Source: Escherichia phage KS_A8
Sequence record: PP627279.1
Reading direction: 5' to 3' (one strand)
Length of the DNA: 59,853 nucleotides
Each line of letters opens with the position of its first letter. Within the stretch, counting starts at the first letter, position 1. The translations under genes were made by a program, and so were the position numbers. The notes below the pieces were generated by a model. The model made no database searches. It saw only the letters and a list, made by a program, of their open reading frames with translations, and was not told where the DNA came from. Positions 1 through 59,853 of the stretch are shown in pieces.

Positions 1-558
1 ATGAACGGGGCAAGTCAAGAGCAATATGATCGTGACTGGACGAATTACATCCAGTATGCAAATAGCTTGTCCGCTGAAGAGATGGCAATACGTGACAAAG
101 TTGTTGCTGAGTACATGTTCGACTACAATTGGACTAACGCTTGCATGAGATGCGGGTTCAATGCTATGTTTGCACAGGAGCTTGGCCAACGCTTTGCCAC
201 GGACTGTTATGTTCGATGGAAGCTCAAGGAGATTGAAAGATCCCGTGTTCAACGTACTTCTGAGCAAGCTAACATTGAAGCAGACCTTGAGCGTCAGCAT
301 ATCATTGAAGCATTAAAACGTGAAGCTCATTATACAGGACCGGGATCTTCTCAAGCTGCTAGAGTCGCCGCATTGGGCAAGCTTGCACAAATTTATGATT
401 TGGATGCTCCCAAGAAGGCTAAGATTGATGTTACTAACAGAGGTGGCGTAATGATAGTCCCTGCTGTAGCAAATATTGACGAATGGGAAAAAACTGCATC
501 CGAGTCTCAACAACGACTAGTTAAAGAGACTGAAGATGGAGCTAAACCGACAACCTGA
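1..558 (+). CDS. terminase small subunit (putative)
   Basis: 185-aa ORF directly upstream of and overlapping the large terminase; ATG at position 1 is served by RBS AAGAAAGGGGG at the window end, implying circular wrap. Function by position only. Confidence 0.4.
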   Translation: MNGASQEQYDRDWTNYIQYANSLSAEEMAIRDKVVAEYMFDYNWTNACMRCGFNAMFAQELGQRFATDCYVRWKLKEIERSRVQRTSEQANIEADLERQHIIEALKREAHYTGPGSSQAARVAALGKLAQIYDLDAPKKAKIDVTNRGGVMIVPAVANIDEWEKTASESQQRLVKETEDGAKPTT

Positions 559-2095
559 TAACATGCCGCGAGTCGTCTGGAAACCACATCCAGGTTCACA
601 GACACTCGCTCTATCCTGCCCCGCTGATATTATCCTATACCACGGAACTCGCGGTCCTGGAAAAACGGACTGCCAGCTTATGCGTTTCCGTAAGAATGTT
701 GGTGTAGGGTACGGTAAATTTTGGAAGGGTATTATATTCGACCGTGAATATAAAAACCTTGATGACCTTGTAACTAAATCCCAGCGTTGGTTTCCTGAAT
801 TTAAAGACGGGGCTAAATTCCTTAGTTCTAAGTCTGATTATAAATGGGTTTGGCCTACTGGTGAAGAGCTACTGTTCCGCGTTGCTTGTAAAGAAAAGGA
901 TTACTGGTCTTATCACGGTCACGAATACCCATTTATCGGATGGAACGAATTGACAAAATATCCGGACGGGCGTTTGTTTGAAGCTATGATGTCCTGTAAC
1001 CGTTCATCTTTCCTACCAGAAGATAACCCAATTATCAATCCAGATGGTACGGTTACATATTTACCGGATATCCCTCTTGAAGTGTTTGCTACCAGTAACC
1101 CGTTCGGTGCGGGGCATAACTGGGTTAAGAAACGCTTCATTGACGCTGCACCGATGGGTAAAATACTCAGGAAGACTACGCGAGTGTTTAACCCGAGGAC
1201 GCAGAAAGACGAAGATGTGGTTACGACGCAATGCCATATCTTTGGTTCGTACCGTGAAAACAAAAACCTAAGTCCAAAATATATTGCAGAACTTATGTCT
1301 ATCACAGACCCGAACAAGCGTGCTGCATGGTTGGGCGGGAGCTGGGATATTACATCCGGTGGTATGTTCGATGATCTGTGGCGTAGCACTGTTCACAAAG
1401 TACGACCATTCCCGATTCCAGCGAGTTGGAAGATTACACGTTCTTTCGACTGGGGTTCTTCAAAACCGTTCTCTGTCGGTTGGTGGGCTATTAGTGATGG
1501 TTCGGATGTTGTGCGTGAAGATGGCACTACATTCTCCACGGTCCGCGGTGACCTGTTTAGGATTAACGAATGGTATGGGACCAACGGTAAAACAAACGAA
1601 GGTCTACATTTGCTGGACTCAGAAATTGCAAGCGGTATACTGGAGCGGGAATTGGCCTGGGGTATACACGATCGTGTAGTTCCTGGTCCTGCGGATAACT
1701 CCATTTGGGATCTGGAGAACAATAACTCCACCGCTGCAACAATGGCGAAGAAAATTCGTCTTAACGGGAAGTTATACAACGGTATACATTGGAAGCGCAG
1801 TGATAAGTCTGCTGGGTCACGTAAACGAGGCTGGCAGAAAATGCGTGAGTTCCTTAAAGCTGCACTGCGGGAAGATGCGAACGGTAAACCTTTGCCCGGT
1901 CCGCGCGAGAATCCGGCAATGTACATTTTTGATAACTGCAACTATTTCTTTGAGCTGGTTCCAAGTCTACCTCGCGATGAAGTAGATCAGGACGACGTTG
2001 ATACGGAATGTGAAGACCATATGGGTGATGAAGTTCGTTATATGGTTCTGGATCAAGCTGTTTATACAGGTGTTGGCAAAACTATCGGTATTTAA
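536..2095 (+). CDS. terL: terminase large subunit
   Basis: 519 aa; N-terminal P-loop-like HGTRGPGKTD; sits between small terminase and portal. Alternative start ATG at 563 just after the upstream stop. Confidence 0.8.
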   Translation: MELNRQPDNMPRVVWKPHPGSQTLALSCPADIILYHGTRGPGKTDCQLMRFRKNVGVGYGKFWKGIIFDREYKNLDDLVTKSQRWFPEFKDGAKFLSSKSDYKWVWPTGEELLFRVACKEKDYWSYHGHEYPFIGWNELTKYPDGRLFEAMMSCNRSSFLPEDNPIINPDGTVTYLPDIPLEVFATSNPFGAGHNWVKKRFIDAAPMGKILRKTTRVFNPRTQKDEDVVTTQCHIFGSYRENKNLSPKYIAELMSITDPNKRAAWLGGSWDITSGGMFDDLWRSTVHKVRPFPIPASWKITRSFDWGSSKPFSVGWWAISDGSDVVREDGTTFSTVRGDLFRINEWYGTNGKTNEGLHLLDSEIASGILERELAWGIHDRVVPGPADNSIWDLENNNSTAATMAKKIRLNGKLYNGIHWKRSDKSAGSRKRGWQKMREFLKAALREDANGKPLPGPRENPAMYIFDNCNYFFELVPSLPRDEVDQDDVDTECEDHMGDEVRYMVLDQAVYTGVGKTIGI

Positions 2096-2106
2096 CTGGA
2101 GGGTAT

Positions 2107-3603
2107 ATGGGTATTGATGCAACTCACCCGCTATACGACAAGTGGAAGAATGCATGGATTAAGTGCAACGACTGCTATGAGGGTGAAGATAAAATTAAGG
2201 AAGAAGGTGTTAAATATCTACCGCCTTTAGCTTCCATGATTATTGATGGGATGAATAATCCTAATGATTTGGGCTTTCAACGTTGGCTTGCCTATCGTCT
2301 GCGTGCTAACTTCCCTGACGATTATTCAAGTGCGGTTACAAACAATCTAGGTCTGCTGCACCAGAAGCCTCCTACAATCCAGCTCCCCCCTGAAATGGAA
2401 TACATGCGGGATCTGTGTACTGCGGACGGTGAAGACATTATTGCTCTGCTACGTCGCATCAACGAAATGCAGTTAAAAAATGGGCGTTTGGGCCTGCTAC
2501 TGGACTTGCCTAAAGGTGAGGATGTAAATAACAGACCTTATATTAGCGTTTATGACGCTTTATCCATTATCAACTGGGATGATGGTAAAGATGAATTGGG
2601 CAATATCAACTTGAACATGGTTGTTCTGGATGAAAGTGGTCCTGTACGTGTCAATCAGTTTGACTGGAAAGAAGAGAAGCGTTATCGCGTTCTACAATTA
2701 GGTCCAATGGACACAGATGAAGTTGCAGGTGGAGCTGTCTACTCCCAACATCTGTTTATTAACAATACCAATTATGATGAAGGGCAAATGATTGCTCCTT
2801 ATTATAAAGGTAATACGCTGGATGAAATTCCTTTCCAGTTTGTCAATACAACAGATATTACCCCAGCACCGGAAGCGCCGCCATTGTTGGGTCTTGCTAA
2901 CATTTGTCTAAGCATGTACCGAAGTGATGCGGATTACCGCCAAAGCTTGCATATGCAGGGTCAGGACACCTTAGTCGTTGTTGGTGGTACTGGGGAGAAT
3001 GGGGATAAAGCCCCTCAACGCATCGGTCCTGGCGCTGTCATTAACGTTGCTATTGGTGGTGACGCTAAATATGTAGGTGTTAGCGGTGACGGTTTGTCCG
3101 AGCAACGTCTCGCACTTGCAGCGGATAAGCAAGAAGCCCAAATTAAAGCCGGGCAAATGGTAAACAATACCAAGAGTACGCAGGAATCGGGTGAAGCCAT
3201 GAAAACGCGTATTGCTGCGCGTACAGCTAGTCTGATTCGAATTGCGTATACTGGTGCGGCTGGTCTGGAAAACTTGCTGAAGGTTTGCGCTAAGTGGATG
3301 GGCGCTGATCCCGAGAAAGTTGTGGTTAAGCCTAATCTTGAATTCACCAAGAGCATGTTTAACGGTCAAGACTTTGTTCAAATTATCACTGCACGCAACC
3401 TTAAAGCTCCGATTAGCTTGCAGTCTATTCATGGCTGGCTTGTTGATCAGGGATTAACCACACTAAGCTTTGAAGAAGAAATGGCAATTCTTGAAGAAGA
3501 GCTTAAGAAGTGGCCTCTGCCTGATGATGCTAAAGCTGATTTAAACGCAGAGCAGCAAGTAAGCAAAGATCCTAAGGAAGACAACGCTTCCGATAAAGAA
3601 TAG
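2107..3603 (+). CDS. portal protein
   Basis: 498 aa, immediately after terL, acidic C-terminus; call from synteny and size. Confidence 0.7.
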   Translation: MGIDATHPLYDKWKNAWIKCNDCYEGEDKIKEEGVKYLPPLASMIIDGMNNPNDLGFQRWLAYRLRANFPDDYSSAVTNNLGLLHQKPPTIQLPPEMEYMRDLCTADGEDIIALLRRINEMQLKNGRLGLLLDLPKGEDVNNRPYISVYDALSIINWDDGKDELGNINLNMVVLDESGPVRVNQFDWKEEKRYRVLQLGPMDTDEVAGGAVYSQHLFINNTNYDEGQMIAPYYKGNTLDEIPFQFVNTTDITPAPEAPPLLGLANICLSMYRSDADYRQSLHMQGQDTLVVVGGTGENGDKAPQRIGPGAVINVAIGGDAKYVGVSGDGLSEQRLALAADKQEAQIKAGQMVNNTKSTQESGEAMKTRIAARTASLIRIAYTGAAGLENLLKVCAKWMGADPEKVVVKPNLEFTKSMFNGQDFVQIITARNLKAPISLQSIHGWLVDQGLTTLSFEEEMAILEEELKKWPLPDDAKADLNAEQQVSKDPKEDNASDKE

Positions 3604-3698
3604 TTGCAACTTCCAAGTTGATCGGTTTATATTAACGAACACGGGGCTGGGACGGCTCAGCTCCAAAAACGTCACACGGGTGACAACGGAGATAAGAA

Positions 3699-4571
3699 AT
3701 GAAAAAGAGTTCTGTAGCTATTAGTGTTGGTATGGCTTTAATTAATCCACGCGCTCGCGGTGAAGGTGATGTGGAACTGGAATACGAATATGCATCTGCG
3801 GAAGAGATCCCGGCAGAGTTTGCAACTCTTTACGCAGAGCAGGGCGGTAAATACGTTCTTGCAAAAGTTAAAGGTGTAGCCCCTGCTGATAGCGTTCGTC
3901 GTCTGGAAAGTGCGTTAGCTAAAGAACGTAACGACCATCGTCAGGTGAAGCAACAGATTAGCGCACTTGGGCGTCCGGTTGAAGAAGTCCTTGCGGACCT
4001 TGATCGTATCCCTCAACTGGAAGCTGCCGCTAACGGTAAAGGTACTCCGGAAGACATCGAAAAGATGGTTAAAGCCCGTCTTGCTCCGCTTGAGCGTCAA
4101 TTGCAAACTGTAGCAGCCGAACGCGATTCCGTTAAGCAGGAAATTGAAGGCTACCGCACTCGCGAAACTAAAGCGAAGATTAAAGACGCAGTTATTGCTG
4201 CTGCATCCGGTGCTAAGCTGCGTCCTTCTGCTATCGAAGATGCGGTGACTTATGCACAGTTGCAAATGACCGTCGACGAGAACGGCAATGTGGTTACGAA
4301 AGATGGGGCTGGTGTAACTCCATACCTAACCCCGGCGGATTGGCTTAACGAGATCCTCCCGAAACGTCCTCACTGGGTTGAAGGTTCTGCTGGTGGCGGT
4401 GCATCTGGTCCGGGCGCTGGCGGCCATCACGGTGAAGACCCATACAGTCACGACGGTTGGAACATCTCTAAGCAGATGAATCTCTGGAAAACTAATCAAT
4501 CTTTAGCTAAACGCTTGGCTGAAAAGAATGGCGTAGACCCGCTGAAGCCTGTACGTCCTGCTAAGAAATAA
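3699..4571 (+). CDS. head scaffolding/morphogenesis protein (putative)
   Basis: 290 aa, helix-rich with charged heptad-like segments, between portal and major capsid; RBS GGAGATAAG before ATG. Confidence 0.35.
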   Translation: MKKSSVAISVGMALINPRARGEGDVELEYEYASAEEIPAEFATLYAEQGGKYVLAKVKGVAPADSVRRLESALAKERNDHRQVKQQISALGRPVEEVLADLDRIPQLEAAANGKGTPEDIEKMVKARLAPLERQLQTVAAERDSVKQEIEGYRTRETKAKIKDAVIAAASGAKLRPSAIEDAVTYAQLQMTVDENGNVVTKDGAGVTPYLTPADWLNEILPKRPHWVEGSAGGGASGPGAGGHHGEDPYSHDGWNISKQMNLWKTNQSLAKRLAEKNGVDPLKPVRPAKK

Positions 4572-4693
4572 GTTGACATCCCGACGTCCCTGATGTTAAG
4601 TTTCAACACATCAGGGACACGGGTTCCTAAACAGCCTTCCACGGGGAAAGGCTACCAACAGTAAACAAATCAATCCTTTTCCTGGAGACAAGT

Positions 4694-5755
4694 ATGTCTA
4701 AATCTAAAATTATTCTGCCATTTGGTCGTGGTGAAACTGACCTGACTCGTTTGAAGGATGTCATTGTCCCTGAGATCTTCACTGGTTATGTGCAGACGCA
4801 GACCGCTGAACTTTCTGCTCTGATTCAATCCGGTGCGGTTGTAATGGACGAGCGTTTATCCGCTAACCTTGCTGGTGCAGGTCTGACTTTTAACGAGCCG
4901 TTCTATAACGACCTGAAAGATGAAGACGAAGATATCGCGGTTGATAAAGGCGATCCGTCCAAACCGTCTAACATCACTACCGGATCTGAAGTTCAGGTTC
5001 GTATGAGTCGTTCAAAATCCTGGGGTTCTGCGGATCTGGTATCAGCTTTGATTGGTAACGACCCAATGACCGCTATCGGTAACCGCGTGTCTGCGTGGTG
5101 GGTCCGCCGTCTGCAAGCTGCATACATCGCAACCTGGAAAGGTGTATTTGCTAATGCGAAGAAATCTCATAACGACGATTTGACTTTCGACATCTCTGGT
5201 TCTTCTTTTGTAAATAACCAGACCAACTTTACCGCGTCTAACTTCATCAACGCAACTGCAACGATGGGTGATGCTGCCCGCGGTCTGACTATGATTATGG
5301 TACACTCTACCGTTCGTAACCGTATGCGTCAGTTGAACCTGATCGACTTCATTCCAGATGCTCGCGGTGAAACTCAGTTTGAGTATTATCAGGGTCTGCG
5401 TATTATTGAAGACGACTCCATGCCACACGATCCGTCTACTGGTGTGTTTGAAAGCTGGCTGTTCGGCCCGGGCGCAACTGCAATGGGTGCTGGATCACCG
5501 AAAGTTCCGACCGCTGTGGTGCGTGACGAAGCCGCTAACCAAGGCGCTGGTGAAGAAGTTCTTCACAACCGTGTTGAATGGATTCTGCATCCGGTTGGCC
5601 ATGCTTGGGCTGCTGCTCAAACTGCTAAAGGTGGTCCGTCTAACGCTGCTACCACTAACAACCTGGCCCATGAAGATTCCTGGCGTCGTGCGTTCCCTGA
5701 GCGCAAGCAGCTTAAAGTTGCACGCCTGATCACTCGTGAGTATCAGGGTTCCTAA
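4694..5755 (+). CDS. major capsid protein
   Basis: 353 aa; position after the scaffold-like gene; followed by a strong intrinsic terminator, as expected for a highly expressed capsid gene. Confidence 0.7.
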   Translation: MSKSKIILPFGRGETDLTRLKDVIVPEIFTGYVQTQTAELSALIQSGAVVMDERLSANLAGAGLTFNEPFYNDLKDEDEDIAVDKGDPSKPSNITTGSEVQVRMSRSKSWGSADLVSALIGNDPMTAIGNRVSAWWVRRLQAAYIATWKGVFANAKKSHNDDLTFDISGSSFVNNQTNFTASNFINATATMGDAARGLTMIMVHSTVRNRMRQLNLIDFIPDARGETQFEYYQGLRIIEDDSMPHDPSTGVFESWLFGPGATAMGAGSPKVPTAVVRDEAANQGAGEEVLHNRVEWILHPVGHAWAAAQTAKGGPSNAATTNNLAHEDSWRRAFPERKQLKVARLITREYQGS

Positions 5756-5786
5756 GGCTTCACTCAACGCCGCGCTGTAGTATTTT

Positions 5787-5813
5787 GGGGACATCTTATG
5801 TCCCCTCTTTTTT
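5787..5813 (+). terminator. rho-independent terminator after the capsid gene
   Basis: GGGGACAT-CTT-ATGTCCCC hairpin followed by TCTTTTTT. Confidence 0.6.
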
Positions 5814-5825
5814 AGGAGAACAACC

Positions 5826-6149
5826 ATGCGTTATCAACGTTATGAGCCACATGACTTGATGGAAAAATCGTTGCAGGTGGAGCCAATTTCGATTACTCTC
5901 GATCCTGCTAAGATTGACACCACAACTTCAGAAGTAAAAACGGTTACTGTTAAAATAAACTTTGTCCCAGGCGGAACTACAAACAAAGCGTATAGCGCGT
6001 CAGTTGACGGTTCCTCTGCTACAATTAAAGACAACGGGGACGGTACAATTACCGTGACCACAACCGAAAGCAGCGGTACTTCAAACTTGACAGTAACGTC
6101 CAAGGCAAAGGATAGTGTTACTGGTACATGTGTTATTAATGTGACCTAA
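5826..6149 (+). CDS. Ig-like (Big_2-type) domain protein, possible capsid decoration
   Basis: 107 aa, Thr/Ser/Val-rich beta-strand pattern (TVTVKINF...GDGTITVTTTESSGTSNLTVTS) typical of bacterial Ig-like domains; lies right after the capsid gene. Confidence 0.45.
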   Translation: MRYQRYEPHDLMEKSLQVEPISITLDPAKIDTTTSEVKTVTVKINFVPGGTTNKAYSASVDGSSATIKDNGDGTITVTTTESSGTSNLTVTSKAKDSVTGTCVINVT

Positions 6150-6165
6150 AAATAAGGATTAAACA

Positions 6166-6819
6166 ATGAAGACATTAATTGAAGCATTGTTAGAACTTGA
6201 TCCGGAAAACCCGAATCATTGGACCAGCGATGGCTTACCTAAAGTAGACGCTCTGCGTTTCGCTACCGCTAACCCGTCTTTAACCCGCGACGATATTACG
6301 ACTGCTGCCCCTCTATTCACCCGCGATAACCGCGTGCTGGAAGAGCCTGAGCCTGTGGAACCCGTTAAATCTGCTGATCCAGTTTTACATGAAGCAGTTA
6401 AACAGGAGAAAGCTCATGAAGAACAAAAGAAAGTCGCGGTTGCAACGATGCAAATCGAAGTTAAGATTAGCGAAGCACTGCGTGCTCTTCTGGAGCCGGA
6501 AAAAATCGGTGACGCTTCCAGCTTAACCGATGAAGAACTGAAAGCGAAGCGCGAAAAGCTTAGCAATGTGGTTAAAGAGATTGCCCACACTAAGCACGCG
6601 TTGGAGCTCGCTATCGCAGACGTTCAAGCGGATCTGGATAAGATTATCGTTGAGCAGGAGCGTCGTCGTCCTAAGTCCGGTCTTACTGCAACTCAGATGT
6701 ATCTTGAAGCGCAGAAAAAACGTAAACCGGAAGACATGCTTTCTGACCATCGCTTCCAGAACCCTATTGACGATCCGGTCGCCCGTATGGTTGCACGTAA
6801 TATGATGCGTCGAGGTTAA
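6166..6819 (+). CDS. hypothetical structural protein
   Basis: 217-aa ORF in the head module, charged and helical; no motif recognised. Confidence 0.3.
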   Translation: MKTLIEALLELDPENPNHWTSDGLPKVDALRFATANPSLTRDDITTAAPLFTRDNRVLEEPEPVEPVKSADPVLHEAVKQEKAHEEQKKVAVATMQIEVKISEALRALLEPEKIGDASSLTDEELKAKREKLSNVVKEIAHTKHALELAIADVQADLDKIIVEQERRRPKSGLTATQMYLEAQKKRKPEDMLSDHRFQNPIDDPVARMVARNMMRRG

Positions 6820-6957
6820 CCATGGAAATGAGCCATAGACAATATGTGTTGTGGCTCCTCCGACGTAATAGAAAACGGCGTCAAGAAGACGCCGTTTCTG
6901 TTCCTGAAGAAGAGCTCCCGCCACTTATCCCTACAACCATCGCAATGAGGAAGAAAG

Positions 6958-7464
6958 ATGGAGATTCCACTGATAGTTGAAGATGGTACTGGTGTATTGG
7001 ACGCCAACAGTTATGTGACCATTGAACAAGTCCGCATGTATGCCGCAATGCGAGGTATTGTACTTCCAAGTGAAGATGAAGATCTAAAGACAAAGATCTT
7101 CGACGCTATGGATTTTGTGGAAGGATACGGTCAACGGTTTAAGGGTTACAAAATGGACCCACAGCAACCGCTAAATTGGCCACGCTACGGTGTGTTTGTG
7201 GATGGGTTCGAGCTACCCCAAAGCCCTTTACCAAAGGCGCTTATAAACGCTGTTTGCCAGCTTACAGCGGACTCAGCTACTGGCGGTCCTCTTAATGGGA
7301 AAACTACTGCATATGCAGTCAAAAGAACTAAAGTAGAAGGTCTTGAAATTGAATATGCAACTGGTAGCACAGCACAGTCAGGTCCAGCAAAAACATATGA
7401 TAAAGCTATGACGTTTTTATCACCTTTGCTGGGTTATCAAATGGGTAATAGATTGATACGGTGA
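6958..7464 (+). CDS. head-tail connector/adaptor protein (putative)
   Basis: 168 aa; position between head and tail genes; N-terminus resembles gp6-like connector proteins (from memory). Confidence 0.4.
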   Translation: MEIPLIVEDGTGVLDANSYVTIEQVRMYAAMRGIVLPSEDEDLKTKIFDAMDFVEGYGQRFKGYKMDPQQPLNWPRYGVFVDGFELPQSPLPKALINAVCQLTADSATGGPLNGKTTAYAVKRTKVEGLEIEYATGSTAQSGPAKTYDKAMTFLSPLLGYQMGNRLIR

Positions 7465-7467
7465 TTT

Positions 7468-7848
7468 ATGAGCTTTTCTTACGAGCAGCTAGTTGAAGCT
7501 GCAAAGCAAATGATCAACGATGCTGGTGTTAACTGTACCCTTGTTGTTATGGAGCAAGGGGAAGGTCAAGATGAATGGGACGATCCGAGCGTTGAAAAAC
7601 GATACCCATTCATTGGAGCTTTCTTTTCACCGAAGGAAAAGATGATTGGCGGCAGTCTTGTTTCTGCTGGTGAGCTGAAAGTGTTGACTTACCCAATGAC
7701 ACCTCCATTGACTCGCGATAAAGCAATGACTGCACGCATTGAGCGTGTGTCACCGGATGGGGAACTGGAAGTGTGGACAATAAATGAGTTTGTTGATACA
7801 CGACCAGCTAACGTTTCTGTTCTTTACACTTTTAAGGTGACGCGATAA
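7468..7848 (+). CDS. head-tail joining protein (putative)
   Basis: 126 aa, tightly packed in the neck gene series. Confidence 0.3.
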   Translation: MSFSYEQLVEAAKQMINDAGVNCTLVVMEQGEGQDEWDDPSVEKRYPFIGAFFSPKEKMIGGSLVSAGELKVLTYPMTPPLTRDKAMTARIERVSPDGELEVWTINEFVDTRPANVSVLYTFKVTR

Positions 7849-8255
7849 TGGGATTCGGGGCGGATATTCGACGTGCAAGTCAGAAGGTACTTGTTCAGAC
7901 AAGCGAGCAAGCCAAAAAAGTCGTTGTCAAGTTCACAGAGAATGTGATACAGGATACTCCTGTTAAGACCGGACGCACAAAAGGTGGTTGGCGGTCATCC
8001 ATTGGTGCGCCGTATGCAACGGAAACTATCCGCCTCGATCCTACTGGAGAGATGGCTAAAGCTGAAGCCCGAGTTGTCGCACGCCAACTACCTAATGATA
8101 AAGACTGGACTTTCTATTTTAGCAACCTGACACCATATGCTGGCAAACTGGAGTTCTTAGGTTGGTCGCAGCAAGCCCCGAACGGTATGGTTCGTATTAA
8201 CGTAGCGAAGCTTCCAATGTTGATACGTCAAGCTATAGCAGAAGGAAAACTATAA
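7848..8255 (+). CDS. neck/tail completion protein (putative)
   Basis: 135 aa, ATGA-type coupling with upstream gene; synteny only. Confidence 0.3.
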   Translation: MGFGADIRRASQKVLVQTSEQAKKVVVKFTENVIQDTPVKTGRTKGGWRSSIGAPYATETIRLDPTGEMAKAEARVVARQLPNDKDWTFYFSNLTPYAGKLEFLGWSQQAPNGMVRINVAKLPMLIRQAIAEGKL

Positions 8256-8704
8256 TGCTTGGATACGATTTCATTAATGATGCATTTAATAAGATGCTAC
8301 GCGAAGCAGTTGGACCGGATATCGGTATAGCGTGGAAGAATAAGAAGTTTACACCTAAAGCCAACCAGATGTGGTTAAAGGCAATCAATGCTCCCGCTTC
8401 CACTTACGCTGCAACGCTAGGTGATAACGGTCTGAATGAAATTCCAGGCTTCTACCAAATCACAGTATATAGTCCTTTAAACACTGGAACGTCTAAGCAG
8501 AATCAAATCTTGGATTCTATTCGGAAAAAGTTTAAACTGGGCTTGCGTATCCCGTGCCCGGATGACCACACGTTACGGATTGTCAGTTTAGACTTTTCGC
8601 AAGGTGGACAAACTTCGCTGAACGATTTTACCAAAGGCGGGGTTGAAGATAACTGGGACGTTAACTTTATCACAATCTATTGGTCGGCTCGTGAGCCGAG
8701 GTAA
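8255..8704 (+). CDS. tail terminator/completion protein (putative)
   Basis: 149 aa, directly upstream of the major tail protein gene; synteny only. Confidence 0.3.
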   Translation: MLGYDFINDAFNKMLREAVGPDIGIAWKNKKFTPKANQMWLKAINAPASTYAATLGDNGLNEIPGFYQITVYSPLNTGTSKQNQILDSIRKKFKLGLRIPCPDDHTLRIVSLDFSQGGQTSLNDFTKGGVEDNWDVNFITIYWSAREPR

Positions 8705-8718
8705 GAGAGGATCTAAAT

Positions 8719-9642
8719 ATGGCTACAGGTTCACGTTATTCGTGTTACTACGTCAAAGAAGATGTAAGCAACACTACGCCAGCGAGTGCGAAGTTTACTC
8801 CGTTCCGTGTCACCAGCTCCGGTCTGGACATTAATATTGCAACGCTGGAATCCGAAGAACTGCGCGATGACGCTGAAACTGCGGACTTCCGCCTCGGTGC
8901 TCGCAGTGTTGAAGGTACAGTAACGGGCGAAATGTCCTTCGGCACCTTCGATGATCTTATTGCTGCTGCACTTCGTGGGGAGTGGCAAGACAACGTCCTT
9001 AAAGGCGGTATTATCCGTCAGTCATTTACTTTCGTAGACTATAACGCAGATCTACCGTCAGGTAAATATACGATTTATCGCGGTTGCGAAGTTAATAGCA
9101 TGACTTTCTCATTGTCTGCGGAAAACATGACCACAGTGGAATTCGGTATTGTTGGTCGCTCAATGGAAATTGCGGAATCGCTCCCATCTGGTGCAACTAT
9201 CAAAGAGCGTACGACTACTTCACCGATGGATGGTTTCTCCGGTCGCTTGCTGGAAAACGACGAAGAAATCAGCGTTATTACGGAAATCGGTCTTACCGTT
9301 GAAAACGATATTGCACCGCGCTTTGTTGTTGGTTCTAAGTTCTCCATTGAACCGTCCGCTGGCCGCCGTGCGGTAACTGGTACAGCTAACGTGTACTTCC
9401 TGGATAACAAGCTGCGTATGAAGTATCTGGATGAAGTGGAAACTTCAATCAAGTTTGATCTGATTGACCCAAGCAATCCGGAACAAAAATACACTGTGGA
9501 AATTCCTCGCGTGAAATTCACTGAAGCTCCGCGTCCTATTGACGGTGAAGGGGATATCATGCTTAATATGGGCTACCGCGGATTGCTGGACCCAACAACC
9601 GCAAGTTCCATCAAAATTACCCGCGTTTTAGCGGCAGCATAA
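8719..9642 (+). CDS. major tail protein
   Basis: 307 aa, RBS GAGAGGA, upstream of the chaperone/tape-measure pair. Confidence 0.55.
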   Translation: MATGSRYSCYYVKEDVSNTTPASAKFTPFRVTSSGLDINIATLESEELRDDAETADFRLGARSVEGTVTGEMSFGTFDDLIAAALRGEWQDNVLKGGIIRQSFTFVDYNADLPSGKYTIYRGCEVNSMTFSLSAENMTTVEFGIVGRSMEIAESLPSGATIKERTTTSPMDGFSGRLLENDEEISVITEIGLTVENDIAPRFVVGSKFSIEPSAGRRAVTGTANVYFLDNKLRMKYLDEVETSIKFDLIDPSNPEQKYTVEIPRVKFTEAPRPIDGEGDIMLNMGYRGLLDPTTASSIKITRVLAAA

Positions 9643-9651
9643 GGATAAGAA

Positions 9652-10059
9652 ATGACCGACACCAAAAAAGGCAAAGTTGCAGTAGCTAAAAGCTTCCGTG
9701 ATTTTAAAACTGTGAGCCGGGCAAACGACCCGGCAAACACTAAGCCTATGAATGTGGTTATTCCTGGTGTAGGCGACACTGGTGAAAAACTCTACATTCG
9801 TAGCCGCTACTGCACAGAGTATCGTGACGCAGAATTGAAAGCACAGCGTCAACTGTTGGCGCTTATGCAGGGTAAAGACGGTGAAGTAACGGATGCTATG
9901 AAGGAAGATATCCTTACCCGTTCACTGTGTAACCTTGTAGCAGGTTGGACTTTTGACGAGCCACCGACTGTTGATAACGTGTTTGAGTTCTTAACGGAGA
10001 ACCCAACTGTCCGAGAAGACCTTAACGTATTTGCCGCTAAAGATAGTAATTTTTTCTAA
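9652..10059 (+). CDS. tail assembly chaperone (gpG-like)
   Basis: 135 aa, directly upstream of the tape measure; ends at slippery heptamer T_TTT_TTC. Confidence 0.55.
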   Translation: MTDTKKGKVAVAKSFRDFKTVSRANDPANTKPMNVVIPGVGDTGEKLYIRSRYCTEYRDAELKAQRQLLALMQGKDGEVTDAMKEDILTRSLCNLVAGWTFDEPPTVDNVFEFLTENPTVREDLNVFAAKDSNFF

Positions 10060-10457
10060 AAGCGCGCAGACAGTTAATTGATAAGAAGATCCTCCAATGG
10101 GAACTAAATAGTAAAGTCCCCGGCGGGGGATCTTCTTTATTATCGCAACTGCAAAAGGTTGAGGAACAGTCTGGTAAGACGCCCCCTAAGCTTAAAGAAT
10201 ATCGGGAAAAGGAAATACCGCTTTGCTTCGAATATCTATCTACTTTATTTGATGATATCTACACTGGAGGAGATTTTAGTTATACAGAATTGCACAGCTA
10301 TCAAGTGACAATGGGCTTACATCTTCAACCGTACGAATGCGAAATACTGCGGCAGCTATGGCTTGAAAAGCGCGTGTCAGAAGCTGAACAAAATGCTAAA
10401 CTCATGGAAAGTCAAATGCAAAATCAAAATAAAGGTAGAAGAAAAAGGAGAAGATAA
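9652..10457 (+). CDS. tail assembly chaperone -1 frameshift product (gpGT-like)
   Basis: The -1 frame is open from the slippery site T TTT TTC (10050-10056) to TAA at 10455-10457, which overlaps the tape-measure ATG; inverted repeat AAGAAGATCC...GGATCTTCTT lies downstream of the slip site. Confidence 0.45.
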
Positions 10458-13400
10458 TGGCCGAAACCGCTTCGCTAGTAATCAGAGTTGACGCGAGAGG
10501 GATTAGTACCGCGGACTCTATGTTGCGGAACTTAGCGCGTACAGGTGACACAGCGGAGCGGTCTGCTCAACGTGTTACCTCCAGCTATAAAACATTGTCT
10601 AACACATCTAACGAACTTGCAACTGTCACAAGTCGTTTAGATGCTGCAATTGTAGGAATGATTAGCGTCGACACCATTAACCGTGTTATTTCGCTATCGG
10701 ACTCCTGGACTATCCTCACCAACAAACTTGAACTGGCTCGTACGGGTAATGAAACCGTTGCGGATGCGCAGCAACGCGTGTTTGATATTGCCCAGCGGTC
10801 ACGTACAAGCTTGGAAGCAACTGCAACTCTGTACTCCCGTCTCCAGCGTGCGATGAAGAATACTGGTATGACTGGTATGGAGCTTGGACGTATCACGGAA
10901 ACAATCAACAAAGCAATGATCGTTTCTGGTGCAACATCCCATGAAGCAAGTGCTGCCCTTATTCAGTTTTCGCAAGCAATGGCATCCGGTGTTCTGCGTG
11001 GGGATGAATTCCGCTCTGTTGCAGAACAAGCCCCGCGCTTAACTCAAATTATGTCCGATTCGTTAGGCGTTACCATTGGACAATTGCGTGAGCTGGCGTA
11101 CAGCGGAAAGTTAACTGCAGATGTGGTTATCAAATCGTTGTCTGGTGCTGCGGATACAATTGATAAAGAATTCAGCCGCACTATGCCAACGTTCAACCAG
11201 CAATGGACGGTTGCAACAAACAACTTGACTAAGTTTATGGGTGAATCCCAAAAGACTCAAGGTGCGGTCGCTGCATTGGGACAGACGTTTGTTGCATTAT
11301 CCGAAAACTTAGGAACGGTTGTAACGGTTGGTTCAGCTTTAGCCACAGTGATTACCGCCCGTATCATTACGGCAATGCTTGCTAAGACTAAAGCGTCTAT
11401 AGCTGCTGCAAAAGCATCGCAGATGGAAGCTGCACAAACTGCGGCAACTACGGCGGTGATGCAAAGCTCTATTGGCGTTACCGCACAGAAAGCGGCTGCG
11501 GATCGTGCTGCTTCGCTTGCTGCGTTACAGGTTGCTCGCGGGTCATTAGCGGTTGCTAAGGGTACGGCAGCGGAAGCGGGCGCACGTCTTGCCCTTATTA
11601 ACGCTACCCGTGCGCATTCTGCGGCAATTATGGCGGACGTACAAGCGCGGCAAGCGCTCAATGCTGCTCTTAATGCAACTGTACCAGCCGCAAGCCGGGC
11701 AGCTACAGCAATGAGCGTGCTGCGCGGTGCTATGGGGTTAATTGGTGGTCCTGTTGGTGTAGCAATGCTGGCAGCGGGTGCAATTTACTCCTATAAAGCG
11801 TCGCTGGAAGCAGGTCGTGCGGAAAACAATCAGTTTGCGGATAGTGTTGATTCTGTACGCGAGAAACTGATGCAAATGACGGAAGCTCAGCTGGCAGCTA
11901 ACGCGGTCAAAGCTAGAGCAATCCTTCCGGAACTTGAAGAGCAAATGAAGCGGGAGCAGACCGCTTTAAAATCTGCTACAGAAACACAGAAGTTCTATGA
12001 AGCACAATTAAAACGCCGTGCCGCGTCCGGTCGTGATACAGCTAGTGCCGAGAAGAACTTACAAATCGCAACGGATAACGTCAAGCTTGCTGCCGAGCGT
12101 GCTGAAGAAGCTCAACGCCGTTACAACAATGTCTTAGAAATGACAAGCCCTGCTATCGAGAAGATAATTCCGTTAGCTCGTCAGCTTGCTGCTGATATGA
12201 AGGCCGTTCTTAACATCAAATCCGGTCCACTTATTGACGAGAAAGTCCTTGACCGTTTTAAAGGTCAGCTAGGTGATGTCAACCGTGAGATTGATGTTAA
12301 CACGGTTAAGGGTGCTGGCAATGCTCGCCAAGCTGCAATCCTTAGTGGACTGTATCAGACGCTGGGCAAGGATGCTGATACATACGGAAGTCTTATTCGC
12401 AAAGTAGCTATGGGTCAGGACGTTAGCTCAGAGGCAACAAGCGAATCCGCTAAAGAGCTTGTTAAATATGCTCAAGATTTAGCCCAAGCTCTTGGCAAAA
12501 ACTACGATCTTGAAGAAGCAGAGAGAAACCGAACTAAAGCGACAAAAGACGGTATTAAAGCAGAACAACAGAACGCCAAAGTTATTGACGATTTACGCAA
12601 TAAGCTTAACGAAGTAACCACAGGGGTTAAGGAAAACGCCAAAGCGAAAGCGCAAGCGGTAGCACTTAATAAGCTCAATGCGTCTGCAACGGCTGCGGAA
12701 AAAGCAGAAGTCGTTAGTCTTGCTGCTGCAATCTACGATGCAGAAGAAGCTCAAAAGAAACTGGACGAGCGTAAGAAGAATCGTAAAGCTGCCGAAGACT
12801 TGTTAGGGGAAGGTAGAACAGACTACGCTAAAATTGAATACGAAATGCAAGAAAAGATCATGAAGCTTCATAGGGATCAAGAAGCAGATGACCTTGAGCA
12901 TTACAAACTGTATGAGGATGCTAAGACTCAAGTATTGGCGCAAGCTAACCTTCAAAGGGAAAACCTGAATAAAGTTCTTATGAACAGGATGATATCCTTT
13001 TCTCAGGACTCGTTAGGAATTATAATGGATGGTCTGTCACAGGCTGTAAGCCAGCAGAACTTCTTTTATAAAGCCATGTTTGCCGCGCAGAAAGCAATGC
13101 AAATTCCGTCAATCCTTGCTAACACGGAAACAGCCGCTTCAGCAGCCCTTGCATGGGGTACGCAGCAAGGTGGGGCTACAATGGGCGCGACAATGGCAGC
13201 GATAGTGAAGACTATGGGCTATGCGTCTGCCGCTACTGTGGGTGGCCTAGCAATCGCGGGTATGGCGCACGATGGCATTGATAACGTTCCGCGTGAAGGT
13301 ACATGGTTGCTGGATAAGGGTGAACGTGTACTTAATGCTCCGTCTAATGACAAGTTAAATCGCTTCCTGGATAGCCAAGCTTCACAACAAGGTGGCGTGA

Positions 13401-13573
13401 ATATGTCCGGTGGTGTTAGCATTGTTCAGTATATCACGGTGCAAGGAAATGGCGATGCAGCACTCACACAAGCCATGCAAAAAGCAGCCCGTGATGGCGC
13501 TGAGCAGGGATATAATAAAGTTCTTAATGACTTTGCATCCCGAGGAACAATTCGTAGAACTGCAATGGGGTAA
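10457..13573 (+). CDS. tail tape measure protein
   Basis: 1038 aa, Ala/Gln-rich helical protein with long low-complexity coiled-coil segments; position after the chaperone pair. Confidence 0.85.
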   Translation: MAETASLVIRVDARGISTADSMLRNLARTGDTAERSAQRVTSSYKTLSNTSNELATVTSRLDAAIVGMISVDTINRVISLSDSWTILTNKLELARTGNETVADAQQRVFDIAQRSRTSLEATATLYSRLQRAMKNTGMTGMELGRITETINKAMIVSGATSHEASAALIQFSQAMASGVLRGDEFRSVAEQAPRLTQIMSDSLGVTIGQLRELAYSGKLTADVVIKSLSGAADTIDKEFSRTMPTFNQQWTVATNNLTKFMGESQKTQGAVAALGQTFVALSENLGTVVTVGSALATVITARIITAMLAKTKASIAAAKASQMEAAQTAATTAVMQSSIGVTAQKAAADRAASLAALQVARGSLAVAKGTAAEAGARLALINATRAHSAAIMADVQARQALNAALNATVPAASRAATAMSVLRGAMGLIGGPVGVAMLAAGAIYSYKASLEAGRAENNQFADSVDSVREKLMQMTEAQLAANAVKARAILPELEEQMKREQTALKSATETQKFYEAQLKRRAASGRDTASAEKNLQIATDNVKLAAERAEEAQRRYNNVLEMTSPAIEKIIPLARQLAADMKAVLNIKSGPLIDEKVLDRFKGQLGDVNREIDVNTVKGAGNARQAAILSGLYQTLGKDADTYGSLIRKVAMGQDVSSEATSESAKELVKYAQDLAQALGKNYDLEEAERNRTKATKDGIKAEQQNAKVIDDLRNKLNEVTTGVKENAKAKAQAVALNKLNASATAAEKAEVVSLAAAIYDAEEAQKKLDERKKNRKAAEDLLGEGRTDYAKIEYEMQEKIMKLHRDQEADDLEHYKLYEDAKTQVLAQANLQRENLNKVLMNRMISFSQDSLGIIMDGLSQAVSQQNFFYKAMFAAQKAMQIPSILANTETAASAALAWGTQQGGATMGATMAAIVKTMGYASAATVGGLAIAGMAHDGIDNVPREGTWLLDKGERVLNAPSNDKLNRFLDSQASQQGGVNMSGGVSIVQYITVQGNGDAALTQAMQKAARDGAEQGYNKVLNDFASRGTIRRTAMG

Positions 13574-13576
13574 TAT

Positions 13577-14161
13577 ATGCTCACTTGGCCCGAAGAAATT
13601 AGACCTTCCGAGATGGAATGGTATCTTGTTTCAAACTCTGTTGAATTTACAAGCCCCTTTAATGGGGCTTCACAAACTGTGTCCTATCCTGGGTCACGAT
13701 GGGAAGCAACATTAACGTTCAGCAATTTAAATGACTGGCAATCCAGAAAGCTTGAATCAACGTTAGCTAAGCTTGACGGTAAAGCTGGTCGTATTATGCT
13801 TCAGGATTTTGGTCGCTGGGGTCGTGCACCGATTGGATCACCTGTGGTTAATGGCGCAAACAATACAGGGACAACTTTATCAACCAAAGGTTGGACTCCT
13901 AACAGAAAGGTTCTATGGGAAGGGGATTACATCGCAGTAAACAATGAATTAAAATTAATAACGGAAGATGCTTGGAGCGATTCTTCAGGTAACGTGATTT
14001 TAAACATTGCTCCGATGTTAAGGACTATCCCACCAAACGGGGCTAAAATCGAGACGCAGAAACCACAAGGAGCTTTTCGTTTATCTGACAACACTAACGG
14101 GGTTAAGCGTCAACCAGCTTTTAATAATTCATTCACTTTAAAATTCTCGGAGGCGTTCTAA
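13577..14161 (+). CDS. minor tail protein (gpM/distal tail-like)
   Basis: 194 aa, first gene after the tape measure. Confidence 0.4.
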   Translation: MLTWPEEIRPSEMEWYLVSNSVEFTSPFNGASQTVSYPGSRWEATLTFSNLNDWQSRKLESTLAKLDGKAGRIMLQDFGRWGRAPIGSPVVNGANNTGTTLSTKGWTPNRKVLWEGDYIAVNNELKLITEDAWSDSSGNVILNIAPMLRTIPPNGAKIETQKPQGAFRLSDNTNGVKRQPAFNNSFTLKFSEAF

Positions 14162-14745
14162 TGCTATTCAGTCCTTTCAGCGATACGCTTCTTAATGCAA
14201 TGGAGCAGCCAAACGTTAGTTTGGTCCTTGCTGCGGAAATCGACTTTCCTTCTGGTGTAACGCGTGTACATACTGGGACAGGTGTTGTTGTTATTAACGG
14301 TCAAACGTTCCTGGGCGTTGGTACGCTTGGTGACGTAGGATCTGTAACAGAAGAAAACAGCACAAGTTCCAGCACAATGTCCATGGCGCTAAGCGGTCTG
14401 GATATGAGTCTTGTTGGGGAGACGTTAAACGAAGAAGTTATCGGACGTAATGTTGTTTGCTATATTGCAGTGATGAACGATCAAGGTAACGTCATTGCTG
14501 CTAATATTTTGTTTGAAGGTTTCATTACAGACACCGCATTACAAGCAGGTCAACAGAATGCATTGAGTTATGTTATTTCCAACGTGTTTGAGCGTTGGTC
14601 ACAAGGTTTACCGGATCGCTATACGGATGAAAGTCAACAGCGTTTATATCCGGGCGACCGTTTCTTTAGATATATTGCACAAATGGCTGAACGTTCAATC
14701 TTCTGGGGGAGTAAAAAAGATGCGCCAGGGTTCTCCTATGAGTAA
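14161..14745 (+). CDS. minor tail protein (gpL-like)
   Basis: 194 aa, ATGA overlap with the upstream gene. Confidence 0.4.
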   Translation: MLFSPFSDTLLNAMEQPNVSLVLAAEIDFPSGVTRVHTGTGVVVINGQTFLGVGTLGDVGSVTEENSTSSSTMSMALSGLDMSLVGETLNEEVIGRNVVCYIAVMNDQGNVIAANILFEGFITDTALQAGQQNALSYVISNVFERWSQGLPDRYTDESQQRLYPGDRFFRYIAQMAERSIFWGSKKDAPGFSYE

Positions 14746-15154
14746 GTTGCCAGGCTGGCAGACACGTTTATTAACCACAGTAAAGGAGTTGTCATCGACT
14801 CCTTTTTCTTGGGGTGAAAATGATTGCTGCACCTTCGCGGCAAAATGTGTTGATGCGCAATACGGAACAAATATCTACGAACAAGTCGCTGGAAAATATA
14901 GTACAGAGCTTGGAAGTAAAAAGTTCACTATTGAAAGAGTTGGAACCGCTTACCTTCCATTGTTATTGGATACATATCTGAGCGAACGCGTTGACAAGAA
15001 CTATGCGCAAAGAGGCGATGTTGTTACATTTGAGGGAGCATTGGGCTTAACTGCTGGCATATTATGGACTGGATATGTATGGGCTATGGGTCCGAACGGT
15101 GTGGAAACATTCCCGCTTAATAAGATCAAAATTACGGATATTTGGAGGGTCTAA
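14720..15154 (+). CDS. tail assembly protein (gpK-like, putative)
   Basis: In-frame ATG at 14720 preceded by GGGGGAG; the track ORF from 14570 would overlap the upstream gene by 176 nt; contains NDCC cysteine motif. Confidence 0.35.
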   Translation: MRQGSPMSKLPGWQTRLLTTVKELSSTPFSWGENDCCTFAAKCVDAQYGTNIYEQVAGKYSTELGSKKFTIERVGTAYLPLLLDTYLSERVDKNYAQRGDVVTFEGALGLTAGILWTGYVWAMGPNGVETFPLNKIKITDIWRV

Positions 15155-18100
15155 TGCCACCAGCAATAATTGGAGCAGCGATAGCTTTAGGTGCGTCGGC
15201 TGCTGCTGCGGCTAGTATTATTTCGGCTACTACCGCTCTCGTTATCGGTATTGCTGCAACCGCGGCAGGTGCTCTTTTGACTAAGACACCAAATATGAAC
15301 TTTGATGCTTACAAGGGGCAGCAAGAGCGTAAACAGGTTCTGCGTGCGGCTACAGCGTCACGTTCTGTTGTATATGGCACGACCGTAGCGTCCGGACTAT
15401 TAGCATTTGCGGAGGAAGAAGCTGGAGATCAAGATGAAGGTGAATGGATGCATCTTGTTGTTGTTCTTGCTAGTCATAAATTGGAAGGTATTGAAACGAT
15501 TTGGTTGGGCGATGACGGAATTGATTGGTTTGGTGAAAACGCTACTTGGGAGTTTCATAACGACCGTCAGACTGTTGACCCATTCATGTTAAGACATTGT
15601 CCTTCCTGGAAGGAGGATATGATTGGCAAGGGTATTGCATGGCTACGTTTAAGCTTAAAGTTTGATGCTGAAAAATTCCCATCTGGTTTGCCAAACGTCA
15701 AGGTGTTGAAAAAGGGACGTAGAGTCTATGACCCACGTTCCGGTCAAACTGTCTTTAGCGATAACGCTGCTCTTGTTATTCTTGATTATTTCCGCACGTA
15801 TTTAAAGCGCAAGGACGAGAATATTAACTGGGACCAATTCAAGGAAGCTGCTAACATCTGCGATGAGTTTGTTACTAACGCAGATAACACTACGGAAAGA
15901 CGCTACCGCATTAACGGTGAGTTTGAAGTGGATGAAGCACCTGCCAAAATCCTTGATGCTATGCTTGAAGCTTGCGGTGGGGAACTAACCTATATTGGCG
16001 GCAAGCATGGTCTGTTAGTTGGCGCTTATTATGGTCCTGCTACCATGACTTTGGACGAAAGCTGCATTGCTGGGGATATTAAAATTATCCCTGAAACATC
16101 TTATAAAGAGCGCACCAATACCATTACAGGTACATTCGTTGACCCGAAGCAAACATACGCTGAAGCAGATTTTCCTCCAGTTGTGGTTAAGGAATGGGTG
16201 GAAAAAGATGGCGGCGAAATAACGCAGGACATGGATTTCCGCTTTGTTACAAGTGAATATCAAGCTCAACGTCTTGCTAATATTATTTTACGTCGTAAGC
16301 GTGTTGGTCGAACAATTGAAGTGCCGTGTAACATGAAGGGGTATAAATTCCGCCCGGGCATGTATGTCAACGTGACAATTTCAAATATTGGAATGAAAAA
16401 TGTTGAGATGCGCGTTACTAAATGGTCATTCGATCCTAAAGGTGGAATTAATCTTGTCCTTCGTCAAGACTTCCTGGAAATGTGGGACGATGCTATTGGT
16501 AAACCAATGGAGCGTCCGGATCTGGTAGACCTTCCGTCTGGTGCTATTGCTCAACCGCAAAACCTTCAGTATCAGGTATTGCAGATCAGCGATGTTGTGC
16601 AAGGTGTTTTAACATGGAGCAATATTGGACAGGTAGCGTATAACCGCGTAGCCGTGCGACAGGGAGGTACAACGGTTTGGACTGCACAAGTCCCTGGCCA
16701 AAACGTTCGCGTTACTGGGTTGCTGCGTGGCGCGTATACAGCGCATGTTCAAGCGGTAGCTTATAGCGGGGCAATATCACCGGAAGCGTATCTTGAATTT
16801 AATATTCAAGCGCCGCCTCCGCCAACGTCTATTGAAGTGCAACAGGGTTACTTTGCTATAAGTCTAATCCCTAAATCCGCAGATATTGCAAACGTTAGCA
16901 CGCAGTATGATTTTTGGACCTCTGGTGAAACAAGATTGTCTTCCGTGTCTACGGATATTGTGGAACGCGAAGCAACTCGTAAAGGTATGGGTACAACATG
17001 GACTTCAGAAGGTTTGAAGAATGACCACACTTATTACTGGTATGTTCGCACTATCAACGCTTTTGGATCGTCTGCATTTGTAGAGGTTGCTGCATTGTGC
17101 TTCACAACAGCTACAGACTTAATGCCACAGATTGATTCTGAGTTCAAGAAGACGGAGACTTATAAAGAGCTTACTGCTGAAATTACAGGTGTTAAAGACG
17201 GTGTTACCCAACTCAGCCAAACTGTAGTAGATACAGAAAAGCGTTTAAGCCAAAGTGTTAGCAACGTTCAGCAGAGCGTTATTACTTTGGACGGTGTTGT
17301 TCAGGATCAAGGCGTTACTATCAATGAACAAGGACAACTTATTGATGCACAGGGCCGATTGATTGATACGCAAGGTAAAACTATTCAGCAAGTTAGCGCA
17401 ACTGTACAGGAGACAAGTAAAGCAGTCGTAGATCTGGAAGGTAATGTTAACGCTCAATGGGGCGCTAAGGTACAGGTTGACAGTAAAGGACAAAAATACG
17501 TTGCTGGTATCCAGTTGGGTATGGAAGGGTCTGGTGGTGCTGTCCAATCTTACTTCATGGTAAGTGCCAACAACTTTGCCATCTATAACCCGACAAACAG
17601 CGTAGCAGAACTGGCATTTGCTGTTAAGAACGGTCAAGTGTTCATGAAGGCTGCGTTTATTGAAAATGGTACTATCGACAGCGCCAAAATTTCAAACCAG
17701 ATTCAGTCAACCAACTACGCTAACAATAGCGCGGGTTGGATGATTAACAAGAACGGTAGCGCTCAGTTTAACAACGTAACGATAAGGGGTACGGTATACG
17801 CTAACAACGGGTCTTTCACAGGTACAGTCAACGCCACAAGCGGTAAATTCAAGGGTACTGTGGAAGCTACCAGTTTTGTGGGTGATGTTGCGAATATGTG
17901 TGTCATTGCTGAGTCTGCAATACCAAACACACAAACTACAAGTTCAAGAACCTGGACAAAAACTTTCAAAGACTCATCCGGTTCAACATTATCTAAAGAC
18001 TTTGTGTTGTTATTAAGTTATAGTTTAACCGCATATACATCAAATCAGGCAAGTCGTATAATTGTGACTGCTAACATAGGTGGAACATCAATAACAAGGA

Positions 18101-18276
18101 GGATTGAGCGAGCTGCCAATGGGCCTGCCATGGATGTAACCATACCTTTAGCAGTGAAAGGAAAGACAGCGTCGAGTGTAACAATAAGCGTTAAGGAGGA
18201 ATATACGAACGTCTATGGGAGTTACTTGCGTCCGTCTGTAATATTAATGACTCGCGGAACTGGTAGTTGGTCGTAA
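15142..18276 (+). CDS. tail tip / host specificity protein (gpJ-like, with gpI-like hydrophobic N-terminus)
   Basis: 1044 aa, largest tail gene after the minor tail proteins; hydrophobic Ala/Ile-rich N-terminal segment then large beta-rich body. Confidence 0.65.
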   Translation: MEGLMPPAIIGAAIALGASAAAAASIISATTALVIGIAATAAGALLTKTPNMNFDAYKGQQERKQVLRAATASRSVVYGTTVASGLLAFAEEEAGDQDEGEWMHLVVVLASHKLEGIETIWLGDDGIDWFGENATWEFHNDRQTVDPFMLRHCPSWKEDMIGKGIAWLRLSLKFDAEKFPSGLPNVKVLKKGRRVYDPRSGQTVFSDNAALVILDYFRTYLKRKDENINWDQFKEAANICDEFVTNADNTTERRYRINGEFEVDEAPAKILDAMLEACGGELTYIGGKHGLLVGAYYGPATMTLDESCIAGDIKIIPETSYKERTNTITGTFVDPKQTYAEADFPPVVVKEWVEKDGGEITQDMDFRFVTSEYQAQRLANIILRRKRVGRTIEVPCNMKGYKFRPGMYVNVTISNIGMKNVEMRVTKWSFDPKGGINLVLRQDFLEMWDDAIGKPMERPDLVDLPSGAIAQPQNLQYQVLQISDVVQGVLTWSNIGQVAYNRVAVRQGGTTVWTAQVPGQNVRVTGLLRGAYTAHVQAVAYSGAISPEAYLEFNIQAPPPPTSIEVQQGYFAISLIPKSADIANVSTQYDFWTSGETRLSSVSTDIVEREATRKGMGTTWTSEGLKNDHTYYWYVRTINAFGSSAFVEVAALCFTTATDLMPQIDSEFKKTETYKELTAEITGVKDGVTQLSQTVVDTEKRLSQSVSNVQQSVITLDGVVQDQGVTINEQGQLIDAQGRLIDTQGKTIQQVSATVQETSKAVVDLEGNVNAQWGAKVQVDSKGQKYVAGIQLGMEGSGGAVQSYFMVSANNFAIYNPTNSVAELAFAVKNGQVFMKAAFIENGTIDSAKISNQIQSTNYANNSAGWMINKNGSAQFNNVTIRGTVYANNGSFTGTVNATSGKFKGTVEATSFVGDVANMCVIAESAIPNTQTTSSRTWTKTFKDSSGSTLSKDFVLLLSYSLTAYTSNQASRIIVTANIGGTSITRRIERAANGPAMDVTIPLAVKGKTASSVTISVKEEYTNVYGSYLRPSVILMTRGTGSWS

Positions 18277-18283
18277 TAAATAA

Positions 18284-18312
18284 TTAACCCCTCGTTTGAG
18301 GGGTTAATTTTC
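18284..18312. terminator. bidirectional intrinsic terminator between convergent genes
   Basis: TTAACCCCTC-GTTT-GAGGGGTTAA hairpin with flanking A/T runs. Confidence 0.5.
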
Positions 18313-18544
18313 AATAATCAATTACACAGTTTGAAGGTGAACCAATTCTTCGGTATTCATGATCAATCTCATGGCACCATTGTCCAGTCATTGGAAGCTT
18401 TTCGGTATCATAAATTAAAGAACCGTTACCATCACGGTCTAACGGTTTTGGAATAACGCCGGAATTAGGTTTACCCGTATTTAGACCGTTACCGCATGCA
18501 GTGAGGGATAAAGTTAATGCCAGCATAATTAAAGCGCGTTTCAT
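18311..18544 (-). CDS. outer-membrane lipoprotein, Llp/Cor-like superinfection exclusion candidate
   Basis: 77 aa; signal peptide MKRALIMLALTLSLTA followed by lipobox Cys17; two further Cys in the mature part; antisense between two tail fibre genes. Confidence 0.5.
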   Translation of the reverse strand: MKRALIMLALTLSLTACGNGLNTGKPNSGVIPKPLDRDGNGSLIYDTEKLPMTGQWCHEIDHEYRRIGSPSNCVIDY

Positions 18545-18614
18545 TGGGACTCCTTTGTGTTGTTGTCAAGGTTCAATTCTAATATACTTGTTGTGTTGAG
18601 TAAGTCAAATAAAT

Positions 18615-21600
18615 GTGGGAGATATTATGGCAACTCGTTTACGTGGTACTTTAGTTGATGGTTTAAATAAACCAATTGTCAACGCTACAGTTGCGCTTTT
18701 AGCAAAAGGGAATAGCTTATTGGTATTGTCCGGCAGTGAAGCTATCTTTAAAACAAGTGCAACCGGAACATATGATATTATAGTCCAAACGGGCTATTAC
18801 AAGGTTATTATCGGTCCGCAAGGCAGCGAGCCTTATAAAGCTGGTGAAATTGCCATTTACGCGGACAGTAAAGAAGGTACGCTGAATAACTATTTAACTT
18901 CCTGGGCACCGGAAGAGCTAACTCCGGAAGTCATTGCACAAGTTAAAGATTTAGTTTCACAAGCCGAGACAGCTAAGAACGCTTCAGCAGCATCCGCAAC
19001 TAAATCCGAACAGGAACGCGTTAAAGCAGAAGCTGCGGCACAGAATGCTGTAAACACTGCTAACGGTATGAAAGCTTCTATTGGTTTGACTACTGCACCA
19101 AGACATGTTGCAGATATTACAGTCAATCCGTCATCATTCTTGGGTTTTATACGGATTTTACGGTCTAGTACAGTAGGTTATCCGGATATTGCGTCCTCAG
19201 AAAACGTATTGGCCGGTTTTGTTTCCGCTATGGATGGAACCCCTGGATTTATAGGTGTTTTTGTTGGAGACATGACCGGGACTATATATAGCTATAGATG
19301 GATTAAGGACGTTGGCGTTACATGGTGGAAGCAGGTTAACTATTCTACTGTCAACAGATATACCCAGCTAAACGCAGAAACTAATTTTACAAACCAATTA
19401 GGCAATGCAAAACTCCTCATAGATAATAATAAAGTTTGGGGGGCATATGACAATGAAAATAAACGCTTCATACCTCTAGCAATAGCTCAAGGTGGTACAG
19501 GAGGAACTACTGACGCGGATGCTCGTACAAACTTAAGACTTGGTCCTAACGATACACCTCAATTCAGAAACCTTAATCTTGTTACAGTAGCAGACTCCGC
19601 ACAAGCGCCTTCCGGCATTGTGAGCGGTTATTTAAATAATAGCTCTGGAGTTCAAAGATGCCGCTACCGCATATATTCTGAAATAAGAGGTGACAATAAA
19701 GCGTGGTTAACCTTACACCTTCAATCAGACACAGCAACAAATAAATATGCTGGTCTAAGCGTTGATGGTAATTTTCAAATCAATGGAAATTTTATTGGTA
19801 ATGCTTTGCAGTTGTCAGACGCTCCAAATTCCAGGATTAATCTACAGTTAGATCGTTTTTATCAAAGTGCTAACGAAACGGTTATTTATACTCCGTCTCG
19901 TCAAGCATATATGACAATTTCTAATAACAAGACTTGGGGCGCTTATGACGCGGAAGCTCAAAACTTCATCCCTTTACCTATTAATAGGGGAGGGACTGGT
20001 GCTTTAACAATATCCGACGCTAAGACTAATCTTCAAATTCCGTCTGTAGGTGGGGGTGATTGGTTAACTTATAACGCTCCTCCTGGCGTGGAAGCTGGAA
20101 AGTATTATCCAGTTATCATCGATATGGCATACAGCTCTTTATATGCTTCTGGTGCTTTTATAGATATAAAGACACGTTCTGCCGCTGGTGACGATCCAAT
20201 GAACTGTTGCACTTTTAACGGATTTATTAGATGTGGTGGTTGGAGCGACCGAAAAGACGGCGGTTATGGTTACTTCAACAACTATGCAAGAAATGAAATT
20301 GCTATGAAATGTATTCTTTCTTCATCTAAAGATGCGGAAAGATACGTTGCAATATATGTTGAAGGTCGTGGTTTCCCTCTTCAATTGCGTGTCCCTGCAT
20401 TCTGTGAAGTAACAGTACCAACATCAAACTTTACTTATAAAAATACAACCTATGCGTGGGGTACAGCTAACCCTGCAACGGATTCTGTAGCTATAAACAC
20501 CTTATTTGATTTTTCATTAAACCGCGTTGGTTTTTACCAGGCCACAACAGAAGGTAATTATTATATCGGAAATGGGGAACGTATTGTTTTATCTAACGGA
20601 ATGTCTGTGGGTGAAGAGTTAAGTCTAGCCACACCTAAAGTGTCTTTCAGTGGAACCATTGCGGCTGGTAACGGTGTCATTGCAGATGGAACATCTGTAT
20701 CCAACGCTACTTTTTATAGCCGTTATCGTGTTGGTGACGTAATATATGGCAGCGAGTTTCGCGCAAGTGAAAATGCTGGTCAAATTATAGTCCGCGATCC
20801 AACGGGTGGGACTGCGCATCAATTCTTTAACTTCAATCTCAACGGGACATTCAGCGCCCCCGCTGGTTTGCTATCTTCTACTGGAGTAGATTGGAACGGT
20901 CAGATTAATACCGTCAATAAATTCTATGGGATTGCTGGACAAGTTAACACACCAGAAAACAATGTGGTTTATGGTGGTATACATGTTGGATTCAGCGGCA
21001 ACTATGCTTTCCAGATATGCGGAAGGAAAGGTAAATCCTTCTTCCGCACATTTGAAGCAGGAGTAGAAGGACAATGGCAACAATTAGTAACTAAAGGGAA
21101 CTACGGAGTTGGTCTAATTGGAACTTTTAAACCGGAAGATGGTTCAAGTGGTTTTTACACTGATTCCGATGGGGCAAATACTTGGTCGCCTGCTAACGGA
21201 GGGGGTTTTCAATCTTCGTATACTCAGCAGCGAATATTCCAATTTTGGATGACATCAAGCTCGCAGGGGTTTATTCGTTTTAATGATAGCGGTAACGCTC
21301 AAGCTTCTAAGACGGATAAACCTTGGACAACACTTCAAGCAGCTGGCACATCGGATATTAACTTCAAACGTGTGCACGGTGAAATGGACACAGATGTTGC
21401 GTTAGATAATATTAGCAAGCTTGAATTTGTTTATTTTAACTACTTGTCCGACGGTCCGGAGCGTGAAATCCGTAGGGGTATTATTGCTCAACAGGCCCAG
21501 GAAGTTGATCCTGAATATGTGCATAGCGCTGAAACATCCGGGAAAATGACTTTGGATTCTAACCCATTGTTATTGGATGCATTAGCTGCAATACAATCCC

Positions 21601-30050: not shown

Positions 30051-30659
30051 TTATTTACAAGCTTCAAGGAACTCCCGGCGCCATTCTTTACCAATATCGC
30101 TACCATGCTCCAGTTCTGTAGCTCCCCGGAACGCTTTGGTAATGGTAGAGCTTCCGCATACCTGCTTAACCCCGCGCGATTCCATGCACATATGCTTAGC
30201 ATCGATGTAAACGCACACAGCTTTCGGGTCTAAATGCTCCTGGATAGCATCTGCAATCTGGTTAGTAAGACGTTCCTGAACTTGCAGTCGACGACTAAAA
30301 GCATCCACAACGCGAGACAGTTTACTGAGCCCCACAATGCGACCGTTAGGAACATACCCCACAACAGCGCGACCGATAATAGGGGCTATATGGTGTTCAC
30401 AATGGCTATAAACTGGAATATCACGGACGATGACCATTTCATTTGAACCTTCCGCCCCGTCTTCAAAGGTTTTAAACAGACCAGCAATATCCACATTATA
30501 ACCGCCAAACCATGTAGCATAGGCTTTAGCGACACGATATGGAGTCTCTTCCAAACCTGGACGTAATTCAGTGCAATTTTCAATTCGAGTTAGTAAAGCT
30601 CGCACCGCGCGAGTAATTTCAAATTGAATACTTTCGTCATTAATAGTAAATTTTGGCAT
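30051..30659 (-). CDS. folE: GTP cyclohydrolase I
   Basis: CEHH active-site motif in ...VYSHCEHHIAPIIGRAVVGYVPNGRIVGLSKLSRVV...; start set at MPKF (RBS AAGGAA); an upstream in-frame ATG at 30692 is also possible. Confidence 0.85.
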   Translation of the reverse strand: MPKFTINDESIQFEITRAVRALLTRIENCTELRPGLEETPYRVAKAYATWFGGYNVDIAGLFKTFEDGAEGSNEMVIVRDIPVYSHCEHHIAPIIGRAVVGYVPNGRIVGLSKLSRVVDAFSRRLQVQERLTNQIADAIQEHLDPKAVCVYIDAKHMCMESRGVKQVCGSSTITKAFRGATELEHGSDIGKEWRREFLEACK

Positions 30660-30694
30660 GGTTTGCAGTTTCCTTGTTGTTAATGTGGTCATAC

Positions 30695-31216
30695 TTACAG
30701 GCTATAGTTTACGTGACATTTTGAAGTTTCTTCGATGGTGCATTCTACAAGTTGAACACCATGTTCGTCAAGCAGTTGCGGCCCAATTACTTCAACCATA
30801 TATGCAGCTAAGTTTTCCGCAGTTGGGTTAAACGGTAAAGATACCAGCGAACCGAAATATGCGTCCGTATGCTCGCAAGGGTCTTGTTCACCCGTTGCAA
30901 TTTCATGATGGATACACTCGCGGACTTTTGTAAATAGCGGGTCATTTTCCCAATGCAGGAATTTATGATCCCAGTTATCTTCCAGCCACTGGCAGAGCGT
31001 AGTTTTAACCACGCTAAAATCAATAACTCGCCCAACGCTGTCCAGACCGTCCTCAATCAGCTTTCCTCGTGTCACTACTTTTCCGCATCCATGTTTCGGC
31101 ACAACCTTAAAGTGAAACTTATAGTTGTGACCGTGGAGGTGGCGACATTTGCTTTCGTGACCTACAACACGATGTCCGGCGCAAATTTCATGTGAACGAA
31201 TTACTGTATAGCTCAT
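30695..31216 (-). CDS. queD: 6-carboxy-5,6,7,8-tetrahydropterin synthase
   Basis: 173 aa; CAGHRVVGHESKCRHLHGHNYKF matches the QueD/PTPS Cys/His zinc-binding signature. Confidence 0.8.
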   Translation of the reverse strand: MSYTVIRSHEICAGHRVVGHESKCRHLHGHNYKFHFKVVPKHGCGKVVTRGKLIEDGLDSVGRVIDFSVVKTTLCQWLEDNWDHKFLHWENDPLFTKVRECIHHEIATGEQDPCEHTDAYFGSLVSLPFNPTAENLAAYMVEVIGPQLLDEHGVQLVECTIEETSKCHVNYSL

Positions 31217-31716
31217 TTTAATGCCTCTTTAGACTGTTCAATTTCTAATGCACGCTGTGCGGATGCAATAATATCTTTCAAGTCTTCTACCAGACTTTTA
31301 TGACCGCGTTCGCCCGGCTGCAACGCCTTTTTAATTAAATGTTGTAAAGCTGGGTTAGTTGTTTTCCAAGCTTCCAAGACATCATACACGTCCACGATGC
31401 ATTTTACAACATTGCCGTTTTGATCTTTACCATAAATAATTTTCTGATATTTATTCATGGGAATTTTAGATGGTTCAATAGATTGTTTGACGTAATCATC
31501 CGCAACGATATATCGCCAGGCTATAATATCTTGAATTTTATAAGGGCTATTCTCATCCATAGCTGAACGCCCTTCTATAGCCCAATCCCATCCATGTAAT
31601 AGATTCTTAACGTGTGTGCCGTTGCGCAAACGAACTTCAAACTTCTCATTACGAAGAAAAATAGGCATTCCTTTACCGTCGTGTAGGTGCCAAATTTTAT
31701 TCAAATTATCTTTCAT
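31213..31716 (-). CDS. hypothetical protein in the deazaguanine cluster
   Basis: Start set at MKDNL just after the yhhQ-like stop; 167 aa; no motif recognised. Confidence 0.3.
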   Translation of the reverse strand: MKDNLNKIWHLHDGKGMPIFLRNEKFEVRLRNGTHVKNLLHGWDWAIEGRSAMDENSPYKIQDIIAWRYIVADDYVKQSIEPSKIPMNKYQKIIYGKDQNGNVVKCIVDVYDVLEAWKTTNPALQHLIKKALQPGERGHKSLVEDLKDIIASAQRALEIEQSKEALK

Positions 31717-31717
31717 T

Positions 31718-32197
31718 TTACGCTCTCGCTGTACGTGAATGAACTTCGTAAACAACCCAAAGGATAGCAGACGCTGTGAACTTACTTAAGCTCATTGCTA
31801 CCATCGATCCCGGATTAACAATACCTATAATACTTAAGAACACAATGGAGTCAATTGGTACAGCTACCAAAGAGCTAATAAATACTCGTTGATGGAAAGG
31901 CTTCTTGGTGACCGTGTATACTACATAGTCCGCGAACTCACTAAGCGCAAAAGACGCAACGGATGCAACTACAACCGCAGGATCACCGAACACCCAGCTA
32001 AGGATGCAACCAACAATCATTGCAGGGATGACGCCTTTGCCAGCGTTACGCTGTGCGTAATCACGCAGAACAAAGATAATACCTACAAAGAAAGCCATCA
32101 TTGGGACTACGCCAAGTGGCGTATTAAGCATCGGAAGGTAAGAAAAGCCCAGGTTTACGAATGTAATTGCAGCCAGATAAGCAACGATAAATTTCAT
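31718..32197 (-). CDS. queuosine-precursor transporter-like membrane protein (YhhQ/COG1738-like, putative)
   Basis: 159 aa, several hydrophobic helices, embedded between queD and queC; family assignment is from context and memory. Confidence 0.4.
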   Translation of the reverse strand: MKFIVAYLAAITFVNLGFSYLPMLNTPLGVVPMMAFFVGIIFVLRDYAQRNAGKGVIPAMIVGCILSWVFGDPAVVVASVASFALSEFADYVVYTVTKKPFHQRVFISSLVAVPIDSIVFLSIIGIVNPGSMVAMSLSKFTASAILWVVYEVHSRTARA

Positions 32198-32317
32198 ACT
32201 TTTGTTCTCCAGTTTTAACAGCGCTATTCGCTGGTTGTTGGGTTTAAAAGCTTTAGTAGTATAGTTGGGTTACCGCACCCTAAACAATGCGCTAGCGGTG
32301 CGGTTTTCGCGGTAAGA

Positions 32318-33025
32318 TCAAGCTTTGCTAATAAATTCGCTGTACCCTTTAGCACGCAGTTTGCACGCAGGACATTCACCGCAACCATATCCCCAGTCAT
32401 GCAGAGTGCGGCGGACGCCGTTATAGCAAGTATGGGACTGTTCAATTACTGTGGTTAAGAAGCCAACCTTATCCGCCAGTTCAAACGTTTCCGCTTTATT
32501 TAAACGCATAAGCGGGGTAACGAAATGAATATCTGTTTCATATCCAACGTTTAACGTAGCTTCAAGCAAGTCTACAAACTGCTGGCGGCAATCTGGATAA
32601 CCGCTATAGTCTGTTTCACAAACACCCGTAACCACATATCGGGCGCCAACTTTCTGCGCGTAGGCGTGCGCGGTAGTCAGGAAAAGTGCATTACGGTTTG
32701 GCACAAAGCTTGCCGGAAGGTTGTTGTGCTGTTCGTGATGTTCGTTAACATCACCTTCGTTCCCGATTAAAGCGCTATTGCCAATCTGTTTCAAAGCAGG
32801 TAATTCAAAGACAACAAATGGGACATCGTGCTCTTTACAAATTTGATCAGCACAAGCCAGCTCAATGTTATGACGTTGACCGTATGCAAAACCAATAGCG
32901 TAGACCTTATCATAGTTATTAAGTGCAAGACCTAAACAGGTCACGCTGTCCTGGCCGCCAGACAGGACCACAACGGCGGAGTTATGATTTTTTACAGGGA
33001 ATACCAGTTTATCTAATTTATTCAT
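32318..33025 (-). CDS. queC: 7-cyano-7-deazaguanine synthase
   Basis: 235 aa; PP-loop VVVLSGGQDS near N-terminus; C-terminal zinc-site cysteines CYNG...CGECPACKLR. Confidence 0.85.
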   Translation of the reverse strand: MNKLDKLVFPVKNHNSAVVVLSGGQDSVTCLGLALNNYDKVYAIGFAYGQRHNIELACADQICKEHDVPFVVFELPALKQIGNSALIGNEGDVNEHHEQHNNLPASFVPNRNALFLTTAHAYAQKVGARYVVTGVCETDYSGYPDCRQQFVDLLEATLNVGYETDIHFVTPLMRLNKAETFELADKVGFLTTVIEQSHTCYNGVRRTLHDWGYGCGECPACKLRAKGYSEFISKA

Positions 33026-33026
33026 C

Positions 33027-33215
33027 TTAGAAACCTTTAAGACTAATATTGAGGTTAATGACTACTTGTTCCACCACCGCTTCAGATGTTACCTGACGCT
33101 GGTGTATTTCAAGCTCCGAATGTATTTTCTTTGATGCAGCGCGGCAAATAGCGTCATTCAACTCGTCCTGTAAACGTTGAATTTTCTGCATAAGAATTAC
33201 AGTTTCTTCATTCAT
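33027..33215 (-). CDS. hypothetical protein
   Basis: 62-aa helical ORF between queE and queC. Confidence 0.25.
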   Translation of the reverse strand: MNEETVILMQKIQRLQDELNDAICRAASKKIHSELEIHQRQVTSEAVVEQVVINLNISLKGF

Positions 33216-33420
33216 CTTCTACACCTTTAATATCACAAGGGTTGATTGTTACATTTGACATCACAATTGGATGATTGCGTGCCCCGATTGTACTAACGTG
33301 ATTAATATCTAATTCAACATGCACTCCCTGCATAGTAGCGTGAGCAATTGCAGAATTAAGTTTTTCTACCAGCTCAGTGATCATTTCCTGATGCTGTTTC
33401 GCTTCTTCCAAAGTGATCAT
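33208..33420 (-). CDS. hypothetical protein
   Basis: 70-aa ORF between queE and queC. Confidence 0.25.
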   Translation of the reverse strand: MITLEEAKQHQEMITELVEKLNSAIAHATMQGVHVELDINHVSTIGARNHPIVMSNVTINPCDIKGVEDE

Positions 33421-33675
33421 TTAAACCTCCGTTAATGTTTGAGTCCAGTCTAAGCCTTCAAGGTCTACATCAGCTATTTCATCGTACTCGTAAGCTCCCG
33501 GATCTGCTGGCAGCCATCTATCAAATCGATGACTGAGTTCTGGAGGAATTGCTTCATACCCCCAAACCTTCCCATCCTTGTCGGCTGCCAGATAATCAAC
33601 TCGACTTGGAACGGTTAAAGTGACACCACAAAAATTAACATCTTTAGTATGCACAACCTGACTTAATACACGCAT
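33421..33675 (-). CDS. hypothetical protein (paralog of 54998-55300 product)
   Basis: 84 aa; shares AADKDGKVWGYEA and VDLEGLDWTQTLTE segments with the 54998-55300 protein. Confidence 0.3.
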   Translation of the reverse strand: MRVLSQVVHTKDVNFCGVTLTVPSRVDYLAADKDGKVWGYEAIPPELSHRFDRWLPADPGAYEYDEIADVDLEGLDWTQTLTEV

Positions 33676-34382
33676 TATTCCACCCCGATATATTTGTGAA
33701 CCTGAAGCTGCAACGTGTACCCGTGTTTCATACAGCTTTTGACAACCGCTTGGATGTTACTGTGGTTAAGATCTTCATCCTGCTCGTCCATTGGCTGCAA
33801 ATATATCTTACCTTTGAACCCCTTCGGAGGTCTAGCGATAAATGGCGTAGCTTGATGATCTAATGCTTGAAGCGGTAAACCGTCTTCCACGTTTACACAG
33901 CACGCTTTAAGCACATATTTAAATGCATTTGCACGGTACAGCACAGAAGGATGAATTTTTGAAGTCTTAGGACTGCATACAATTACAGGTAACTGGGAAA
34001 AGTTCTTAGGTAAAGGCATAGACCCGTTAGTTTCAATCTGTACAAGATACCCGCGCGATAACAGTTGTTCAATAAACGGGTTAATTTGCTGACGGAACGG
34101 TTCACCCCCAGTAATGACCACAAGTGAGGTGCTATTGCCTGATTCCAGCTTACGGCTTTCGATTAAACGCATGATATCAACAATGTGGTAAAGAGAACGA
34201 CCAACAGTATAATCCGTGTCGCAGCCCGGGCATTGCAGGTTACATCCAGCAAGGCGCACAAATACCGCAGGTTGACCGCAGAATGGACCTTCACCCTGAA
34301 TGGTAGAGAATACCGAATGCACGTCTAAATACATATCGTTTTCTTTAGAACGAGACTCGGGAGCTTGTTGATTAATATTCAT
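33675..34382 (-). CDS. queE: 7-carboxy-7-deazaguanine synthase (radical SAM)
   Basis: 235 aa; Cys cluster AGCNLQCPGCDTDY near N-terminus as in QueE radical-SAM enzymes. Confidence 0.8.
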   Translation of the reverse strand: MNINQQAPESRSKENDMYLDVHSVFSTIQGEGPFCGQPAVFVRLAGCNLQCPGCDTDYTVGRSLYHIVDIMRLIESRKLESGNSTSLVVITGGEPFRQQINPFIEQLLSRGYLVQIETNGSMPLPKNFSQLPVIVCSPKTSKIHPSVLYRANAFKYVLKACCVNVEDGLPLQALDHQATPFIARPPKGFKGKIYLQPMDEQDEDLNHSNIQAVVKSCMKHGYTLQLQVHKYIGVE

Positions 34383-34451
34383 CTTAAATCCTCTAGTGAA
34401 AAAGAAAGCGCCTCATTGGGCGCTTTCATTATAACGTGATATGTTTTGATA

Positions 34452-35261
34452 TTACAAGCCGTTCAGGGCTTCCGGTACTGGTACAGGTACGCGACCAGTC
34501 ACACCATTAAATTTCTTCCAGCGTGCATACTGGGTTTTAACGGTATCTTCGTTCAGACCATGGCGACCAGCCAGGTTCAGAACATAAGAGATCGGAGCAG
34601 GCTGACCCAGCGTAGCGCTAATCTGGTCCATCAGAGCCCAGGCACGACCGCAGGAAGTTTCCGGTTGCGGGCGACGAACACCGTTCTGTTCGGGCATACG
34701 ATTAGCTTCTTTTTCTTTCTCGCGGAGCTCTTTAGCGCGTGCTTTTTCCGCTTCTTTTTCTGCCTGTTTTGCAGCACGGATCTTGTCTTTGAAGCCTTTA
34801 ATAGTAGCTTCCAGACCATCCACCAGACCCTGGGCAGAAGTTACAGCACCGGACAGGTCTTCACCTTTAGACTTCTTAACGACAGCTTTCAGCTCTTTCA
34901 GAGCTTCTTTAATGGTCTTCAGGTTTGCAGATCCCTGAGTTTCTGCTTCCGTGATCTGTTCAACAGTGCTTTCGTCGGTGACGGTAGCCAAAGAGTTTTT
35001 CAGAATTTCAGCAGCGTTAGCAATCGCATTAAATTTGTTTTCCGCTTCAGCGCGGATTTCAGCTTGTTTCTTTTCAGCGGCAGCTTTTTTCTCTGCTTCT
35101 TTTTTCTCTTTTGCTACGCGTGCAGCTTCAGCAGCAGCGGCTTTCTTAGCTTCTGCGTCATTCGCAGTAGCTTCTTTCTTTGCAGGTTTAGCAGATTTTG
35201 CAGCGGCAGCGGCGGCTGCGGCAGCAGCTTTTTTGTCTTCAATGTTGCTCATTCTCTTCAC
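34452..35261 (-). CDS. Ala/Lys/Glu-rich low-complexity protein with conserved C-terminal domain (histone H1-like composition)
   Basis: 269 aa; poly-Ala/Lys N-terminal half; C-terminus ...TQYARWKKFNG similar to the C-terminus of the 51220-51834 product. Confidence 0.35.
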   Translation of the reverse strand: MKRMSNIEDKKAAAAAAAAAAKSAKPAKKEATANDAEAKKAAAAEAARVAKEKKEAEKKAAAEKKQAEIRAEAENKFNAIANAAEILKNSLATVTDESTVEQITEAETQGSANLKTIKEALKELKAVVKKSKGEDLSGAVTSAQGLVDGLEATIKGFKDKIRAAKQAEKEAEKARAKELREKEKEANRMPEQNGVRRPQPETSCGRAWALMDQISATLGQPAPISYVLNLAGRHGLNEDTVKTQYARWKKFNGVTGRVPVPVPEALNGL

Positions 35262-35379
35262 TCCGAATTGTTATGGGTTCGTTTGTTACCAACGGGGTTA
35301 AATGTACCAAAGGATTTTGTGACACGCAACCCCTTATCTGAACATTTTTAAAAATATTTTTGATCAAGCTTAGAACTTA

Positions 35380-35874
35380 CTAGCTCTTTGCCCCTCTGCC
35401 CGGCGTCCATGCAGCTTGCAATGCGGATTGCTCACAAACGACCCTGGCACCGGAAATAATACCACCCTCCCGTTCAGCATCGTATTTGACACGGGCAGGT
35501 TTCCAAAGTCCTTCATCCATTGACGGAACGTATTGCCCAATTTGAGGTGAGCAAAAGCCTTGGATATCGTATTCCACACAGAATTCGGCTTGTGCGCTGA
35601 TTTGGGCGTGATCCAGGATTGTTTCTGGAAGTTGCGTAAAGTAATCAAACAAAATGCGCTCAACGATTTCCCGTTCATAAGGTGCAGCTCCTAAGTTTTC
35701 TGTCAAGTTAATATAAAGCATTTGAAGATCAACATCTTCAAGATCATGTAAATCGTCTACTGGTGTCACCAGTGTTGACTCAGGGCAACAAATAATTCCA
35801 AGTTGGTGTAGTGTCAGCCAATTGGGATGCTTTGCCAAGAGTTCAAATTTATCTGTATCAATCAGGACGTACAT
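35380..35874 (-). CDS. hypothetical protein
   Basis: 164-aa acidic ORF downstream of the Ala/Lys-rich gene. Confidence 0.3.
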   Translation of the reverse strand: MYVLIDTDKFELLAKHPNWLTLHQLGIICCPESTLVTPVDDLHDLEDVDLQMLYINLTENLGAAPYEREIVERILFDYFTQLPETILDHAQISAQAEFCVEYDIQGFCSPQIGQYVPSMDEGLWKPARVKYDAEREGGIISGARVVCEQSALQAAWTPGRGAKS

Positions 35875-35933
35875 TGCAACCCCCTATAAATAAGTAATGC
35901 CCCAATAGTAGGGGCATTAAATGTTGAAGTCAA

Positions 35934-37916
35934 TTAGAACGGAACGTAATCCGGATCATCTACTTGCACAGGATTAACCACATTGTTCACCGTTATACCT
36001 TGCGTATTCTGCGAAACAATATCGTCCCAGCTCACATCATCATTATAGCTTGGACCTTCTGTTGTTCCATCCTGCCCGTATACTTTAACCTGAATAGCTT
36101 CGTCGTCCTGTGGTGCTTCAAACTTACCGAAACACGTACCATCATAATCATAGTTCAAAATCTCAGGCCATTTCTTATTGGTATGAACTTTGATGTATTT
36201 CGGCGTTTTGAGCATCGCAGCAACATCAAGGGCTTCTTCAATAGTTTGTGGTAAAGGAAGATGCGTCCTTTTCTTCCACCATGCAACCGCTTTACGACCA
36301 GCCCAGTCGCCATGCAGCAAAGCTACCCATTCGCTAAATATTTTACTACCGCAATAATAAGTCACCTTCATTGTTGGAGGTTTGGAGCTGTCATTGCGTT
36401 TAGTGTGCTTCGCATAAGTGACATGCGTGACTTTAAAGTCTTCAACTACCGGAATGTCCTGTTTGATCAATGCTTCGGTACTTGCTGCCTTTTTAAGTTT
36501 CGTCTGGAACTTAAACTCATGACCGCAAAATCCTTCTTTAACATAATCCGTTCCACGTAGTCTGAATCCCTTCAAATATAATTGTTGAACTTGTTCCTGT
36601 GTAACGCTGTCCATAGGAATTGGTGCAAAGCCACCGCAATAGCGAGCAGATGCATGATTATACGACCCGCACACATCGCATTCTTTAACCGGAGCAGTAC
36701 CAGCACCTTTTTCGCCCGGGCGCTTAGGTTTAACAGGGTCGTTAATAGGCCCCAAACGGCGCGTATTACCGCTGAAATCCAGTACAAGGCAGTTTTGCTT
36801 AGGGCTTGCTGCAATAGCTTGCAAGCGACCTTCCTGCGTGGAAAGATCAAAGCCCTCCGCATATACCGGACGCGTACCGCGACCCAACATCTGAACCCAT
36901 AGCACCGCCGACGCAGTGGGGCGGAGCATGATAATTAGATCGAGCATCGGATGGTCGAAACCTGTGGTTAAGACGTTGTTGTTTGTCAATGCTCGAAACT
37001 CTCCACGCTTGAACTTTTCAATAATTTCATCACGCTCTTTTGCATCAAGCTTTGAGTGAATACATCCGCAACTAATACCCATATCGTTCAGCATATCACA
37101 CGCATCTTTAGCGTGTTCAATACCAGAACAAAATATAAGCCAGCTTTGACGGTCTTCACCACATTCAATGGCTTCCTCAAGTGCGCGGAGTGTTGCGTCG
37201 TCGCGGTTTACCGCACTTTGCAGCTCGCTTTGAATAAACTCACCGCCGCGTTTCCCTACACCATTGAGGTCCAGTTCCATCTTTGTACGCTTTGGCACAA
37301 CCGGAAGCAAATAACCTTGCTCCAGGAACCAGTTAAAGGCTTCATGGGTAGTCGCATCAAACGTTACTTTATCAAATAAAGCATCATCGTCTTCGTTTTC
37401 CTTAACAATTGAGCCGTAACCCAGTCGATAAGGTGTAGCGGTAAGACCGATAATTTTTAAATACGGGTTAACTTCACGCAATGCTGCAAAGAACTTCTTA
37501 TACATTGTTGCATCACGCGGACTAATAAGGTGCGCTTCATCCACAAAAATTAGATCTACCTTGCCGAACTTTTTAGGATGCTTAGCAACAGATGCGATCC
37601 CCGCAAATGTGATAAGATTATAAACTTCTTTACGCTTCAAACCTGCGCTGTAAATACCTGCTGGCGCTTCAGGCCAGACTTTCATTAATTTATCATAGTT
37701 TTGTGCAATTAACTCTTTGACATGAGTTAACATCATTACGCGCTGGTTTGGATACCATTTATAAAGCAGATCGAGGAACCCCGCGATAACGAGCGATTTT
37801 CCTGTCCCTGTTGGTAACAGGATCAAAGGGTTCCCCGCGTTACCCTTTTCAGCATCAAAATAGCGGAATACGCTATAAACTGCTTCCTGTTGATAATCGC
37901 GGAGCTGCATAATCAA
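35934..37916 (-). CDS. SF2 DNA helicase (DEAH box) with C-terminal Cys cluster
   Basis: RDYQQEAV Q-motif, Walker A LLPTGTGKS, motif II VDEAHLIS, C-terminal CDVCGSYNHASARYCGG. Confidence 0.75.
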   Translation of the reverse strand: MIMQLRDYQQEAVYSVFRYFDAEKGNAGNPLILLPTGTGKSLVIAGFLDLLYKWYPNQRVMMLTHVKELIAQNYDKLMKVWPEAPAGIYSAGLKRKEVYNLITFAGIASVAKHPKKFGKVDLIFVDEAHLISPRDATMYKKFFAALREVNPYLKIIGLTATPYRLGYGSIVKENEDDDALFDKVTFDATTHEAFNWFLEQGYLLPVVPKRTKMELDLNGVGKRGGEFIQSELQSAVNRDDATLRALEEAIECGEDRQSWLIFCSGIEHAKDACDMLNDMGISCGCIHSKLDAKERDEIIEKFKRGEFRALTNNNVLTTGFDHPMLDLIIMLRPTASAVLWVQMLGRGTRPVYAEGFDLSTQEGRLQAIAASPKQNCLVLDFSGNTRRLGPINDPVKPKRPGEKGAGTAPVKECDVCGSYNHASARYCGGFAPIPMDSVTQEQVQQLYLKGFRLRGTDYVKEGFCGHEFKFQTKLKKAASTEALIKQDIPVVEDFKVTHVTYAKHTKRNDSSKPPTMKVTYYCGSKIFSEWVALLHGDWAGRKAVAWWKKRTHLPLPQTIEEALDVAAMLKTPKYIKVHTNKKWPEILNYDYDGTCFGKFEAPQDDEAIQVKVYGQDGTTEGPSYNDDVSWDDIVSQNTQGITVNNVVNPVQVDDPDYVPF

Positions 37917-38821
37917 TCTTTCCCGTAATAGTTAGCTACTTGATAGTTTTGACAACCAACTTTTTGGCCCTGAGTATCTACTGCAACGGAATGGAAATTG
38001 CAATACCATGTTCCATCATCTTTTGGCTCAAGAAATTGGCATGTGCGACAGTTTACTTCCGGCATAGTTTTACGCCAGCACAATGAGGAGTGGTCACACC
38101 ATTTGCATTCGAAGAAGGTAGAGTCTTTGAATGCACGGTCAGGAATATCCGTAGCAATAGCAATCTGCACACCACGATCAATATACATGTCCGCAGTGAC
38201 CGGATCAAATGGAATAATTTCTGCGTAAACTTCATCATCGTTCTTGTTTACAGCAAGATATAACGCTGCACCAAGTCCAAGCTTTCGCATGTACACGTTC
38301 ATCTGCACATAGTGCTCAGGTTTAGCTTCTTTGACACCTTTAGCTTTCAGCTTCTTGAAAGACTTATCGTTGTGGGTCTTCATTTCAGTAAGCACAGGCA
38401 TTCCAGGCTGAACGTCCGGACAACCTATAACCACACCATCACAGGAACCGCCAAAGTGTCCGCCAGCTTCGCTGATACGGAACTGGTGTCCGTTTTCGTC
38501 CTGCTGATAGACCTGCATACCTGCCGCAAGAAGCATAGCAATAAAGCGCGCTTCTTCCAGATGTCCGCGGTTAAACAGTCGAAGCTGGCGTCCATCGAAC
38601 TCTTTACGCGTAGCCCAGCGATATCCGTAGAACAGCTTGCGAGCACATTGTTGCCCAATAAGGGAAGCACCTAAGTGGCTGCGGTTGCCGCTTTCGGGGC
38701 GATATGCGTCTTCAATTGTGGGAATAACTACGCCGAGATATTTACGGTAAGTCCCACCCTGATCTTTTTGCACACCGTCATTGATTGCTTGAAGTGTTTT
38801 TTCTGCAATATAAATAGCCAT
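37913..38821 (-). CDS. PD-(D/E)XK exonuclease (YqaJ/lambda Exo-like) with C-terminal Cys cluster
   Basis: 302 aa; LTEMKT and QMNVYMRKLG fit the D...E.K...QxxxY nuclease signature; four C-terminal Cys. Confidence 0.5.
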   Translation of the reverse strand: MAIYIAEKTLQAINDGVQKDQGGTYRKYLGVVIPTIEDAYRPESGNRSHLGASLIGQQCARKLFYGYRWATRKEFDGRQLRLFNRGHLEEARFIAMLLAAGMQVYQQDENGHQFRISEAGGHFGGSCDGVVIGCPDVQPGMPVLTEMKTHNDKSFKKLKAKGVKEAKPEHYVQMNVYMRKLGLGAALYLAVNKNDDEVYAEIIPFDPVTADMYIDRGVQIAIATDIPDRAFKDSTFFECKWCDHSSLCWRKTMPEVNCRTCQFLEPKDDGTWYCNFHSVAVDTQGQKVGCQNYQVANYYGKD

Positions 38822-38832
38822 TGGAGTACCTT

Positions 38833-38860
38833 AGAAAAATAAGCCGTCTTTCGACGGCTT
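38833..38860 (-). terminator. intrinsic terminator/attenuator after the SSB-like gene
   Basis: AAGCCGTC-TTTC-GACGGCTT hairpin; on the minus strand it is followed by a T-run. Confidence 0.45.
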
Positions 38861-38886
38861 AGGGACACTACAGAGGGAGGATTAAC

Positions 38887-39759
38887 TTACTGCTGCCACG
38901 GCGGGACTGCTGCTTGTGCCGGATGCGGTTCAGCTTGCTGCTGTGGCTGCGCTTGCTGCTGCGGTGCCGCTGCCTGACCCGGCTGTGCTACCTGCTGCGC
39001 CCACGGCTGCTGAGATGCTTCCGGCGCTACTGGCTGTTGTACCGGAGCTTGCTGAACTGGCTGCTGTGGCGCTGCGTTTTGAGCAGGGTTATCCCACGGC
39101 TGCGGTGCGGCATTCTGCCACGGTTGAGCTGCTGCGCCCTGCTGCGGTGCTGGTTGCTGAACAGGCTGCTGTTGCTGTACCGGAGCTTGCTGCTGTACAG
39201 GTGCTTGCTGTTGCTGAGCAAACGGGTTAGCTGCTGGCTGCTGCGGTGCTGCGCCCGGGAATGCCGGCTGCTGTGCTGGCGCACCTGCACCGAACGGGTT
39301 AGCTACTGCTACTTGAGCACCCATTGATGGAGCCTCTGCTGCTTTTTCTGCATATTTAACCGGATCGTTAATGTTAGCATAACCGTTAGGCTCGTTGCTG
39401 TCTTCATAACCTTCCTGAGAACGAACTTTCAGACGCAGGTTCAGCGGAATGTTATGCAATTGAGCAGGAGTATCCCAGCGAATTACACCAACTGCATGAG
39501 ATAGAGCGCCCAGTTGCTCGTAAGCGATACGCACAGTATCTTCGTTGTCATTGATGACGTTATAACGAGCAAAGATTTTACGCCCTTTAGCAAAACCGTC
39601 AATGATGCTAAACGTTACCTGGATCGCCATACCGCCATTTTTGGTCGGTTTAAATTCAGATGCTTCAATTACTGCTTTATACCAACCTTTCGGCAATGCG
39701 CCGTAAGAAGGTGCTTGATAGCTGCTCGCGTCAAAGTGGAAATTAGTTGGCATAGTCAT
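38887..39759 (-). CDS. putative ssDNA-binding protein (DUF669-like) with Gln/Pro/Ala-rich tail
   Basis: 290 aa; globular ~140-aa N-terminal domain then low-complexity tail (QQPAFPGAAPQQPAANPFAQQQQAPVQQQAPVQQQQPVQQ...); next to Sak4-like ATPase and exonuclease. Confidence 0.35.
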   Translation of the reverse strand: MTMPTNFHFDASSYQAPSYGALPKGWYKAVIEASEFKPTKNGGMAIQVTFSIIDGFAKGRKIFARYNVINDNEDTVRIAYEQLGALSHAVGVIRWDTPAQLHNIPLNLRLKVRSQEGYEDSNEPNGYANINDPVKYAEKAAEAPSMGAQVAVANPFGAGAPAQQPAFPGAAPQQPAANPFAQQQQAPVQQQAPVQQQQPVQQPAPQQGAAAQPWQNAAPQPWDNPAQNAAPQQPVQQAPVQQPVAPEASQQPWAQQVAQPGQAAAPQQQAQPQQQAEPHPAQAAVPPWQQ

Positions 39760-40487
39760 TAGTTGATACCTTTCATTTTGTTGATAACAGAACCTAAGTG
39801 TGGGACTTCAACCGCATCTAAACGTCCCGAACGATCCTTAGCGATTGTATTAAAGTCCGGTTGAGTTTGCAAGTAACGATATGAGTTACCTTGCTGATCC
39901 TTATTTACATTCAGACGAAACACTTCGTCGAAGAAGTAAGGGAGCATTTGCCCCAATTTGGACCCAGGCATAGATGGAGCATACGCGGTAACACCGGAGA
40001 CTTCATCTTTGTCTTTGCCCATTTTAGCAGACATATAAACATGTTTGCCAGGAATATCGCGAAATTTACGGATCAGATCTTGCATCTTTTCAAGCAAAGT
40101 ACCATAAGCTTGACGAGGATCTTTTGTTCCTTTTTTCGCATTGTTTAAACATTGTTCAGCAATTTCGCTCAAGCTGTCAAGCGCAATAGAATCGAAATAC
40201 TGCTGGTTAGCTGGAGTTACACACCACTGATAAGCAGCTTCAACGTCCTCCAGACATTTAACTTCAATAACTGGGATATCATAAACGATCGGCAATCCCA
40301 TATTACCATAAACGCGATTAAGGTTTTCCGCTGCAATAGATAACAGACCGGACTCTGCGCTGATCAAAATTGGTTTAGGTAGTGTGGCTACAAGGCTGGT
40401 TTTACCCATACCCGCTTCACCGTAAACCAGAATTTTAACGCCTGTGTCTTGCACTACTTGTGAAGACATTTTAATTTCAATGGCCAT
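39759..40487 (-). CDS. Sak4-like RecA-fold ATPase (recombination)
   Basis: 242 aa; Walker A VYGEAGMGKTSL near N-terminus; typical size and neighbourhood for phage Sak4-like proteins. Confidence 0.5.
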   Translation of the reverse strand: MAIEIKMSSQVVQDTGVKILVYGEAGMGKTSLVATLPKPILISAESGLLSIAAENLNRVYGNMGLPIVYDIPVIEVKCLEDVEAAYQWCVTPANQQYFDSIALDSLSEIAEQCLNNAKKGTKDPRQAYGTLLEKMQDLIRKFRDIPGKHVYMSAKMGKDKDEVSGVTAYAPSMPGSKLGQMLPYFFDEVFRLNVNKDQQGNSYRYLQTQPDFNTIAKDRSGRLDAVEVPHLGSVINKMKGIN

Positions 40488-40552
40488 TTAACGCCTCTCT
40501 TTTAAGTTCGTGCTCATTGTAACGTAATATACTTTGAACCCTCAATTACTTT

Positions 40553-41467
40553 TTAATCTAATGCCTGATCACTTTCATCGCGGAAATGCATAAAGTTAGC
40601 AAAACGCGGTTTATCTTTAACACCATGAGGGAAGTGTTTATATGAAATAGTCCGACCTTTAATCTTGTCAGGGTTATTCCAATAATAAATCTTATCCTCT
40701 TGCGTTAATTTACCAGGACTAACGTTGATTGTATTGCCCGTCTTAACGTCTTTACAAACAAGCGTCCCGATCATACCGTTAGGAACTTTATTTTCCTGAT
40801 GTGAAGATCGTGTAGTCCTTCCCAGCTCGTTAACGGTAGCTTCATTAAGATTAGTTTCACCCTCAATAATATCGAGGACAATAGCGTCTTCCTGAATAAA
40901 GCGTTTAATACGAAGATATCCACCTTCTCGAACTGTACCGCGCCCATGCTTATAAGGCTTTTCAGGATCGCGGATAATAATACCTTCATAACCCATATCA
41001 AGCCAGATGTTTTCCCAGTAGAGCAGCTCTTGCAAAGTCTTAACCACATACATTGGCACAACTTGCAGATCGAGCAGTTCACCTTTCGCGTGCTGTGTGG
41101 TTATAAAATCTTTCATCATGTTGTAGCGTGCTTCATAGCCCATCTCTGCAACACTTTCAGCACACAGATCAAAGATGTGCCATTTCAGGAACGGTTCACC
41201 TTCAATTGTGTTTACTGCACTGGTTGTTTTACGACACAGGTCCGGATCTGTCTCCACCCCTGCCGCAAGTTCACCGTCATAGCCCATGTACTGGGGACCG
41301 CTGAAAATTGCGCTTGTATGGCGGTTTTTAAACAGCTTTAAGCTGCGCCCTACTATTTGCCCATCCGGATTTAAACCGCGTACACCGTCGATTTTAGGCA
41401 GTATGCAGCACGGAAACTTAATCTTTTCTTCAACAGCGTCAGTCGCTAAATGTGGTTTGAATGCCAT
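40553..41467 (-). CDS. ATP-dependent DNA ligase
   Basis: Adenylation motif I LPKIDGVRG; about 300 aa as in small phage ligases; start set at MAFKPH (RBS GAGG); alternative ATG at 41479. Confidence 0.8.
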   Translation of the reverse strand: MAFKPHLATDAVEEKIKFPCCILPKIDGVRGLNPDGQIVGRSLKLFKNRHTSAIFSGPQYMGYDGELAAGVETDPDLCRKTTSAVNTIEGEPFLKWHIFDLCAESVAEMGYEARYNMMKDFITTQHAKGELLDLQVVPMYVVKTLQELLYWENIWLDMGYEGIIIRDPEKPYKHGRGTVREGGYLRIKRFIQEDAIVLDIIEGETNLNEATVNELGRTTRSSHQENKVPNGMIGTLVCKDVKTGNTINVSPGKLTQEDKIYYWNNPDKIKGRTISYKHFPHGVKDKPRFANFMHFRDESDQALD

Positions 41468-41475
41468 TGTTAACC

Positions 41476-42099
41476 TCATTCATAATAATCATGTTGATGG
41501 GAACTGCTGCGTATACCGCAACGTTCTAAAAGTATTGCAGCTTTTTGAGCTTTCTCTTTCATACGGGTATTACGGCGTAAATGTCCGCTACCCTTTTTAG
41601 GTCTATTTTCCTTTTTCTTTGCTTCGGAAATAAGCTCTTTGCATTCTTGCAAACGGATCTTACTTCTTTCCAATCGCATAGCAGAACGCGCACGTTCATC
41701 ACAAAATCTTTGAGCTTTGCTACGCTGGTCCTGATTACTTGTATGACCTTTAACGTGGCGAAACTCAATAGTAAGGTTATATTTACGAAGTTGATCGTTC
41801 AACCATTTGAAAGCTGTACCTTCCTGTTCGCTTTTCCAGCTTGCCTCTTTATACACTTTAATAGCTGTTGAACAATCTGTTTGCACAATTAAATGATCAC
41901 CCGATTGAATTAAATTAGCCTTCATCCCCTCCCAAATAACATTACAGATTGCCATTGTTTCAGCTGCATTATTATCAGGAGCTCCACGTAACGGCCCACC
42001 GTTAGCGTTATTTCCACGGTTACAGACTACCCATCCACCATATCCCGCGGCTTTTGTATTTGGGCAAAAACTTGCATCAGAAATAATTGTTACTCTCAT
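41476..42099 (-). CDS. ribonuclease H (RNase HI-like) with basic C-terminal extension
   Basis: MRVTIISDASF, AAETMAI, LIVQTDCS and RHVKGH fit the RNase HI D-E-D-H pattern; RBS AAGGAAAAAC. Confidence 0.55.
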   Translation of the reverse strand: MRVTIISDASFCPNTKAAGYGGWVVCNRGNNANGGPLRGAPDNNAAETMAICNVIWEGMKANLIQSGDHLIVQTDCSTAIKVYKEASWKSEQEGTAFKWLNDQLRKYNLTIEFRHVKGHTSNQDQRSKAQRFCDERARSAMRLERSKIRLQECKELISEAKKKENRPKKGSGHLRRNTRMKEKAQKAAILLERCGIRSSSHQHDYYE

Positions 42100-42110
42100 T
42101 GTTTTTCCTT

Positions 42111-42136
42111 AATAAAAAGGGGGTCGAAAGACCCCC
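42111..42136 (-). terminator. intrinsic terminator upstream of the RNase H gene
   Basis: GGGGGTC-GAAA-GACCCCC hairpin; on the minus strand followed by TTTTTTATT. Confidence 0.5.
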
Positions 42137-42143
42137 TTGTAAG

Positions 42144-42374
42144 TTATGCAGGAATAGATTCTTCCGGTTCTTCAGGGATCACGATTTCAATCTCTTCTTC
42201 ATTTTGGAAGGTTAGACGGAAACCATCTCCTGGGCGCCCGAAAGCAAAGGTAAGGGCTATCGTATTATCCTGCTCGTAATGACAGATACTTTCTACTTTC
42301 ATTTCGTTACCGTAAAAGTCACGGTAAATCATTCCAGGAAGCGCATCGGTCGCTTTGATCTTTCTTACAGCCAT
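42144..42374 (-). CDS. hypothetical protein
   Basis: 76-aa ORF. Confidence 0.3.
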   Translation of the reverse strand: MAVRKIKATDALPGMIYRDFYGNEMKVESICHYEQDNTIALTFAFGRPGDGFRLTFQNEEEIEIVIPEEPEESIPA

Positions 42375-42385
42375 TATTCCCCCGT

Positions 42386-43177
42386 TTACAGTTTGTCTTT
42401 GAACTCTTCGATATATTGCTCGATCGGATACTGCTTGCGTTTGAAACGATCAAACAAGATTTTAGCAGATTCTACGTCTTCGTCGCTCTCTTTACTTGCG
42501 CCCGGTGCCATAAAATCACGCCATGTAAAACCGTTCAGATTATGCATCTTAGCGATGTGTTTATTGTAACGACTTTCCCAGTCCACACGCGGACCTTCCA
42601 TCTTGCGTAAACCGCGCCCAAGCACCTGTACATACAGATCTTTCTGACGTTGTACAGCTTCACCATTATAAGGTCCGGTTTTAAACTCAACAACACTACC
42701 GTTAAGATCTGCACCATCCGCAAAGTTGTGTAGCATAGTTTCAATAACGTCATTCAATGTTGGAACCGTCACTTTGCCCTGGGCAATGCCTGCCAAATAA
42801 CCGACGTTTTCTTCACCGTACAACTCGATCAGTTCTTTCTTGGTTGCTTCTGCTTCTTTGTTTGCGGACAAAGCCAACATCTGTTGTTCGAACATGTGTT
42901 CCTGTTCCAGGAAGTGAGCATAGCGCTCTTCATCCACTTTGCAGACAATCCATTTGTATTCAACATCCTTGCTGAAGTCCGGATACTGATCTACTTCTAC
43001 TACTTCCGTAGTAAAGAACTTGCCGTTATATTGAATAACAACTGTATCGCCCGGCTGCAATTCGTCACTTTCCAGAGCACGGTAGGTATAAAGGCGACCA
43101 CCCGCTTCAAACTTAACTTTGACAGTTACAACGCCTTTTAACAGAGCATGATAAGCTTTCTGAAATTCTTTACGCAT
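42386..43177 (-). CDS. hypothetical protein
   Basis: 263-aa ORF; no motif recognised. Confidence 0.3.
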   Translation of the reverse strand: MRKEFQKAYHALLKGVVTVKVKFEAGGRLYTYRALESDELQPGDTVVIQYNGKFFTTEVVEVDQYPDFSKDVEYKWIVCKVDEERYAHFLEQEHMFEQQMLALSANKEAEATKKELIELYGEENVGYLAGIAQGKVTVPTLNDVIETMLHNFADGADLNGSVVEFKTGPYNGEAVQRQKDLYVQVLGRGLRKMEGPRVDWESRYNKHIAKMHNLNGFTWRDFMAPGASKESDEDVESAKILFDRFKRKQYPIEQYIEEFKDKL

Positions 43178-43218
43178 TTTAGTTTCCTCTTGGGCAGATC
43201 GACCGCCCGTTAATGTGG

Positions 43219-43629
43219 TTAGGCTTTATTCGGCACAATTTCCAGAGACGCGGAACCAACTTTCGATTCAACGCACTGGTTAAAGACGGCGGCTTGCTCC
43301 GCTGTAAGTTTACGCCAAGCCGCAACTTTCAACACAGGTTTATTTTCCACAAGCTGATCAACGTTAACACCAACTTTAATCAGATCGCCCAGGATTCCGT
43401 TAAGGCTTGGAAGATCAATTTTGCGATCAATCTTGTGAGTCATTTTCATAACCCCGCCAGTAATTTCAACCTTATTAGTCCCTTCAGATGGAGCAGGGAA
43501 ATAGGACTTAATAATCTTTTCGCGTAGTGCTCGCTCGCGAGCTTGAAGCTTTTGTAATTCTGCTTTGGTTTTATACCACTCAATTACATCTGCTTCTGTT
43601 GCTTGTACTGCTTTATCTGCGTCGAACAT
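43219..43629 (-). CDS. hypothetical protein
   Basis: Start set at MFDADKAV (RBS GAGGA); 136 aa. Confidence 0.3.
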   Translation of the reverse strand: MFDADKAVQATEADVIEWYKTKAELQKLQARERALREKIIKSYFPAPSEGTNKVEITGGVMKMTHKIDRKIDLPSLNGILGDLIKVGVNVDQLVENKPVLKVAAWRKLTAEQAAVFNQCVESKVGSASLEIVPNKA

Positions 43630-43870
43630 TTTTCTATCCTCTGTTGTGTTTCGATGTATGTATAATAGCACATCCATGTGACAGGGCAAGACTCAATCTG
43701 TATCAATTAATCTTTTTAAACGGATTAGTAATCTAGCAACCTTCCTCCATTCGGCATCCTCCATTAATGGTGAAGGCTTATACGCTTCAGGTATCGGACA
43801 AGGTATATAGGGTTCCATGTCAGATATTACTTGCTTTGATAACTTTTTCTTCCGTTTACCCATAAATAGC

Positions 43871-44527
43871 CTATTTCAAATAGCGGGAAGTCATAATTGG
43901 ATGCAAAGACACTTCTTCCTCAGATGTAACCACATCAGTGGCAGGTACAAAGTTGTTGGACTGCTCGTCTCCACGTTTCCACCCTTTGCCGTTACCCTTT
44001 TTAAGTTCGCCCGTACCAGTGGACCCAAAGCCATTGGCACCGCGCTCAGTGCTCTTAAGCTCGTCCACTTCTACCAGTTGCACGCTGGGCAGCTTAATAA
44101 GCATAGCTTGCGCAATGCGATCACCATGATTGACAGTAAAACTACCATCGTTATCAATAGTAATCTTAACCTTAACTTCTCCAGTGTAGTCGCTATCAAT
44201 GACCCCCACGCAGTTTGCTAGACGCACGTCGTTTTTGAATCCGTGTCCACTCCGGGAATAGACCATAAGCGCGTGACCTTCAGGAATATCAAACGCCAAT
44301 CCTGTGCGGAATATGTGCTCGTAAGAGAAAATAATTTGCTCACATCCATCTTCACTCTTAAGATCCGCGTGCAGGTCAAAGCAAGCTGCCCCCGCACTGG
44401 CAAACGATGGAAGAATTGCGCTGTCTGTTAAGCGTTTCACCCCGAGAAGAGTTGGCGCAAAGGATGCAGCAGTTATGCTAGAATTAGTCACAGAAATAGT
44501 GTGCATGTTATTTAATATGTCAGTCAT
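43871..44527 (-). CDS. dut: dUTP diphosphatase (dUTPase) with N-terminal extension
   Basis: Motifs GVIDSDYTGEV and RGANGFGSTG; RBS AAGGTGA; about 65 extra N-terminal residues relative to a typical ~150-aa dUTPase. Confidence 0.85.
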   Translation of the reverse strand: MTDILNNMHTISVTNSSITAASFAPTLLGVKRLTDSAILPSFASAGAACFDLHADLKSEDGCEQIIFSYEHIFRTGLAFDIPEGHALMVYSRSGHGFKNDVRLANCVGVIDSDYTGEVKVKITIDNDGSFTVNHGDRIAQAMLIKLPSVQLVEVDELKSTERGANGFGSTGTGELKKGNGKGWKRGDEQSNNFVPATDVVTSEEEVSLHPIMTSRYLK

Positions 44528-44536
44528 AATTTCACC

Positions 44537-45004
44537 TTATTGGATTGAACCGCGATTAATTAGCCATTGTTTCGCGTGCGCTTTAAAAATAATGCGGTAG
44601 TCATCAAGACTAATTTCCGCGCGGATGGAATCTTTAACTTCATACCACTGCCATTCACCATTACTGAAGACAACCGGATTAAGTGGTAGAACAACCTTCC
44701 ATCCTTTACGTTCTATTTTATACATCAGAACTGGATATCTGCCAAGCTCTTTAGCAGATTGAACAGTCTGCTTCCACCATGTGTTTACTTGTGGTGTAGC
44801 ATGGTTTTTTACTTCAACTGCATGGTGACATGTATTGCTAATGTCGCAACCACCGACCGCACTTTGATTCTGGTTACGCTGAGCAATAGGTTTTTCCGGT
44901 AACTGCATCCCCAGCTCTGCGTAGATTTCGGCATAAATTGCATTAAAGAAATCACATACTTCCCGCTCACCGCGTTGACCTTTAGCGCGAATATTTACTG
45001 CCAT
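44537..45004 (-). CDS. PD-(D/E)XK nuclease, Holliday-junction resolvase-like (putative)
   Basis: Start set at MAVNI (RBS GGAGA); GQRGEREV...GGCDIS...VEVKN fits an E...D...ExK nuclease core. Confidence 0.35.
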   Translation of the reverse strand: MAVNIRAKGQRGEREVCDFFNAIYAEIYAELGMQLPEKPIAQRNQNQSAVGGCDISNTCHHAVEVKNHATPQVNTWWKQTVQSAKELGRYPVLMYKIERKGWKVVLPLNPVVFSNGEWQWYEVKDSIRAEISLDDYRIIFKAHAKQWLINRGSIQ

Positions 45005-45076
45005 GTTTGTCTCCATAACTTTAATGTAAAACACTTCATAAAGAATTTTATATTGAAGTTATGTTGATCGCAAGGA

Positions 45077-45108
45077 ACAAAAAAGCCCAGGCATAAGGAT
45101 TCCTGGGC
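45077..45108 (-). terminator. intrinsic terminator inside the early block
   Basis: GCCCAGG-N10-CCTGGGC hairpin; on the minus strand followed by TTTTTTGTT. Confidence 0.5.
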
Positions 45109-45109
45109 T

Positions 45110-45421
45110 CTCTTGATTGTCGGATAGCTTACTTTGACTGCCGTCTTCGTCTACCCTGGCCTACTTGTACAGCCTCGCCAAAGGCTGGTGACGGTTTGGT
45201 ACATCTGGCGCCGTCTCGTTAAACATCGTTTACATCGTTCAGTAAGTTGCGGGTTTACCCTGTCCGCTCCAGGAAGCCCAGCGAAAGTAGTTGCTGTAAG
45301 GAGGTACAGCTACCGCTTTCAAGGGCTTGAGTTAAGCATCGTTCACTAAGTTAATGTTGTTAAATTGTTAAACCTCGTTAACTGTGGTTATCTTAAAGGA
45401 TGCAGTCTTGAATGGCAAGCT
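45110..45421 (-). other. about 310-nt non-coding, repeat-bearing region ending in a terminator (candidate ncRNA or protein-binding array)
   Basis: No convincing ORF on the gene strand; three CATCGTT copies (45224, 45233, 45337) and two CTCGTTAA copies (45215, 45374). Confidence 0.3.
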
Positions 45422-45739
45422 TCAATTTTGCGCGGTTCCCTTTGCCGCTTTTGGCGCTAAAGTACCATCATTTAACATCAACTCAAAACCTGTTACTTGA
45501 TCGGTTGGAACAATAGGGTAATTCATGATAGCCATGTGGATACGACACCCTCCGTCGCATTCATCGATGTATTCATTACCCCAATAGTATAAATGACCAT
45601 CTCTTCGAATATCCATTGCCGTCGGGAAATCTACAAGAATTCTTTTAATTTCTTTTCGTCCTTCTTTATGCAGATTAGTTTCAATACGGATAAGCTCCGC
45701 ATAAATTGCTTCACAGATAGTATTTACAATTCCCATCAT
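45422..45739 (-). CDS. hypothetical protein
   Basis: 105-aa ORF with Cys pair CDGGC. Confidence 0.3.
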   Translation of the reverse strand: MMGIVNTICEAIYAELIRIETNLHKEGRKEIKRILVDFPTAMDIRRDGHLYYWGNEYIDECDGGCRIHMAIMNYPIVPTDQVTGFELMLNDGTLAPKAAKGTAQN

Positions 45740-45933
45740 TTACCCCTTAAGTTTTGAATCATTCTATCGCAGGCAGCTTTTACAGAGGAGTTCTGCCAGT
45801 CTTCTTCAATTTGTGAAGGTTCTTCAGGCGAATAAGCAGCACTAATTAGACACTGATTATAACCTTCAATATAAGCTTGCTTTGCGGTATCTATTATTGC
45901 TTGTAAAGCAATATTAAATAATTGTTGATCCAT
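45736..45933 (-). CDS. hypothetical protein
   Basis: Start set at MDQQLF (RBS GAGGTG); 65 aa; the upstream part of the track ORF lacks an RBS and is hydrophobic junk. Confidence 0.3.
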   Translation of the reverse strand: MDQQLFNIALQAIIDTAKQAYIEGYNQCLISAAYSPEEPSQIEEDWQNSSVKAACDRMIQNLRGK

Positions 45934-45941
45934 CTCACACC

Positions 45942-46016
45942 TCACAGAATATACATAAACCAGAAATAACCAGCTACGAAAATAGCACCCGCAAATAATT
46001 TTAAAAGCTCGAACAT
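45942..46016 (-). CDS. 24-aa hydrophobic micropeptide (putative)
   Basis: ATG preceded by GGAGGGAACA; encodes MFELLKLFAGAIFVAGYFWFMYIL; its stop overlaps the RBS of the next gene. Confidence 0.2.
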   Translation of the reverse strand: MFELLKLFAGAIFVAGYFWFMYIL

Positions 46017-46174
46017 TGTTCCCTCCGTTAACTTTATGCTGTAAGTATAGCAGGACTTGCGATGTATGCAACAACTTTAGACTTGAAATGCATCTATAAA
46101 ATAGCACGATTTGCCTTTACATCTGATCAGTCTAACTGTACTATTAACCCATAAACAGAGCGGAGGATTACAAA

Positions 46175-46399
46175 ATGGTCATGCTGAATAAAGTATATAG
46201 CACAATGGGCGCGGATTATAAAGTTGTACGTCACCCGCGTACTGGCAAATTTGAAGCATATCTCCGTCCAATGGGTGAAGGTTGGATGTATTACGGTACT
46301 TATGACGACGCTGAGCAAGCTTATAAAGAAGCGGAAAGTGCGGCGGAAGCATCCGAAATTATGGCAAGGTACGACGTCGATGATTACTATCTCAACTAA
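46175..46399 (+). CDS. hypothetical protein (plus-strand gene inside the minus-strand block)
   Basis: 74 aa, RBS GGAGGATTACAAA, followed directly by a hairpin terminator. Confidence 0.4.
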   Translation: MVMLNKVYSTMGADYKVVRHPRTGKFEAYLRPMGEGWMYYGTYDDAEQAYKEAESAAEASEIMARYDVDDYYLN

Positions 46400-46403
46400 C
46401 AAT

Positions 46404-46430
46404 AAAGGGCCGAAAGGCCCTTTATTTATT
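46404..46430. terminator. bidirectional intrinsic terminator
   Basis: AAAGGGCC-GAAA-GGCCCTTT hairpin followed by ATTTATT. Confidence 0.55.
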
Positions 46431-48768
46431 CCTCTTCACCTAAGTTTGCCATAATTCCTTCAACATCTTGCGTAATGCGCCAAGCTGCCCCAGTAAATCC
46501 CAGTTTAATAGTCTCCTCCCGTGTTACCGGAACAAGTGCACCCATAGCAACCATCTCCTTGATTGTAGACTCGATTGCAGCGGATAATCCGTGATGATAG
46601 TTTTTAAACGCGGACTTACTTGCAAGACGCGTAGTAATATCGCCCCGCGTGATAATACCTTCTTTGCGCAAATCTACACGTTTAACTTTCACCCAGTCTT
46701 TAGTTAGATAATTCACACAGACCTGACACATAGTACGGATACGAGCTTCATCATTAGTCCCAATGCCTCCGCTATGCCATTCCTTCATAATAATATCCTG
46801 CCCATGACGCACGAAGTCCAAAGCCCATTGCACATGATAGGTTTGTACCACCGGATTGATCCAGTTCTCACCCACAGCTAACAAGGCAGAAAGTCGCAAG
46901 ACCTTTAGGTGAGCACGGTTCCACGGCTGACGAATCGCTTCGTCTTTGGTTGCGTTAATATTGCGATCACATTCATCGTTAAACTGATCGCATAATGCTT
47001 CCGCATCCGGGCTAAACTGTACTTCAATACTCTGATGCTTTGCCATTGTCACTAACGTGTGGTTAACGAGATGGCACACCATGTCCTTCAAATGCTGATC
47101 CATTGTAGTCTGCTGATTTTTGTTTAAAGGTGGTCGATCACCTTCATAGCGTACAACATGGAAACGGGATAAGAATCCATCCTCCATCATTTCACGGGTT
47201 AATGCTTCAAAGAACGTATCCGGTGTCGTTTCGCCCATGATGCTATATGCCACACCTTGTTGAGCTTCAGTATTATTAGCCTTATCAGAATAAGACATAC
47301 CACCAACGATAGACATCTGACCGGACTTTTGATAAACATCGGTAAGGTCATTCTTGAAACTTTGCATCGGCGAGCCTGCTGGAGCCGTTGCCATTGCTTT
47401 GATAATTTTACCGAACTCACCATTCAGGTTGATAAAAGATTGTTTGTCTGCAAAAGATTTACGCAGTGCAGATCCAGAAGCGCATCTATCAAAAGATACA
47501 AAGCTATGAATCTGCGGAAACTGGTCCTGAATCTGGCTAACTATATTAGACAGCCCACTGTTCAACGTCTCTTTACCAACACCAGAACGAGCAATTAAGA
47601 CAAAATATCCATTAAGACCGGATTGCGGGATCTGCCATACTTTCCCGCATACCCCAGCCATAAATCCGAGTGATGTAACAATAGAGATTTCTTTCACTGG
47701 TCTGACGGATGCTTTGTATATATATTTAGCAATCTCCCCAGCAAGCCCCGGCGGCCAGTCAATAGCTGTTGCATCAACGGATGTGCTTTCTGCAACTACT
47801 GTCTGCCCCTGTGTTGTTTCAACAGTTACGGGCATTTCCGCTACCTGCTGCATTGCACTGTGTGCAGCTTGCATACGAGCAGCATAATCCCGCGCCAGCG
47901 CCGCTACGTTTTCCTGGGCAATGCGCTCACGCTCCATGCGACCGCGACACATACGCAAGCAACGGTCAATATGAACATTGTTCTTATTAGCCTTCTCACG
48001 TTTGCCCAGCGCACTATAACGGAACAGACGGCGACATTGCTCATTACTTTCCGTGTAAAATGCATACATAGAAATAAGGGCAAGGTCTGCTTCAGACTGG
48101 GAAGGGAATCCCATTTCAACCCATTCACCATTAAATAACCGCGCATACTTATCGCCGTTATCTGCTTCAAGCGCACGCTGATGAATAGTTGCATCATCTT
48201 CTACCGGATCTTTTTCTACCAGTTCAATTTCATATGTCTTGCGCTGAAGATCAATTTCATTCACAAGCATAGTAAGGTAATGATCACGTTCTGCGACTGG
48301 TTTGTTGTAGACGGGATTGCCCGTGCAGATAATAAAACGCTCCTGACTATAAACCTCGACACCATCACGTCGACGACCTTTACCGATGTTACCTCTTAAC
48401 CACAGGTGAACACCCAGGCCTGAGCGACTCACTTCGGTGTAAGTATCGAACGCAGTCATGATCTGTTCGAAGCGGCGCAACTGATCCGGCGTCGTGTGCT
48501 TCTTGGGATCAGGTTCATTGGTTGCATTCTTCACATCCAGGTCGATGCAGGTGAACGGGTCTTGTGCAGTAAGCACGAATCCAATATAAGGTTTATTGAA
48601 ATGAGCGGCGCAACCTTTGGCAGCTTCAAACGTCATAAGCATATCCGGATCGGTAACGTCCGCCGCCATCAAACGTCCAATATCGCTATCCCATACCAAC
48701 GGCTTTTTATCCGCATCGGCGACCGCCCATTGTGGGAAAGCTTTAATTTCAGCGGGAAACAGTTCCAT
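46426..48768 (-). CDS. DNA primase/helicase (prim-pol-like N-terminus plus P-loop NTPase)
   Basis: 780 aa; N-terminal FTCIDLDVKN and SRSGLGVHLWL resemble prim-pol motifs; central Walker A LIARSGVGKET. Confidence 0.55.
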   Translation of the reverse strand: MELFPAEIKAFPQWAVADADKKPLVWDSDIGRLMAADVTDPDMLMTFEAAKGCAAHFNKPYIGFVLTAQDPFTCIDLDVKNATNEPDPKKHTTPDQLRRFEQIMTAFDTYTEVSRSGLGVHLWLRGNIGKGRRRDGVEVYSQERFIICTGNPVYNKPVAERDHYLTMLVNEIDLQRKTYEIELVEKDPVEDDATIHQRALEADNGDKYARLFNGEWVEMGFPSQSEADLALISMYAFYTESNEQCRRLFRYSALGKREKANKNNVHIDRCLRMCRGRMERERIAQENVAALARDYAARMQAAHSAMQQVAEMPVTVETTQGQTVVAESTSVDATAIDWPPGLAGEIAKYIYKASVRPVKEISIVTSLGFMAGVCGKVWQIPQSGLNGYFVLIARSGVGKETLNSGLSNIVSQIQDQFPQIHSFVSFDRCASGSALRKSFADKQSFINLNGEFGKIIKAMATAPAGSPMQSFKNDLTDVYQKSGQMSIVGGMSYSDKANNTEAQQGVAYSIMGETTPDTFFEALTREMMEDGFLSRFHVVRYEGDRPPLNKNQQTTMDQHLKDMVCHLVNHTLVTMAKHQSIEVQFSPDAEALCDQFNDECDRNINATKDEAIRQPWNRAHLKVLRLSALLAVGENWINPVVQTYHVQWALDFVRHGQDIIMKEWHSGGIGTNDEARIRTMCQVCVNYLTKDWVKVKRVDLRKEGIITRGDITTRLASKSAFKNYHHGLSAAIESTIKEMVAMGALVPVTREETIKLGFTGAAWRITQDVEGIMANLGEEE

Positions 48769-48779
48769 GACTTATCCTT

Positions 48780-48995
48780 TTACAGAGAACCAACCATTGC
48801 ACGACCAACCGCAGCTAATAAACATTCCTTAGTCTTGTTAATGGCTTTCTCAGCATCTAGATAGCTCTCATAATGTCCAAGGTAAACGATAGCACCTGCA
48901 ACCATAATATAAGCTGTGCGGTAATGCATGTAATGCCCAATAAACCAACCCTGTTCCCGAAGCTTAGTTTGACCAAATTCATAAAGTACCATCAT
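48780..48995 (-). CDS. hypothetical protein
   Basis: 71-aa ORF with a hydrophobic central segment. Confidence 0.25.
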   Translation of the reverse strand: MMVLYEFGQTKLREQGWFIGHYMHYRTAYIMVAGAIVYLGHYESYLDAEKAINKTKECLLAAVGRAMVGSL

Positions 48996-49195
48996 GACCT
49001 CCGACGCTTATCGCCTTGCATCTTTTCCAGAGCGGGCACTGCTAAAGAGCGTTTGTAGATGTACTGGTTAGCAATTGTGATAGCGCCCGGGATGCTGTCA
49101 CGTATGCGCGACATCTTAAACTTAGATATGCCATAACGGTCTTCGATTTCCGCCGCCGTTATGTAGTTCAAATCAAACTCCGATTCGTGATCCAT
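48992..49195 (-). CDS. small hypothetical protein, possible DNA-binding
   Basis: Start set at MDHESEF (RBS GGAGGG); 67 aa. Confidence 0.3.
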   Translation of the reverse strand: MDHESEFDLNYITAAEIEDRYGISKFKMSRIRDSIPGAITIANQYIYKRSLAVPALEKMQGDKRRRS

Positions 49196-49260
49196 AATAC
49201 CCTCCGTTACAACCGTCCACACAATACACATTAACGCCTTACTTTGCAACTATTTTTGCA

Positions 49261-49989
49261 TTATTGCGGAGTTGTGATAATATGGTTACCAACTTCTAAC
49301 ATAACGTCCTGCGGCTCCCTTCCCTGTCTTAAGCTAATGAGCCAATTATCAATATTAGGAAGAATATTTTTAGCCTGTTCAGCATCCCTGTATATTGCAA
49401 GGTCTACCCAATGAGCGCCAAGCTTAACACGGATAGCGGTGGCGGTTTCGTAATGGTGCAGGGAACACGTAGGCCAGCGACCGCGATTATGCCAGTCCCG
49501 AACATCACCGCTCCGGCGCATCCTGTACCAGCGTTGTGTCAAAGAATTAGCCTCCTTATCTGTCAGAGGATCCCCTTTGAGCAAAGCTTGGCGCTCTATC
49601 CATGCTTTAAGCTCAACGTTTTCCTTGCGCCCTACTTTACCCTTATCTTCTTTCATCTTAAGTGCTTCTTCATATGGGTCGTTACCCTTGCCCATGTGGT
49701 AATTGAATTTACCCGTATAGCTGCGAAGCTCTTTGGCATCCAGTTCATGACCCAACTTATCGCTCACCCATGCAAGAAAAGCGGCCCGTTCTGCATCCAG
49801 CTTTCCCGCTTTTTGTCTTACAGCTTTTTTAACAGGCTGTTCCACATCTTCGTTGAAGTAATCCTCCACCATAGCAAGCGCCTGTGATTTGGTTGGCGCA
49901 CCGCGCAACTGCGAGCAAGCTTGAGCAACCCATGCAACATAGCACAAATCTTTAACCACAGTTTTAGACGTAATAGTTTCTTCGCTCAT
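49261..49989 (-). CDS. hypothetical protein
   Basis: 242 aa; RBS AGGAGG; first gene downstream of the large AT-rich intergenic region. Confidence 0.35.
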   Translation of the reverse strand: MSEETITSKTVVKDLCYVAWVAQACSQLRGAPTKSQALAMVEDYFNEDVEQPVKKAVRQKAGKLDAERAAFLAWVSDKLGHELDAKELRSYTGKFNYHMGKGNDPYEEALKMKEDKGKVGRKENVELKAWIERQALLKGDPLTDKEANSLTQRWYRMRRSGDVRDWHNRGRWPTCSLHHYETATAIRVKLGAHWVDLAIYRDAEQAKNILPNIDNWLISLRQGREPQDVMLEVGNHIITTPQ

Positions 49990-50657
49990 AAATCCTCCTA
50001 GTCAACTGGTGAAGCCACTATAAAACAGGCATTAGCTATTTGCAAGGATTGTTTTGATATAGTGCTTAGTGGCGTACATAGTGGAAAATTTGCGTATAGT
50101 ACGCGGTTACTAGCTTTGTAAAAGTTTGCCACTATAAACCACTATCTCACTATTCACTAATTTTTATTTTTACACAGAGCAAAGTTTATAAGTTTATGTT
50201 GCTCCCCTTAACCCCTTATGTAAATCTAAGAATTAGTAGTAGTAGTGAAAACGTGTAAATGCCACTATCACTACTATACTATTAATTCTCTAACATTTGG
50301 TGGGGTATACCCCCCTATAAACTTATAAACTTTCAGTCAACTAACTAAAATAAACCAAATTAAAATAATATTAATAATAAGTATAAATATATATAAAATA
50401 AGGATTTATTATTAATGTATATAGTACCTATTGGTATTATTTGACGAGTTTATGGTCATTATATAAACTCTATAAATTTTCATAAACCTGAACGGATGCA
50501 GATCAAAAATGAGAAGTCAAGTGCTTTTGAGGGAAATTTATTGAACTATTGTGATCGGAAGGTATATCAAGCTATAATGCGCTTAATCGCGGGATATTGG
50601 AGGAGGACTTTATTGCGCGGTTAACCGGACCAGTAGGAGGGCTGGCCCGGCAGAAGT
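49990..50657. promoter_or_regulatory. 668-bp AT-rich non-coding region with CCACTAT repeats, inverted repeats and an extreme AT tract (candidate origin/promoter array)
   Basis: No ORF with an RBS; at least six CCACTAT/ATAGTGG copies; 18-bp inverted repeat AAAGTTTATAAGTTTATG / CATAAACTTATAAACTTT about 125 bp apart; GGGGTATACCCCCC palindrome; roughly 80 bp of near-pure A/T (50340-50425). Confidence 0.4.
50017..50045 (-). promoter_or_regulatory. sigma70-like promoter for the leftward gene at 49989
   Basis: On the minus strand TTGCAA-N17-TATAGT, with the -10 formed by one of the CCACTATA repeats. Confidence 0.35.
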
Positions 50658-50984
50658 TTAGAGCTGTACAGGTATGAAGTGGGCTAGCGTATCGTCGGAC
50701 ATAATACCCGACAGTTTTTCGCTTACCCAATCGGACCAAATACTATCCGGTTCCTGGCGGTGTACAAACCAGATTTCGGATGTGCCTTCTTTGCGCATCG
50801 GTTGCACTTCTGCAAGGAACTTGTCCTGCATAAGGCGGGTGAAGCATACGCTGGTCATTGGAACCGGCTTTTCGTCTTTATTGTAATAAGGGACCAATAT
50901 TTTATTTCCGAAGTCGGCAACTTCATAAACCGTTCCTTTACGTAGACCTCTGATGTCAGTGTAAGAGCGGATGAACTTTTTCAT
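50658..50984 (-). CDS. hypothetical protein
   Basis: 108-aa ORF. Confidence 0.3.
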   Translation of the reverse strand: MKKFIRSYTDIRGLRKGTVYEVADFGNKILVPYYNKDEKPVPMTSVCFTRLMQDKFLAEVQPMRKEGTSEIWFVHRQEPDSIWSDWVSEKLSGIMSDDTLAHFIPVQL

Positions 50985-50986
50985 AT

Positions 50987-51163
50987 TTATTTCCTTACGA
51001 ACACAGAGCCGACGAATAATGTTGACTGAGTGGCAGCTTGCTCGATTAATTCGCCAACAAGCTGGGACTGCGTCAGAGGCTTGAGGCCTTCTTTGGCGCG
51101 AGCTTCATTTACACGACGTTGAAGGTCTTTTAAGTATTGAGTTGCGAAACTATCTAATTGCAT
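50987..51163 (-). CDS. small hypothetical protein (58 aa)
   Basis: Not in the ORF track (below 60 aa); ATG preceded by AGGAGTAACGAAA; stop lies 2 nt before the next start. Confidence 0.35.
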   Translation of the reverse strand: MQLDSFATQYLKDLQRRVNEARAKEGLKPLTQSQLVGELIEQAATQSTLFVGSVFVRK

Positions 51164-51219
51164 TTTCGTTACTCCTAGGGCTCCCGCAGAAGCCCGTCAG
51201 TGAACAGTGTGGTTATAGA

Positions 51220-51834
51220 TTATGCGTCCAGGCCGTTGTATTTGCGCCAGGCGTAGAACTGAATGGCTACCGTAGTCCCGTTGTAAGAAGGCATTGCAGC
51301 TTTCATCTCTTTCAGTTCCGGCGTGCGGCCCAGTTCAGCTAAAAGTTTGTCGCCCATTGCCCACACTTCGGCGGTTTTTCCTTTCAGAGGCTTGCGAGCG
51401 CCATTTTTGAAATCACAGCGAGCAGCTTTTACATCCTGTTTTGGCGCGGCAGCTTTTGGCTCTTCAATTTTGATTTCAGAAACCGGCTTGGCAGCTTTTG
51501 CGTGTTTCATATCTTTCTCTTCCTCCTGCTCCAAAGCTTCGAGGCAGCTTTTGACAATTTCCGGATTTACCATCGGACGCAGTACCGAGACGCTGGCTGC
51601 TGGCGCGGCGGTCGGTGCTGGGACTTTCTGCTCCGGCTGTTGCGCTTTTTCGTGATCGCGCAGCACCTGAAGGACTTCCTTTTCGACGATGTAAAAACCG
51701 ATATCGTCCTGATGGATTAACTGTTCGTGTGCATCGCGTGCAACCTGGCCCCAGCGAGTTTTTAGAGCGCGGCGTGCATTCGTTTTCATGGTGTAGCGCA
51801 TTTTATCCTGTTCGCGGTGAGTTACTTTAGACAT
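51220..51834 (-). CDS. Ala/Lys/Glu-rich protein, paralog of the 34452-35261 product
   Basis: Start set at MSKVTH (RBS AAGGAG); low-complexity centre and C-terminus ...FYAWRKYNGLDA matching ...QYARWKKFNG of the other gene. Confidence 0.35.
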   Translation of the reverse strand: MSKVTHREQDKMRYTMKTNARRALKTRWGQVARDAHEQLIHQDDIGFYIVEKEVLQVLRDHEKAQQPEQKVPAPTAAPAASVSVLRPMVNPEIVKSCLEALEQEEEKDMKHAKAAKPVSEIKIEEPKAAAPKQDVKAARCDFKNGARKPLKGKTAEVWAMGDKLLAELGRTPELKEMKAAMPSYNGTTVAIQFYAWRKYNGLDA

Positions 51835-51907
51835 GGTATAGCTCCTTTCGTTAAAGTTAGTTTGCTTATTACTGCCCACCGTAATGATGAGCAGTGTATA
51901 AGAAAAC

Positions 51908-52156
51908 TTACTGCACGATTGCTACGAAATCGGCGGTTGCGATATCCATGCTTGCGAAAGCAACGATGCCATAGTCGGTGTCGTTTTCGGCGTTAAAAGC
52001 TTTGAGGAACTGCTGTACCGCTGCTTTATGGTTAAGCGTTACGTCGATAGCATAGTCCCAGCTATAGACTTTGCGCTTGCCAAAACCTTTAACTGCAATG
52101 CGTGCGCCTTTGGTGTTAGTTGGTGCCAAAAATTTGGTGACGATAGAAGTAGCCAT
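51908..52156 (-). CDS. hypothetical protein
   Basis: 82-aa ORF. Confidence 0.3.
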   Translation of the reverse strand: MATSIVTKFLAPTNTKGARIAVKGFGKRKVYSWDYAIDVTLNHKAAVQQFLKAFNAENDTDYGIVAFASMDIATADFVAIVQ

Positions 52157-52225
52157 GATGTATATCCTCGTTTTGTTTAAGTTGACTTATTATTGCCCAG
52201 TCAGATCAACTAGGCAAGATATAAA

Positions 52226-52438
52226 TCACTTAATTTGTACCAAATCGTATTCTTTGTAAATTTCGCTAATGTACATATCGAACTGACCCATTAAGAAGAT
52301 TTCGGCCTCCTCCCAGCTTGGGGCAGATACATAACCGGCTATTTTACCGGACGCGAGTTCCACTAATTTGAATTCCATGATGCAACCCTTAATGTGGTTA
52401 AGCAGTATTGCTTTGTTGAAGTAATAATAGCCTTGCAT
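52226..52438 (-). CDS. hypothetical protein (first leftward early gene)
   Basis: 70-aa ORF next to the divergent promoter region. Confidence 0.3.
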   Translation of the reverse strand: MQGYYYFNKAILLNHIKGCIMEFKLVELASGKIAGYVSAPSWEEAEIFLMGQFDMYISEIYKEYDLVQIK

Positions 52439-52589
52439 CGTGATATTGAATAGGCCAAAAGTGCGATTTTGATATTGTTTTGCATCTAGTGAAAATTATG
52501 CTTGCCATGCATATTTAGCACTAATGGCCTAACTAACATCACATTATCTGGCGTATTCGCGCGGGCGCACACATGCTTATAAGGTGGTG

Positions 52590-52715
52590 CCGGATCGACC
52601 AGGTGGGAGCGGTGCACAGGATCGACCAGGGGCATCCGGTGCCCTGCGTGTGCGGAGCCTACCAGGTGGAAGCAGCTCCTGCGTGTGCCGGAAATACCAG
52701 GGGCGCGCGAGCCCA
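52590..52715. repeat. GC-rich degenerate direct repeats in the divergent control region
   Basis: GGATCGACCAGG at 52592 and 52619; ACCAGGTGG at 52598 and 52671; ACCAGGGG at 52625 and 52696; CTGCGTGTGC at 52644 and 52679. Confidence 0.4.
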
Positions 52716-52756
52716 TGCACTTTACAAAATATTTTTATAAAAAGTGCAAAAAGGTG

Positions 52757-52785
52757 TAGACACATGATCGGTCTAGCACTACTAT
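52757..52785 (+). promoter_or_regulatory. sigma70-like promoter for the rightward block
   Basis: TAGACA-N17-TACTAT about 50 bp upstream of the 52838 start. Confidence 0.3.
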
Positions 52786-52837
52786 ATACACATACCGCAA
52801 GGGTACTACAAATTAACTAATTCACGGGGGGTACAAA

Positions 52838-53101
52838 ATGGTCCGCATCCTGGAACGTTATAAAAACGAAGCTACTGGCGCTATTGCATTCAAACGCATG
52901 TTAGTAAAACAAATCGACGGTTTATTCCGTGTCGTTAAAGAAGTCGATTACGGCAACGGCGCAGGGGTGAGCACCACTATCGTCCCGGGCATTAAAGCGT
53001 ATAAAACTTTAAAAGGGGCCGAGAAAGCCTTAGCCGCCTGGAAACCTGCTCGTTATCAATTGACCCGTGTCGAAGGGCTTATGCAGGAAGGTAAAATCTA
53101 A
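52838..53101 (+). CDS. hypothetical protein
   Basis: 87 aa, RBS GGGGGG. Confidence 0.35.
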   Translation: MVRILERYKNEATGAIAFKRMLVKQIDGLFRVVKEVDYGNGAGVSTTIVPGIKAYKTLKGAEKALAAWKPARYQLTRVEGLMQEGKI

Positions 53102-53169
53102 GTTTGTTTATACAATGGGCATTAATACAGTGCCCATTAATAAGCTAACTAATCCTATCGAGGTATATT

Positions 53170-53454
53170 ATGTCCATCGTTACTATGTCGTTCTTCGACC
53201 ATTGCAATAACGAAAAACAAATTATCGTTAACCTGCAAAAAGGGTTGGTTGTTGCACGCAATGCTAACCGTCAATGCATCGCGCTAACCGATTTTGCTTT
53301 CCGCCTTAACGTGGACAACACCACCGCCAAAAATATCGTTCACGATACGGCGATGGAAGCTGCTCATGCTGCGAAGGATAAAGGTATCCGCGCAGCACGC
53401 GAAATCATGCACAAAGCGCTCGGCATCACGTTCTTCGTTGGCATTAAGGGGTAA
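53170..53454 (+). CDS. hypothetical protein
   Basis: 94 aa, RBS GAGG. Confidence 0.3.
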   Translation: MSIVTMSFFDHCNNEKQIIVNLQKGLVVARNANRQCIALTDFAFRLNVDNTTAKNIVHDTAMEAAHAAKDKGIRAAREIMHKALGITFFVGIKG

Positions 53455-53459
53455 CTACT

Positions 53460-53603
53460 ATGGCACGCAAATACTCGCTTACACGCGCGCAGCACGCGCT
53501 ATTATTGCAGGTTATGCGCATGGAGTACGAAGAGACTACATGGGCGCAGGCTATGCAAACTGGGCGCGAGTTCTACGCGCAATTAATAGCACAAAATGCC
53601 TAG
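53460..53603 (+). CDS. small hypothetical protein (47 aa)
   Basis: Not in the track; ATG 53460 after AAGGGG; the overlapping 53294-53656 track ORF is in another frame. Confidence 0.3.
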   Translation: MARKYSLTRAQHALLLQVMRMEYEETTWAQAMQTGREFYAQLIAQNA

Positions 53604-53661
53604 ACAACATGATCGGTCTGGTGGATACTACACACATCAACCAAACAACGGGGTAAACAAA

Positions 53662-53901
53662 ATGCGTAGTTTCAAATGTGTAAGCGTAAACGATAATGCT
53701 AAGGCTAGTGCTAAGGGTCTGTTCACAGTAGGTAAAGTGTATGACTTCAACATGGAAAGTTATATACACATAACCCTCACGGGCGTAATGTTCGGCGACG
53801 TTGGTGCTGTACGCTGCGATTTAAACAAGTACACGGAAAAGGAATATGCCCTTATCAGCCGCTACACGGGCGAGCCGTTAGCTGTGTTCCATGCAGCTTA
53901 A
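53662..53901 (+). CDS. hypothetical protein
   Basis: Start set at MRSFK (RBS GGGGTAA); 79 aa. Confidence 0.3.
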   Translation: MRSFKCVSVNDNAKASAKGLFTVGKVYDFNMESYIHITLTGVMFGDVGAVRCDLNKYTEKEYALISRYTGEPLAVFHAA

Positions 53902-53928
53902 GCTATAACGCACACAGCGCCACGCTAG

Positions 53929-53967
53929 CGAGCTAATGCACAAAGGCAATGGTAATGCATTAGCTCG
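53929..53967. repeat. 12-bp perfect inverted repeat (stem-loop/operator candidate)
   Basis: CGAGCTAATGCA (53929-53940) and TGCATTAGCTCG (53956-53967) separated by 15 nt. Confidence 0.4.
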
Positions 53968-53978
53968 GGCGAAACAGG

Positions 53979-54050
53979 CGCACAGCGTCGCGCACAGCTC
54001 GCACAGCGCACACCGACCCACGCAGGCCCAGCCGCGCGACCCGACCCATC
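53979..54050. repeat. GC-rich CGCACAGC and CGACCC direct repeats
   Basis: CGCACAGC at 53979, 53991 and 54000, followed by CGACCCA, CGACCCG, ACCCATCC. Confidence 0.35.
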
Positions 54051-54335
54051 CTTTTCCAGGTACTTGGATCGCTGGGGCGTGCCCTGTCCATCCTGATAGT
54101 AAGTGCTTGTCTAAATCTCACCCATCACTTTACTATCCACCTACATCCATGACCCCCCACCTACCTTCTTTTTGAATATATTGCGCTCATCCTTTCTAAA
54201 TATATGGATTTTGGTAGTAAATCCTGAGTCGTCAACGTATAATTCGTCTTGTAGCTGCTCCATAGCTACCATCTTTAAGCGGATGCAACCAATTTCTATC
54301 AATTCTTACCAGTTTTAGAGCATCAAGGAGGTATT

Positions 54336-54593
54336 ATGTGCGACTCCAGTGCAAGCGCTACACCCAGCACCTCCAGCAATGTGGTTACAGAGGTAAATGC
54401 AATGCGATTAGGTCCATATCGCGGCTATTATGGTCGTGCTGCATGGAATGACGCTACTCAACGTTTTGAAGGCTGGATTATCTGCCCGGAACGTGTTAAA
54501 TTTCACTCCGTAAAAGAGAAAAATATCGTTCTTAATTTTCAAAAATGTGTCACTAAATATGTAGAGGAGCAAGAAGAATGTCTTACCAATTAG
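54336..54593 (+). CDS. hypothetical protein
   Basis: 85 aa, RBS AAGGAGG. Confidence 0.35.
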   Translation: MCDSSASATPSTSSNVVTEVNAMRLGPYRGYYGRAAWNDATQRFEGWIICPERVKFHSVKEKNIVLNFQKCVTKYVEEQEECLTN

Positions 54594-54946
54594 CATTAGA
54601 AGCTGCTGGATGCGAAGTATTAGATTTTGTTGAGTTTGGTTGTTATCAGGGTGAATGGCTTGCCCTGATAAGAAAAGATGGTGTATTGGGAGTTTGCGAA
54701 GGGTCTTATGGATCATGCTCTGGTTGCGATTCATTTCAAGCTGAATTTGGCTGGGATGATGATGAGGAAAGTCCCGATTATCAGAAACGTCTTGCTGAAT
54801 TTGGTGAAAGTTACTTACCAGCTAACAGCTTTGAAGAAATGATCGCCAAACTTCAAAAGGATGTTGAGAATTATGATTGGGATGACGATTATAAATCTAT
54901 GCTAGAAACTGTTCGTGAATGGCAGAAAAATATAGGACAAGTATAA
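54578..54946 (+). CDS. hypothetical Cys-containing acidic protein
   Basis: 122 aa with CEGSYGSCSGCD cysteine cluster. Confidence 0.3.
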   Translation: MSYQLALEAAGCEVLDFVEFGCYQGEWLALIRKDGVLGVCEGSYGSCSGCDSFQAEFGWDDDEESPDYQKRLAEFGESYLPANSFEEMIAKLQKDVENYDWDDDYKSMLETVREWQKNIGQV

Positions 54947-54997
54947 TTATCAATCTATAATGGGCTCTACGGAGCCCTTAATTATCTGGAGGTTGTT

Positions 54998-55300
54998 ATG
55001 CTGTATTTAGGAATGGACGAAACTGGACACGCAATTCCTTCTGTTAACAAAGAGACGCAAGTATTTACAGACTATTACGGGTCTGCTATCCCTGTAGAGC
55101 CCTGGGCAAACTTTATTGCTGTAGACGCAGACGGTAAAGTTCATTGTTATGACGCCAAACCTTCTTGCTATGAATCTGGTAAGCAATGGATGCTTGGCGT
55201 ATACGGTTTGCATGTCCGCTACTGCGGTGAAGTTGACCTTGAAGGTATGGACTGGCGCGATACGCTAAGGGAAATCAAAGAATATAGGCTTAACCCATGA
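54998..55300 (+). CDS. hypothetical protein (paralog of 33421-33675 product)
   Basis: 100 aa; shares AVDADGKVHCYDA and VDLEGMDWRDTLRE segments with the minus-strand paralog. Confidence 0.35.
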   Translation: MLYLGMDETGHAIPSVNKETQVFTDYYGSAIPVEPWANFIAVDADGKVHCYDAKPSCYESGKQWMLGVYGLHVRYCGEVDLEGMDWRDTLREIKEYRLNP

Positions 55301-55521
55301 AAATATTCATGATACTAGGCGTTATACTTGCCGCTTTCGTTGTATTTGCAATTGTAGACTCTAAAGAAATGGAGCGGCAGAATTGTCAACGTACTGGTAA
55401 CAGCCGGGATGATATCATTTGGCAATATATTTACGATGCAAAGGGTAATGTTATGTCAATGTATCCTCAGGTTATTACTGAGTATGAATATAAATGTGAT
55501 GACCGTAACAGGTGGAGATAA
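55297..55521 (+). CDS. membrane-anchored hypothetical protein
   Basis: 74 aa with N-terminal transmembrane helix. Confidence 0.3.
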   Translation: MKIFMILGVILAAFVVFAIVDSKEMERQNCQRTGNSRDDIIWQYIYDAKGNVMSMYPQVITEYEYKCDDRNRWR

Positions 55522-55715
55522 TAATGGATAGACTATCCGATGAGCGCGTTGCTAAGCTTGCAGAATATGACTGTGCAAGCAATGAGGAGGTTATGTCTTT
55601 AGCACAAGAGGTGAAGGAACTTCGAGCTGTAGCAAAGGACTTCCTGCGTCGTAATAAATATGGTCCTTTGTTCTATCGTGATTTGTATAACCGTTTTAAG
55701 GAGATTGTGAAATGA
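55512..55715 (+). CDS. hypothetical protein
   Basis: 67-aa ORF. Confidence 0.3.
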   Translation: MEIIMDRLSDERVAKLAEYDCASNEEVMSLAQEVKELRAVAKDFLRRNKYGPLFYRDLYNRFKEIVK

Positions 55716-55981
55716 TTACCGCTCAAGAAGCTCGTGAATTAAGCGATAAGCTGGATATTAGCGAAGATATTGAATTTATCAGTAACAGCATTCGCGTAGC
55801 TGCTACAAAGGGATACAATAAAGTATCACTGGTAACAAAATACGGATCTGTTGGCAATCCCGACACTCAAGACCCAACCACTATGAAGATTGCTAAATGG
55901 TTAGCTGATTCTGGTTTTACGGTGTTATATTATCCTTCCATGGACCAACGTGATAACGAGCGTACTGAGGTAGCATGGTGA
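55712..55981 (+). CDS. hypothetical protein
   Basis: 89-aa ORF. Confidence 0.3.
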   Translation: MITAQEARELSDKLDISEDIEFISNSIRVAATKGYNKVSLVTKYGSVGNPDTQDPTTMKIAKWLADSGFTVLYYPSMDQRDNERTEVAW

Positions 55982-56048
55982 TTGAAGAAAATATCAAATA
56001 TTGGAAAGGCTTTATTGACGAAATGTTGAAACCATTGGAGAAGAAATA

Positions 56049-56441
56049 ATGCTATTAGTCGTCACCGGAGGTCGAGATTTTAAGCATGTGGAGTATATTT
56101 ATGCTCAATTGGATAAGCTGCATATGCAAAGAAGGATAACCACACTTCGCCACGGTGACGCTGACGGTGTTGACCGCATTTGCGCACAGTGGGCAGAGCG
56201 CAACGGTATTAAGACAGAAGCGTTCCCTGCCCCGTGGGACAATCTTTCCTTACCAAATACCAAGATACGGTATAACGCTAAGGGTGCTTATAATGCACAA
56301 GCTGGCGCTTACCGCAATCAATTAATGCTGGATACTGATCCTAAACCAGATCACGCTATTGTGTTTCCTGGCGGAGCTGGTACTATGGATATGTACAGAC
56401 GGATTAAAGCATCCGGTATCCCTTACACATTAGCGGAGTAA
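56049..56441 (+). CDS. SLOG/LOG-family Rossmann-fold protein (DprA/LOG-like, putative)
   Basis: 130 aa; N-terminal VVTGGRDF and C-terminal VFPGGAGTMDM resemble the LOG-family PGGxGT motif. Confidence 0.35.
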   Translation: MLLVVTGGRDFKHVEYIYAQLDKLHMQRRITTLRHGDADGVDRICAQWAERNGIKTEAFPAPWDNLSLPNTKIRYNAKGAYNAQAGAYRNQLMLDTDPKPDHAIVFPGGAGTMDMYRRIKASGIPYTLAE

Positions 56442-56444
56442 ATA

Positions 56445-56915
56445 ATGGCTGACGTTAAAACTATTGTTGATGCAATGGACGAATCCAAAGACTGCCAACT
56501 GAAGAAGTCGTTTGAAGTAAAACAGGTTACAGAGACTCAGTTAGTCTGTAATTTTGCGCGTTATTGTGGACTGGGGCGCGGGAAAGACTGGAACGGGCTT
56601 ATTGTTATGCCCACATCACAGATCCTCGTTTACGTCCGCAATATTGTAGAAGATCTTTTGCGTCTTCAAATAGATATCGGTGATGTAGAAATTAATATGA
56701 CCGCGAGCTCTACCATTGTGGTTAAATGGCAGTCGGGCGAGACACTGCGTTTGGAAGCGTGCCATTGTGCTAAGAGCTTGCACCACCTGCGAGGCTGTCA
56801 TTACCAGTTCGTTGGGTTTGTACATCCGCAAGGGTTAAGCGAGCGTACGGCGCTTGTAGCGCGTTTGCTGCTGCGTCCTTATAATAACGAGCCGGAAGTT
56901 ATATACGAGGCATAA
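56445..56915 (+). CDS. hypothetical protein
   Basis: 156 aa with several Cys/His. Confidence 0.3.
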   Translation: MADVKTIVDAMDESKDCQLKKSFEVKQVTETQLVCNFARYCGLGRGKDWNGLIVMPTSQILVYVRNIVEDLLRLQIDIGDVEINMTASSTIVVKWQSGETLRLEACHCAKSLHHLRGCHYQFVGFVHPQGLSERTALVARLLLRPYNNEPEVIYEA

Positions 56916-56916
56916 A

Positions 56917-57342
56917 ATGTCAGTAAATTTTGTCAAACAGCCAACTTTAAATACATGCGTTTCTGCGTGTTTGGCAATGATCCTTAATAAACCTGTTGAG
57001 AAGGTTATTGAGGAATTTCATAGTCGTTATTATAACAACTGGGAGATCACTATCAGCGAATATTTGACTAAAAACGGCGTCCAGCATCATTGTTCAGAAG
57101 GTGGTGGGCGTGAAACTTTGCATATGGGAGGTTTGTTCCTGTGCACGGTGCCAAGTCTTAATATTCCTGGCGCATTGCACCAGATTGTGATTGATATGAC
57201 GGATCACAAGTTTATTGTGCATGATCCAATTAAAGGATGGGAAGGTAAAAAGTTCTATGTTGGTCCGGATCAAGATCCTGAAGAGCCTGGAGCTTTTATC
57301 ATTCATACTTGGGTCAAAGACGTTGAAATCCTGCCTTATTAA
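56917..57342 (+). CDS. papain-like cysteine peptidase (C39-like, putative)
   Basis: 141 aa; QPTLNTCVSACLAMIL fits the C39 Q...C..A.LAMI pattern; downstream HKFIVHDP histidine motif. Confidence 0.45.
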   Translation: MSVNFVKQPTLNTCVSACLAMILNKPVEKVIEEFHSRYYNNWEITISEYLTKNGVQHHCSEGGGRETLHMGGLFLCTVPSLNIPGALHQIVIDMTDHKFIVHDPIKGWEGKKFYVGPDQDPEEPGAFIIHTWVKDVEILPY

Positions 57343-57404
57343 TTTTCTTGCTATCACATAACCCTTCATTGTATTGTGTACCCATCGAATAAGAGGGGTA
57401 CACA

Positions 57405-57590
57405 ATGACCAAACTATACGCCGGATTGTTTTTATTTGCGACGTTGATGTTCGCTGGGCTTTATACCTATACAGTAGTCGAACAACCTTCCACGGTTATC
57501 CGAATCTTTGCAAGTACAGGGCTTTGCATCTGTCTTATTCTATTTGTTTTATGCATTGTTATTATCCAAGACCAAAGGAAAGTTAAATGA
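57405..57590 (+). CDS. small two-helix membrane protein
   Basis: 61 aa, two hydrophobic helices. Confidence 0.3.
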   Translation: MTKLYAGLFLFATLMFAGLYTYTVVEQPSTVIRIFASTGLCICLILFVLCIVIIQDQRKVK

Positions 57591-58051
57591 CCACAATTGC
57601 GTTTGATGGAAAAGTATTAGCTGCGGACCGTGGCGTTATGCGCGGGGAAGCTGTGACTGCTTATAAGAAAGTTCATAGCGTGAATGGACATCGTGGACGG
57701 TTTTTACTGGGCTTGTGCGGTTTGACAGCATTTACCGATCAGGTGTTGCGTTATTTTAATAGCGCGGAACCTGTTAAGTTCCCTGATATTAAACTTTACA
57801 GCAAAGATGATGATTACGGGCAAACTTGCGGTCTTGCTATCACTCCGGAAGGTACTTGCCATTTTATTTATAATGATGGTACTTTGAGCGAGCCCATGCT
57901 GGATGGATGGGGATCTGAGGGTAGCGGTTGTGTGTTTGCCGCTGGTGCATTAGCCGCTGGTGCAAGCGCAAGCGAAGCCATTGAGCTGGCAATTAAACAC
58001 ACCACATGCGCATTCCTGGGAGTTGATACAATATCATTTGAGGGTTTTTAA
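57587..58051 (+). CDS. Ntn-hydrolase fold protein, HslV/proteasome beta-like (putative)
   Basis: 154 aa; begins MTTIAFDGK (Thr at position 2 as potential N-terminal nucleophile); Gly-rich GSEGSGCVFAAGALAAGAS resembles the HslV GSGG segment (from memory). Confidence 0.3.
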   Translation: MTTIAFDGKVLAADRGVMRGEAVTAYKKVHSVNGHRGRFLLGLCGLTAFTDQVLRYFNSAEPVKFPDIKLYSKDDDYGQTCGLAITPEGTCHFIYNDGTLSEPMLDGWGSEGSGCVFAAGALAAGASASEAIELAIKHTTCAFLGVDTISFEGF

Positions 58052-58312
58052 ATGACTACATTCAGTCACCTGATCCCACCTGCTTATCATAGTAAGGTAG
58101 TTGACCACGGGACGCATGTTGTAATTGGTGGCGAAATCTTTATCACAGATAACGAGGAAATCGCCATTGCAATTATTGACAGCACTCAGCATGACTTTAT
58201 GGTTATCCTGCAACACGAACCAGATAACTTCACTTTTTACTCCAGCTACGGGGTCGATAAAGGTGGAAAAAGCCTTGTTAGCTGGTACATTAGCGAGTGG
58301 TTTGACGGGTAA
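58052..58312 (+). CDS. hypothetical protein
   Basis: 86-aa ORF. Confidence 0.3.
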   Translation: MTTFSHLIPPAYHSKVVDHGTHVVIGGEIFITDNEEIAIAIIDSTQHDFMVILQHEPDNFTFYSSYGVDKGGKSLVSWYISEWFDG

Positions 58313-58394
58313 TCTCCTTAGATCAATTCTCCTTGCGCCGTATCAAGTTTCTCTGTTACCCTTGAGTGGTTCATGTCAAGCGGAGGAACTCGAT

Positions 58395-58832
58395 ATGGCA
58401 CTTCAACCTCGTGGTATTCGTAATAACAATCCAGGCAATATTCGCTGGGGTGATAATTGGCAGGGCTTAGTTCCTGCTGATAAGCGAACCGATAAATCTT
58501 TTGCTCAATTCACGCAACCGATTTACGGCATTCGTGCGCTAGCGAAAATCCTGACAAACTACACCAAACGTGAAGGCTTGCCCAATGTGGGTAAGAAAAA
58601 CATCGACACTGTACGTGAAATTATCGCTCGCTGGGCACCGCCTAACGAAAACGATACGGAAGCGTATATTCGCTCTGTTGCCAAAGCAATTGGTGTTCAA
58701 CCTAACGATCCAATTAATGTCTTCGACAAGGCAATTATGTCAGGATTGGTGAAAGCAATCATTCGTCATGAAAATGGCATGATGCCCTATACCGATGACG
58801 TAATTAACCGCGCTATTGCAATGGTACTTTAA
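58395..58832 (+). CDS. conserved hypothetical protein, candidate endolysin by position
   Basis: Start set at ATG 58395 (RBS GGAGGAA); 145 aa with RGIRNNNPGNIRWG motif; directly upstream of holin and spanins. No catalytic motif recognised. Confidence 0.3.
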   Translation: MALQPRGIRNNNPGNIRWGDNWQGLVPADKRTDKSFAQFTQPIYGIRALAKILTNYTKREGLPNVGKKNIDTVREIIARWAPPNENDTEAYIRSVAKAIGVQPNDPINVFDKAIMSGLVKAIIRHENGMMPYTDDVINRAIAMVL

Positions 58833-58868
58833 CTGACGGGGCGTTAGCCCCTTTTATTTGGAGGGAAC

Positions 58869-59213
58869 ATGTTCAATTCACCCAACGAACATTGGGCAGT
58901 TCTAGCGGGGTTTGCGTTTATCTCCCTCATTGGGGGAGCTCTCGGTTATGTCATGCGTACAATAGACGCTGGTAAGAAAGTACGGGCAAGTATTGCGTTT
59001 CTTGAAGGCTTATCCGCCGCTTTCTTTGGCGTTATAATGTATGCGATCTACAGGGAGTTTAACATCAGCCTTTGGTTCGCTTTTGGCCTTGCTGGCCTAT
59101 TTGCTTGGGCAGGTTCACGTGCTACGCTAAAAGCCCTAACGTCGCTTATAGCTTCACGGACAGGGATCAAACTCGATTCAGGGGACTGCAAACATGAAAA
59201 CGATTCTAAATAA
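58869..59213 (+). CDS. holin (putative)
   Basis: 114 aa with three hydrophobic helices and charged C-terminus; immediately upstream of Rz/Rz1. Confidence 0.5.
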   Translation: MFNSPNEHWAVLAGFAFISLIGGALGYVMRTIDAGKKVRASIAFLEGLSAAFFGVIMYAIYREFNISLWFAFGLAGLFAWAGSRATLKALTSLIASRTGIKLDSGDCKHENDSK

Positions 59214-59670
59214 CTTCTTCGGTTTTATAAAAACTAAACCGCGTCTGTTTATCGAGTATTTGATGATCGGCGCGGTTGTGTTTTTATGCGGGGTGGCTGC
59301 ATACTTGTGGTCACAGAACGAGCTCAGCAAAACTAATTTAAATCATGCTGAGCAAAGACTAACCGTTGTAGAACGGGACAATGCAAAGCTGGGCGAAGCT
59401 GTTGTATTTCTTGCATCCCAACGGGAGAAGGATACTGAATCCTATCGAAAATTGGCTTCAGCAATTGAAAGTGAGCAACATAACCACAGGTTGCTTCAGG
59501 ACAAATTAAAAGCACTGGAGAAAAGCAATGCCGACGTCAAAGCTTATCTTAATGAGCGTGTTCCTGATGATTTGCGCAGGCTGCTCGACGGAGATACAAC
59601 CTCCACCACCGCCGCAGATAGTGAAGATAAAACTTCCGGCCCATCTGTTGGTAGAATGTCGGGAAGTTGA
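59194..59670 (+). CDS. Rz: i-spanin (Rz-like)
   Basis: 158 aa; N-terminal transmembrane helix, coiled-coil periplasmic domain; contains the Rz1 start in another frame. Confidence 0.6.
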   Translation: MKTILNNFFGFIKTKPRLFIEYLMIGAVVFLCGVAAYLWSQNELSKTNLNHAEQRLTVVERDNAKLGEAVVFLASQREKDTESYRKLASAIESEQHNHRLLQDKLKALEKSNADVKAYLNERVPDDLRRLLDGDTTSTTAADSEDKTSGPSVGRMSGS

Positions 59671-59833
59671 TAAATATCCTTTGGTTTATACAAGGGACAT
59701 TATCCAACGTTTGCAGGATACAGAAACAGCTCTGACTGAATGTAAACTGAGGGTTAAGGAAATCATACGCTATGAAGCTGAAAATGTTTCGCTTGATTTT
59801 GTAGGATCAAGCAATTATATTCAGCCTAAATAG
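59528..59833 (+). CDS. Rz1: o-spanin (Rz1-like lipoprotein)
   Basis: Signal peptide ending in lipobox-like ICAGC followed by proline-rich STEIQPPPPPQ; overlaps the Rz 3' end. Confidence 0.55.
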   Translation: MPTSKLILMSVFLMICAGCSTEIQPPPPPQIVKIKLPAHLLVECREVDKYPLVYTRDIIQRLQDTETALTECKLRVKEIIRYEAENVSLDFVGSSNYIQPK

Positions 59834-59853
59834 CAATAAGAAAGGGGGCTTCC

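Follow-up and report, generated by a model that had tools for sequence, protein, structure and literature searches.

The window, by which we mean the whole stretch of DNA analysed here, is the 59,853-bp sequence of Escherichia phage KS_A8. The record opens with the start codon of terS at base 1, and terS is followed by terL and a portal gene, while the opposite end of the record is occupied by a lysis cassette (Table 1). The window TerL is 100% identical to TerL of Seurat, 67% to that of 9g, 63% to that of iggy and 50% to that of S4; TerS is 46% identical to its 9g counterpart and 39% to that of iggy. The Terminase_6N match of TerL, to a T4-type N-terminal family, is partial, and a sequence search found no relative of TerL with a solved structure. 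Within the lysis cassette, the annotated Seurat endolysin corresponds to about 58395-58832 of the window, and the hairpin that follows it is an annotated terminator in Seurat. The o-spanin gene, correctly placed by the earlier note as the last gene (Rz1) ending at 59833, overlaps the i-spanin gene in a different frame, and the N terminus of its product reads ...FLMICAGC, followed by a run of prolines.

Table 1 Features of the KS_A8 window (strand is given as a dot where a feature has no orientation)
Feature	Position	Strand	Evidence or remark
terS, small terminase subunit	1..558	+	First gene of record by convention; phrog_5334 (E 1.2e-59), weak Pfam Terminase_2 match
terL, large terminase subunit	536..2095	+	Pfam Terminase_6N, phrog_2
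Portal protein	2107..3603	+	phrog_145 (E 1.6e-118), Pfam DUF4055
Lipoprotein moron within plus-strand tail-fibre block	18311..18544	-	phrog_12984 lipoprotein (E 2.4e-55)
Bidirectional terminator hairpin AAAAGGGGCAAACGCCCCTTTC, convergent strand switch	24077..24098	.	Between stops 24070 and 24100; -16.2 kcal/mol
AT-rich ORF-free stretch around predicted left boundary	49990..50657	.	CCACTATAAA repeats and a perfect 17-nt inverted repeat
Predicted single copy of long direct terminal repeat	50260..54085	.	Homology only; left edge uncertain (50,253-50,267)
Divergent early/late control region, second strand switch	52439..52837	.	Between minus gene 52226-52438 and plus gene 52838-53101
Four direct repeats of ~25 nt with ACCAGG core, accessory array	52587..52709	+	
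ORF-poor stretch around predicted right boundary	53902..54335	.	
Conserved GTCCATCCTGATAG, candidate terminase cut/recognition site	54086..54099	+	Begins exactly after the repeat in ECP2304 and yong3
ORF with endolysin domain (aa 86-234)	58125..58832	+	phrog_873 endolysin (E 1.9e-63)
Terminator-like GC-rich hairpin and T-run (GGGGCGTTAGCCCC TTTTATTT), endolysin/holin gap	58838..58851	+	Pattern scan, -11.4 kcal/mol
Holin	58869..59213	+	Pfam Phage_holin_3_3 (E 4.8e-10), phrog_785
i-spanin (Rz-like), N-terminal membrane helix	59194..59670	+	phrog_89 Rz-like spanin, phrog_5975, translation
o-spanin (Rz1-like lipoprotein), last gene of record	59528..59833	+	Pfam PF23793 'Rz1-like LysC' (E 4.7e-12); PHROG spanin family
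Shine-Dalgarno-like AAGAAAGGGGG for the ATG at base 1	59838..59848	+	5-nt spacer

Genes are read from the minus strand between 24100 and 52438 and from the plus strand over 52838..59853 and 1..24070, so that the rightward blocks continue across the window ends, as had been proposed. The sign of the GC skew changes at both strand switches and is positive on either side of the window ends. The earlier note had allowed only one switch at each of about 24.1 kb and 52.4-52.8 kb; both switches are present, and two small exceptions have to be added to them. The first is the lipoprotein moron, at whose locus Seurat carries an annotated putative lipoprotein and a bidirectional terminator with the note 'apparent moron'. 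The second lies at 46175-46399 inside the minus block, an ORF on the plus strand that has a PHROG family of its own. A bidirectional terminator is also annotated in Seurat at the place that matches the hairpin of the convergent switch. The divergent control region holds a promoter-like TAGACA-17-TACTAT at 52757-52785 and the ACCAGG array, which is also found in 9g, CAjan, SLUR25 and iggy and which Seurat, slur01 and WildeMaa lack.

The spacer between the o-spanin stop and the terS ATG is 20 nt long and contains little besides the terS ribosome-binding site, in which AAGAAAGGGGG is followed by CTTCC and then by the ATG at base 1. The claim that a strong, correctly spaced site for this ATG stands at the far end of the window is borne out by its strength: pairing of the last 20 nt with the 16S anti-SD gives -10.7 kcal/mol, which random 20-mers drawn from the window reach in only 0.28% of cases, and the site ranks third among 90 putative gene starts (top 4%). 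It is kept in Greed, slur01, phiG7 and STP-SP5. The terS reading frame is closed upstream by a TAA at 59827-59829 and has no ATG, GTG or TTG from there to base 1, which makes base 1 the first possible terS start. No convincing terminator was found between the lysis cassette and terS, and since the cassette runs into terS in this way the late plus-strand block is one unit across the record break.

Along its length the window shows 94-99% nucleotide identity to Seuratvirus genomes, above the roughly 70% genome-wide similarity to members that was applied as the genus criterion; over three large queried segments, Seurat, CAjan, Greed and BASEL isolates are 93-99% identical. Its size lies within the 56-61 kb range given for Seuratvirus genomes, and the bidirectional layout in two strand blocks is that of the genus. 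Gene order, size and GC content are likewise shared with Seurat and CAjan; module replacements among the small early genes and, at 18.95-21.63 kb, in the tail fibre set the window apart from them. The segment at 24-49 kb matches relatives (93-95% identity) annotated with queC, queD, queE, folE and a 7-deazaguanine-inserting enzyme, and on the annotations of these relatives it contains the 7-deazaguanine (preQ0) cluster; the 7-deazaguanine DNA of Seuratvirus phages attracts interest. No exact match to the window was present among the records of the collection searched. A check of 5,426 complete E. coli genomes gave 0 matches, indicating that the window is not a prophage or plasmid. KS_A8 is a virulent E. 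coli siphophage and, judged by nucleotide similarity, a new isolate of the genus Seuratvirus (subfamily Queuovirinae).

To examine the junction, the last 700 and the first 700 bases of the window were joined and used as a query. Fifteen Seuratvirus records, independently deposited and linearised elsewhere, contain the wrapped junction as an unbroken internal stretch, among them slur01, SLUR25, SLUR63, SLUR75, SLUR76, SLUR26, Greed, phiG7, ECP2304, PLYYY01, CSP1, CSP1C, STP-SP5 and RCIP0359. Greed and slur01 match it base for base, and all the other records are collinear across it. IMG/VR contigs cross it as well, one of them, of 60.7 kb, running straight through. Additional sequence between the window end and its start, which would have spoken against a circularly wrapped genome, was looked for and is absent at the junction. 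The Greed record aligns to 92.5% of the window as a collinear, full-length, pure circular permutation in which all gaps are internal module replacements. The reading that native sequence is missing between bases 59853 and 1, which would make the window incomplete, is opposed by the uninterrupted junction and by this collinearity; nothing was found in its favour, and its probability is practically negligible. The window, as the earlier note had it, is thus very probably a complete unit-length Seuratvirus genome, opened at terS, whose two ends adjoin each other in the native molecule, and it can be used as a complete genome.

The position of the break has an ordinary explanation. Opening genomes at terS is a convention stated for the Seurat genome and for those of the BASEL phages, and because annotators follow it, the window shares its first base with about a dozen other records; the CAjan record has exactly the window's start and end bases. 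The Seurat record opens 183 nt earlier, within the o-spanin gene, which is unannotated in that record. No terminal repeat was found between the window's own two ends. Virion DNA in phages of this kind is terminally redundant, so that its reads assemble into a closed circle, which annotators then rotate until base 1 is the A of the small-terminase ATG. The break at 59853/1 is bookkeeping, an annotation convention of known and ordinary kind, and not a physical DNA end; nothing is missing there. Genes and signals therefore have to be followed over it, as is plain from the terS ribosome-binding site, which stands at the opposite end of the record.

In phage lambda, cos lies between Rz/Rz1 and nu1. 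The window resembles lambda in that a lysis cassette stands directly upstream of the small terminase gene, and this gene order would suit cos ends at or near the lysis-terS junction, with the record break as a physical end. Unlike lambda, however, the window has a 20-nt spacer that is occupied by the ribosome-binding site and leaves no room for cos; the 15 assemblies read through the junction; TerL matches the T4-type Terminase_6N family and not a lambda-type one; and signs of cohesive ends are lacking, cos ends having been reported for no relative. Cohesive ends at this place are very unlikely.

The earlier note held that physical ends, cos or pac, could not be deduced from this linearisation. 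This is correct for the window alone, but the choice between cos and pac was incomplete, as two Seuratvirus records deposited with terminal repeats, those of Escherichia phage ECP2304 and Hafnia phage yong3, supply candidate ends. In ECP2304, positions 1-3695 equal 59896-63590 at 100% identity, a direct terminal repeat of 3,695 bp; in yong3, positions 1-3424 equal 59400-62823 at 100% identity, a repeat of 3,424 bp. The two phages share the genome layout of the window, and their repeats cover the homologues of its 50.26-54.09 kb segment, which the window carries once and they carry twice. The right boundary falls at the same homologous base in both, window position 54,085|54,086, just before RTCCATCCTGATAG, and the left boundaries map within ~15 nt of each other on the window. 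The GTCCATCCTGATAG motif occurs once in the window. In six other relatives homology begins at 54,081-54,087, and a slur01 homology block begins at 50,274, so that both predicted boundaries combine ORF-poor DNA with recurrent homology breakpoints. The sole ORF of at least 60 aa in the right-hand stretch, 53936-54175, has a low-complexity translation and matches no PHROG family. The interiors of the repeats are mosaic, and parts of them are unrelated among the window, ECP2304 and yong3.

The two repeats could be assembly artefacts, contigs that ran past their own start, which would make them uninformative on the ends and leave the packaging mode of the genus unknown. Both copies of the repeat are present in the yong3 record even though it is labelled circular, no publication was found on how either repeat was obtained, and assemblers can leave overlapping contig ends, as in the Greed record, whose ends overlap each other by 127 bp. 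However, an overlap of 3.4-3.7 kb far exceeds a k-mer artefact, and ECP2304 and yong3, only 72-95% identical in the repeat region, have repeats that nevertheless share their right-hand end to the homologous nucleotide and differ by no more than about 15 nt at the start. Both boundaries, moreover, fall in non-coding DNA and coincide with homology breakpoints of other genomes. An artefactual origin is accordingly regarded as improbable.

A more serious competitor is pac-type headful packaging, in which virion DNA would be permuted and terminally redundant with no fixed ends except the pac start, the window being a unit genome opened at terS. The Seurat announcement infers this mode from TerL, the protein that is identical in the window; the inference rests on similarity, and in a later study comparison with 86 references left related terminases without an assigned strategy. 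Relatives circularise upon assembly, which the OddieOddie authors read as possible headful packaging, and Vid5 is said to be circularly permuted (data not shown). PhageTerm could not reorient a Seuratvirus assembly (2026 preprint) and predicted P1-type headful packaging for S4, which has the same lysis-to-terS synteny and whose predicted pac site is in an intergenic region far from terS. A one-sided read-start peak in 9g would also suit a pac site. Against this stand the perfect repeats of ECP2304 and yong3, since arbitrary overlaps drawn from a permuted population would not yield coincident boundaries; in these two relatives the right-hand repeat ends share one homologous position rather than being permuted. 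In addition iggy, a TerL relative, has measured direct terminal repeats. Headful packaging is therefore given a minor, though still appreciable, probability.

Long direct terminal repeats are suggested by the comparison of relatives as the best-supported packaging option, and for Seuratvirus virions T5-like exact repeats in the range of 3.4-3.8 kb are somewhat favoured over the pac-headful mode that was published for the type phage. The true virion ends of KS_A8 may then lie 6-10 kb from the record break. The packaged chromosome would start near 50,26x, cross the record break from 59853 to base 1 and continue as far as 54,085, its other end, with the conserved RTCCATCCTGATAG just outside the right boundary marking the terminase cut. 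About 3.8 kb would be duplicated, as a second copy of about 50.26-54.09 kb, giving ~63.7 kb of virion DNA, and the duplicated segment would comprise the divergent early/late control region together with small early genes on the minus strand and a few small genes on the plus strand. 'Complete' thus describes the window in unit length only: if the repeats of the relatives are real, virion DNA holds this segment twice. Were the terminal-repeat model true, the packaging mode quoted for the genus would be wrong, and most deposited records would fall ~4 kb short of the true genome length. Whichever end entered the cell first would then bring in one and the same group of small early genes and the control region, and the repeat should be part of any synthetic rebooting or engineering of these phages.

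Phage T5 carries a multi-kilobase exact repeat at both ends, which holds the first genes to enter the cell (pre-early) and collapses into a circle in short-read assemblies. The T5 repeat is about 10 kb (10,219 bp). The predicted repeat of the window would resemble it in mechanism only, without sequence relationship. Phage 9g (Nonagvirus) and Pseudomonas phage iggy (Iggyvirus) share with the window a homologous terminase, a bidirectional genome and lysis genes just upstream of terS, whereas nucleotide similarity is negligible outside the motif. Nanopore mapping of iggy gave direct terminal repeats of 1,091 bp, compared with the ~3.8 kb predicted for the window. For 9g a read-start hot spot was reported in the early/late control region, which like the iggy repeats counts in favour of the terminal-repeat model, with one end mapped only; against the model, no sequence similarity was found between this end and the predicted window boundary. 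The neighbourhood of early/late control is the site of a physical end in 9g and of the record opening in iggy, and ACCAGG arrays stand there too.

The earlier note correctly described the window as a complete, circularly wrapped genome. The situation is an ordinary one: a whole phage genome deposited in the customary orientation, with the small terminase gene (terS) first. That description would fail if further sequence lay between the window's end and its start, and none was found. The last 700 and first 700 bases were joined and searched against a phage collection, and this 1,400-nt junction query was recovered as one internal piece in 15 records linearised elsewhere, the matched span in the closest of these also being 1,400 nt. 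When aligned base by base, the junction was identical in the close relatives Greed and slur01, and in phiG7 and the more distant Salmonella phage STP-SP5 it carried a few substitutions and no insertions. The exact 35-nt junction is present in three IMG/VR contigs, and a 60.7-kb metagenomic contig passes directly through it. The window as a whole is circularly permuted relative to Greed (window 1-41457 corresponds to Greed 18689-60042, and 41331-59853 to Greed 1-18688), and the gaps between the two are internal module replacements only. Nothing is missing at the junction. About a dozen records open at exactly base 1 of the window, and several more 3-12 nt upstream, so the record break is a curatorial convention.

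Three large segments of the 59,853-bp window (G+C 44.7%), covering 1-8000, 24001-49000 and 57853-59853, matched about 35-55 records in the phage collection, the best at 93-99% identity (KS_A3, GottfriedDienst, CAjan, Seurat, slur01, Greed and the SLUR series) and all in the genus Seuratvirus, subfamily Queuovirinae. The window is itself a member of Seuratvirus and a closed, unit-length assembly. No identical record was present in the collection searched, and the window therefore adds one more isolate to a genus already well sampled. The large terminase protein (TerL) is 100% identical to that of Seurat. None of the 5,426 complete E. coli genomes searched matched the window, so it is not a prophage or plasmid. 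A sequence search of TerL against solved structures gave no match, and screens of the whole window found no tRNA and, at gathering thresholds, no Rfam family.

The two ends of the Greed record (KX534337.1) overlap by 127 bp (window 41331-41457), the signature of an untrimmed circular assembly graph and probably k-mer sized. The Seurat record (KM236243.1) was opened directly after the i-spanin stop, which splits the o-spanin (Rz1-like) gene, unannotated there, between the two record ends.

The last gene had been called Rz1, and its match to the Pfam Rz1-like LysC family bears this out. Its stop codon and the terS ATG are separated by 20 bases, in which the proposed ribosome-binding site was recovered: AAGAAAGGGGG at 59838-59848, then CTTCC, then the ATG. 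The window's final 20 nt were calculated to pair with the 16S anti-Shine-Dalgarno sequence at -10.7 kcal/mol, a strength that ranked third among 90 putative gene starts and was reached by only 0.28% of random 20-mers. The terS frame has a TAA at 59827-59829 and no start codon from there to base 1. This pairing, well beyond chance, and the lack of an earlier start place the ribosome-binding site of the first gene at the other end of the file. The 20-nt spacer and a terminase of a different family exclude a lambda-like cos site at the junction.

Only one hairpin (59791-59812) separates the spanin genes from terS. It was considered as a terminator and rejected: it is weak, with three GC pairs and no T-run, it falls within a coding region, and in STP-SP5 an uncompensated change disrupts it. 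Co-transcription of the lysis genes and terS across the record break is therefore probable. The endolysin and holin genes are separated by a strong terminator-like hairpin with a T-run (58838-58851), only 17 nt upstream of the holin start; transcription of holin, spanins and terS would thus need read-through or antitermination, unless the hairpin instead acts as an RNA 3' end stabiliser.

Features of the window discussed in the text
Feature	Coordinates	Strand	Remarks
terS, small terminase	1-558	+	phrog_5334, E 1e-59; followed by large terminase and portal genes
Lipoprotein moron, 77 aa	18311-18544	-	phrog_12984; between tail-fibre genes of the plus block
Strong bidirectional terminator	24077-24098		Convergent switch; also annotated in Seurat
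ORF with its own PHROG family	46175-46399	+	Within the minus block
ORF-poor region with predicted left edge	49990-50657		670 bp, AT-rich, no ORF of at least 60 aa; within the minus block
Divergent control region, 399 bp	52439-52837		Divergent switch
Four direct repeats of ~25 nt	52587-52709		Consensus GTGCCGGAnnnACCAGGKG; CGCGCG-type short repeats on flanks
ORF-poor region with predicted right edge	53902-54335		Single sizeable ORF, no family, low-complexity translation
Holin	58869-59213	+	5' of the spanin genes, alongside the endolysin gene
i-spanin (Rz-like)	59194-59670	+	Overlaps o-spanin gene
o-spanin (Rz1-like)	59528-59833	+	Pfam LysC; overlaps i-spanin gene; TAG stop

The rightward genes do read continuously over the window ends, with plus-strand genes at 52838-59853 and 1-24070 and minus-strand genes at 24100-52438. 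GC skew changes sign at both strand switches and is positive on each side of the record break. The claim of a single strand switch at each of two places was slightly too clean: both main switches are present, but the lipoprotein gene and the ORF at 46175-46399 are minor exceptions. The Seurat annotation calls the lipoprotein gene an apparent moron and gives it a bidirectional terminator; its product may have a role in superinfection exclusion. No similarity to Greed is seen in the tail-fibre segment 18950-21626, as would be expected from exchange of receptor-binding modules, and further small modules are replaced relative to Greed at 46431-46717, 48769-49657 and 54581-54938.

That physical ends cannot be deduced from the window alone is agreed, and the literature on relatives is mixed. 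Seurat was assigned to pac-headful packaging on TerL similarity only, a circular assembly of OddieOddie was taken as possible headful packaging, and Vid5 was called circularly permuted (data not shown). For S4, whose TerL is 50% identical to that of the window, PhageTerm predicted P1-type headful packaging with an intergenic pac site far from terS. Two other relatives favour fixed ends. In Pseudomonas phage iggy (TerL 63% identical), Nanopore reads established direct terminal repeats of 1,091 bp, and the opening of its record adjoins the early/late divergent region. In phage 9g (TerL 67% identical), read starts accumulate at one position in the early/late control region and other reads span that position.

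The control region is present twice in two Seuratvirus records: in ECP2304 (63,590 bp) 1-3695 repeats 59896-63590 perfectly, and in Hafnia phage yong3 (62,823 bp), a record labelled circular, 1-3424 repeats 59400-62823 perfectly. In the repeat region the two phages share only 72-95% identity with the window, and the repeat interiors are partly unrelated. The right repeat edge nonetheless falls at the same homologous nucleotide, immediately before ATCCATCCTGATAG in ECP2304 and GTCCATCCTGATAG in yong3, which places it at 54085|54086 in the window, where GTCCATCCTGATAG (54086-54099) occurs once; the left edges correspond to window 50,253-50,267. Both edges are homology breakpoints, six further relatives starting to match the window at 54,081-54,087 and a slur01 block starting at 50,274. 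Because assembler overlaps from a permuted population would not coincide at the edges, long direct terminal repeats appear to be the best-supported packaging model, one we hold to be moderately probable. The pac-headful label found no confirmation and is contradicted by the fixed boundaries of the repeats in two isolates. With terminal repeats, the virion DNA of the window would measure ~63.7 kb, starting near 50,26x, crossing the record junction and ending at 54,085. Such an arrangement would work like that of T5, in which a long exact repeat carries the first-entering genes, although T5 has no sequence relationship to the window. This lead on packaging mode is modest, but read data that already exist could test it directly.

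Homology of the mapped 9g end (28,243) to the boundary predicted for the window was rejected, since their local alignment scored no better than shuffles (140/500). An IMG/VR scan with a 15-nt boundary motif returned mostly chance matches, and a literature search found no paper describing how the ECP2304 or yong3 repeats were determined. The region around the predicted left edge, a candidate for a replication origin or a group of early promoters, carries three CCACTATAAA-type repeats as well as an inverted repeat of 17 nt without mismatch (50181-50197 / 50317-50333). Immediately within the predicted right edge, at 53950-54085, short GCGCACAG-type repeats are clustered; yong3 shares this cluster and ECP2304 does not.

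The small proteins on either side of the control region gave nothing informative in Pfam and PHROG scans. Positions 52832-52896 take in the opening 60 nt of the first plus-strand gene past it (87-aa protein, phrog_27467); this gene start shares 89% identity with a gene found in many E. coli myophages of ~68 kb that are otherwise unrelated (Wifcevirus, FEC19, ECML-117), and the gene looks like a small mobile one common to several phage families. Within the control region, the repeat array holds four of the seven plus-strand ACCAGG hexamers of the window, all within 130 nt. It has no Rfam match, and its overlying ORFs are without family. The same motif is arrayed in the equivalent region of 9g (three copies, with a 19/19-nt identical stretch), CAjan (four), SLUR25 (three) and iggy, which had made it attractive as a packaging site. 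The array is dispensable, since it is absent from Seurat, slur01 and WildeMaa; as these have near-identical terminase genes, it was rejected as an essential pac or small terminase recognition site. In slur01 it is cleanly deleted between the flanking CGCGCG-type repeats. The array is a possible operator or iteron.

Follow-up and report, generated by a model that had tools for sequence, protein, structure and literature searches.

The overlapping reading frames at 9652–10457 of the window (the whole 59,853-nucleotide stretch of Escherichia phage KS_A8 DNA, PP627279.1, that was analyzed) very probably form the G/GT tail-assembly-chaperone −1 recoding site of a Seuratvirus; we put the probability of this reading at roughly 0.9. 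The initial annotation had proposed a programmed −1 frameshift of the gpG/gpGT kind here, and this proposal is supported, on comparative evidence, by the geometry of the two frames, by their position in the genome, by selection on the −1 frame, by conservation, and by prior annotation in other phages. Each mark of a gpG/gpGT locus, as known from lambda and generalized by Xu, Hendrix and Duda (2004), that can be looked for in sequence is present, both here and in relatives; the production of a GT protein, its amount, and its function we infer. The features on which the argument turns are the following.

8719 to 9642, plus strand: major tail tube gene, 307 amino acids (Pfam Phage_tube_2, E 3.8e-41; phrog_290, E 2.3e-81).
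9652 to 10059, plus strand: G, putative short tail assembly (tape-measure) chaperone (open reading frame; phrog_569 and phrog_313).
10044 to 10049, plus strand: stop pair TAG TAA of the −1 frame (−1-frame translation).
10050 to 10056, plus strand: slippery heptamer T_TTT_TTC, U_UUU_UUC as RNA (sequence).
10056 to 10457, plus strand: putative T extension, 133 codons and a TAA in the −1 frame (Pfam Phage_TAC_18; phrog_569).
10079 to 10142, plus strand: conserved predicted RNA hairpin within the T coding region (fold z; synonymous-site invariance).
10457 to 13573, plus strand: tape-measure protein gene, 1038 amino acids (Pfam TMP_3, E 1e-59; phrog_339, E 1.1e-179).

By nucleotide comparison, the window belongs to Seuratvirus (Queuovirinae), and its G/T stretch is 98.8% identical to that of phage WildeMaa and 97.5% identical to that of Seurat. 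G and T lie between the tube and tape-measure genes, all on one strand, as expected for gpG/gpGT; the tube gene at 8719–9642 is the upstream neighbor that fixes this position.

Standard decoding of G gives a protein of 135 residues (15.2 kDa) that ends at TAA 10057–10059, and an AAGGA Shine-Dalgarno sequence for it lies at 9641–9645. The protein aligns with positions 11–126 of phrog_569 (E 4e-25) and also matches phrog_313, “tail assembly chaperone” (E 3.6e-11). Its match to Pfam Phage_TAC_4 is below threshold (E 0.051; 14.2 bits, cut-off 21.1), so the G part is assigned by PHROG only, and four of 12 family members match Phage_TAC_4 at E ≤ 0.01 (best 1.9e-4). Throughout, assignment to the chaperone family was made through PHROG and Pfam profiles rather than by direct comparison with lambda G or T. 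A sequence search for relatives of solved structure returned none, its single match being a designed repeat protein. G, whose variable sites among close relatives fall 12/5/66 by codon position, is under purifying selection.

The protein ends in ...KDSNFF, the last codons being AAT TTT TTC TAA, and T_TTT_TTC at 10050–10056, inside the overlap of G and T, is phased as X_XXY_YYZ relative to the G frame. That G terminates in N F F stop over this heptamer had been noted at the outset and can be read directly from the sequence, as can the accompanying claim of a −1 frame that stays open for about 135 codons and overlaps the tape-measure ATG with its stop. In that frame, the pair TAG TAA at 10044–10049 is followed by 135 open codons from 10050 to TAA 10455–10457; because of the pair, entry into the T frame is confined to 10050–10059. 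The final A of the T stop is also the first base of the tape-measure ATG at 10457–10459 (a TAATG overlap), and the tape-measure Shine-Dalgarno sequence, AAAGGAG, sits within the end of T. Only one in 20,000 dinucleotide shuffles of 10050–10454 left the −1 frame free of stops, and the other two frames of the same stretch contain 4 and 16. TTTTTTC is itself depleted across the window (8 copies versus 21.4 ± 4.5 expected), with every shuffle giving a higher count. No Shine-Dalgarno-like motif was found within 30 nt upstream of the slip site.

The predicted GT product, join(9652..10056, 10056..10457), comprises 268 residues (30.9 kDa, pI 8.5) with the translated junction ...DSNFF/LKARRQ.... Its T part passes the threshold of a curated tail-assembly-chaperone family: residues 37–106 of T match Pfam Phage_TAC_18 with 38.8 bits (cut-off 27), and all 12 of 12 family members match the same model. 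T further aligns with positions 129–256 of phrog_569 (E 4.4e-47). Because this 256-position profile covers first G and then T, it was evidently built from contiguous G–T proteins.

T overlaps the end of G in the −1 frame; close to its 5′ end, it lacks both a start codon and its own ribosome-binding site. The first 80 codons of the −1 frame are without a start codon, the earliest being TTG at 10290 and then ATG at 10311. No Shine-Dalgarno sequence stands before either of these, whereas both G and the tape-measure gene have one. In the start-less 233 nt at 10057–10289, an alignment of the window with 11 close Seuratvirus sequences has variable sites that fall 2/3/24 by −1-frame codon position; the counts become 15/7/45 when the more distant STP-SP5 is included, and for all of T they are 8/7/39. 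The bias toward third positions in 10057–10289 argues that this segment is under purifying selection as a −1-frame protein, and the variable-site counts point in this way to protein-level selection on the −1 open reading frame. The match to Phage_TAC_18 begins at about 10158, upstream of both TTG 10290 and ATG 10311. Homology to distant relatives begins earlier still, with the codon that directly follows the heptamer (FFL+AR+QLID): the junction reads FF-LKARRQLID in the window, FF-LRSREKLID in 9g, and FF-QIARKQLID in Vid5. Twelve GT fusions align without a break over the junction, and both phenylalanines of the slip site are invariant or nearly so.

This arrangement is retained far beyond the genus. 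In GenBank phage records, the −1 frame is open from within G to the tape-measure start in 16 of 16 relatives. T_TTT_TTC occupies the homologous Phe-Phe codons of 9g, Vid5, Kpn2-P2, STP-SP5, and PSTCR7, and the same heptamer is found at homologous codons in Baskent_P4_1, PMBT28, R7M, Ab19, and ZQG1. Their hosts include Providencia (PSTCR7), Salmonella (PMBT28), Alteromonas (R7M), and Pseudomonas and Stutzerimonas (Baskent_P4_1, Ab19, and ZQG1), and the in-phase slippery motif is retained from Seuratvirus to the phages of Pseudomonas and Alteromonas. Layout and slip site are kept among relatives whose proteins have diverged. In several distant relatives, the G stop lies 30–100 nt beyond the heptamer; thus, a stop that abuts the heptamer is not a requirement of the family. 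A metagenomic sample of 68 IMG/VR contigs encoding relatives gives the same picture. Wherever G was detectable in these loci, T was always −1 to it, and 59 of the 68 carry an in-phase canonical heptamer: T_TTT_TTC in 39 loci, A_AAA_AAG in 8, A_AAT_TTT in 10 (8 as the sole heptamer and 2 that also have T_TTT_TTC), and T_TTT_TTA in 4. Of the nine loci that lack a heptamer, eight have the tetramer T_TTT in phase at the same Phe codon. The identity of the motif varies, and its phase and position are constant, which reads as the signature of tRNA re-pairing.

A motif that changes in identity but not in phase or position argues against a sequencing artefact and against slippage by RNA polymerase, two of the three ways in which the frame break could be explained without a ribosomal frameshift. 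If the break were an assembly error or the mark of a decaying gene, the true gene would be a single open reading frame or a dead remnant. Sequencing indels are indeed common at homopolymer runs, but the region has a full-length match in 34 independently sequenced phage genomes, the junction is identical in all 11 Seuratvirus loci that were compared base for base, and the two-frame layout is kept in distant relatives and in the 68 metagenomic contigs. Decay is also contradicted by the purifying selection seen on both G and T, and we regard this explanation as scarcely credible. Slippage of the polymerase, which would add an extra U in the six-U run so that standard translation gives GT, is improbable to a lesser degree. 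The same protein would result, the T run is homopolymeric (6 here, 7 in 9g and K4PH164), and −1-frame products are known to arise by transcriptional slippage (PMC5009743). The ribosomal phase X_XXY_YYZ, however, is kept in 59 of 68 loci and would be needless for a polymerase, and A_AAT_TTT (10 of 68 loci) and the sites that have only T_TTT are poor substrates for a polymerase and valid ones for tRNA re-pairing. Moreover, efficient slippage by the E. coli RNA polymerase needs longer runs, of about 8–9.

The remaining explanation, that T is a separate small protein made from an internal start at ATG 10311 or TTG 10290 with no frameshift at all, has some precedent in the databases. Apart from Seurat and SA80RD (see below), near-identical genomes annotate only a 48-amino acid stub from ATG 10311, or nothing; the 48-residue coding sequence from the equivalent of window position 10311 is found in the records of WildeMaa, CSP1C, KurtStettler, SeppeHuegi, and Greed, and Skure is annotated with a TTG-started one. 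Nevertheless, such a start would leave the codon-position bias of the start-less 233 nt unaccounted for, and it would fall well within the segment that matches the Phage_TAC_18 domain and phrog_569, both of which begin well 5′ of 10290. The absence of a Shine-Dalgarno sequence before either codon and the onset of homology right after the heptamer also speak against it, and we consider an internal start very improbable.

Ribosomal frameshifting at the heptamer thus seems by far the most likely origin of the −1-frame protein, and tandem slippage of two tRNA-Phe on U_UUU_UUC is its best-supported mechanism. Most ribosomes would translate the 135 residues of G and terminate at TAA 10057–10059. A minority would slip back by one base with UUU and UUC (10051–10056) in the P and A sites or, alternatively, with UUC in the P site while UAA, a slowly decoded codon, occupies the A site. 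In the tandem case, both tRNA-Phe would re-pair with UUU UUU at 10050–10055, and decoding would resume at CUA (Leu, 10056–10058) and continue for 133 codons to TAA 10455–10457, with the 268-residue GT fusion as the outcome. By analogy to lambda gpG/gpGT (Levin, Hendrix and Casjens 1993; Xu, Hendrix and Duda 2004, 2013, 2014; summarized in PMC5009743), G and the G part of GT would coat the tape-measure protein, and the T part of GT would recruit the tail-tube protein. The low ratio of GT to G would be set by the efficiency of frameshifting, and, as in lambda, neither protein would be expected in the virion. In lambda, a G:GT ratio of 30:1 has been cited as crucial (PMC5009743).

U_UUU_UUC is frameshift-prone in E. 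coli (Sharma et al. 2014, PMC4066793). In an E. coli reporter, it produced 0.12% frameshifting alone and 0.89% together with the IS911 stimulators, and in combination with the IS3 pseudoknot in E. coli it produced 7.6% (PMC4066793 supplement). Here, there is no classical stimulator at the slip site. Given a weak motif, no upstream Shine-Dalgarno sequence, and a structure 22 nt away, the efficiency could be very low, and the adjacent stop codon or the hairpin could raise it. In the literature on Seuratvirus, we found no experimental report of a GT fusion; the Seurat paper only names a “tape measure chaperone.”

The structure in question is built on an inverted repeat, AAGAAGATCC at 10083–10092 and GGATCTTCTT at 10128–10137. 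The initial annotation had placed a 10-bp repeat at 10083–10136; the repeat is real, but its 3′ arm ends one base later, and it extends to imperfect 23-nt arms (10083–10105 and 10115–10137). An inner hairpin formed by CCCCGGCGGGGG had also been described. This sequence is present, at 10118–10129, but in the predicted fold such a hairpin would compete with the extended stem rather than form part of it, as the G run of the CCCCGGCGGGGG region is base-paired to CCUCC in the long 5′ arm. The same fold pairs 10079–10095 with 10125–10142 and the CCCC run with UGGG at 10098–10101; the core arms are 10083–10095 and 10125–10137. The hairpin starts 22 nt past the heptamer and 20 nt past the G stop, and a weak, non-conserved lower helix would bring the stem to +14 nt.

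Within the window, this fold stands out from its surroundings. The segment 10057–10156 folds with z of −5.1, and none of 200 shuffles was as stable; among 280 folding windows over 8700–11570, that at 10080–10149 was the most extreme. A second strong fold at 9740–9809 in G (z −5.2) was dropped, as it is not conserved and has z of only −1.45 in longer context. An Rfam search of the hairpin gave no match above threshold; the sub-threshold matches, on the opposite strand, were mir-1002 (24.8 of 85 bits) and RAGATH-25 (20.4 of 49 bits). Apart from its own partner, the arm sequence does not recur elsewhere in the window. Variation was assessed in 12 sequences from Seuratvirus, among them STP-SP5, whose T has 75% nucleotide identity. 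The hairpin arms contain no variable third position (0/14), as opposed to 63/104 elsewhere in T (Fisher p = 8e-6), and over all positions 0/46 are variable versus 110/312 (p = 1.7e-8). The stretch 10039–10128 is the least variable of the entire G–T region.

The structure also recurs where the sequence does not. At the same codons, Nonagvirus genomes form a hairpin from an unrelated sequence, with its 3′ arm offset by 5 nt. Among seven Nonagvirus genomes, the hairpin has five variable sites, four of them in loops and one that changes a G-C pair to G-U. When Nonagvirus is compared with the Kpn2-P2 group, two of eight outer pairs have both bases replaced (C-G by U-A and A-U by G-C), and 97.5% of cells are paired versus 29–60% in slid controls; these are effectively two clades, so the comparison represents about two compensatory events. 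A family-wide scan of 60-nt windows in 37 non-redundant loci gave the lowest mean z, −1.8, at +24 nt, compared with about −0.26 in the background (Wilcoxon p = 6.5e-5). Near the slip site, 54% of loci have a window with z below −3, whereas 10.5% of background sets do. Mean folding energy of 45-nt windows was lowest at starts from +27 to +33 nt, and there was a smaller dip from 0 to +6. On this comparative evidence, selection at the RNA level on structure downstream of the slip site is well supported.

Stimulatory hairpins have been defined as starting 4–10 nt past the motif (PMC4066793), and a review gives 5–9 nt as the usual spacing and 12–15 nt as that of a minority (Atkins et al. 2016, PMC5009743). 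The stem here begins at 10079, at +22, rather than with its 5′ end 4–10 or, rarely, 12–15 nt past the heptamer. Because this spacer is beyond the range of known stimulators, a classical stimulatory role is unlikely, and the hairpin should not be assumed to be a frameshift stimulator. A collision of ribosomes was rejected on arithmetic grounds, as a ribosome stalled at the base of the hairpin would put the P site of the trailing one about 10–15 nt upstream of the slip site.

The excessive spacing would be expected if the hairpin were not a frameshift element at all but served to process or stabilize the mRNA, or acted as a partial terminator. It would then mark the point where expression falls from the high level of the head, tube, and G proteins to the low level of the tape-measure and tip proteins. 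Its location, 20 nt after the G stop and thus just past the expected drop in ribosome traffic, fits such a role, and a T-rich tract follows; a simple scan flags 10116–10131 plus CTTCTTTATT as terminator-like. The equivalent hairpins of 9g and Kpn2-P2, however, have no U tract, and for this reason an intrinsic terminator was rejected as the role that the hairpins share. Moreover, distant relatives in which G continues for 30–100 nt still have the structure after the heptamer, and as the G frame there runs on past the structure, all ribosomes would translate it. Across the family, the enrichment of structure also keeps its position relative to the slip site. We hold a role in processing or partial termination to be possible but somewhat doubtful, and attenuation could be a further one. 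A modulator of G/GT frameshifting that works over a long spacer, or a device that pauses ribosomes after the shift, seems rather unlikely. Such a hairpin would exert its effect from outside the channel by which mRNA enters the slipping ribosome. In favor of this reading are the invariant synonymous sites of the arms in Seuratvirus, the rebuilding of the hairpin from other sequence in Nonagvirus and its allies, and the enrichment of structure at this distance, about 22–30 nt past the heptamer, in 37 diverged family members. Were long-spacer modulation to occur, it could explain how a weak motif, with 0.12% frameshifting alone in E. coli, reaches a useful ratio of GT to G.

The frameshift itself is already known, in that it is annotated in near-identical phages. 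The Seurat (KM236243.1) and SA80RD (OL960575) records contain a joined coding sequence with “ribosomal slippage” at the equivalent of window position 10053. The genes concerned, CPT_Seurat13/14 (“tape measure chaperone”) and SA80RD_14/15 of vB_EcoS_SA80RD, have the same heptamer and the same 268-residue product. Their nucleotide identity to this region of the window is 97.3–97.5%, their T proteins are 98–100% identical to T here, and nothing of substance differs, with the slippage annotations there being predictions. To judge by sequence, the window chaperone is the same gene.

Comparison with better studied systems brings out what is ordinary at this locus and what is not. As in lambda, overlapping reading frames lie between the major tail and tape-measure genes, and a −1 slip would give a short and a long chaperone. 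Lambda slips on G_GGA_AAG, with tRNA-Gly and tRNA-Lys, whereas the window would slip on U_UUU_UUC with two tRNA-Phe. Unlike in lambda, the 0-frame stop abuts the heptamer, and the −1 frame opens exactly there. The strongly conserved hairpin 22 nt downstream is a further difference; we know of no report that lambda requires a downstream structure. Nonagvirus (9g, JenK1, JenP1/2, and SE1), which also belongs to Queuovirinae, shares the T_TTT_TTC TAA junction, the TAATG overlap, and a hairpin at the same codons, but its T has only about 36% protein identity, and its hairpin sequence is entirely different. None of the Nonagvirus records that we examined annotates a frameshift. dnaX, IS911, and IS3 likewise combine an X_XXZ_ZZN heptamer with a stable intra-mRNA structure after it. 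In those systems, however, the structure lies 4–10 nt past the motif and often there is a Shine-Dalgarno sequence upstream, whereas the structure in the window lies at +22 and the upstream element is absent.

In practical terms, the window should be annotated with join(9652..10056,10056..10457) as a tail assembly chaperone. In WildeMaa, CSP1C, Greed, CAjan, 9g, and others, T has been mis-annotated as a stub or omitted and can be corrected in the same way. The frameshift adds nothing new to the G/GT paradigm. The sole lead of interest is the downstream hairpin, which is under clear selection at the RNA level and recurs in a diverged chaperone family, unusually far from a slip motif that is weak by itself in E. 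coli.

The RNA hairpin that lies 3' of the T_TTT_TTC slip site in KS_A8 also has counterparts in the loci of three relatives:

Window 10079-10142: RNA hairpin 3' of the slip site.
L008 1230-1276 and L010 1230-1276: RNA hairpin 3' of the slip site.
L007 about 1231-1285: RNA hairpin 3' of the slip site.

Within Seuratvirus, the synonymous sites of the hairpin at 10079-10142 show no variation, and in Nonagvirus, Kpn2-P2-like phages and Vid5 the same codons form a hairpin built from different sequence. Across 37 diverged family members, structure is statistically enriched about 25-30 nt past the heptamer. The spacer between heptamer and hairpin is too long for the classical stimulator range. A separate segment within the coding region of G, the short chaperone, at 9740-9809, has the second most extreme local folding score (z -5.2 in a 70-nt window). 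In 91-nt context its z is only -1.45, and its alignment columns show free variation among relatives. A conserved structure is unlikely here.

One remote branch of this chaperone family has, at the homologous Phe codon, either A_AAT_TTT or just an in-phase T_TTT tetramer, the latter in contexts such as GCC AAT TTT ATC and GCG GTT TTT ACC:

L073, L081, L084-L086, L088-L090; L065, L074-L078, L082, L083: distant-branch IMG/VR loci with A_AAT_TTT or T_TTT only.

The G stop lies about 7 codons past these sites. Slippage on them would be inefficient, or of a non-canonical kind.

Annotation of G and its -1-frame extension T is inconsistent in GenBank, even among near-identical genomes. Among the records compared (L002, L003, L004, L017-L021, L008 and L091-L095), only Seurat and SA80RD carry a joined frameshift CDS; in the others T is either a stub (of 48 aa, or starting at TTG) or has no annotation at all. 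The chaperone is labelled 'tail length tape measure protein' in RefSeq and PHROG 569. In phage HdK1 (L011 1589-2697), the record splits the tape-measure gene into two CDS that overlap (1589-2425 and 2409 onward), and the T frame extends 9 nt beyond its end in the Nonagvirus 9g; the split gene and the extended frame may reflect an indel or sequencing error in the record.

At the T/tape-measure junction (10445-10459), compared with its equivalent in L004-L010, the stop codon of T and the start codon of the tape-measure gene overlap in TAATG. PSTCR7 and those Queuovirinae relatives that were examined have this overlap; Kpn2-P2 lacks it. The tape-measure Shine-Dalgarno sequence, AAAGGAG, sits within the codons for the C-terminal tail of T, which is basic (…KGRRKRRR).

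Over both strands of the whole window, TTTTTTC occurs 8 times versus 21.4 +/- 4.5 expected from dinucleotide shuffles, with a higher count in 100/100 shuffles. Such a deficit would fit a genome that avoids slippery runs at all places except the G/GT site.

Follow-up and report, generated by a model that had tools for sequence, protein, structure and literature searches.

A lipoprotein gene antisense to the tail fibre genes of a Seuratvirus phage, probably encoding a superinfection-exclusion factor specific for LamB

Escherichia phage KS_A8 (PP627279.1; the whole stretch of 59,853 nucleotides that was analysed is referred to as the window) raises the question of what a small lipoprotein gene is doing between two tail fibre genes, on the strand opposite to theirs. 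An earlier inspection of the letters alone (the sequence-only reading) had described at this place a 77-aa ORF antisense to the neighbouring late genes, with a lipoprotein signal followed by Cys17 and a mature part of about 60 residues holding two Cys, and had proposed that the product blocks the receptor of the phage itself. The description of the gene holds in full. Its coordinates and strand are those of Table 1, it lies between the gpJ-like fibre and the lateral tail fibre, both encoded on the plus strand, and, judging from the collinearity with the annotated genome of phage CAjan, it is the sole minus-strand gene in a plus-strand structural block of ~24 kb. The translation, MKRALIMLALTLSLTACGNGLNTGKPNSGVIPKPLDRDGNGSLIYDTEKLPMTGQWCHEIDHEYRRIGSPSNCVIDY, comprises 77 aa and starts with MKRALIMLALTLSLTA followed by CGNG..., with a lipobox L-T-A-C that includes Cys17 and two further Cys (C57 and C73) in the 61 aa of the mature part. 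The starts of the two flanking genes in the table are those assigned mechanically (TTG at 15142 for gpJ and GTG at 18615 for the lateral fibre), while in WildeMaa and CAjan the annotated starts are the ATG codons corresponding to 15154 (12 nt downstream) and 18627, which are more likely to be the true ones.

Table 1. Positions in the window of the lipoprotein gene, its putative expression signals, the flanking tail genes and the lysis cassette
Feature	Position	Strand	Remarks
Lipoprotein gene	18311..18544	-	77 codons plus stop
Predicted signal peptide	18497..18544	-	aa 1-16, MKRALIMLALTLSLTA; ends with L-T-A before Cys17
Predicted mature lipoprotein	18314..18496	-	61 aa, 6.7 kDa, pI 5.5, hydrophilic
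Shine-Dalgarno sequence AAGGAG	18550..18555	-	5 nt upstream of ATG
Sigma-70-like promoter	18581..18608	-	-35 TTGACT (18608..18603), 16-nt spacer, -10 TATATT (18586..18581); 10/12 matches
12-bp GC-rich hairpin	18282..18309		between the convergent gpJ and lipoprotein genes; dG -18.2 kcal/mol, z -5.5
gpJ-like central tail fibre / tail tip protein	15142..18276	+	Pfam Phage_Tail_Tip and Ig_J domains
gpJ C-terminal 125 aa (type 1)	17899..18273	+	presumed LamB-binding domain
Lateral tail fibre, 1034 aa	18615..21719	+	phage_tail_N and Peptidase_S74 chaperone domain; divergent from the lipoprotein gene
Endolysin-like ORF	within 58125..58832		lysis cassette
Holin-like ORF	58869..59213		lysis cassette
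LysB-like i-spanin-type ORF	59194..59670		lysis cassette
o-spanin candidate, proline-rich lipoprotein ORF, 101 aa	59528..59833		signal peptide, ICAG/C, PPPPPQ; overlaps the LysB-like ORF

A lipobox conforming to the PROSITE-type rule is present in 3 of the 411 ORFs of the window, compared with 1.5 +/- 1.2 in shuffled sequence. Taken alone, it is not significant beyond chance, and the case for a gene therefore rests on other evidence. The protein gives a full-length match to PHROG 12984, described as 'lipoprotein' (E 2.4e-55), and homologues occur in 43 phage records and in 29 protein clusters out of 5.8 billion. In the homologue alignment the signal peptide is variable, while Cys17 (in 27 sequences), C57, C73 and the motifs PNSGV, TE, GQWC and NC are invariant; the conserved motifs of the mature part are PNSGV, DTEKLP.TGQWC and SPSNC. 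The dN/dS ratio of the mature part amounts to 0.03-0.07 at a dS of about 1 in the comparisons with KurtStettler, 9g and STP-SP5, and that of the signal peptide to about 0.3 in those with KurtStettler and 9g, ratios that place the mature part under strong purifying selection. The possibility that the ORF is no gene draws on the lipobox pattern, for which shuffled windows give a chance count of about 1.5, but it conflicts with such dN/dS values at saturating dS, with the invariant Cys, and with a promoter, a Shine-Dalgarno site and a terminator conserved across lineages. It was rejected on this conservation pattern, is left with a negligible probability, and the ORF is confirmed as a real gene.

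The family to which the protein belongs is small. An exhaustive profile search of 1.84 billion representatives returned four matches, three of them true family members, so that the Lpp010 / PHROG 12984 family comprises three true clusters at 50% identity among these representatives. The fourth match is P0031, a 4467-aa adhesin with CshA/SdrD repeats, which is hit nine times at profile positions 32-63 (E 1.6e-7) and only by the D-R-D-G-N-G-S-L...D-T-E stretch of the lipoprotein; homology was rejected in this case, and the similarity was judged to be a calcium-binding-like D-x-D-G motif or a compositional effect. Searches of the Pfam, PADLOC and NCBIfam libraries yielded for the lipoprotein matches at the level of the signal peptide at most, and a search of positions 18000..18900 against Rfam found no RNA family.

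The gene seems to be equipped with expression signals of its own. In addition to the promoter-like site and the Shine-Dalgarno sequence upstream, a hairpin is located directly after the stop codon, in a tail-to-tail position shared with gpJ. This hairpin is the predicted terminator of the lipoprotein transcript and probably terminates gpJ as well. Copies of the gene from Seuratvirus, Nonagvirus and prophages of E. coli keep the promoter-like site, the Shine-Dalgarno sequence and the hairpin at equivalent positions, and by these signals the lipoprotein gene would be an autonomous transcription unit.

As for the protein, Cys1 of the mature form is the predicted lipid attachment site. The residue at +2 is Gly, and in 27 homologues it is G, A, S or T, but never Asp; according to the established +2 rule for lipoprotein sorting, Gly at this position predicts an outer-membrane destination. 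Cys41 and Cys57 (mature numbering), both conserved and both located in the C-terminal third, are probably joined by a disulfide. Confidence is low in the AlphaFold2 models (pLDDT 63.5 with the full-length alignment and 56.7 with the mature-only alignment), with the lowest values at the first 13 or so mature residues, a segment that in the models looks like a flexible tether. Foldseek found for the weak AlphaFold2 model 0 matches in the PDB at E <= 0.001, and phmmer found 0 matches among PDB sequences at E <= 10.

The 14-24 kb region of the window shows about 97% nucleotide identity to RCIP0359 and OddieOddie, the closest relatives, and 91-94% identity to slur01, CAjan and SeppeHuegi. On account of this identity to Seuratvirus phages, the window can be taken as the nearly complete genome of a virulent member of Seuratvirus, a genus of the subfamily Queuovirinae. 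A 7-deazaguanine gene cluster is typical of DNA modification in the Queuovirinae; in CAjan a cluster of the 7-deazaguanine / queuosine type (queuine tRNA-ribosyltransferase-like, GTP cyclohydrolase, QueD, QueC, QueE and a preQ0 transporter) is annotated on the minus strand, and by collinearity its counterpart in the window would lie at about 28.8-34.5 kb.

Proteins identical to that of the window are encoded by WildeMaa (BASEL Bas23), Skure, SLUR25/63, KS_W4 and RCIP0359, and the series formed by WildeMaa, Skure, SLUR25, CAjan gp19, Seurat and 9g ORF69 is 91-100% identical to it, with matching coordinates in collinear genomes. No difference of substance separates these Seuratvirus and Nonagvirus lipoproteins from the window protein, and the gene is annotated in such relatives as 'lipoprotein' or 'hypothetical protein'. 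It is present in virulent phages of the genera Seuratvirus, Nonagvirus and Dhillonvirus, and in five phage lineages as well as in E. coli prophages it follows gpJ immediately, in convergent orientation. In Shigella phage EP23 (L008:3986-4228) and in vB_EcoS_PNS1, tblastn revealed copies with about 71-72% identity that are unannotated in RefSeq.

A role for this gene has already been put forward: the identical protein of Bas23 was named a likely superinfection-exclusion lipoprotein (PMC9586334, PNAS 2022). With that proposal of 2022 and the test of a homologue in 2025, the finding is correct and already known. The homologue is Lpp010 (mEp010_116, gp116), which exhibits 57% identity to the window protein over the full length and 64% in the mature part (tblastn E 3e-22), and whose residues K2, A11, Q38 and V40 agree with what has been published on the 'type-C' lipoprotein Lpp010. 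Both proteins hold the lipobox Cys, the two other Cys and the motifs PNSGVIP, DTEKLP.TGQWC and SPSNC, and this likeness places the window protein in the small Lpp010 / PHROG 12984 family. The arrangement of the genes is also alike, since that of Lpp010 is convergent with J and lies upstream of a tail fibre gene, with a terminator between J and mEp010_116. However, Lpp010 is carried by a temperate phage and the window protein by a virulent Seuratvirus, the mature N-terminal tethers differ by a 3-residue indel, and the gpJ end of mEp010 is of another subtype, with 33% identity to that of the window.

In spot tests, cells expressing Lpp010 from a plasmid excluded four phages that depend on LamB, namely mEp010, mEp044, mEp554 and lambda (PMC11893012, 2025, Negrete-Mendez et al.). 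The phage mEp013, also LamB-dependent, escapes exclusion by Lpp010, although the sole difference between its own lipoprotein and Lpp010 is at residue 2 of the signal peptide (PMC11893012); the escape may map to the gpJ end of mEp013.

The receptors used by the carriers point in the same direction. The terminal receptors of the BASEL phages have been set by knock-outs, and among the small siphoviruses Bas01-25 LamB was assigned to Bas21-24 only (PMC8594841, S5 Table). Lipoprotein matches in the BASEL genomes are found in exactly Bas21-24 and in 0 of the 21 other small siphoviruses, and the gene is absent from every FhuA-dependent BASEL phage. These four carriers are all close relatives within Seuratvirus and hence not independent observations. 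The temperate mEpimmI phages mEp010, mEp013, mEp044 and mEp554, which require LamB (PMC11893012), each encode a homologue and constitute a lineage separate from the BASEL carriers; with them, 8 of the 8 tested carriers depend on LamB. The proposal that the protein acts on the receptor of its own phage is supported by this dependence, with the amendment that the receptor is most probably LamB and not FhuA, the target of Llp and Cor.

WildeMaa, which needs LamB, has a lipoprotein identical to that of the window and a gpJ end 97% identical, and GottfriedDienst and SeppeHuegi, which need LamB too, have values of 97-99% for the lipoprotein and 98-99% for the gpJ end. VogelGryff (Bas25), a Seuratvirus that uses LptD, is without the lipoprotein gene and has a shorter gpJ devoid of the C-terminal domain. 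According to the BASEL papers, the slot downstream of gpJ holds receptor-binding and exclusion genes. In VogelGryff this slot (L016:3328-4293) is occupied by a different antisense ORF of 321 aa with no lipoprotein signal at its start, and no small exclusion lipoprotein is annotated in the slot after gpJ.

The last 125 aa of the window gpJ are found in 31 phage records, and 31 of these 31 have the lipoprotein as well. The gpJ ends of the carriers fall into three subtypes with 29-38% mutual identity over 160 aa (E 1e-14 to 1e-25): type 1 in the window, WildeMaa, EP23 and the MS 115-1 prophage, type 2 in KurtStettler, 9g, mEp010 and the Nissle prophage, and type 3 in AS5. The gpJ end of HK97 falls into type 2, with 92% identity to KurtStettler over the last 125 aa, and that of lambda bears no detectable similarity to the gpJ ends of the carriers. 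The mature lipoproteins of MS 115-1, Nissle, KurtStettler and 9g are 100%, 98% (98.4%), 97% and 93% identical to that of the window, whereas the corresponding gpJ ends are 92%, 35%, 32% and 35% identical. This comparison argues that the sequence of the lipoprotein tracks the receptor and does not co-diverge with the gpJ end. Combined with the activity of Lpp010 against lambda, it favours the host receptor, and not the phage protein, as the partner of the lipoprotein.

HK97 adsorbs to LamB (PMC6832061) and contains no lipoprotein gene in the 207-nt gap between J and stf (L015:3879-4085), which represents a clean insertion/deletion with respect to the Nissle prophage. Being a LamB user without the gene, HK97 indicates that the cassette is accessory and is needed neither for gpJ assembly nor for building the virion. 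The gap includes about 125 nt with a long inverted repeat, GGGAAGGTGCGAATAAGT ... ACTTATTCGCACCTTCC, between flanks common to the Nissle prophage, and this segment may be the scar of a loss or replacement of the cassette.

In E. coli, the gene was found in 34 of 5426 complete genomes, always on the chromosome. The two copies examined, those of Nissle 1917 (L011:7001-7234, corresponding to NZ_CP007799.1 2039441..2039674) and MS 115-1 (L012:6001-6234), are both located in lambdoid prophages and convergent with a J-like tail tip gene. By all these comparisons, one cassette is common to virulent phages and to temperate phages and gut prophages, and it moves with a family of gpJ ends. Some chromosomal copies (P0021, P0019 and P0029) are frameshifted or truncated, such as P0021, which has 74 aa, occurs in 29 contigs and diverges after residue 54, and these copies suggest gene decay in some prophages. 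The copies of Nissle 1917 and MS 115-1 could contribute to resistance against lambda-like or other LamB phages. A literature search for a connection between Nissle 1917, lambda and this lipoprotein found no such link, another on phage 9g and this gene gave nothing useful, and a paper on the prophage sRNA svsR (PMC12803456) proved to be unrelated to the lipoprotein gene.

The sequence-only reading had compared the protein to T5 Llp and to Cor of T1-like phages. T5 Llp, a small lipoprotein of the outer membrane that has two additional Cys, is also made as a 77-aa precursor with a lipobox and is encoded next to a receptor-binding gene, with separate transcription and an equivalent proposed role; nevertheless, the spacing of the Cys differs, and its target FhuA is a TonB-dependent transporter with a plug and allostery. 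Cor (T1, phi80, N15 and HK022) is likewise a small lipoprotein with an exclusion function encoded antisense and downstream of the gpJ module, but its target is FhuA, while the carriers of the window family depend on LamB. The precursors of Llp, Cor and the window protein have 75-77 aa and two extra Cys each, and all three genes adjoin a receptor-binding gene and are transcribed separately from it. The alignment with both proteins that had been recommended as a check gave a negative answer, as the mature parts do not align: hhalign paired the window protein with T5 Llp over 20 signal-peptide columns only, and with Cor over the signal peptide only. The NCBIfam Cor model NF047972 does not match the window protein at E <= 1, although T1 Cor reaches 55.8 bits with it (cut-off 31). 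Homology to Cor or Llp was consequently rejected. An exclusion role like theirs remains favoured by size, lipidation, gene placement and the exclusion exerted by the homologue Lpp010, and the part of the comparison that fails is any similarity in mature sequence.

A further analogue is Rtp45 of phage Rtp (PDB 9RPS), a small superinfection-exclusion lipoprotein directed at LptDE and encoded in the slot downstream of gpJ in small siphophages. It shows no sequence match to the window protein and no fold match to the weak model. The receptors differ (LptD for Rtp45 and LamB here), but neither of them is a TonB-dependent transporter. Rtp45 pushes a hairpin up the lumen of the LptD barrel and displaces an extracellular loop (PMC12685063).

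Taken together, these data make it probable that the protein is a superinfection-exclusion ('lytic conversion') lipoprotein specific for the terminal receptor of the phage, the maltoporin LamB. In the proposed pathway, host RNA polymerase would start at the sigma-70-type promoter of the gene itself, so that transcription does not depend on the tail operon, and the precursor would be exported, lipidated at Cys17, cleaved by signal peptidase II and sorted to the outer membrane in a Lol-dependent manner. The mature part, predicted to combine a flexible tether rich in Gly, Asn and Pro with a small C-terminal portion that contains the two conserved Cys, would bind LamB from the periplasmic side and make it unusable for tail tips. 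We infer that the protein contacts LamB itself and acts at the adsorption step. LamB-dependent phages, including this one, would then no longer be taken up or inactivated by the infected cell or, after lysis, by its debris and vesicles; such a sparing of progeny from adsorption to debris has been described for T5 Llp.

The block might instead occur after adsorption, with LamB still binding the phage while the opening of the tail tip or the passage of the tape measure protein or of DNA across the periplasm is impeded. The functional data consist of spot assays, which fit this possibility equally well, the escape of mEp013 in spite of its dependence on LamB would be easier to understand if a phage component were also involved, and no allosteric connection between the periplasmic side of LamB and its surface is known. 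Yet the sequence of the mature part goes with the receptor rather than with the gpJ end, exclusion affects lambda and unrelated mEp phages, and the analogues solved structurally, Llp-FhuA and Rtp45-LptDE, target the receptor and keep the receptor-binding protein from attaching, and a block at so late a step is considered unlikely. A benefit to the host, in the manner of a 'moron' that serves maltodextrin uptake, the envelope or serum resistance (like Bor of lambda) and excludes phages as a side effect, would agree with a mature protein 98-100% identical in the lambdoid prophages that commensal E. coli strains such as Nissle 1917 carry, and with the presence of an own promoter and terminator, as in classic morons. 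Such a role is rated as very improbable because the gene is equally conserved in the strictly virulent Seuratvirus, Nonagvirus and Dhillonvirus, where a long-term benefit to the host is meaningless; it is also at odds with the tight linkage to the gpJ ends of LamB users, and the protein matches neither the Bor family nor any other Pfam family.

Small outer-membrane lipoproteins can also be encountered in lysis, as outer-membrane spanins (Rz1-like) or other lysis lipoproteins, and the window protein gives a weak match to a PHROG of Rz-like spanins (E 0.0058), restricted to the signal peptide. However, a complete lysis cassette is present elsewhere in the window, 40 kb away from this gene, which sits between tail genes and is linked to gpJ, and the phenotype of the homologue is exclusion. 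A role as spanin was rejected because of this separate cassette, whose LysB-like and o-spanin candidate ORFs occupy 59194..59833, and its probability is next to nil.

Exclusion at the level of LamB is therefore the reading that we retain, and its preferred physical detail is, by analogy with Rtp45 in LptD and as a matter of speculation, that the protein reaches into the channel or plugs it from the periplasm, with a disturbance of the extracellular loops as the effect. A plug domain is lacking in LamB and allostery is not known for it (PMC9586334), for which reason the mechanism of FhuA-Llp cannot simply be transferred and Rtp45 would be the closer physical model. That a partly unstructured lipoprotein of 61 residues enters or plugs trimeric LamB from the periplasm, and in this way blocks every LamB phage whatever its RBD and also shuts maltodextrin uptake, is a tentative proposal to which we assign somewhat less than an even chance. 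If true, plugging of LamB would be a new structural way of closing a receptor. The gene in any case marks a mechanistic question, namely how a periplasm-anchored mini-lipoprotein would disable LamB, a porin without a plug. At a more practical level, the lipoprotein together with the gpJ end can be used as a sequence marker that predicts the use of LamB, and the cassette should cross-protect against all LamB phages, which is relevant to the design of phage cocktails and to the phage resistance of probiotic strains.

Follow-up and report, generated by a model that had tools for sequence, protein, structure and literature searches.

A compact VUT (COG1738) family membrane protein, putatively a preQ0 importer, in the dPreQ0 DNA-modification cluster of Escherichia phage KS_A8

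The window, meaning the whole 59,853-nucleotide stretch of DNA that was analysed (Escherichia phage KS_A8, sequence record PP627279.1), is a complete Seuratvirus (Queuovirinae) genome, collinear with those of the Escherichia phages OddieOddie, SeppeHuegi and CAjan at ~93-95% nucleotide identity. It contains a dPreQ0 DNA-modification cluster in which vut (the phage yhhQ) is accompanied by dpdA, folE, queD, queC and queE, all encoded on the minus strand. The features of the cluster are as follows:

28856..29776, minus strand: dpdA, DNA guanine transglycosylase (phrog_887, E=2e-96)
30051..30692, minus strand: folE, GTP cyclohydrolase I (Pfam GTP_cyclohydroI, E=2e-61; NF006825, above cut-off)
30695..31216, minus strand: queD, 6-carboxytetrahydropterin synthase (Pfam PTPS, E=3e-22; phrog_2389, E=1e-52)
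31213..31716, minus strand: ORF of unknown function (phrog_23361, E=4e-93; no Pfam or NCBIfam family)
31718..32197, minus strand: vut (phage yhhQ), compact membrane protein of the VUT (COG1738) family with six predicted helices, putative preQ0 importer
32198..32317, minus strand: non-coding leader between queC and vut (120 nt), with a ribosome-binding site at 32207-32210 and a hairpin at 32272-32304
32318..33025, minus strand: queC, 7-cyano-7-deazaguanine synthase, which makes preQ0 (Pfam QueC, E=1e-74)
33675..34382, minus strand: queE, 7-carboxy-7-deazaguanine synthase, radical SAM family (phrog_2076, E=2e-68; TIGR04322, E=9e-28)

The dpdA product shares 100% identity with a protein of Escherichia phage SeppeHuegi named '7-deazaguanosine inserting enzyme', and the assignment of queC is further supported by TIGR00364 (E=3e-72, above cut-off). 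The vut ORF runs from ATG to TAA over 159 codons and is preceded by a GGAG Shine-Dalgarno sequence at 32207-32210, 9 nt 5' of the start codon. Its product matches phrog_4899 (E=1e-47), a family labelled 'unknown function' in PHROGs, and full-length relatives with 40-100% identity are found by tblastn in 74 phage records, while a metagenome collection contributes 108 related protein clusters, mostly of 152-167 aa. The ORF called in the initial annotation is thus a real and conserved phage gene. Compared with its CAjan orthologue, vut shows 31 nucleotide differences over 480 bases, and because all 31 are synonymous, the gene is under strong purifying selection. The placement of vut between queD and queC in the initial annotation is accurate on the upstream side, where vut lies directly downstream of queC with only the 120-nt leader intervening, but on the other side the ORF at 31213-31716 separates it from queD. 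The likely start codon of this ORF is the ATG at 31716, one base past the vut stop codon (junction TAAAATG). The C-terminal ~90 residues of its product are common to several other PHROGs, and in one viral locus (L028) a gene with a similar C-terminal end is located upstream of vut instead.

The leader is almost invariant among Seuratviruses. It differs from that of CAjan by one substitution in 120 nt, compared with 6.5% divergence in the vut coding sequence, and in three Seuratviruses from IMG/VR it carries at most a few differences, with queC 3' ends that are wholly different in two of them. Its predicted RNA fold (-28.6 kcal/mol, z=-1.8, RNAfold) is only modestly better than that of shuffled sequence, and the hairpin at 32272-32304 is stable. 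A GC-rich hairpin occurs at the same place, ~20 nt before the start codon, in the distant relatives L025, L027 and L030, with a run of T residues after it in L025 and L030. The leader may be a regulatory RNA or a promoter element. A consensus scan of 31100-33100 for promoters and terminators gave no more sites than in shuffled sequence. A preQ1 riboswitch like that of E. coli yhhQ was considered and rejected. Inspected by eye, the leader shows, ahead of the ribosome-binding site, no more than a 5-bp hairpin closing a 5-nt loop, which is not large enough to form a preQ1-I pseudoknot. A loose preQ1 motif search returned matches at chance level. Rfam gave no match at E<=10 in 32100-32420 and none at gathering score across the whole window, and it missed the positive control as well: at E<=10, cmscan does not detect the visible type III preQ1-I motif in the leader of E. 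coli K-12 yhhQ (L002 ~6177-6211, UUGGGUUCCCUCACCCCAAUGGUUAAUCAAAAAGG). The negative Rfam result on the phage leader is therefore weak, and Rfam negatives for the very small preQ1-I class are not to be trusted.

The initial annotation had described the vut product as YhhQ-like, and profile comparison bears this out. The protein matches Pfam Vut_1 over residues 66-145 (E=2.2e-5; 25.3 bits against a gathering score of 27.2) and the NCBIfam family TIGR00697, 'queuosine precursor transporter' (E=1e-4; 22.2 bits against a cut-off of 50.95), both matches being significant yet under the curated cut-offs. Among 51 relatives, Vut_1 is matched by 50 (best E 1.3e-8) and TIGR00697 by 42 (best E 6.6e-9). 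The family profile aligns by hhalign with a clade of 190-aa metagenomic proteins, named 'queuosine precursor transporter' by their source, at 99.4% probability, and this clade in turn aligns with the E. coli YhhQ clade at 80% in a profile-profile comparison. Direct comparisons with E. coli YhhQ are not significant, either by BLASTP (E=8.7, ~22% identity) or by hhalign against a low-diversity enterobacterial YhhQ alignment (probability 1.7%), and homology is thus established through the Pfam profile, the intermediate clade and a joint alignment. This alignment, of 33 sequences from the three clades including E. coli YhhQ, contains 11 invariant columns (N28, D57, R61, G64, S83, A114, S115, D126, S146, D154 and F158 in YhhQ numbering), nine of which are mapped onto the phage protein: N28, D57, R61, A114 and S115 align with phage N15, D46, R50, A78 and S79, and D126, S146, D154 and F158 with phage D90, S108, D116 and F120, with G64 and S83 outside the mapping. 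Taken together, the vut protein is homologous to the VUT/COG1738 family, with a case that is solid at the family level. When 1.84 billion representative proteins were searched with the profile, only 1,330 matched at E<=0.001. The protein belongs to a distinct, fairly small and divergent VUT sub-clade and is not an equivalog of E. coli YhhQ.

The protein was also described at the outset as polytopic, in agreement with the six hydrophobic segments seen by hydropathy in both the vut protein and E. coli YhhQ, and with the six membrane-spanning helices of its AlphaFold2 model (pLDDT 83.5, pTM 0.72). The model comprises, in order, a helix (2-20), a beta-hairpin (23-32), a short helix, a long helix (38-70) that covers two of the hydrophobic segments, and three further helices (73-97, 101-124 and 129-158). 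The AlphaFold2 model of E. coli YhhQ (pLDDT 80.3) contains the same elements in the same order, namely TM1, beta-hairpin, short helix, TM2-3, TM4, TM5 and TM6. Apart from K139, every lysine and arginine of the vut protein is in one of the two termini or in loops 2-3 and 4-5, and by the positive-inside rule both ends are therefore probably cytoplasmic. This prediction agrees with experiments, cited by Zallot et al. (PMC5372724), in which the C-terminus of YhhQ was placed inside. The best structural matches of the model are S-components of energy-coupling factor (ECF) transporters, e.g. RibU, FolT and ThiT, and BioY is also matched; the vut protein is thus predicted to have the six-helix fold of these S-components. 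A PDB search found no sequence relative of YhhQ and no solved VUT_1 structure. The protein is shorter than bacterial YhhQ, as first noted (159 aa versus 221 aa in E. coli), and the models indicate that its 159 residues make up the whole fold in minimal form. A truncated gene or pseudogene is ruled out by the presence of all six helices together with the purifying selection. A holin-like function was considered separately and rejected, with holin matches in BFVD only at E>1 and low probability.

For the identical protein of CAjan, the gene, annotation and knock-out are all published already, and in this respect there is nothing new for the present genome. CAjan DNA carries dPreQ0, and the corresponding cluster consists of folE, queD, queE, queC, yhhQ and dpdA (PMC7544227), with yhhQ listed by Kot et al. 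2020 as one of the six assignable genes of the 7-deazaguanine cluster (PMC7544227). The transporter annotation is repeated in the paper on phage EC151, which includes a phylogeny of the phage transporter (PMC8310023), and again in the paper on phage iggy. In E. coli, YhhQ is required for preQ0 and preQ1 salvage (Zallot et al. 2017, PMC5372724). The suggestion in the initial annotation that the phage could scavenge precursors in addition to making them thus coincides with what has been proposed in print for two phage proteins, the identical one of CAjan and the homologous transporter of EC151 (PMC7544227, PMC8310023), and it is reinforced by the gene neighbourhoods in viral and bacterial genomes described below. 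A literature search for a transport assay of a phage VUT homolog found none.

The viral neighbourhoods were studied by scanning IMG/VR with the family alignment, keeping the best 80 of 184 loci, and searching their flanks with locally built HMMs for the enzymes of the window and for several DpdAs. Among these best 80 of 184 loci, dpdA is present within 10 kb in 68, always on the same strand. In 50 of the 80 it is directly adjacent to vut, with no folE, queD, queC or queE within 10 kb, while the Queuovirinae arrangement of dpdA with a full que cluster accounts for 16. De-replication of the same best 80 loci at 90% identity leaves 45 clusters, 21 with dpdA adjacent in this way and 10 with the Queuovirinae arrangement. 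A spot check of the ORFs adjacent to vut identified a phrog_887 DpdA in eight of eight cases. For phage records at large, the background rate of dpdA is only 241 in 50,697. Such two-gene cassettes, in both gene orders, are carried by phages and prophages whose backbones are otherwise unrelated and contain no folE, queD, queE or queC. For example, Vibrio phages PS25B.1 and 1.173.O, both represented by complete genomes, contain an abutting dpdA-vut pair in opposite gene order, and tblastn found no preQ0-synthesis genes in either. The records of both phages annotate dpdA only as 'hypothetical protein'. A prophage-like Shewanella contig contains a helicase gene, a TGT gene and vut in a row. Examples of the cassettes (vut-dpdA or dpdA-vut) are:

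35639-36872 of L007 (Vibrio phage PS25B.1)
9054-10318 of L009 (Vibrio phage 1.173.O)
6001-7214 of L011
4598-5967 of L017

Outside the Queuovirinae, the bare vut-dpdA pair is the commonest context of vut. Hutinet et al. 2019 reported YhhQ homologs as uncorrelated with any phage group, and the tight pairing of vut with dpdA in IMG/VR contigs may therefore not have been described before.

A recognisable canonical dpdA was not found in a few vut carriers, e.g. Roseobacter phage CRP-701. In some phages vut adjoins not a canonical dpdA but a gene for a ~200-aa protein of phrog_15826, at the following positions:

3721-4320 of L008 (Roseobacter phage CRP-701)
6468-7091 of L015
4286-4930 of L082
12918-13556 of L028

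The protein is annotated as 'ssDNA-binding protein' in CRP-701. It shares with DpdA a 'FAxDNGxF ... FAxxPDV' motif (BLASTP E=8e-6 and 2e-4), and two DpdAs cross-match phrog_15826 weakly; by these sequence similarities, phrog_15826 may be a divergent mini-DpdA family.

The short VUT proteins are not exclusive to phages, a possibility ruled out by a scan of bacterial species genomes, which found 288 short-VUT stretches. Most of these belong to Desulfovibrionaceae or Rhodospirillales, and some lie on complete Desulfovibrio chromosomes. The chromosomal clade (Desulfovibrionaceae, Rhodospirillales/Alphaproteobacteria) adjoins tgt, queG or queC, one or more of which lies within 1.5 kb of vut in 34 of 80 bacterial loci counted out of the 288 stretches. 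By comparison, dpdA is near vut in only two of these 80 loci, both of them phage-like contigs. Examples include the arrangement queG, vut, queC in a Rhodospirillales genome (L179 8876-11179) and a short VUT gene on a Desulfovibrio desulfuricans chromosome (L124 10001-12182). The short VUT clade is therefore a bacterial short-YhhQ lineage, and phages probably took the gene from bacteria of this kind. Its occurrence in two independent contexts, next to DNA transglycosylases in phages and next to tRNA-queuosine genes in bacteria, ties the clade to 7-deazaguanine metabolism.

The reality of the gene and the selection on it, its homology to the VUT family, the modelled fold and the linkage of vut to dpdA and to queuosine-pathway genes are matters of observation; what the protein carries, in which direction, and how the phage profits from it are our inference. 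On the reading that we consider likely, the vut protein is a stand-alone carrier of the VUT/COG1738 family (YhhQ, QPTR) that imports preQ0 for DpdA. During infection, the protein would insert into the host inner membrane and take up preQ0 (7-cyano-7-deazaguanine) as the free base from the medium. This would add to the preQ0 made by the phage from GTP through FolE, QueD, QueE and QueC, and DpdA would then exchange preQ0 for guanine in the phage DNA, giving protection from restriction. Because E. coli K-12 lacks an ECF module (PMC5372724), the vut protein would act alone, as a secondary carrier. In the present Seuratvirus, vut would serve as an accessory, non-essential salvage route, whereas in phages that contain only vut and dpdA it would replace synthesis. 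The main evidence against preQ0 import by the phage protein is the CAjan yhhQ deletion without a modification phenotype, described below. Further points against it are the host's own YhhQ in E. coli, the family scores under the curated cut-offs, the non-significant direct comparisons with enterobacterial YhhQ, and the few vut carriers in which no recognisable canonical dpdA was found.

The chief rival is that the vut protein is a VUT transporter for another substrate, such as preQ1, queuine, another 7-deazapurine, or an unrelated purine or vitamin, and does not directly feed dPreQ0 formation. According to Zallot et al., individual COG1738 subfamilies may be specific for different bases (preQ0, preQ1 or queuine), and few residues are conserved family-wide (PMC5372724), so that the preQ0 specificity of the vut protein is not guaranteed. 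The distance of the short clade from E. coli YhhQ (~22% identity at E=8.7; hhalign 1.7%) would fit such a divergence, as would the location of its bacterial members next to tgt and queG, where preQ1 or queuine are possible cargoes, and phages with only vut and dpdA could insert any 7-deazaguanine that is available. On the other side, the DNA of CAjan, a phage with the identical protein, carries preQ0 (PMC7544227), vut lies directly downstream of the preQ0 synthase gene queC, and the close pairing of vut with dpdA suggests a cargo that DpdA accepts as substrate. With these observations, we judge a different cargo to be unlikely.

Still less probable is the absence of any role in import, with the protein instead causing membrane perturbation or superinfection exclusion, acting in export, or being encoded by a neutral passenger gene. 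This possibility draws on the 'unknown function' label of phrog_4899, on the YhhQ already present in the host, and on the CRISPR-Cas9 deletion of CAjan yhhQ, which had no detectable effect on DNA modification: in rich medium, the mutant DNA was still restriction-resistant, with a wild-type modification profile (PMC7544227). Kot et al. 2020 explained this result by YhhQ being dispensable for de novo preQ0 formation (PMC7544227). The deletion shows that yhhQ is dispensable with intact biosynthesis, in rich medium and in a YhhQ-positive host, and is not proof of inactivity. A role outside transport is also difficult to reconcile with the purely synonymous divergence from CAjan, with polar residues conserved as far as E. 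coli YhhQ, with a predicted transporter fold that is fully retained, and with the repeated, independent pairing with dpdA in unrelated phage backbones and in both gene orders. As a separate observation, the 'delta-yhhQ' CAjan deletion (NC_028776, 31850-32400) is listed at 31,850 with a genome 550 bp shorter (PMC7544227 Table 1), and by the RefSeq coordinates (gp41 32084-32563, gp40 31513-32082) it would also take part of gp40.

A function as the S subunit of an ATP-driven ECF transporter, docking on a host or phage EcfT/EcfA module, would accord with the structural matches to RibU, FolT and ThiT and with the RegPrecise annotation of the COG1738 member YpdP as an S-component (cited in PMC5372724), but is highly improbable. 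An ECF core module is missing from E. coli K-12, and yhhQ genes are not clustered with those for ECF components (PMC5372724). Neither in the window nor in the other loci inspected does an ATPase or T-component gene adjoin vut, and BioY, itself a structural match, is reported to work alone (PMC5372724).

Returning to preQ0 import by a stand-alone carrier, a more specific and tentative proposal is that phrog_4899 is a dedicated partner of DpdA, forming an 'import-and-insert' vut-dpdA cassette by which phages without preQ0-synthesis genes would hypermodify their DNA entirely from scavenged 7-deazaguanine. In Seuratviruses the transporter would provide a back-up supply independent of the riboswitch-controlled yhhQ of the host. 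If the vut protein is indeed a preQ0 importer, phages can supplement their supply of the base that gives them restriction resistance, or obtain all of it from outside, and their fitness would be tied to the environmental pool of queuosine precursors. The minimal 159-aa fold could also help structural work on a family that has no solved structure. Two results add modestly to the literature consulted: the predicted fold, compact yet complete, and the frequent occurrence of a bare vut-dpdA cassette among viral contigs.

Among named systems, the closest is CAjan gp41 (YP_009196835, 'putative preQ0 transporter'; yhhQ in Kot et al. 2020), which is 100% identical over 159 residues and occupies the same place downstream of queC in a dPreQ0 cluster. 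The two loci differ at one position of the 5' leader and in the genes between vut and queD, which are gp40 and gp39 in CAjan and one different ORF here. Compared with E. coli YhhQ (b3471, 221 aa; COG1738, PF02592, TC 2.A.88), the vut protein is 62 residues shorter, lacking ~12 N-terminal residues, a C-terminal extension of ~25-30 residues, an insert at ~90-105 of YhhQ between TM3 and TM4 (roughly 20 residues) and a short one at 164-174 before TM6. A preQ1 riboswitch is visible upstream of E. coli yhhQ, whereas none is recognised upstream of vut, and E. coli YhhQ serves tRNA modification, whereas vut would serve DNA modification. The ECF-type proteins share the fold predicted for vut at 7-17% identity in structural alignments; BioY and BtuM (solitary S-components), RibU, FolT and ThiT have no detectable sequence similarity to it and have other substrates. 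By contrast, the preQ0 transporter of Enterobacter phage EC151 and other phrog_4899 proteins belong to the same short phage VUT family and occur in Queuovirinae-type clusters, the EC151 transporter differing from vut by sequence divergence only, whereas many other members of phrog_4899 are encoded in the minimal vut-dpdA pair.

Follow-up and report, generated by a model that had tools for sequence, protein, structure and literature searches.

Phages phi29 and SPO1 encode small, very abundant, early proteins, p6 and TF1, respectively, that coat or bend the phage DNA. TF1 is a member of the HU family and prefers the phage's own modified (hmU) DNA, while p6 has a fold of its own. The tails of linker histone H1 are disordered polycations with about 40% Lys and few acidic residues. 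For the KfrA-type proteins, which are encoded by mobile elements, oligomerising or architectural, cytoskeleton-like, and autoregulatory roles have been described (PMC7821693, PMC7783346), and the rare HTH modules of polyvalent proteins have been predicted to bind dsDNA (Iyer et al., 2017; PMC5512222). In the present work, a gene of a Queuovirinae phage, designated p1, is compared with these systems. According to our analysis, its product may be an architectural DNA-binding protein of Queuovirinae-type siphophages, made in abundance and absent from the virion, and we assign a probability of roughly 40% to this reading, which draws on the domain architecture, paralogy, conservation, synteny, and expression signals of the gene.

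The window comprises the whole stretch of 59,853 nucleotides from Escherichia phage KS_A8 (PP627279.1). The region shares approximately 98% identity with the Escherichia phages PLYYY01, OddieOddie, and KS_W4 and 92% with phage Seurat, which places the window, at the sequence level, among the Seuratvirus (Queuovirinae) genomes. The plus strand carries the structural genes (~1 to 23.9 kb), a long leftward block, which extends from 24.1 kb to 52.4 kb, contains the replication, recombination, and 7-deazaguanine genes, and a rightward block of small genes begins at 52.8 kb. No RNA families were found by Rfam in the whole window. The coding features considered here are as follows.

34452..35252, minus strand: coding sequence of p1 (266 aa and stop), homologue of Seurat gp44 and member of phrog_11298, with GGAG 8 nt upstream of the ATG
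35261..35264, minus strand: Shine-Dalgarno sequence GGAG of p1; a ribosome-binding site is annotated at the same place in Seurat
34698..35252, minus strand: Ala/Lys/Glu-rich, helical N-terminal half of p1 (aa 1–185), delimited from composition, AlphaFold2, and 78 homologues
34491..34697, minus strand: conserved core of p1 (aa 186–254), with a predicted beta-hairpin 'PEQNGVRRP' and then a three-helix HTH-like bundle ending 'TQYARWKKFNGVTGR'
34455..34490, minus strand: short, conserved, Pro-rich C-terminal tail of p1 (VPVPVPEALNGL), with 'GRVxxPxP' kept in relatives
51220..51834, minus strand: paralog p2 (204 aa and stop), member of phrog_22313, with a different N-terminal domain, a Pro/Ala/Lys linker, and a p1-type core
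51226..51417, minus strand: core of p2 (aa ~140–203, 'FKNGARKP...IQFYAWRKYNGL'), found by BLASTP and hhalign, with sub-threshold similarity to PF18780

The first-pass annotation had reported a minus-strand open reading frame at 34452–35261, and this frame does exist when read from GTG. However, its start has to be corrected: the GTG at 35261 overlaps with the Shine-Dalgarno sequence (GGAG, 35264..35261), whereas the ATG at 35252, 8 nt past the GGAG, is the start annotated in Seurat gp44, and p1 therefore comprises 266 aa (34452..35252). A 301-aa open reading frame on the plus strand (34446..35351) is in exact codon register with p1 and stays open because p1 lacks TTA, CTA, and TCA codons; its codon adaptation index (CAI) is 0.28, against 0.58 for p1. 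The plus-strand frames had been called spurious on account of low complexity; spurious they are, but the cause is codon bias together with composition rather than low complexity alone. The placement of p1 and its paralog in the leftward block was correct, both being on the minus strand; counted from the divergent early intergenic region, p2 is the third gene. The annotated start of p2 at 51834 (204 aa) is backed by its relatives and by phrog_22313.

The HMM of phrog_11298 matches p1 significantly over its full length (E = 5.7e-112), as does that of phrog_22313 for p2 (E = 1.9e-141); both groups are listed under 'unknown function' in PHROG. None of the papers found assigns a function to the p1 gene, and those on Seuratvirus, Vid5, iggy, R7M, and CSP1 are silent on what it does. 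The labels 'transcriptional activator FtrA' and 'outer capsid protein', which some homologues bear in the databases, are unsupported; the homologues are otherwise annotated as 'hypothetical.'

A C-terminal domain common to p1 and the 51220–51834 product had also been proposed by the first-pass annotation, with a pairwise alignment of the two C-termini as the check. This alignment proved significant, with 30% identity over 69 aa (BLASTP, E = 2e-6), and the profile of the p1 family found the p2 sequence with an hhalign probability of 86% (E = 5e-6). Both proteins, moreover, match phrog_21588 through the common core (E ~1e-7).

The core of the family follows the pattern P-E-Q-N-G-V/I-R-R-P ... 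C-G ... W ... D ... L-G-Q-P-A-P ... G-L-N ... Y-A-R-W-K/R-K-F-N/H-G-V-T-G-R, in which the N, G, P, W, D, N, W, and G residues do not vary among ten very distant sequences. In the AlphaFold2 model of residues 151–269 (pLDDT 87, core blocks 91–97), the QNGVRRP segment forms a beta-hairpin, which is followed by three helices. As we read the sequence against this model, helix 2, the Gly-Leu-Asn turn, and helix 3 ('EDTVKTQYARWKKF') would represent the classic helix-turn-helix pattern; with respect to the HTH/winged-helix fold class, the predicted model shows a tri-helical bundle with a Gly-containing turn between helices 2 and 3. When p1, p2, and the isolated domains were scanned against Pfam, NCBIfam, and PADLOC, no match exceeded the threshold. 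The PDB sequence search with the single domain and the family profile returned only a non-significant motif of eL29 ('HRNGIKKPK', E = 0.2), the Foldseek search against the PDB gave nothing at E < 0.6, and the matches in BFVD were exclusively uncharacterised members of the family. The hairpin-HTH module of ~70 aa is a new domain family that has no description in current databases.

The distribution of the module sheds light on its possible function. A word-indexed homology search with the 87-aa domain alone yielded a single match, and profile search was needed; it revealed at least 1522 homologues at E ≤ 1e-3, none of them with a Pfam domain and most on contigs of 40–70 kb. Further architectures were obtained by an exhaustive phmmer search with p2. 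Three tandem copies of the module make up P0229 and P0255, and two copies with Ala/Lys/Glu linkers between them occur in P0235 and P0241. P0249 (783 aa) and P0278 (973 aa) are both polyvalent proteins of the MuF (Phage_Mu_F) type, and each carries two copies together with a C-terminal HExxH region; in P0278, which was matched by the family (A1) profile with an hhalign probability of 96.5% (E = 7e-10), the module sits between a ParB-like 'DGHHR' segment and the HExxH domain. A nearly identical p2-type protein of ~135 aa is found in integrase/AlpA/AAA_25 islands of many Betaproteobacteria, where it adjoins a type II restriction-modification pair, and on a Brevundimonas contig (L094) the module is fused to a further N-terminal domain beside a ParB-methylase gene. 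A PD-(D/E)xK nuclease was considered for the latter N-terminal domain from a motif noticed by eye; Pfam, NCBIfam, and the PDB gave no confirmation, and the candidate was rejected.

The most recurrent Pfam signal in the family is PF18780 (homing-endonuclease-associated repeat, HNH_repeat), always under the gathering threshold of 26 bits. The p2 core reaches 16.9 bits (E = 0.008, sub-threshold), and matches at E ≤ 0.01 were obtained for 6 of the 85 p2-type relatives (best 24.5 bits, E = 3.4e-5) and for 1 of the 78 p1-type relatives, with none in p1 itself. No HNH domain was detected in p1, p2, or the multidomain relatives scanned. The tandem use of the module, its company of ParB, MuF, and methylase proteins, and the weak similarity to PF18780 therefore suggest a DNA-binding module. 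Together with the hairpin-HTH model, these contexts and the sub-threshold HNH_repeat similarity place the argument for DNA binding by p1 in its C-terminal domain.

The N-terminal half of p1 consists of a poly-Ala/AKE helix, an amphipathic helical middle (aa ~73–152), and a second AKE helix. Residues 1–186 (269-aa numbering) contain 26% Ala, 18% Lys, 14.5% Glu, and 0.5% Pro, in agreement with the Ala/Lys(/Glu)-rich N-terminal half noted in the first-pass annotation; their net charge is +7, the acidic residues being nearly as many as the basic ones, and this half is a polyampholyte. The full-length AlphaFold2 model (42-sequence alignment, pLDDT 82) shows three long helices in the stalk, at 32–89, 97–127, and 134–183 (pLDDT ~82–93). 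The equivalent tails of 78 homologues encoded on viral contigs have a median length of 106 aa, with 70% A+K+E and 7% hydrophobic residues, and a median net charge of +4 over ~106 aa (family median +0.036 per residue); residues of opposite charge are slightly overrepresented at the i/i+3 and i/i+4 spacings (mean z 1.7). This composition and charge pattern are the signature of putative ER/K-type single alpha-helices or Ala-rich helices. The tail is N-terminal in proteins of the Seurat, Nonag, and R7M types; in those of Knedl, AL-2, and RHEph04, as annotated, it is C-terminal, and a 105-aa homologue from a Stenotrophomonas phage almost lacks it. The tail is therefore kept as a physical property and in its composition, but not as a sequence. 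In the annotated homologues of Vibrio AL-2 and Rhizobium RHEph04, the N-termini resemble signal peptides, probably because the start codons are wrong.

The composition of this half had been taken as an argument for non-specific DNA binding. H1 tails are Lys-rich disordered polycations, whereas the p1 tail is charge-balanced, its Lys being matched by Glu, and predicted to be helical; the composition is therefore no argument for such binding. The guess of a nucleic-acid-binding protein is still favoured by the predicted HTH-like domain at the C-terminus, although the composition-based reasoning behind it fails.

The signals for the expression of p1 and the neighbouring features are as follows.

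35301..35329, minus strand: predicted sigma-70-type promoter of p1, TTGCGT-17-TACATT
35344..35360, minus strand: A/T-rich, UP-element-like 17-mer AAAATATTTTTAAAAAT, 14 nt upstream of the p1 -35 element
34404..34427, minus strand: strong intrinsic terminator directly 3' of p1, with a 9-bp GC-rich stem and a T-run, also annotated in Seurat
34457..34428: promoter-like TTGTAA-18-TATAAT facing QueE, overlapping the p1 terminator
35380..35874: gp45-like neighbour gene
35895..35933, minus strand: terminator hairpin and promoter-like TTGACT-17-TACTAT upstream of the gp45-like gene

With the CAI weights of Sharp and Li from 1987, p1 ranks first among the 80 open reading frames of the window (0.583; 0.548 for the core alone), in comparison to 0.567 for the major capsid protein, 0.525 for the DUF669 SSB, 0.456 for the scaffold, and ~0.20–0.45 for most frames. 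Of 66 distinct viral loci with p1-like genes, 41 have the pattern TTGCNN-N17-TANNNT upstream of the gene, its -10 element ending 37–66 nt before the ATG, with 0.007 occurrences per region expected in shuffles and 1/66 in a coding control; over the whole window it is not enriched (17 matches vs. 13.5 expected). Generic sigma-70 scoring of the upstream regions gave a weak enrichment (scores ≥8 in 53%, vs. 31% of shuffles); the TTGC-type pattern was the decisive one. The leaders of the p1-like genes are G-poor (15% G). The sole other copy of the 17-mer in the window (52726..52742) also lies 14 nt upstream of a promoter-like site, TAGACA-17-TACTAT, at the start of the rightward early genes. The promoter-like sequence at 35895..35933 is a possible second promoter reading into p1. 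Codon usage, promoter, UP-like 17-mer, and terminator together predict a dedicated promoter for the host polymerase and very efficient translation, from which it would follow that p1 is made in stoichiometric rather than catalytic amounts; its abundance is thus suggested by codon usage and expression signals.

In the scenario that we favour, host RNA polymerase would start at the gene's own sigma-70-type promoter and stop at the terminator, yielding a short p1 mRNA that is translated very efficiently. The C-terminal module of ~70 aa would contact DNA by means of a basic beta-hairpin arm and the tri-helical HTH, the last helix of which carries the invariant Y-x-R-W-K/R-K. The Ala/Lys/Glu-rich half may act as a rigid stalk or an oligomerisation element that spaces or bridges the bound molecules, such that p1 would coat or organise the replicating phage DNA. 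The paralog p2 carries the p1-type module on a different N-terminal domain and would be expressed from the earliest leftward operon. Against an architectural role it can be objected that the HNH_repeat similarity is sub-threshold and seen in a single p1-type member of 78, that the net charge of the core (+4) is only modest, that a regulator with specific sites could just as well be an abundant DNA binder, and that p1, which is next to QueE almost without exception, could have its role in the modification pathway instead.

The regulator alternative, in which p1 is a sequence-specific transcription factor, either an autoregulator or an activator or repressor of the deazaguanine operon or of the middle/late genes, is possible, though on balance unlikely. 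It agrees with the predicted HTH-like fold, with the autoregulation known for the KfrA-type proteins of similar architecture (PMC7821693), and with the position of the gene, which has its own promoter and lies directly before the promoter/terminator of the QueE operon. Candidate sites for such a regulator would be the CCACTAT iteron cluster at 50015..50268 and the promoter of p1 itself. Some GenBank records even call the homologues 'transcriptional activator,' but the FtrA labels have no support in Pfam or NCBIfam. The highest CAI of the window, at the level of capsid and SSB, would be unusual for a regulator; no repeated operator-like motif was seen to be common to the p1 upstream region and the late and Que promoters, which share only the A/T-rich UP-like 17-mer; and the gene is kept in one locus (L068) without Que genes following it. 

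The core might instead be a protein- or RNA-binding module, with p1 serving as an abundant adaptor or inhibitor of host RNA polymerase, the ribosome, or a nucleoid protein. We regard this as rather unlikely, for what the module is fused to or found beside has to do with DNA, namely ParB-like segments, MuF polyvalent proteins, and methylase genes, to which its similarity to the HNH repeat can be added, and the eL29 match is non-significant.

The gene neighbourhood raises the question of an accessory role in 7-deazaguanine DNA modification, through recruitment of DpdA or preferential binding to preQ0-DNA. In six of six distant reference phages (JenP2, Knedl, R7M, AL-2, RHEph04, and a Stenotrophomonas phage), the p1 gene lies between a helicase gene and queE, and an intergenic gap of ~100 nt precedes each homologue. 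Among 80 viral loci from IMG/VR, QueE is directly downstream of the p1-like gene in 77, its start a median of 361 nt after the start of the core, and the helicase is upstream in 75. In 43 of the 80, a second, p2-like copy occurs ~1.4 kb upstream of the p1-like gene, in the order helicase, p2-like, gp45-like, p1-like, QueE; Seuratvirus differs, with its p2 copy in the earliest leftward operon. The family is, moreover, largely confined to phages with queE/C/D, folE, and dpdA. The link between p1 and QueE is statistically very strong, yet not absolute: the p2-like/p1-like pair of L068 is followed by genes of the DNA-polymerase module, with no Que genes within 10 kb, and the p1-like gene of L079 stands in an unrelated context.

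The same synteny takes in the helicase as well and may be plain inherited order of the backbone; a terminator separates p1 from QueE, and the genomic islands and polyvalent proteins in which p2 and its relatives occur have no relation to Que genes. In the work of Hutinet and co-workers from 2019, phage DpdA and the preQ0 genes reportedly sufficed for DNA modification in E. coli, which also counts against an accessory role, and we consider such a role quite doubtful. A still more speculative, and in our estimate improbable, extension is that p1 is a phage 'chromatin' protein for 7-deazaguanine-modified DNA. This abundant HTH protein would recognise or mark the phage's own preQ0-containing genome, much as SPO1 TF1 favours hmU DNA, and organise a protected substrate for replication and packaging, or guide DpdA along the DNA, and SAH-like Ala/Lys/Glu stalks would set the spacing of the bound molecules. 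If this were true, the placement directly upstream of QueE would be a functional link and not merely inherited order.

Packaging of p1 in the virion and its injection with the DNA, in the manner of the module-bearing MuF polyvalent proteins, is very improbable. The module is present in MuF head proteins and one GenBank record labels a homologue 'outer capsid protein,' but the paper on that phage does not discuss the label, and p1 is encoded among the replication genes, in the opposite orientation to those for structural proteins. In the virion of Alteromonas phage R7M, proteomics identified 14 proteins, namely 13 with predicted structural functions and the hypothetical ORF28, without naming the p1 homologue (PMC8265664); the latter (vBAcoSR7M_50) is annotated as 'transcriptional activator' and is therefore not the hypothetical protein found in the virion. 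Equally remote, and already disfavoured, is the 'histone-H1-like' protein of the first-pass annotation, a polycation compacting DNA non-specifically via its Ala/Lys tail: the tail is indeed rich in Ala and Lys, and a winged-helix-like globular domain with a low-complexity tail recalls H1 very coarsely, but the charge is balanced (+7 over 186 aa in p1, a family median near zero per residue), Pro is scarce, the helical prediction is of high confidence, H1-type peptide repeats (KPAA, SPKK, AAKK) are absent and GCN-codon repeats weak (score 30–38), and no Pfam match to Linker_histone or HU was returned.

The Queuovirinae and related phages serve as models of 7-deazaguanine DNA hypermodification, and they are frequent in collections of E. 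coli, Pseudomonas, Vibrio, and marine phages. The p1 gene is among their most conserved and, judging by sequence signals, most strongly expressed non-structural genes, and its definition as an HTH on a stalk provides a testable candidate for organising or protecting modified phage genomes. The ~70-aa module is portable, as it is also used in an early paralog, tandem arrays, genomic-island proteins, and MuF polyvalent proteins.

In comparison to the systems described so far, the fold class and the head-plus-stalk design of p1 are known, whereas the family, the hairpin-HTH module, and the fixed place beside the 7-deazaguanine genes were undescribed. Linker histone H1 and the bacterial H1-like proteins (AlgP, Hc1) resemble p1 superficially in combining a winged-helix-like domain with a low-complexity, Ala/Lys-containing extension; in contrast to these, the p1 tail is charge-balanced, predicted to be helical, poor in Pro, and free of H1-type repeats, and p1 has neither sequence similarity nor close structural similarity to the GH1/GH5 domain. 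MuF and polyvalent proteins share the p1-type core, in two copies within proteins of the MuF-ParB-...-metallopeptidase type, whereas p1 is a free-standing product of a replication-module gene whose homologue is unreported among the R7M virion proteins (PMC8265664). The HNH_repeat (PF18780) is likewise a short three-helix module ('...LGR.P...(helix)...F/Y..W.K..G'), single or tandem, and a presumed DNA-binding unit of phage proteins; however, all matches of the family to it are below 26 bits, with none for p1, no HNH nuclease is attached, and the N-terminal beta-hairpin 'QNGxRRP' is peculiar to the p1 family.

The KfrA-type plasmid proteins (IncP-1 RK2, IncU RA3) have, like p1, a small HTH head and a long, Ala-rich, charged alpha-helical tail. 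The order is reversed in p1, where the head is C-terminal, partition genes are absent nearby, and the tail, with 7% hydrophobic residues, has too few of these for a canonical coiled coil; KfrA_N (PF11740) matched 2 of 85 relatives weakly and p1 not at all. KfrA would thus be the closest architectural analogue of p1, by analogy and not by membership. Although p1 has no homology to phi29 p6 or SPO1 TF1, its physiology, given its predicted abundance and DNA binding, would resemble that of these phage 'histone-like' proteins.

A p2-type protein of ~135 aa, in which an N-domain ('TYTKRENARRAG...VRFGW') is joined to the core module (the ~70-aa HTH-like domain common to p1 and its paralog p2), was found to be nearly identical across several bacterial genera (contigs L096, L098, L099, L101, L104, and L108), its hosts being Zoogloea, Accumulibacter, a Methylophilaceae genome, Dechloromonas, Nevskia, and Stutzerimonas. 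In L099, the p2-type gene shares an island with genes for an integrase, an AlpA-type HTH protein, and an AAA_25 protein, as well as with a type II R-M pair. Together, these observations suggest a widely transferred integrative element. In a Brevundimonas diminuta contig (L094, 5539-6249), the core module is joined to a different partner, an N-terminal domain of ~140 aa that carries a D...QxK motif, recognized by eye, and gave no match in Pfam, NCBIfam, or PDB; the gene for this fusion adjoins those for a ParB_N-N6_N4 methylase and a serine recombinase.

Among the phage homologues of p1, the Ala/Lys/Glu-rich protein, the annotated products of Vibrio phage AL-2 (L005, 2857-3528; MNKLALLALPLFASTGFG...) and Rhizobium phage RHEph04 (L006, 2887-3489; MRKLYLSTAALLAGVCFS...) have signal-peptide-like hydrophobic starts, which the remaining homologues inspected lack. 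These N-termini may reflect mis-called start codons or may be a real lineage-specific feature.

Further features of the window are as follows:

35380-35874: gp45-like gene, encoding a 164-aa acidic protein of phrog_7864 (unknown function)
49990-50657: 668-nt AT-rich non-coding stretch
50015, 50078 (minus strand), 50129, 50139, and 50262: CCACTAT copies within that stretch
52540-52720: ~180-nt GC-rich island
52486..52716, minus strand: 76-aa ORF across the island
4572-4693, 34404-34457, 35895-35933, 51835-51907, 52157-52225, and 53102-53169: promoter/hairpin overlap units

The gp45-like gene, whose product had no match in a Pfam search, is often the upstream neighbor of p1-like genes: tblastn detected it in at least 22 of the 80 IMG/VR viral loci with p1-like genes, ~1.1 kb upstream of the core module. 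The gene may be co-transcribed with p1, and its product is a candidate partner of p1.

The AT-rich stretch is located near the primase gene and ~0.6 kb from p2, contains five of the seven CCACTAT copies in the window as well as several inverted repeats, and looks like an iteron-type replication origin. The GC-rich island is surrounded by the AT-rich DNA of the divergent early intergenic region and contains two direct repeats, GGATCGACCAGG and CTGCGTGTGC, each present twice; an Rfam search of the island gave no match, and the ORF across it looks spurious. In the compact promoter/hairpin units, a sigma-70-like promoter overlaps a hairpin, with the -10 element within the stem-loop or directly before it. 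Several units, located between small early genes, show the order TTATACA, hairpin, TAATAAG. The units resemble terminator/promoter cassettes insulating adjacent genes.

The phage helicase (35934-37916) ends in an acidic '...DDPDYVPF', and the helicase in contig L068 (6873-8711) ends in '...DDFDDDIPF'. E. coli SSB has the C-terminal tip DFDDDIPF, which the acidic helicase tip matches, suggesting mimicry of the SSB protein-interaction tail. The hairpin motif of p1, 'MPEQNGVRRP' (aa 186-194; window 34671-34697), is akin to the N-terminal rRNA-contacting 'HRNGIKKPK' of the eukaryotic ribosomal protein eL29; in a profile search of the PDB, eL29 chains matched with E = 0.2, which is not significant.

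Follow-up and report, generated by a model that had tools for sequence, protein, structure and literature searches.

Introduction

The best-characterized reference for the Sak4 family of phage recombinases is the Sak4 protein of phage HK620 (HkaL), whose biochemistry was described together with that of its cognate SSB (HkaK) by Hutinet et al. (2018, PMC5928155); the same source states that about 80% of sak4 genes adjoin a cognate SSB gene. In HK620, as in the locus described here, a gene for a core-only AAA_24 RecA-like ATPase lies directly upstream of, and overlaps, a DUF669-related SSB gene, and the same logic would be expected in both, with SSB-coated ssDNA recruiting Sak4 for ATP-dependent annealing. 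A second point of comparison is provided by Pseudomonas phage PA73, in which gp032-gp029 encode, in the order found here, Sak4, SSB, a Cas4-domain exonuclease, and an SF2 helicase, although its host and genome backbone differ from those of the Seuratvirus phage. Recombineering by the PA73 Sak4 was above background, but about 2000-fold below that of Red-beta in E. coli (Lopes et al. 2010, PMC2896510). The lambda Red (Exo/Beta) and RecET systems share the two-part logic of a 5'->3' exonuclease feeding an annealing protein. Concerning the partner proteins, an acidic C-terminal tail has been stated for DUF669 proteins (PMC4889955), and E. coli RadD is known to accelerate RecA strand exchange and to bind SSB-Ct, being stimulated by the SSB C-terminal tip (PMC8887467, PMC10238739).

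In this study, we analyzed a window of 59,853 nucleotides from Escherichia phage KS_A8 (PP627279.1), which represents a nearly complete Seuratvirus coliphage. The initial annotation had proposed that three adjacent co-oriented genes, encoding a Sak4-like ATPase, an SSB-like protein, and a YqaJ-like exonuclease, form a phage annealing and recombination system. The recombination region is 97% identical to deposited phages whose records carry labels for these genes; the cluster is an ordinary, previously annotated recombination/replication module of a Seurat-like E. coli phage. Since near-identical phages bear the same annotations, the module contents are already in the databases and our finding chiefly confirms existing annotation, while the details for which we found no earlier report are confined to two unusual protein tail motifs.

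Results and Discussion

The three open reading frames were found exactly where they had been placed, and all genes of the module lie on the minus strand (Table 1). The stop codon of the Sak4 gene overlaps the ATG of the SSB gene by one base (TAATG), so that the ATPase has the adjacent SSB typical of its family, and the nuclease stop codon is followed after 2 nt by the ATG of the helicase. Matches to the module families were far beyond chance (AAA_24, E 1.2e-27; phrog_124, E 1.7e-59; DUF669, E 6.6e-14; phrog_1990, E 1.3e-117). The functional unit is larger than the three genes originally claimed and reads ligase - Sak4 - SSB - hairpin - nuclease - RadD-like helicase. The order Sak4 - SSB - nuclease - helicase was kept in 82 loci from Nonagvirus, Pseudomonas (including PA73), Xanthomonas, and metagenomic phages; the AAA_24 slot was always occupied, sometimes by a diverged 278-aa variant, and a ligase gene stood upstream of Sak4 in 48 of the 82 loci, that is, wherever the flank was long enough. 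In KS_A8 the ligase gene likewise lies directly upstream, within a stretch RNase H - ligase - Sak4 - SSB that opens with the RNase H gene. The two outer hairpins in Table 1 coincide with terminators of the Seurat RefSeq record, one annotated directly and the other at the corresponding site.

Table 1. Features of the recombination module and its surroundings in the window.
Feature	Position	Strand	Basis
Terminator-like hairpin closing the transcription unit behind the helicase gene	35895..35919	-	
RadD-like SF2 helicase	35934..37910	-	NF053632, ResIII, Helicase_C
PD-(D/E)XK exonuclease-type nuclease	37913..38821	-	Cas4/RecB motifs; Cas4-type 4-Cys set and second C-terminal 4-Cys (zinc-ribbon-like) set
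Intrinsic-terminator-like hairpin, probable partial terminator (attenuator)	38833..38861	-	9-bp stem, GAAA loop, then TTTTTCT
DUF669 SSB (predicted OB-fold N-domain 39340-39759; PPW tip 38896-38904)	38887..39759	-	PF05037, phrog_6015
Sak4-family (AAA_24) RecA-core-only ATPase, putative ATP-dependent ssDNA annealing protein	39759..40487	-	PF13479, phrog_124
ATP-dependent DNA ligase	40553..41479	-	phrog_114 E 2e-59; Pfam DNA_ligase_OB_2, DNA_ligase_A_M
RNase H	41476..42099	-	PF00075 E 1.9e-9; phrog_531 E 5.9e-39
Terminator-like hairpin ahead of the RNase H gene, marking the boundary to the preceding unit	42117..42138	-	
PD-(D/E)XK endonuclease, candidate junction resolvase	44537..45004	-	Pfam PDDEXK_15 (PF24608) E 1.8e-13; Hjc-like motif pattern

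By analogy with the systems described above, this cluster most likely serves recombination and recombination-dependent replication in a virulent Seuratvirus phage, and the proposed annealing role of its three central genes agrees with their profile families and with a predicted OB fold. The neighbourhood also brings to mind a module acting mainly at the replication fork, in which DUF669 would serve as the replicative SSB and the AAA_24 ATPase would act on the primase-helicase or the clamp as a loader or remodeller, with Okazaki fragments or stalled forks being processed by the nuclease and helicase. Genes for RNase H, ligase, dUTPase, primase, clamp, and polymerase are neighbours, Kazlauskas et al. 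regard viral DUF669 proteins as replicative SSBs, with carrier phages lacking other SSBs (PMC4889955), and Sak and Sak4 are reported as necessary for S. aureus phage replication (PMC5499656). However, both Sak4 proteins that have been tested anneal ssDNA, and no loader activity is reported in the Sak4 literature examined; we consider a mainly fork-bound role unlikely, and it overlaps with the recombination role in any case, since coupling of the two processes is common among virulent phages.

The ATPase comprises 242 aa, with the Walker A motif GEAGMGKT at G23-T30. Profile searches placed it in the Sak4/AAA_24 family, with 97.4 bits against PF13479 (cut-off 27; residues 16-220 aligned) and a match to the 'Sak4-like' phrog_124, and assigned it to no unrelated P-loop family, which bears out its description as a Walker-A RecA-fold protein. 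Among 47 homologues, E45, D104, R204, and R219 were at least 96% conserved, the Walker B residue D104 reaching 98%. The profile search found no further domain beyond AAA_24; on this basis the protein is a RecA core without the RecA C-terminal or the Rad51 N-terminal DNA-binding domain. It shares 28% identity with the PA73 Sak4 over its full length (residues 4-237, E 3e-30), whereas the HK620 Sak4, which itself scores 30 bits on PF13479, aligns with it pairwise in the Walker A box alone (E 0.01). A sigma-70-like promoter precedes the Sak4 gene in this phage; such a site was seen in 6 of 21 loci and is not conserved. In contrast to Red-beta and RecT, the annealing protein here has a RecA fold rather than a Rad52-like ring, and the module, unlike lambda Red and RecET, has its own SSB and helicase and lacks Gam.

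The product of the middle gene (290 aa), described earlier as SSB-like with a globular N-domain and a long Q/P/A tail, has precisely this architecture, with an N-terminal domain followed by a tail of 150 residues, 76% of them Q, A, or P. It matched PF05037 with 52.6 bits (cut-off 21) and phrog_6015, labelled 'SSB', with E 5e-37, and all 120 of the SSB homologues listed carried PF05037, a family related to the experimentally proven HK620 SSB. The AF2 model of the N-domain (pLDDT 89.3) has a beta1-3/alpha/beta4-5 (beta-beta-beta-alpha-beta-beta) topology, and its closest solved fold was PrgE of plasmid pCF10 (PDB 8s4t; Foldseek E 9e-6, TM 0.55), followed by many bacterial SSBs, so that the N-domain is modelled as an OB fold. 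PrgE, an OB-fold protein of atypical, phage-like character, has an N-terminal arm and binds in a filament-like mode (PMC11137577), although no sequence similarity between the two proteins was detectable and PrgE lacks a long Q/A/P tail. On the strength of its profile matches, the product that Seuratvirus records list as a 'hypothetical protein', encoded between Sak4 and the nuclease, can be named a DUF669 SSB; this is a useful correction for those records, to which the unannotated conserved terminator after the gene may be added.

The tail of this protein departs from what is expected of DUF669 and N4-like SSBs, since it bears no acidic C-terminal tip. It contains four PW motifs and ends in AVPPWQQ, without D or E in the last 10 residues. 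PPW occurred within the last 14 residues in 57 of 61 SSB homologues, none of the 61 ended in xPF, and their last 10 residues held 0.31 acidic residues on average. A similar end is found in PA73, where the G/Q/P tail of the SSB contains W and terminates in APWGQR. The HK620 SSB, which shows no pairwise similarity to ours, loads Sak4 through its acidic terminal NDYPPF. As this loading tip is absent and the phage SSB ends in the non-acidic PPWQQ, the mechanism coupling Sak4 to SSB may differ from that of HK620.

The nuclease (302 aa) was called YqaJ-like with a Cys cluster. The cluster and a predicted lambda-Exo-like fold were recovered, while the YqaJ affinity was not: searches at E <= 10 returned no Pfam family, including PF01930, PF12705, and YqaJ PF09588, NCBIfam gave no match either, and profile matches were confined to PHROG families. 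In 29 homologous sequences, the catalytic D128, E146-x-K148, and Q173xxxY177 (D...ExK and QhxxY) and eight cysteines were invariant, among them the Cas4-type set C59, C239, C242, and C248, the last three forming CX2CX5C; both cysteine sets, including CX2CX5C, were present in 138 of 145 distant representatives. Among solved structures, lambda Exo, LHK-Exo, Cas4, Dna2, and RecE come closest to the predicted fold, and the model resembles both the solved Cas4 fold and the lambda-Exo-like fold, with SSO0001 (Cas4) as the best Foldseek match (E 3e-4). Cas4 nucleases (SSO0001, Pcal_0546; PF01930/PF12705) share with it the D...ExK and QxxxY motifs and the arrangement of one N-terminal cysteine with a C-terminal CX2CX5C, but the phage protein is extended at its N-terminus by a helical segment, carries a further invariant CX2C...C...C module at its C-terminus, and stands outside any CRISPR context. 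The eight conserved cysteines and the RecB-type QxxxY also distinguish it from the exonucleases of lambda Red and RecET. The PA73 nuclease is 32% identical and has both cysteine sets, but carries a 47-residue insertion. We infer the polarity, the metal content, and the helicase partnership of the enzyme.

Nuclease and helicase genes are neighbours not only here but in 80 of 82 loci, where the helicase follows the nuclease, and fusion or linkage of Cas4-like domains to helicases is characteristic of machines for end processing and defence (PMC5704561). The pair might accordingly be a RecBCD/AddAB-like degradation machine that destroys host DNA for nucleotides or acts in counter-defence, for example as a Cas4-like decoy feeding host DNA to CRISPR adaptation, in the manner of the Campylobacter phage Cas4-like protein that promotes host-spacer acquisition (PMC5704561). 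We regard this as very improbable, because the pair always lies directly downstream of Sak4-SSB in the same orientation, presumably on one transcript, no Gam-, Abc-, or CRISPR-related genes occur near the module, and RecE-like exonucleases beside recombinases are a general pattern (Lopes et al., PMC2896510). Preparation of the Sak4 substrate is the role that we prefer for the pair, and in this respect the phage, encoding its own nuclease and helicase, differs from HK620, which uses Abc2 to hijack RecBCD.

The terminator hairpin reported between the SSB-like and nuclease genes is real. Downstream of the SSB stop codon, it combines a G+C-rich stem with a T-tract as in Rho-independent terminators, with only 11 nt from the T-tract and 18 nt from the stem to the nuclease ATG. 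Across the region, terminator-like sites were not enriched (14 found vs 10.9 +/- 3.3 expected). At this position, 55 of 64 related loci had a comparable hairpin, with differing stem sequences, no more than 100 nt past the stop codon of the SSB gene, while the identical scan returned 28 of 1280 random windows (2.2%) and none of 22 ligase-Sak4 spacers. This positional conservation strengthens the suggested role in differential expression, and the hairpin is probably a partial terminator or attenuator. In about 24 of the 55 loci, the nuclease gene lies more than 90 nt, and as much as 2 kb, past the hairpin, leaving space for promoters or inserted genes, and our promoter scan covered sigma-70-type sites; the hairpin might thus stabilise or process the mRNA 3' end, or stop the upstream operon fully, while a phage-specific promoter invisible to such a scan would drive nuclease and helicase. 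That reading seems rather doubtful to us, as in this phage and about 31 loci only 10-30 nt lie between the hairpin and the nuclease start codon, where a promoter must sit upstream of the hairpin or overlap it.

The helicase matched NF053632 (RadD) with E 8.6e-79 over residues 3-386 only. Because its 265 bits lie far below the equivalog cut-off of 720, the sequence is classed as RadD-like and not as RadD; the RadD-like core is encoded beside a RecA-like protein and an SSB, and the C-terminal half differs from that of E. coli RadD. The acidic linker ends in an SSB-Ct-like tip, DDPDYVPF (35937-35960), and among 65 distinct homologues 56 had a C-terminal [ILVF]P[FL], with exact DDDIPF in 32. Whereas E. 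coli RadD only binds the SSB-Ct tip, the phage helicase itself ends in a similar one. The PA73 helicase lacks an acidic xPF tip, and EDDIPF is found instead at the end of gp027, the polymerase 'processivity factor'.

We found no prior report of the conserved non-acidic PPW tip on the SSB, nor of the canonical bacterial SSB tip on the helicase. The phage SSB carries this private PPW tip together with 2-6 internal PW motifs, and the canonical tip (DDDIPF; here DDPDYVPF) is borne by the RadD-like helicase on an acidic and presumably flexible linker. Tentatively, the protein-recruiting hub function of an SSB tail could be divided between the two proteins in this widespread phage module, with the helicase tip mimicking SSB-Ct, a reading that we place somewhat short of an even chance. 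The helicase tip could dock into the SSB-Ct pockets of host genome-maintenance proteins, recruiting them or competing with host SSB; by analogy with HK620 Sak4, which binds the similar NDYPPF, it could dock onto the phage Sak4; or it could self-stimulate a RadD-type pocket.

A nuclease had also been noted nearby, and the corresponding gene did match PDDEXK_15. In 35 homologues of its product K8, G9, E13, R14, D54, E64, and K66 (KG...ER / D / ExK) were invariant, and the best PDB profile match, P. furiosus Hjc 1gef, was not significant (E 0.21).

Taken in sequence, the recombination pathway that we favour would begin with the Cas4/RecB-type nuclease which, judging from its family and motifs, may resect double-strand ends 5'->3', probably with the linked RadD-like helicase. 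The abundant DUF669 SSB, with its predicted OB fold and a function demonstrated for the distant HK620 relative, would coat the exposed ssDNA, to which the Sak4 ATPase, a RecA core without the secondary DNA-binding domain, would be recruited. Sak4 would then anneal complementary ssDNA in an ATP-dependent manner and without strand exchange, annealing having been demonstrated for the HK620 Sak4 and, weakly in vivo, for the 28% identical PA73 protein. The helicase may migrate or remodel branched joints, the Hjc-like nuclease may cut junctions, and the ligase may seal nicks. With the hairpin after the SSB gene acting as a partial terminator, Sak4 and SSB would be produced more abundantly than the nuclease and helicase, whose genes lack space for a separate promoter and would rely on read-through.

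Conclusions

With its putative ATP-dependent annealase and the SSB, the module could supply a pair for recombineering. Its proteins, including the helicase, are of the types sensed by bacterial defence, with Retron-Eco11 responding to the helicase and SaPI Stl2 to Sak4-type recombinases; a Seuratvirus homologue of the helicase, 'Heli22', triggers Retron-Eco11, as do UvsW and T5 D10 (PMC12746101). If the proposed division of the tail function is true, the tail motifs would represent a natural SSB-tip mimic on a non-SSB protein and would offer a handle on how phages plug into, or insulate themselves from, the host SSB interaction network.

Gene Organization and Identity of the Phage

Thirty-two deposited phage genomes matched the 35900–41500 region along its entire length at 93–97% identity; among them are the Escherichia phages KS_W4, OddieOddie, Seurat, and CAjan, as well as BASEL Seuratvirus isolates. 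These matches identify the window as a Seuratvirus (Queuovirinae) genome that is nearly complete. The module was known before and has database annotations: the matching records label the corresponding genes 'Sak4-like ssDNA annealing protein', 'Cas4-domain exonuclease', 'DNA helicase', and 'DNA ligase', and the SSB gene is named 'hypothetical protein' in most Seuratvirus records. A search of the whole window returned no Rfam families and no tRNAs.

The genes of interest are all encoded on the minus strand. The three adjacent, co-oriented ORFs of the initial annotation were present exactly where it had placed them; the Sak4 stop codon overlaps the SSB start codon (TAATG), and the helicase ATG (37910) lies 2 nt past the nuclease stop codon. 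Overall, the earlier observation was confirmed, and its interpretation as a recombination module was supported.

Features of the module and of neighboring replication genes
Feature	Coordinates	Strand	Details
Sak4-like ATPase gene	39759-40487	minus	242 aa, GEAGMGKT at residues 23-30
SSB-like gene	38887-39759	minus	290 aa
SSB tail	38890-39339	minus	four (Q/P)PW motifs; C-terminus PPWQQ
Nuclease gene	37913-38821	minus	302 aa, clustered cysteines
SSB-Ct-like helicase tip	35937-35960	minus	DDPDYVPF, helicase C-terminus
Post-SSB hairpin	38833-38861	minus	terminator-like stem-loop
Promoter-like match	40516-40545	minus	TTGAGG-18-TACAAT (9/12)
Resolvase-like ORF	44537-45004		Pfam PDDEXK_15
Gene of unknown function	42386-43177		263 aa
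'DNA primase' gene	46426-48768		780 aa

For comparison, we used 80 IMG/VR loci fetched with the nuclease alignment together with JenK1 (Nonagvirus) and Pseudomonas phage PAB2. In 80 of these 82 loci, a RadD-like SF2 helicase comes after the nuclease, and a DUF669 SSB lies upstream of the nuclease wherever the flank suffices. The same gene order was found in Pseudomonas phage PA73.

Sak4-Like ATPase

[quoted passage not shown] An alignment of 47 homologues, all taken from related loci, showed at least 96% conservation of GKT in Walker A, of the aspartate D104 in Walker B, and of E45, R204, and R219. PA73 Sak4 is a full-length homologue of the ATPase (28% identity, E 3e-30) and has been reported to support oligonucleotide recombination in E. 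coli above background, at a level about 2000-fold under Red-beta (PMC2896510). HK620 Sak4, the member that has been characterized biochemically, binds ssDNA and performs ATP-dependent annealing but no strand exchange, and it is stimulated by its neighboring SSB via the last six residues of that SSB, NDYPPF (PMC5928155). By BLASTP, the alignment between the ATPase and HK620 Sak4 was limited to the Walker A box, and the comparison of the two SSBs was essentially negative; therefore, the link to HK620 rests on shared profiles and the literature, with one Pfam model (AAA_24) passed by both HK620 Sak4 and the ATPase.

In the compared loci, the slot before the SSB is always occupied by an AAA_24 ATPase, either the orthologue or a diverged 278-aa variant, which scored 92 bits on PF13479. 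In about 20 related loci (L021, L024, L032-L034, and others), a diverged AAA_24 protein of 275-280 aa, with the Walker A motif GxEKxGKTT and its gene between those of the ligase and the SSB, replaces the Sak4 orthologue. These proteins constitute a second subfamily in the Sak4 slot.

The ligase–Sak4 spacer contains a sigma-70-like promoter match. As this match was found in 6 of 21 related loci versus 5% of controls and is thus not conserved, no promoter is claimed there.

SSB and Its Tail

The second protein had been described as SSB-like, with a globular N-domain and a tail rich in Q, P, and A, and this description held. The protein is a clear member of DUF669 (52.6 bits, cut-off 21), a family linked to the SSBs of phages N4 and HK620 (PMC4889955, PMC5928155). 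An AlphaFold2 model of residues 1-140, built with 44 homologues, had a pLDDT of 89 and a predicted OB topology (beta-beta-beta-alpha-beta-beta), and its best match among solved structures was PrgE, an atypical OB-fold protein (E 9e-6), with dozens of bacterial SSBs ranking next. Sequence and profile searches of the SSB against solved structures found no link, BLASTP against the PA73 SSB gave zero alignments, with the N-domains alike by eye, and hmmscan of the HK620 SSB did not match PF05037.

Q (46), A (38), and P (30) make up most of the last 150 residues, which include four PW motifs and lack K and R; this composition accounts for a local rise of G+C to 0.50. The tail length varies, the SSB measuring 262-294 aa across near-identical phages, and TRF detected 18-nt repeat arrays in this part of the gene at 38924-38971 and 39148-39217. 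The acidic C-terminal tail that is a stated feature of DUF669 is absent from the SSB, which ends in AVPPWQQ. Among 61 distinct SSB homologues from related loci, PPW occurred within the last 14 residues in 57, and an acidic xPF tip occurred in none.

Helicase and the SSB-Ct-Like Tip

In its core, the helicase is similar to E. coli RadD over residues 3-386 (E 8.6e-79), at a score far under the equivalog cut-off. RadD, which the C-terminal tip of SSB stimulates, speeds up strand exchange by RecA (PMC8887467, PMC10238739). The 658-aa Seuratvirus helicase, 'Heli22' (Bas22), triggers Retron-Eco11, as do the branch-processing helicases UvsW and T5 D10 (PMC12746101).

The helicase ends in VDDPDYVPF, preceded by an acidic, presumably flexible linker, and the corresponding termini are FDDDIPF in JenK1 and LDDDIPF in PAB2. 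The hexapeptide DDDIPF is the SSB-Ct of E. coli (PMC5872125). The terminus fits [ILVF]P[FL] in 56 of 65 distinct complete helicases and is exactly DDDIPF in 32. An SSB-Ct-like tip was observed on the helicases of L001, L002, and most of L003-L082, and never on the phage's own SSB. The PA73 helicase is without an acidic tip, and the protein annotated as DNA polymerase processivity factor in that phage, gp027, ends in NYEDDIPF (L085 25688-26830, minus); the tip appears to move between replication proteins. In the nine loci with tip-less helicases, no relocated acidic xPF tip was found within the sequence examined per locus. A limited set of full-text literature contained no report of DDDIPF-tipped phage helicases or SSB-Ct mimics. 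We regard the placement of a bacterial SSB C-terminal tip on the helicase rather than on the SSB as a lead, not a result.

Nuclease

Concerning the nuclease, the initial annotation had proposed a YqaJ-like enzyme with a cysteine cluster; the cysteines and PD-(D/E)XK motifs were found, and the assignment to YqaJ was not recovered, as Pfam (E <= 10) and NCBIfam searches matched no family. The protein matched phrog_1990, 'Cas4-domain exonuclease', with E 1.3e-117, and more weakly one CRISPR-associated and one RecE-like PHROG. Its family is large, comprising 4,140 representatives at 50% identity. In an alignment of 29 homologues (53-73% identity), D128, E146-x-K148, and Q173-x3-Y177 were invariant, as were the Cas4-type cysteines C59, C239, C242, and C248 and a second set located after that cluster (C258, C261, C274, and C290); of the 145 distant representatives with a full-length sequence, 138 had both sets. 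Searches of the Sak4, SSB, and nuclease sequences against PDB chains gave nothing meaningful. Of two homologue alignments used for profile searches, A1 gave non-significant zinc-ribbon proteins and A2 only a low-complexity ZipA linker.

Hairpin after the SSB Gene

The terminator-like hairpin noted between the SSB and nuclease genes was also confirmed: the spacer contains TAAGCCGTC-GAAA-GACGGCTTA-TTTTTCT, and the nuclease ATG follows 11 nt past the T-tract. A single fixed rule was applied, which required a stem of 7 bp or more, 4 or more G-C pairs, and 4 or more T among the 8 nt that follow. By this rule, 55 of 64 loci have a hairpin no more than 100 nt past the stop codon of the SSB gene (median distance 15 nt), compared with hits in 28 of 1280 random same-length windows and 0 of 22 ligase–Sak4 spacers. 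The stems differ completely across clades; what is conserved is the structure and position, not the stem sequence. The hairpin and the start codon of the nuclease gene are 10-30 nt apart in about 31 loci, too close for a promoter to fit in between. Most simply, the hairpin is read as a partial terminator that would keep the expression of the nuclease and helicase lower than that of Sak4 and the SSB. The RefSeq record of Seurat (L084 15931-15987) annotates flanking terminators and leaves this hairpin unannotated despite an identical sequence.

Resolvase-Like Gene and Other Replication Genes

The nearby nuclease-type ORF noted initially does match Pfam PDDEXK_15. Its 35 homologues share K8, G9, E13, R14, D54, E64, and K66, residues that correspond in their arrangement to the archaeal Hjc pattern KG...ER / D / ExK. 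The best PDB profile match was Hjc, at a non-significant E of 0.21. PHROGs and RefSeq name the protein 'RusA-like Holliday junction resolvase'; the Pfam match and invariant residues led us to drop this name for a PD-(D/E)XK, Hjc-like reading. The fold of RusA is a different one, so 'RusA-like' seems to be a misnomer and is probably wrong.

Between the RNase H gene and the DUF7173 gene (43219-43689) lies the gene of unknown function, whose product matches phrog_27666 (E 5.6e-188) and, below threshold, the PriA 3'-DNA-binding domain (E 0.007). The 'DNA primase', so annotated in Seurat, matched the NrS-1 polymerase helix bundle (PF22763) at 28.2 bits, barely over cut-off, which suggests a primase-polymerase type replication initiator.

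Proposed Role of the Module

The direct findings for the module are confined to family assignments, motifs, predicted folds, gene order, and the hairpin, and we infer its activities from HK620, PA73, RadD, and Cas4/lambda Exo. The best-supported model is a pathway of recombination-dependent replication and repair, in which the nuclease, with the helicase, would resect DNA ends, the SSB would coat the ssDNA, and Sak4 would anneal it in an ATP-dependent manner; remodeling by the helicase would then be followed by junction cleavage and ligation. In this known module, the only points meriting more work are the swap of tail motifs, the hairpin conserved downstream of the SSB gene, and the family of eight-cysteine nucleases that no Pfam model covers.
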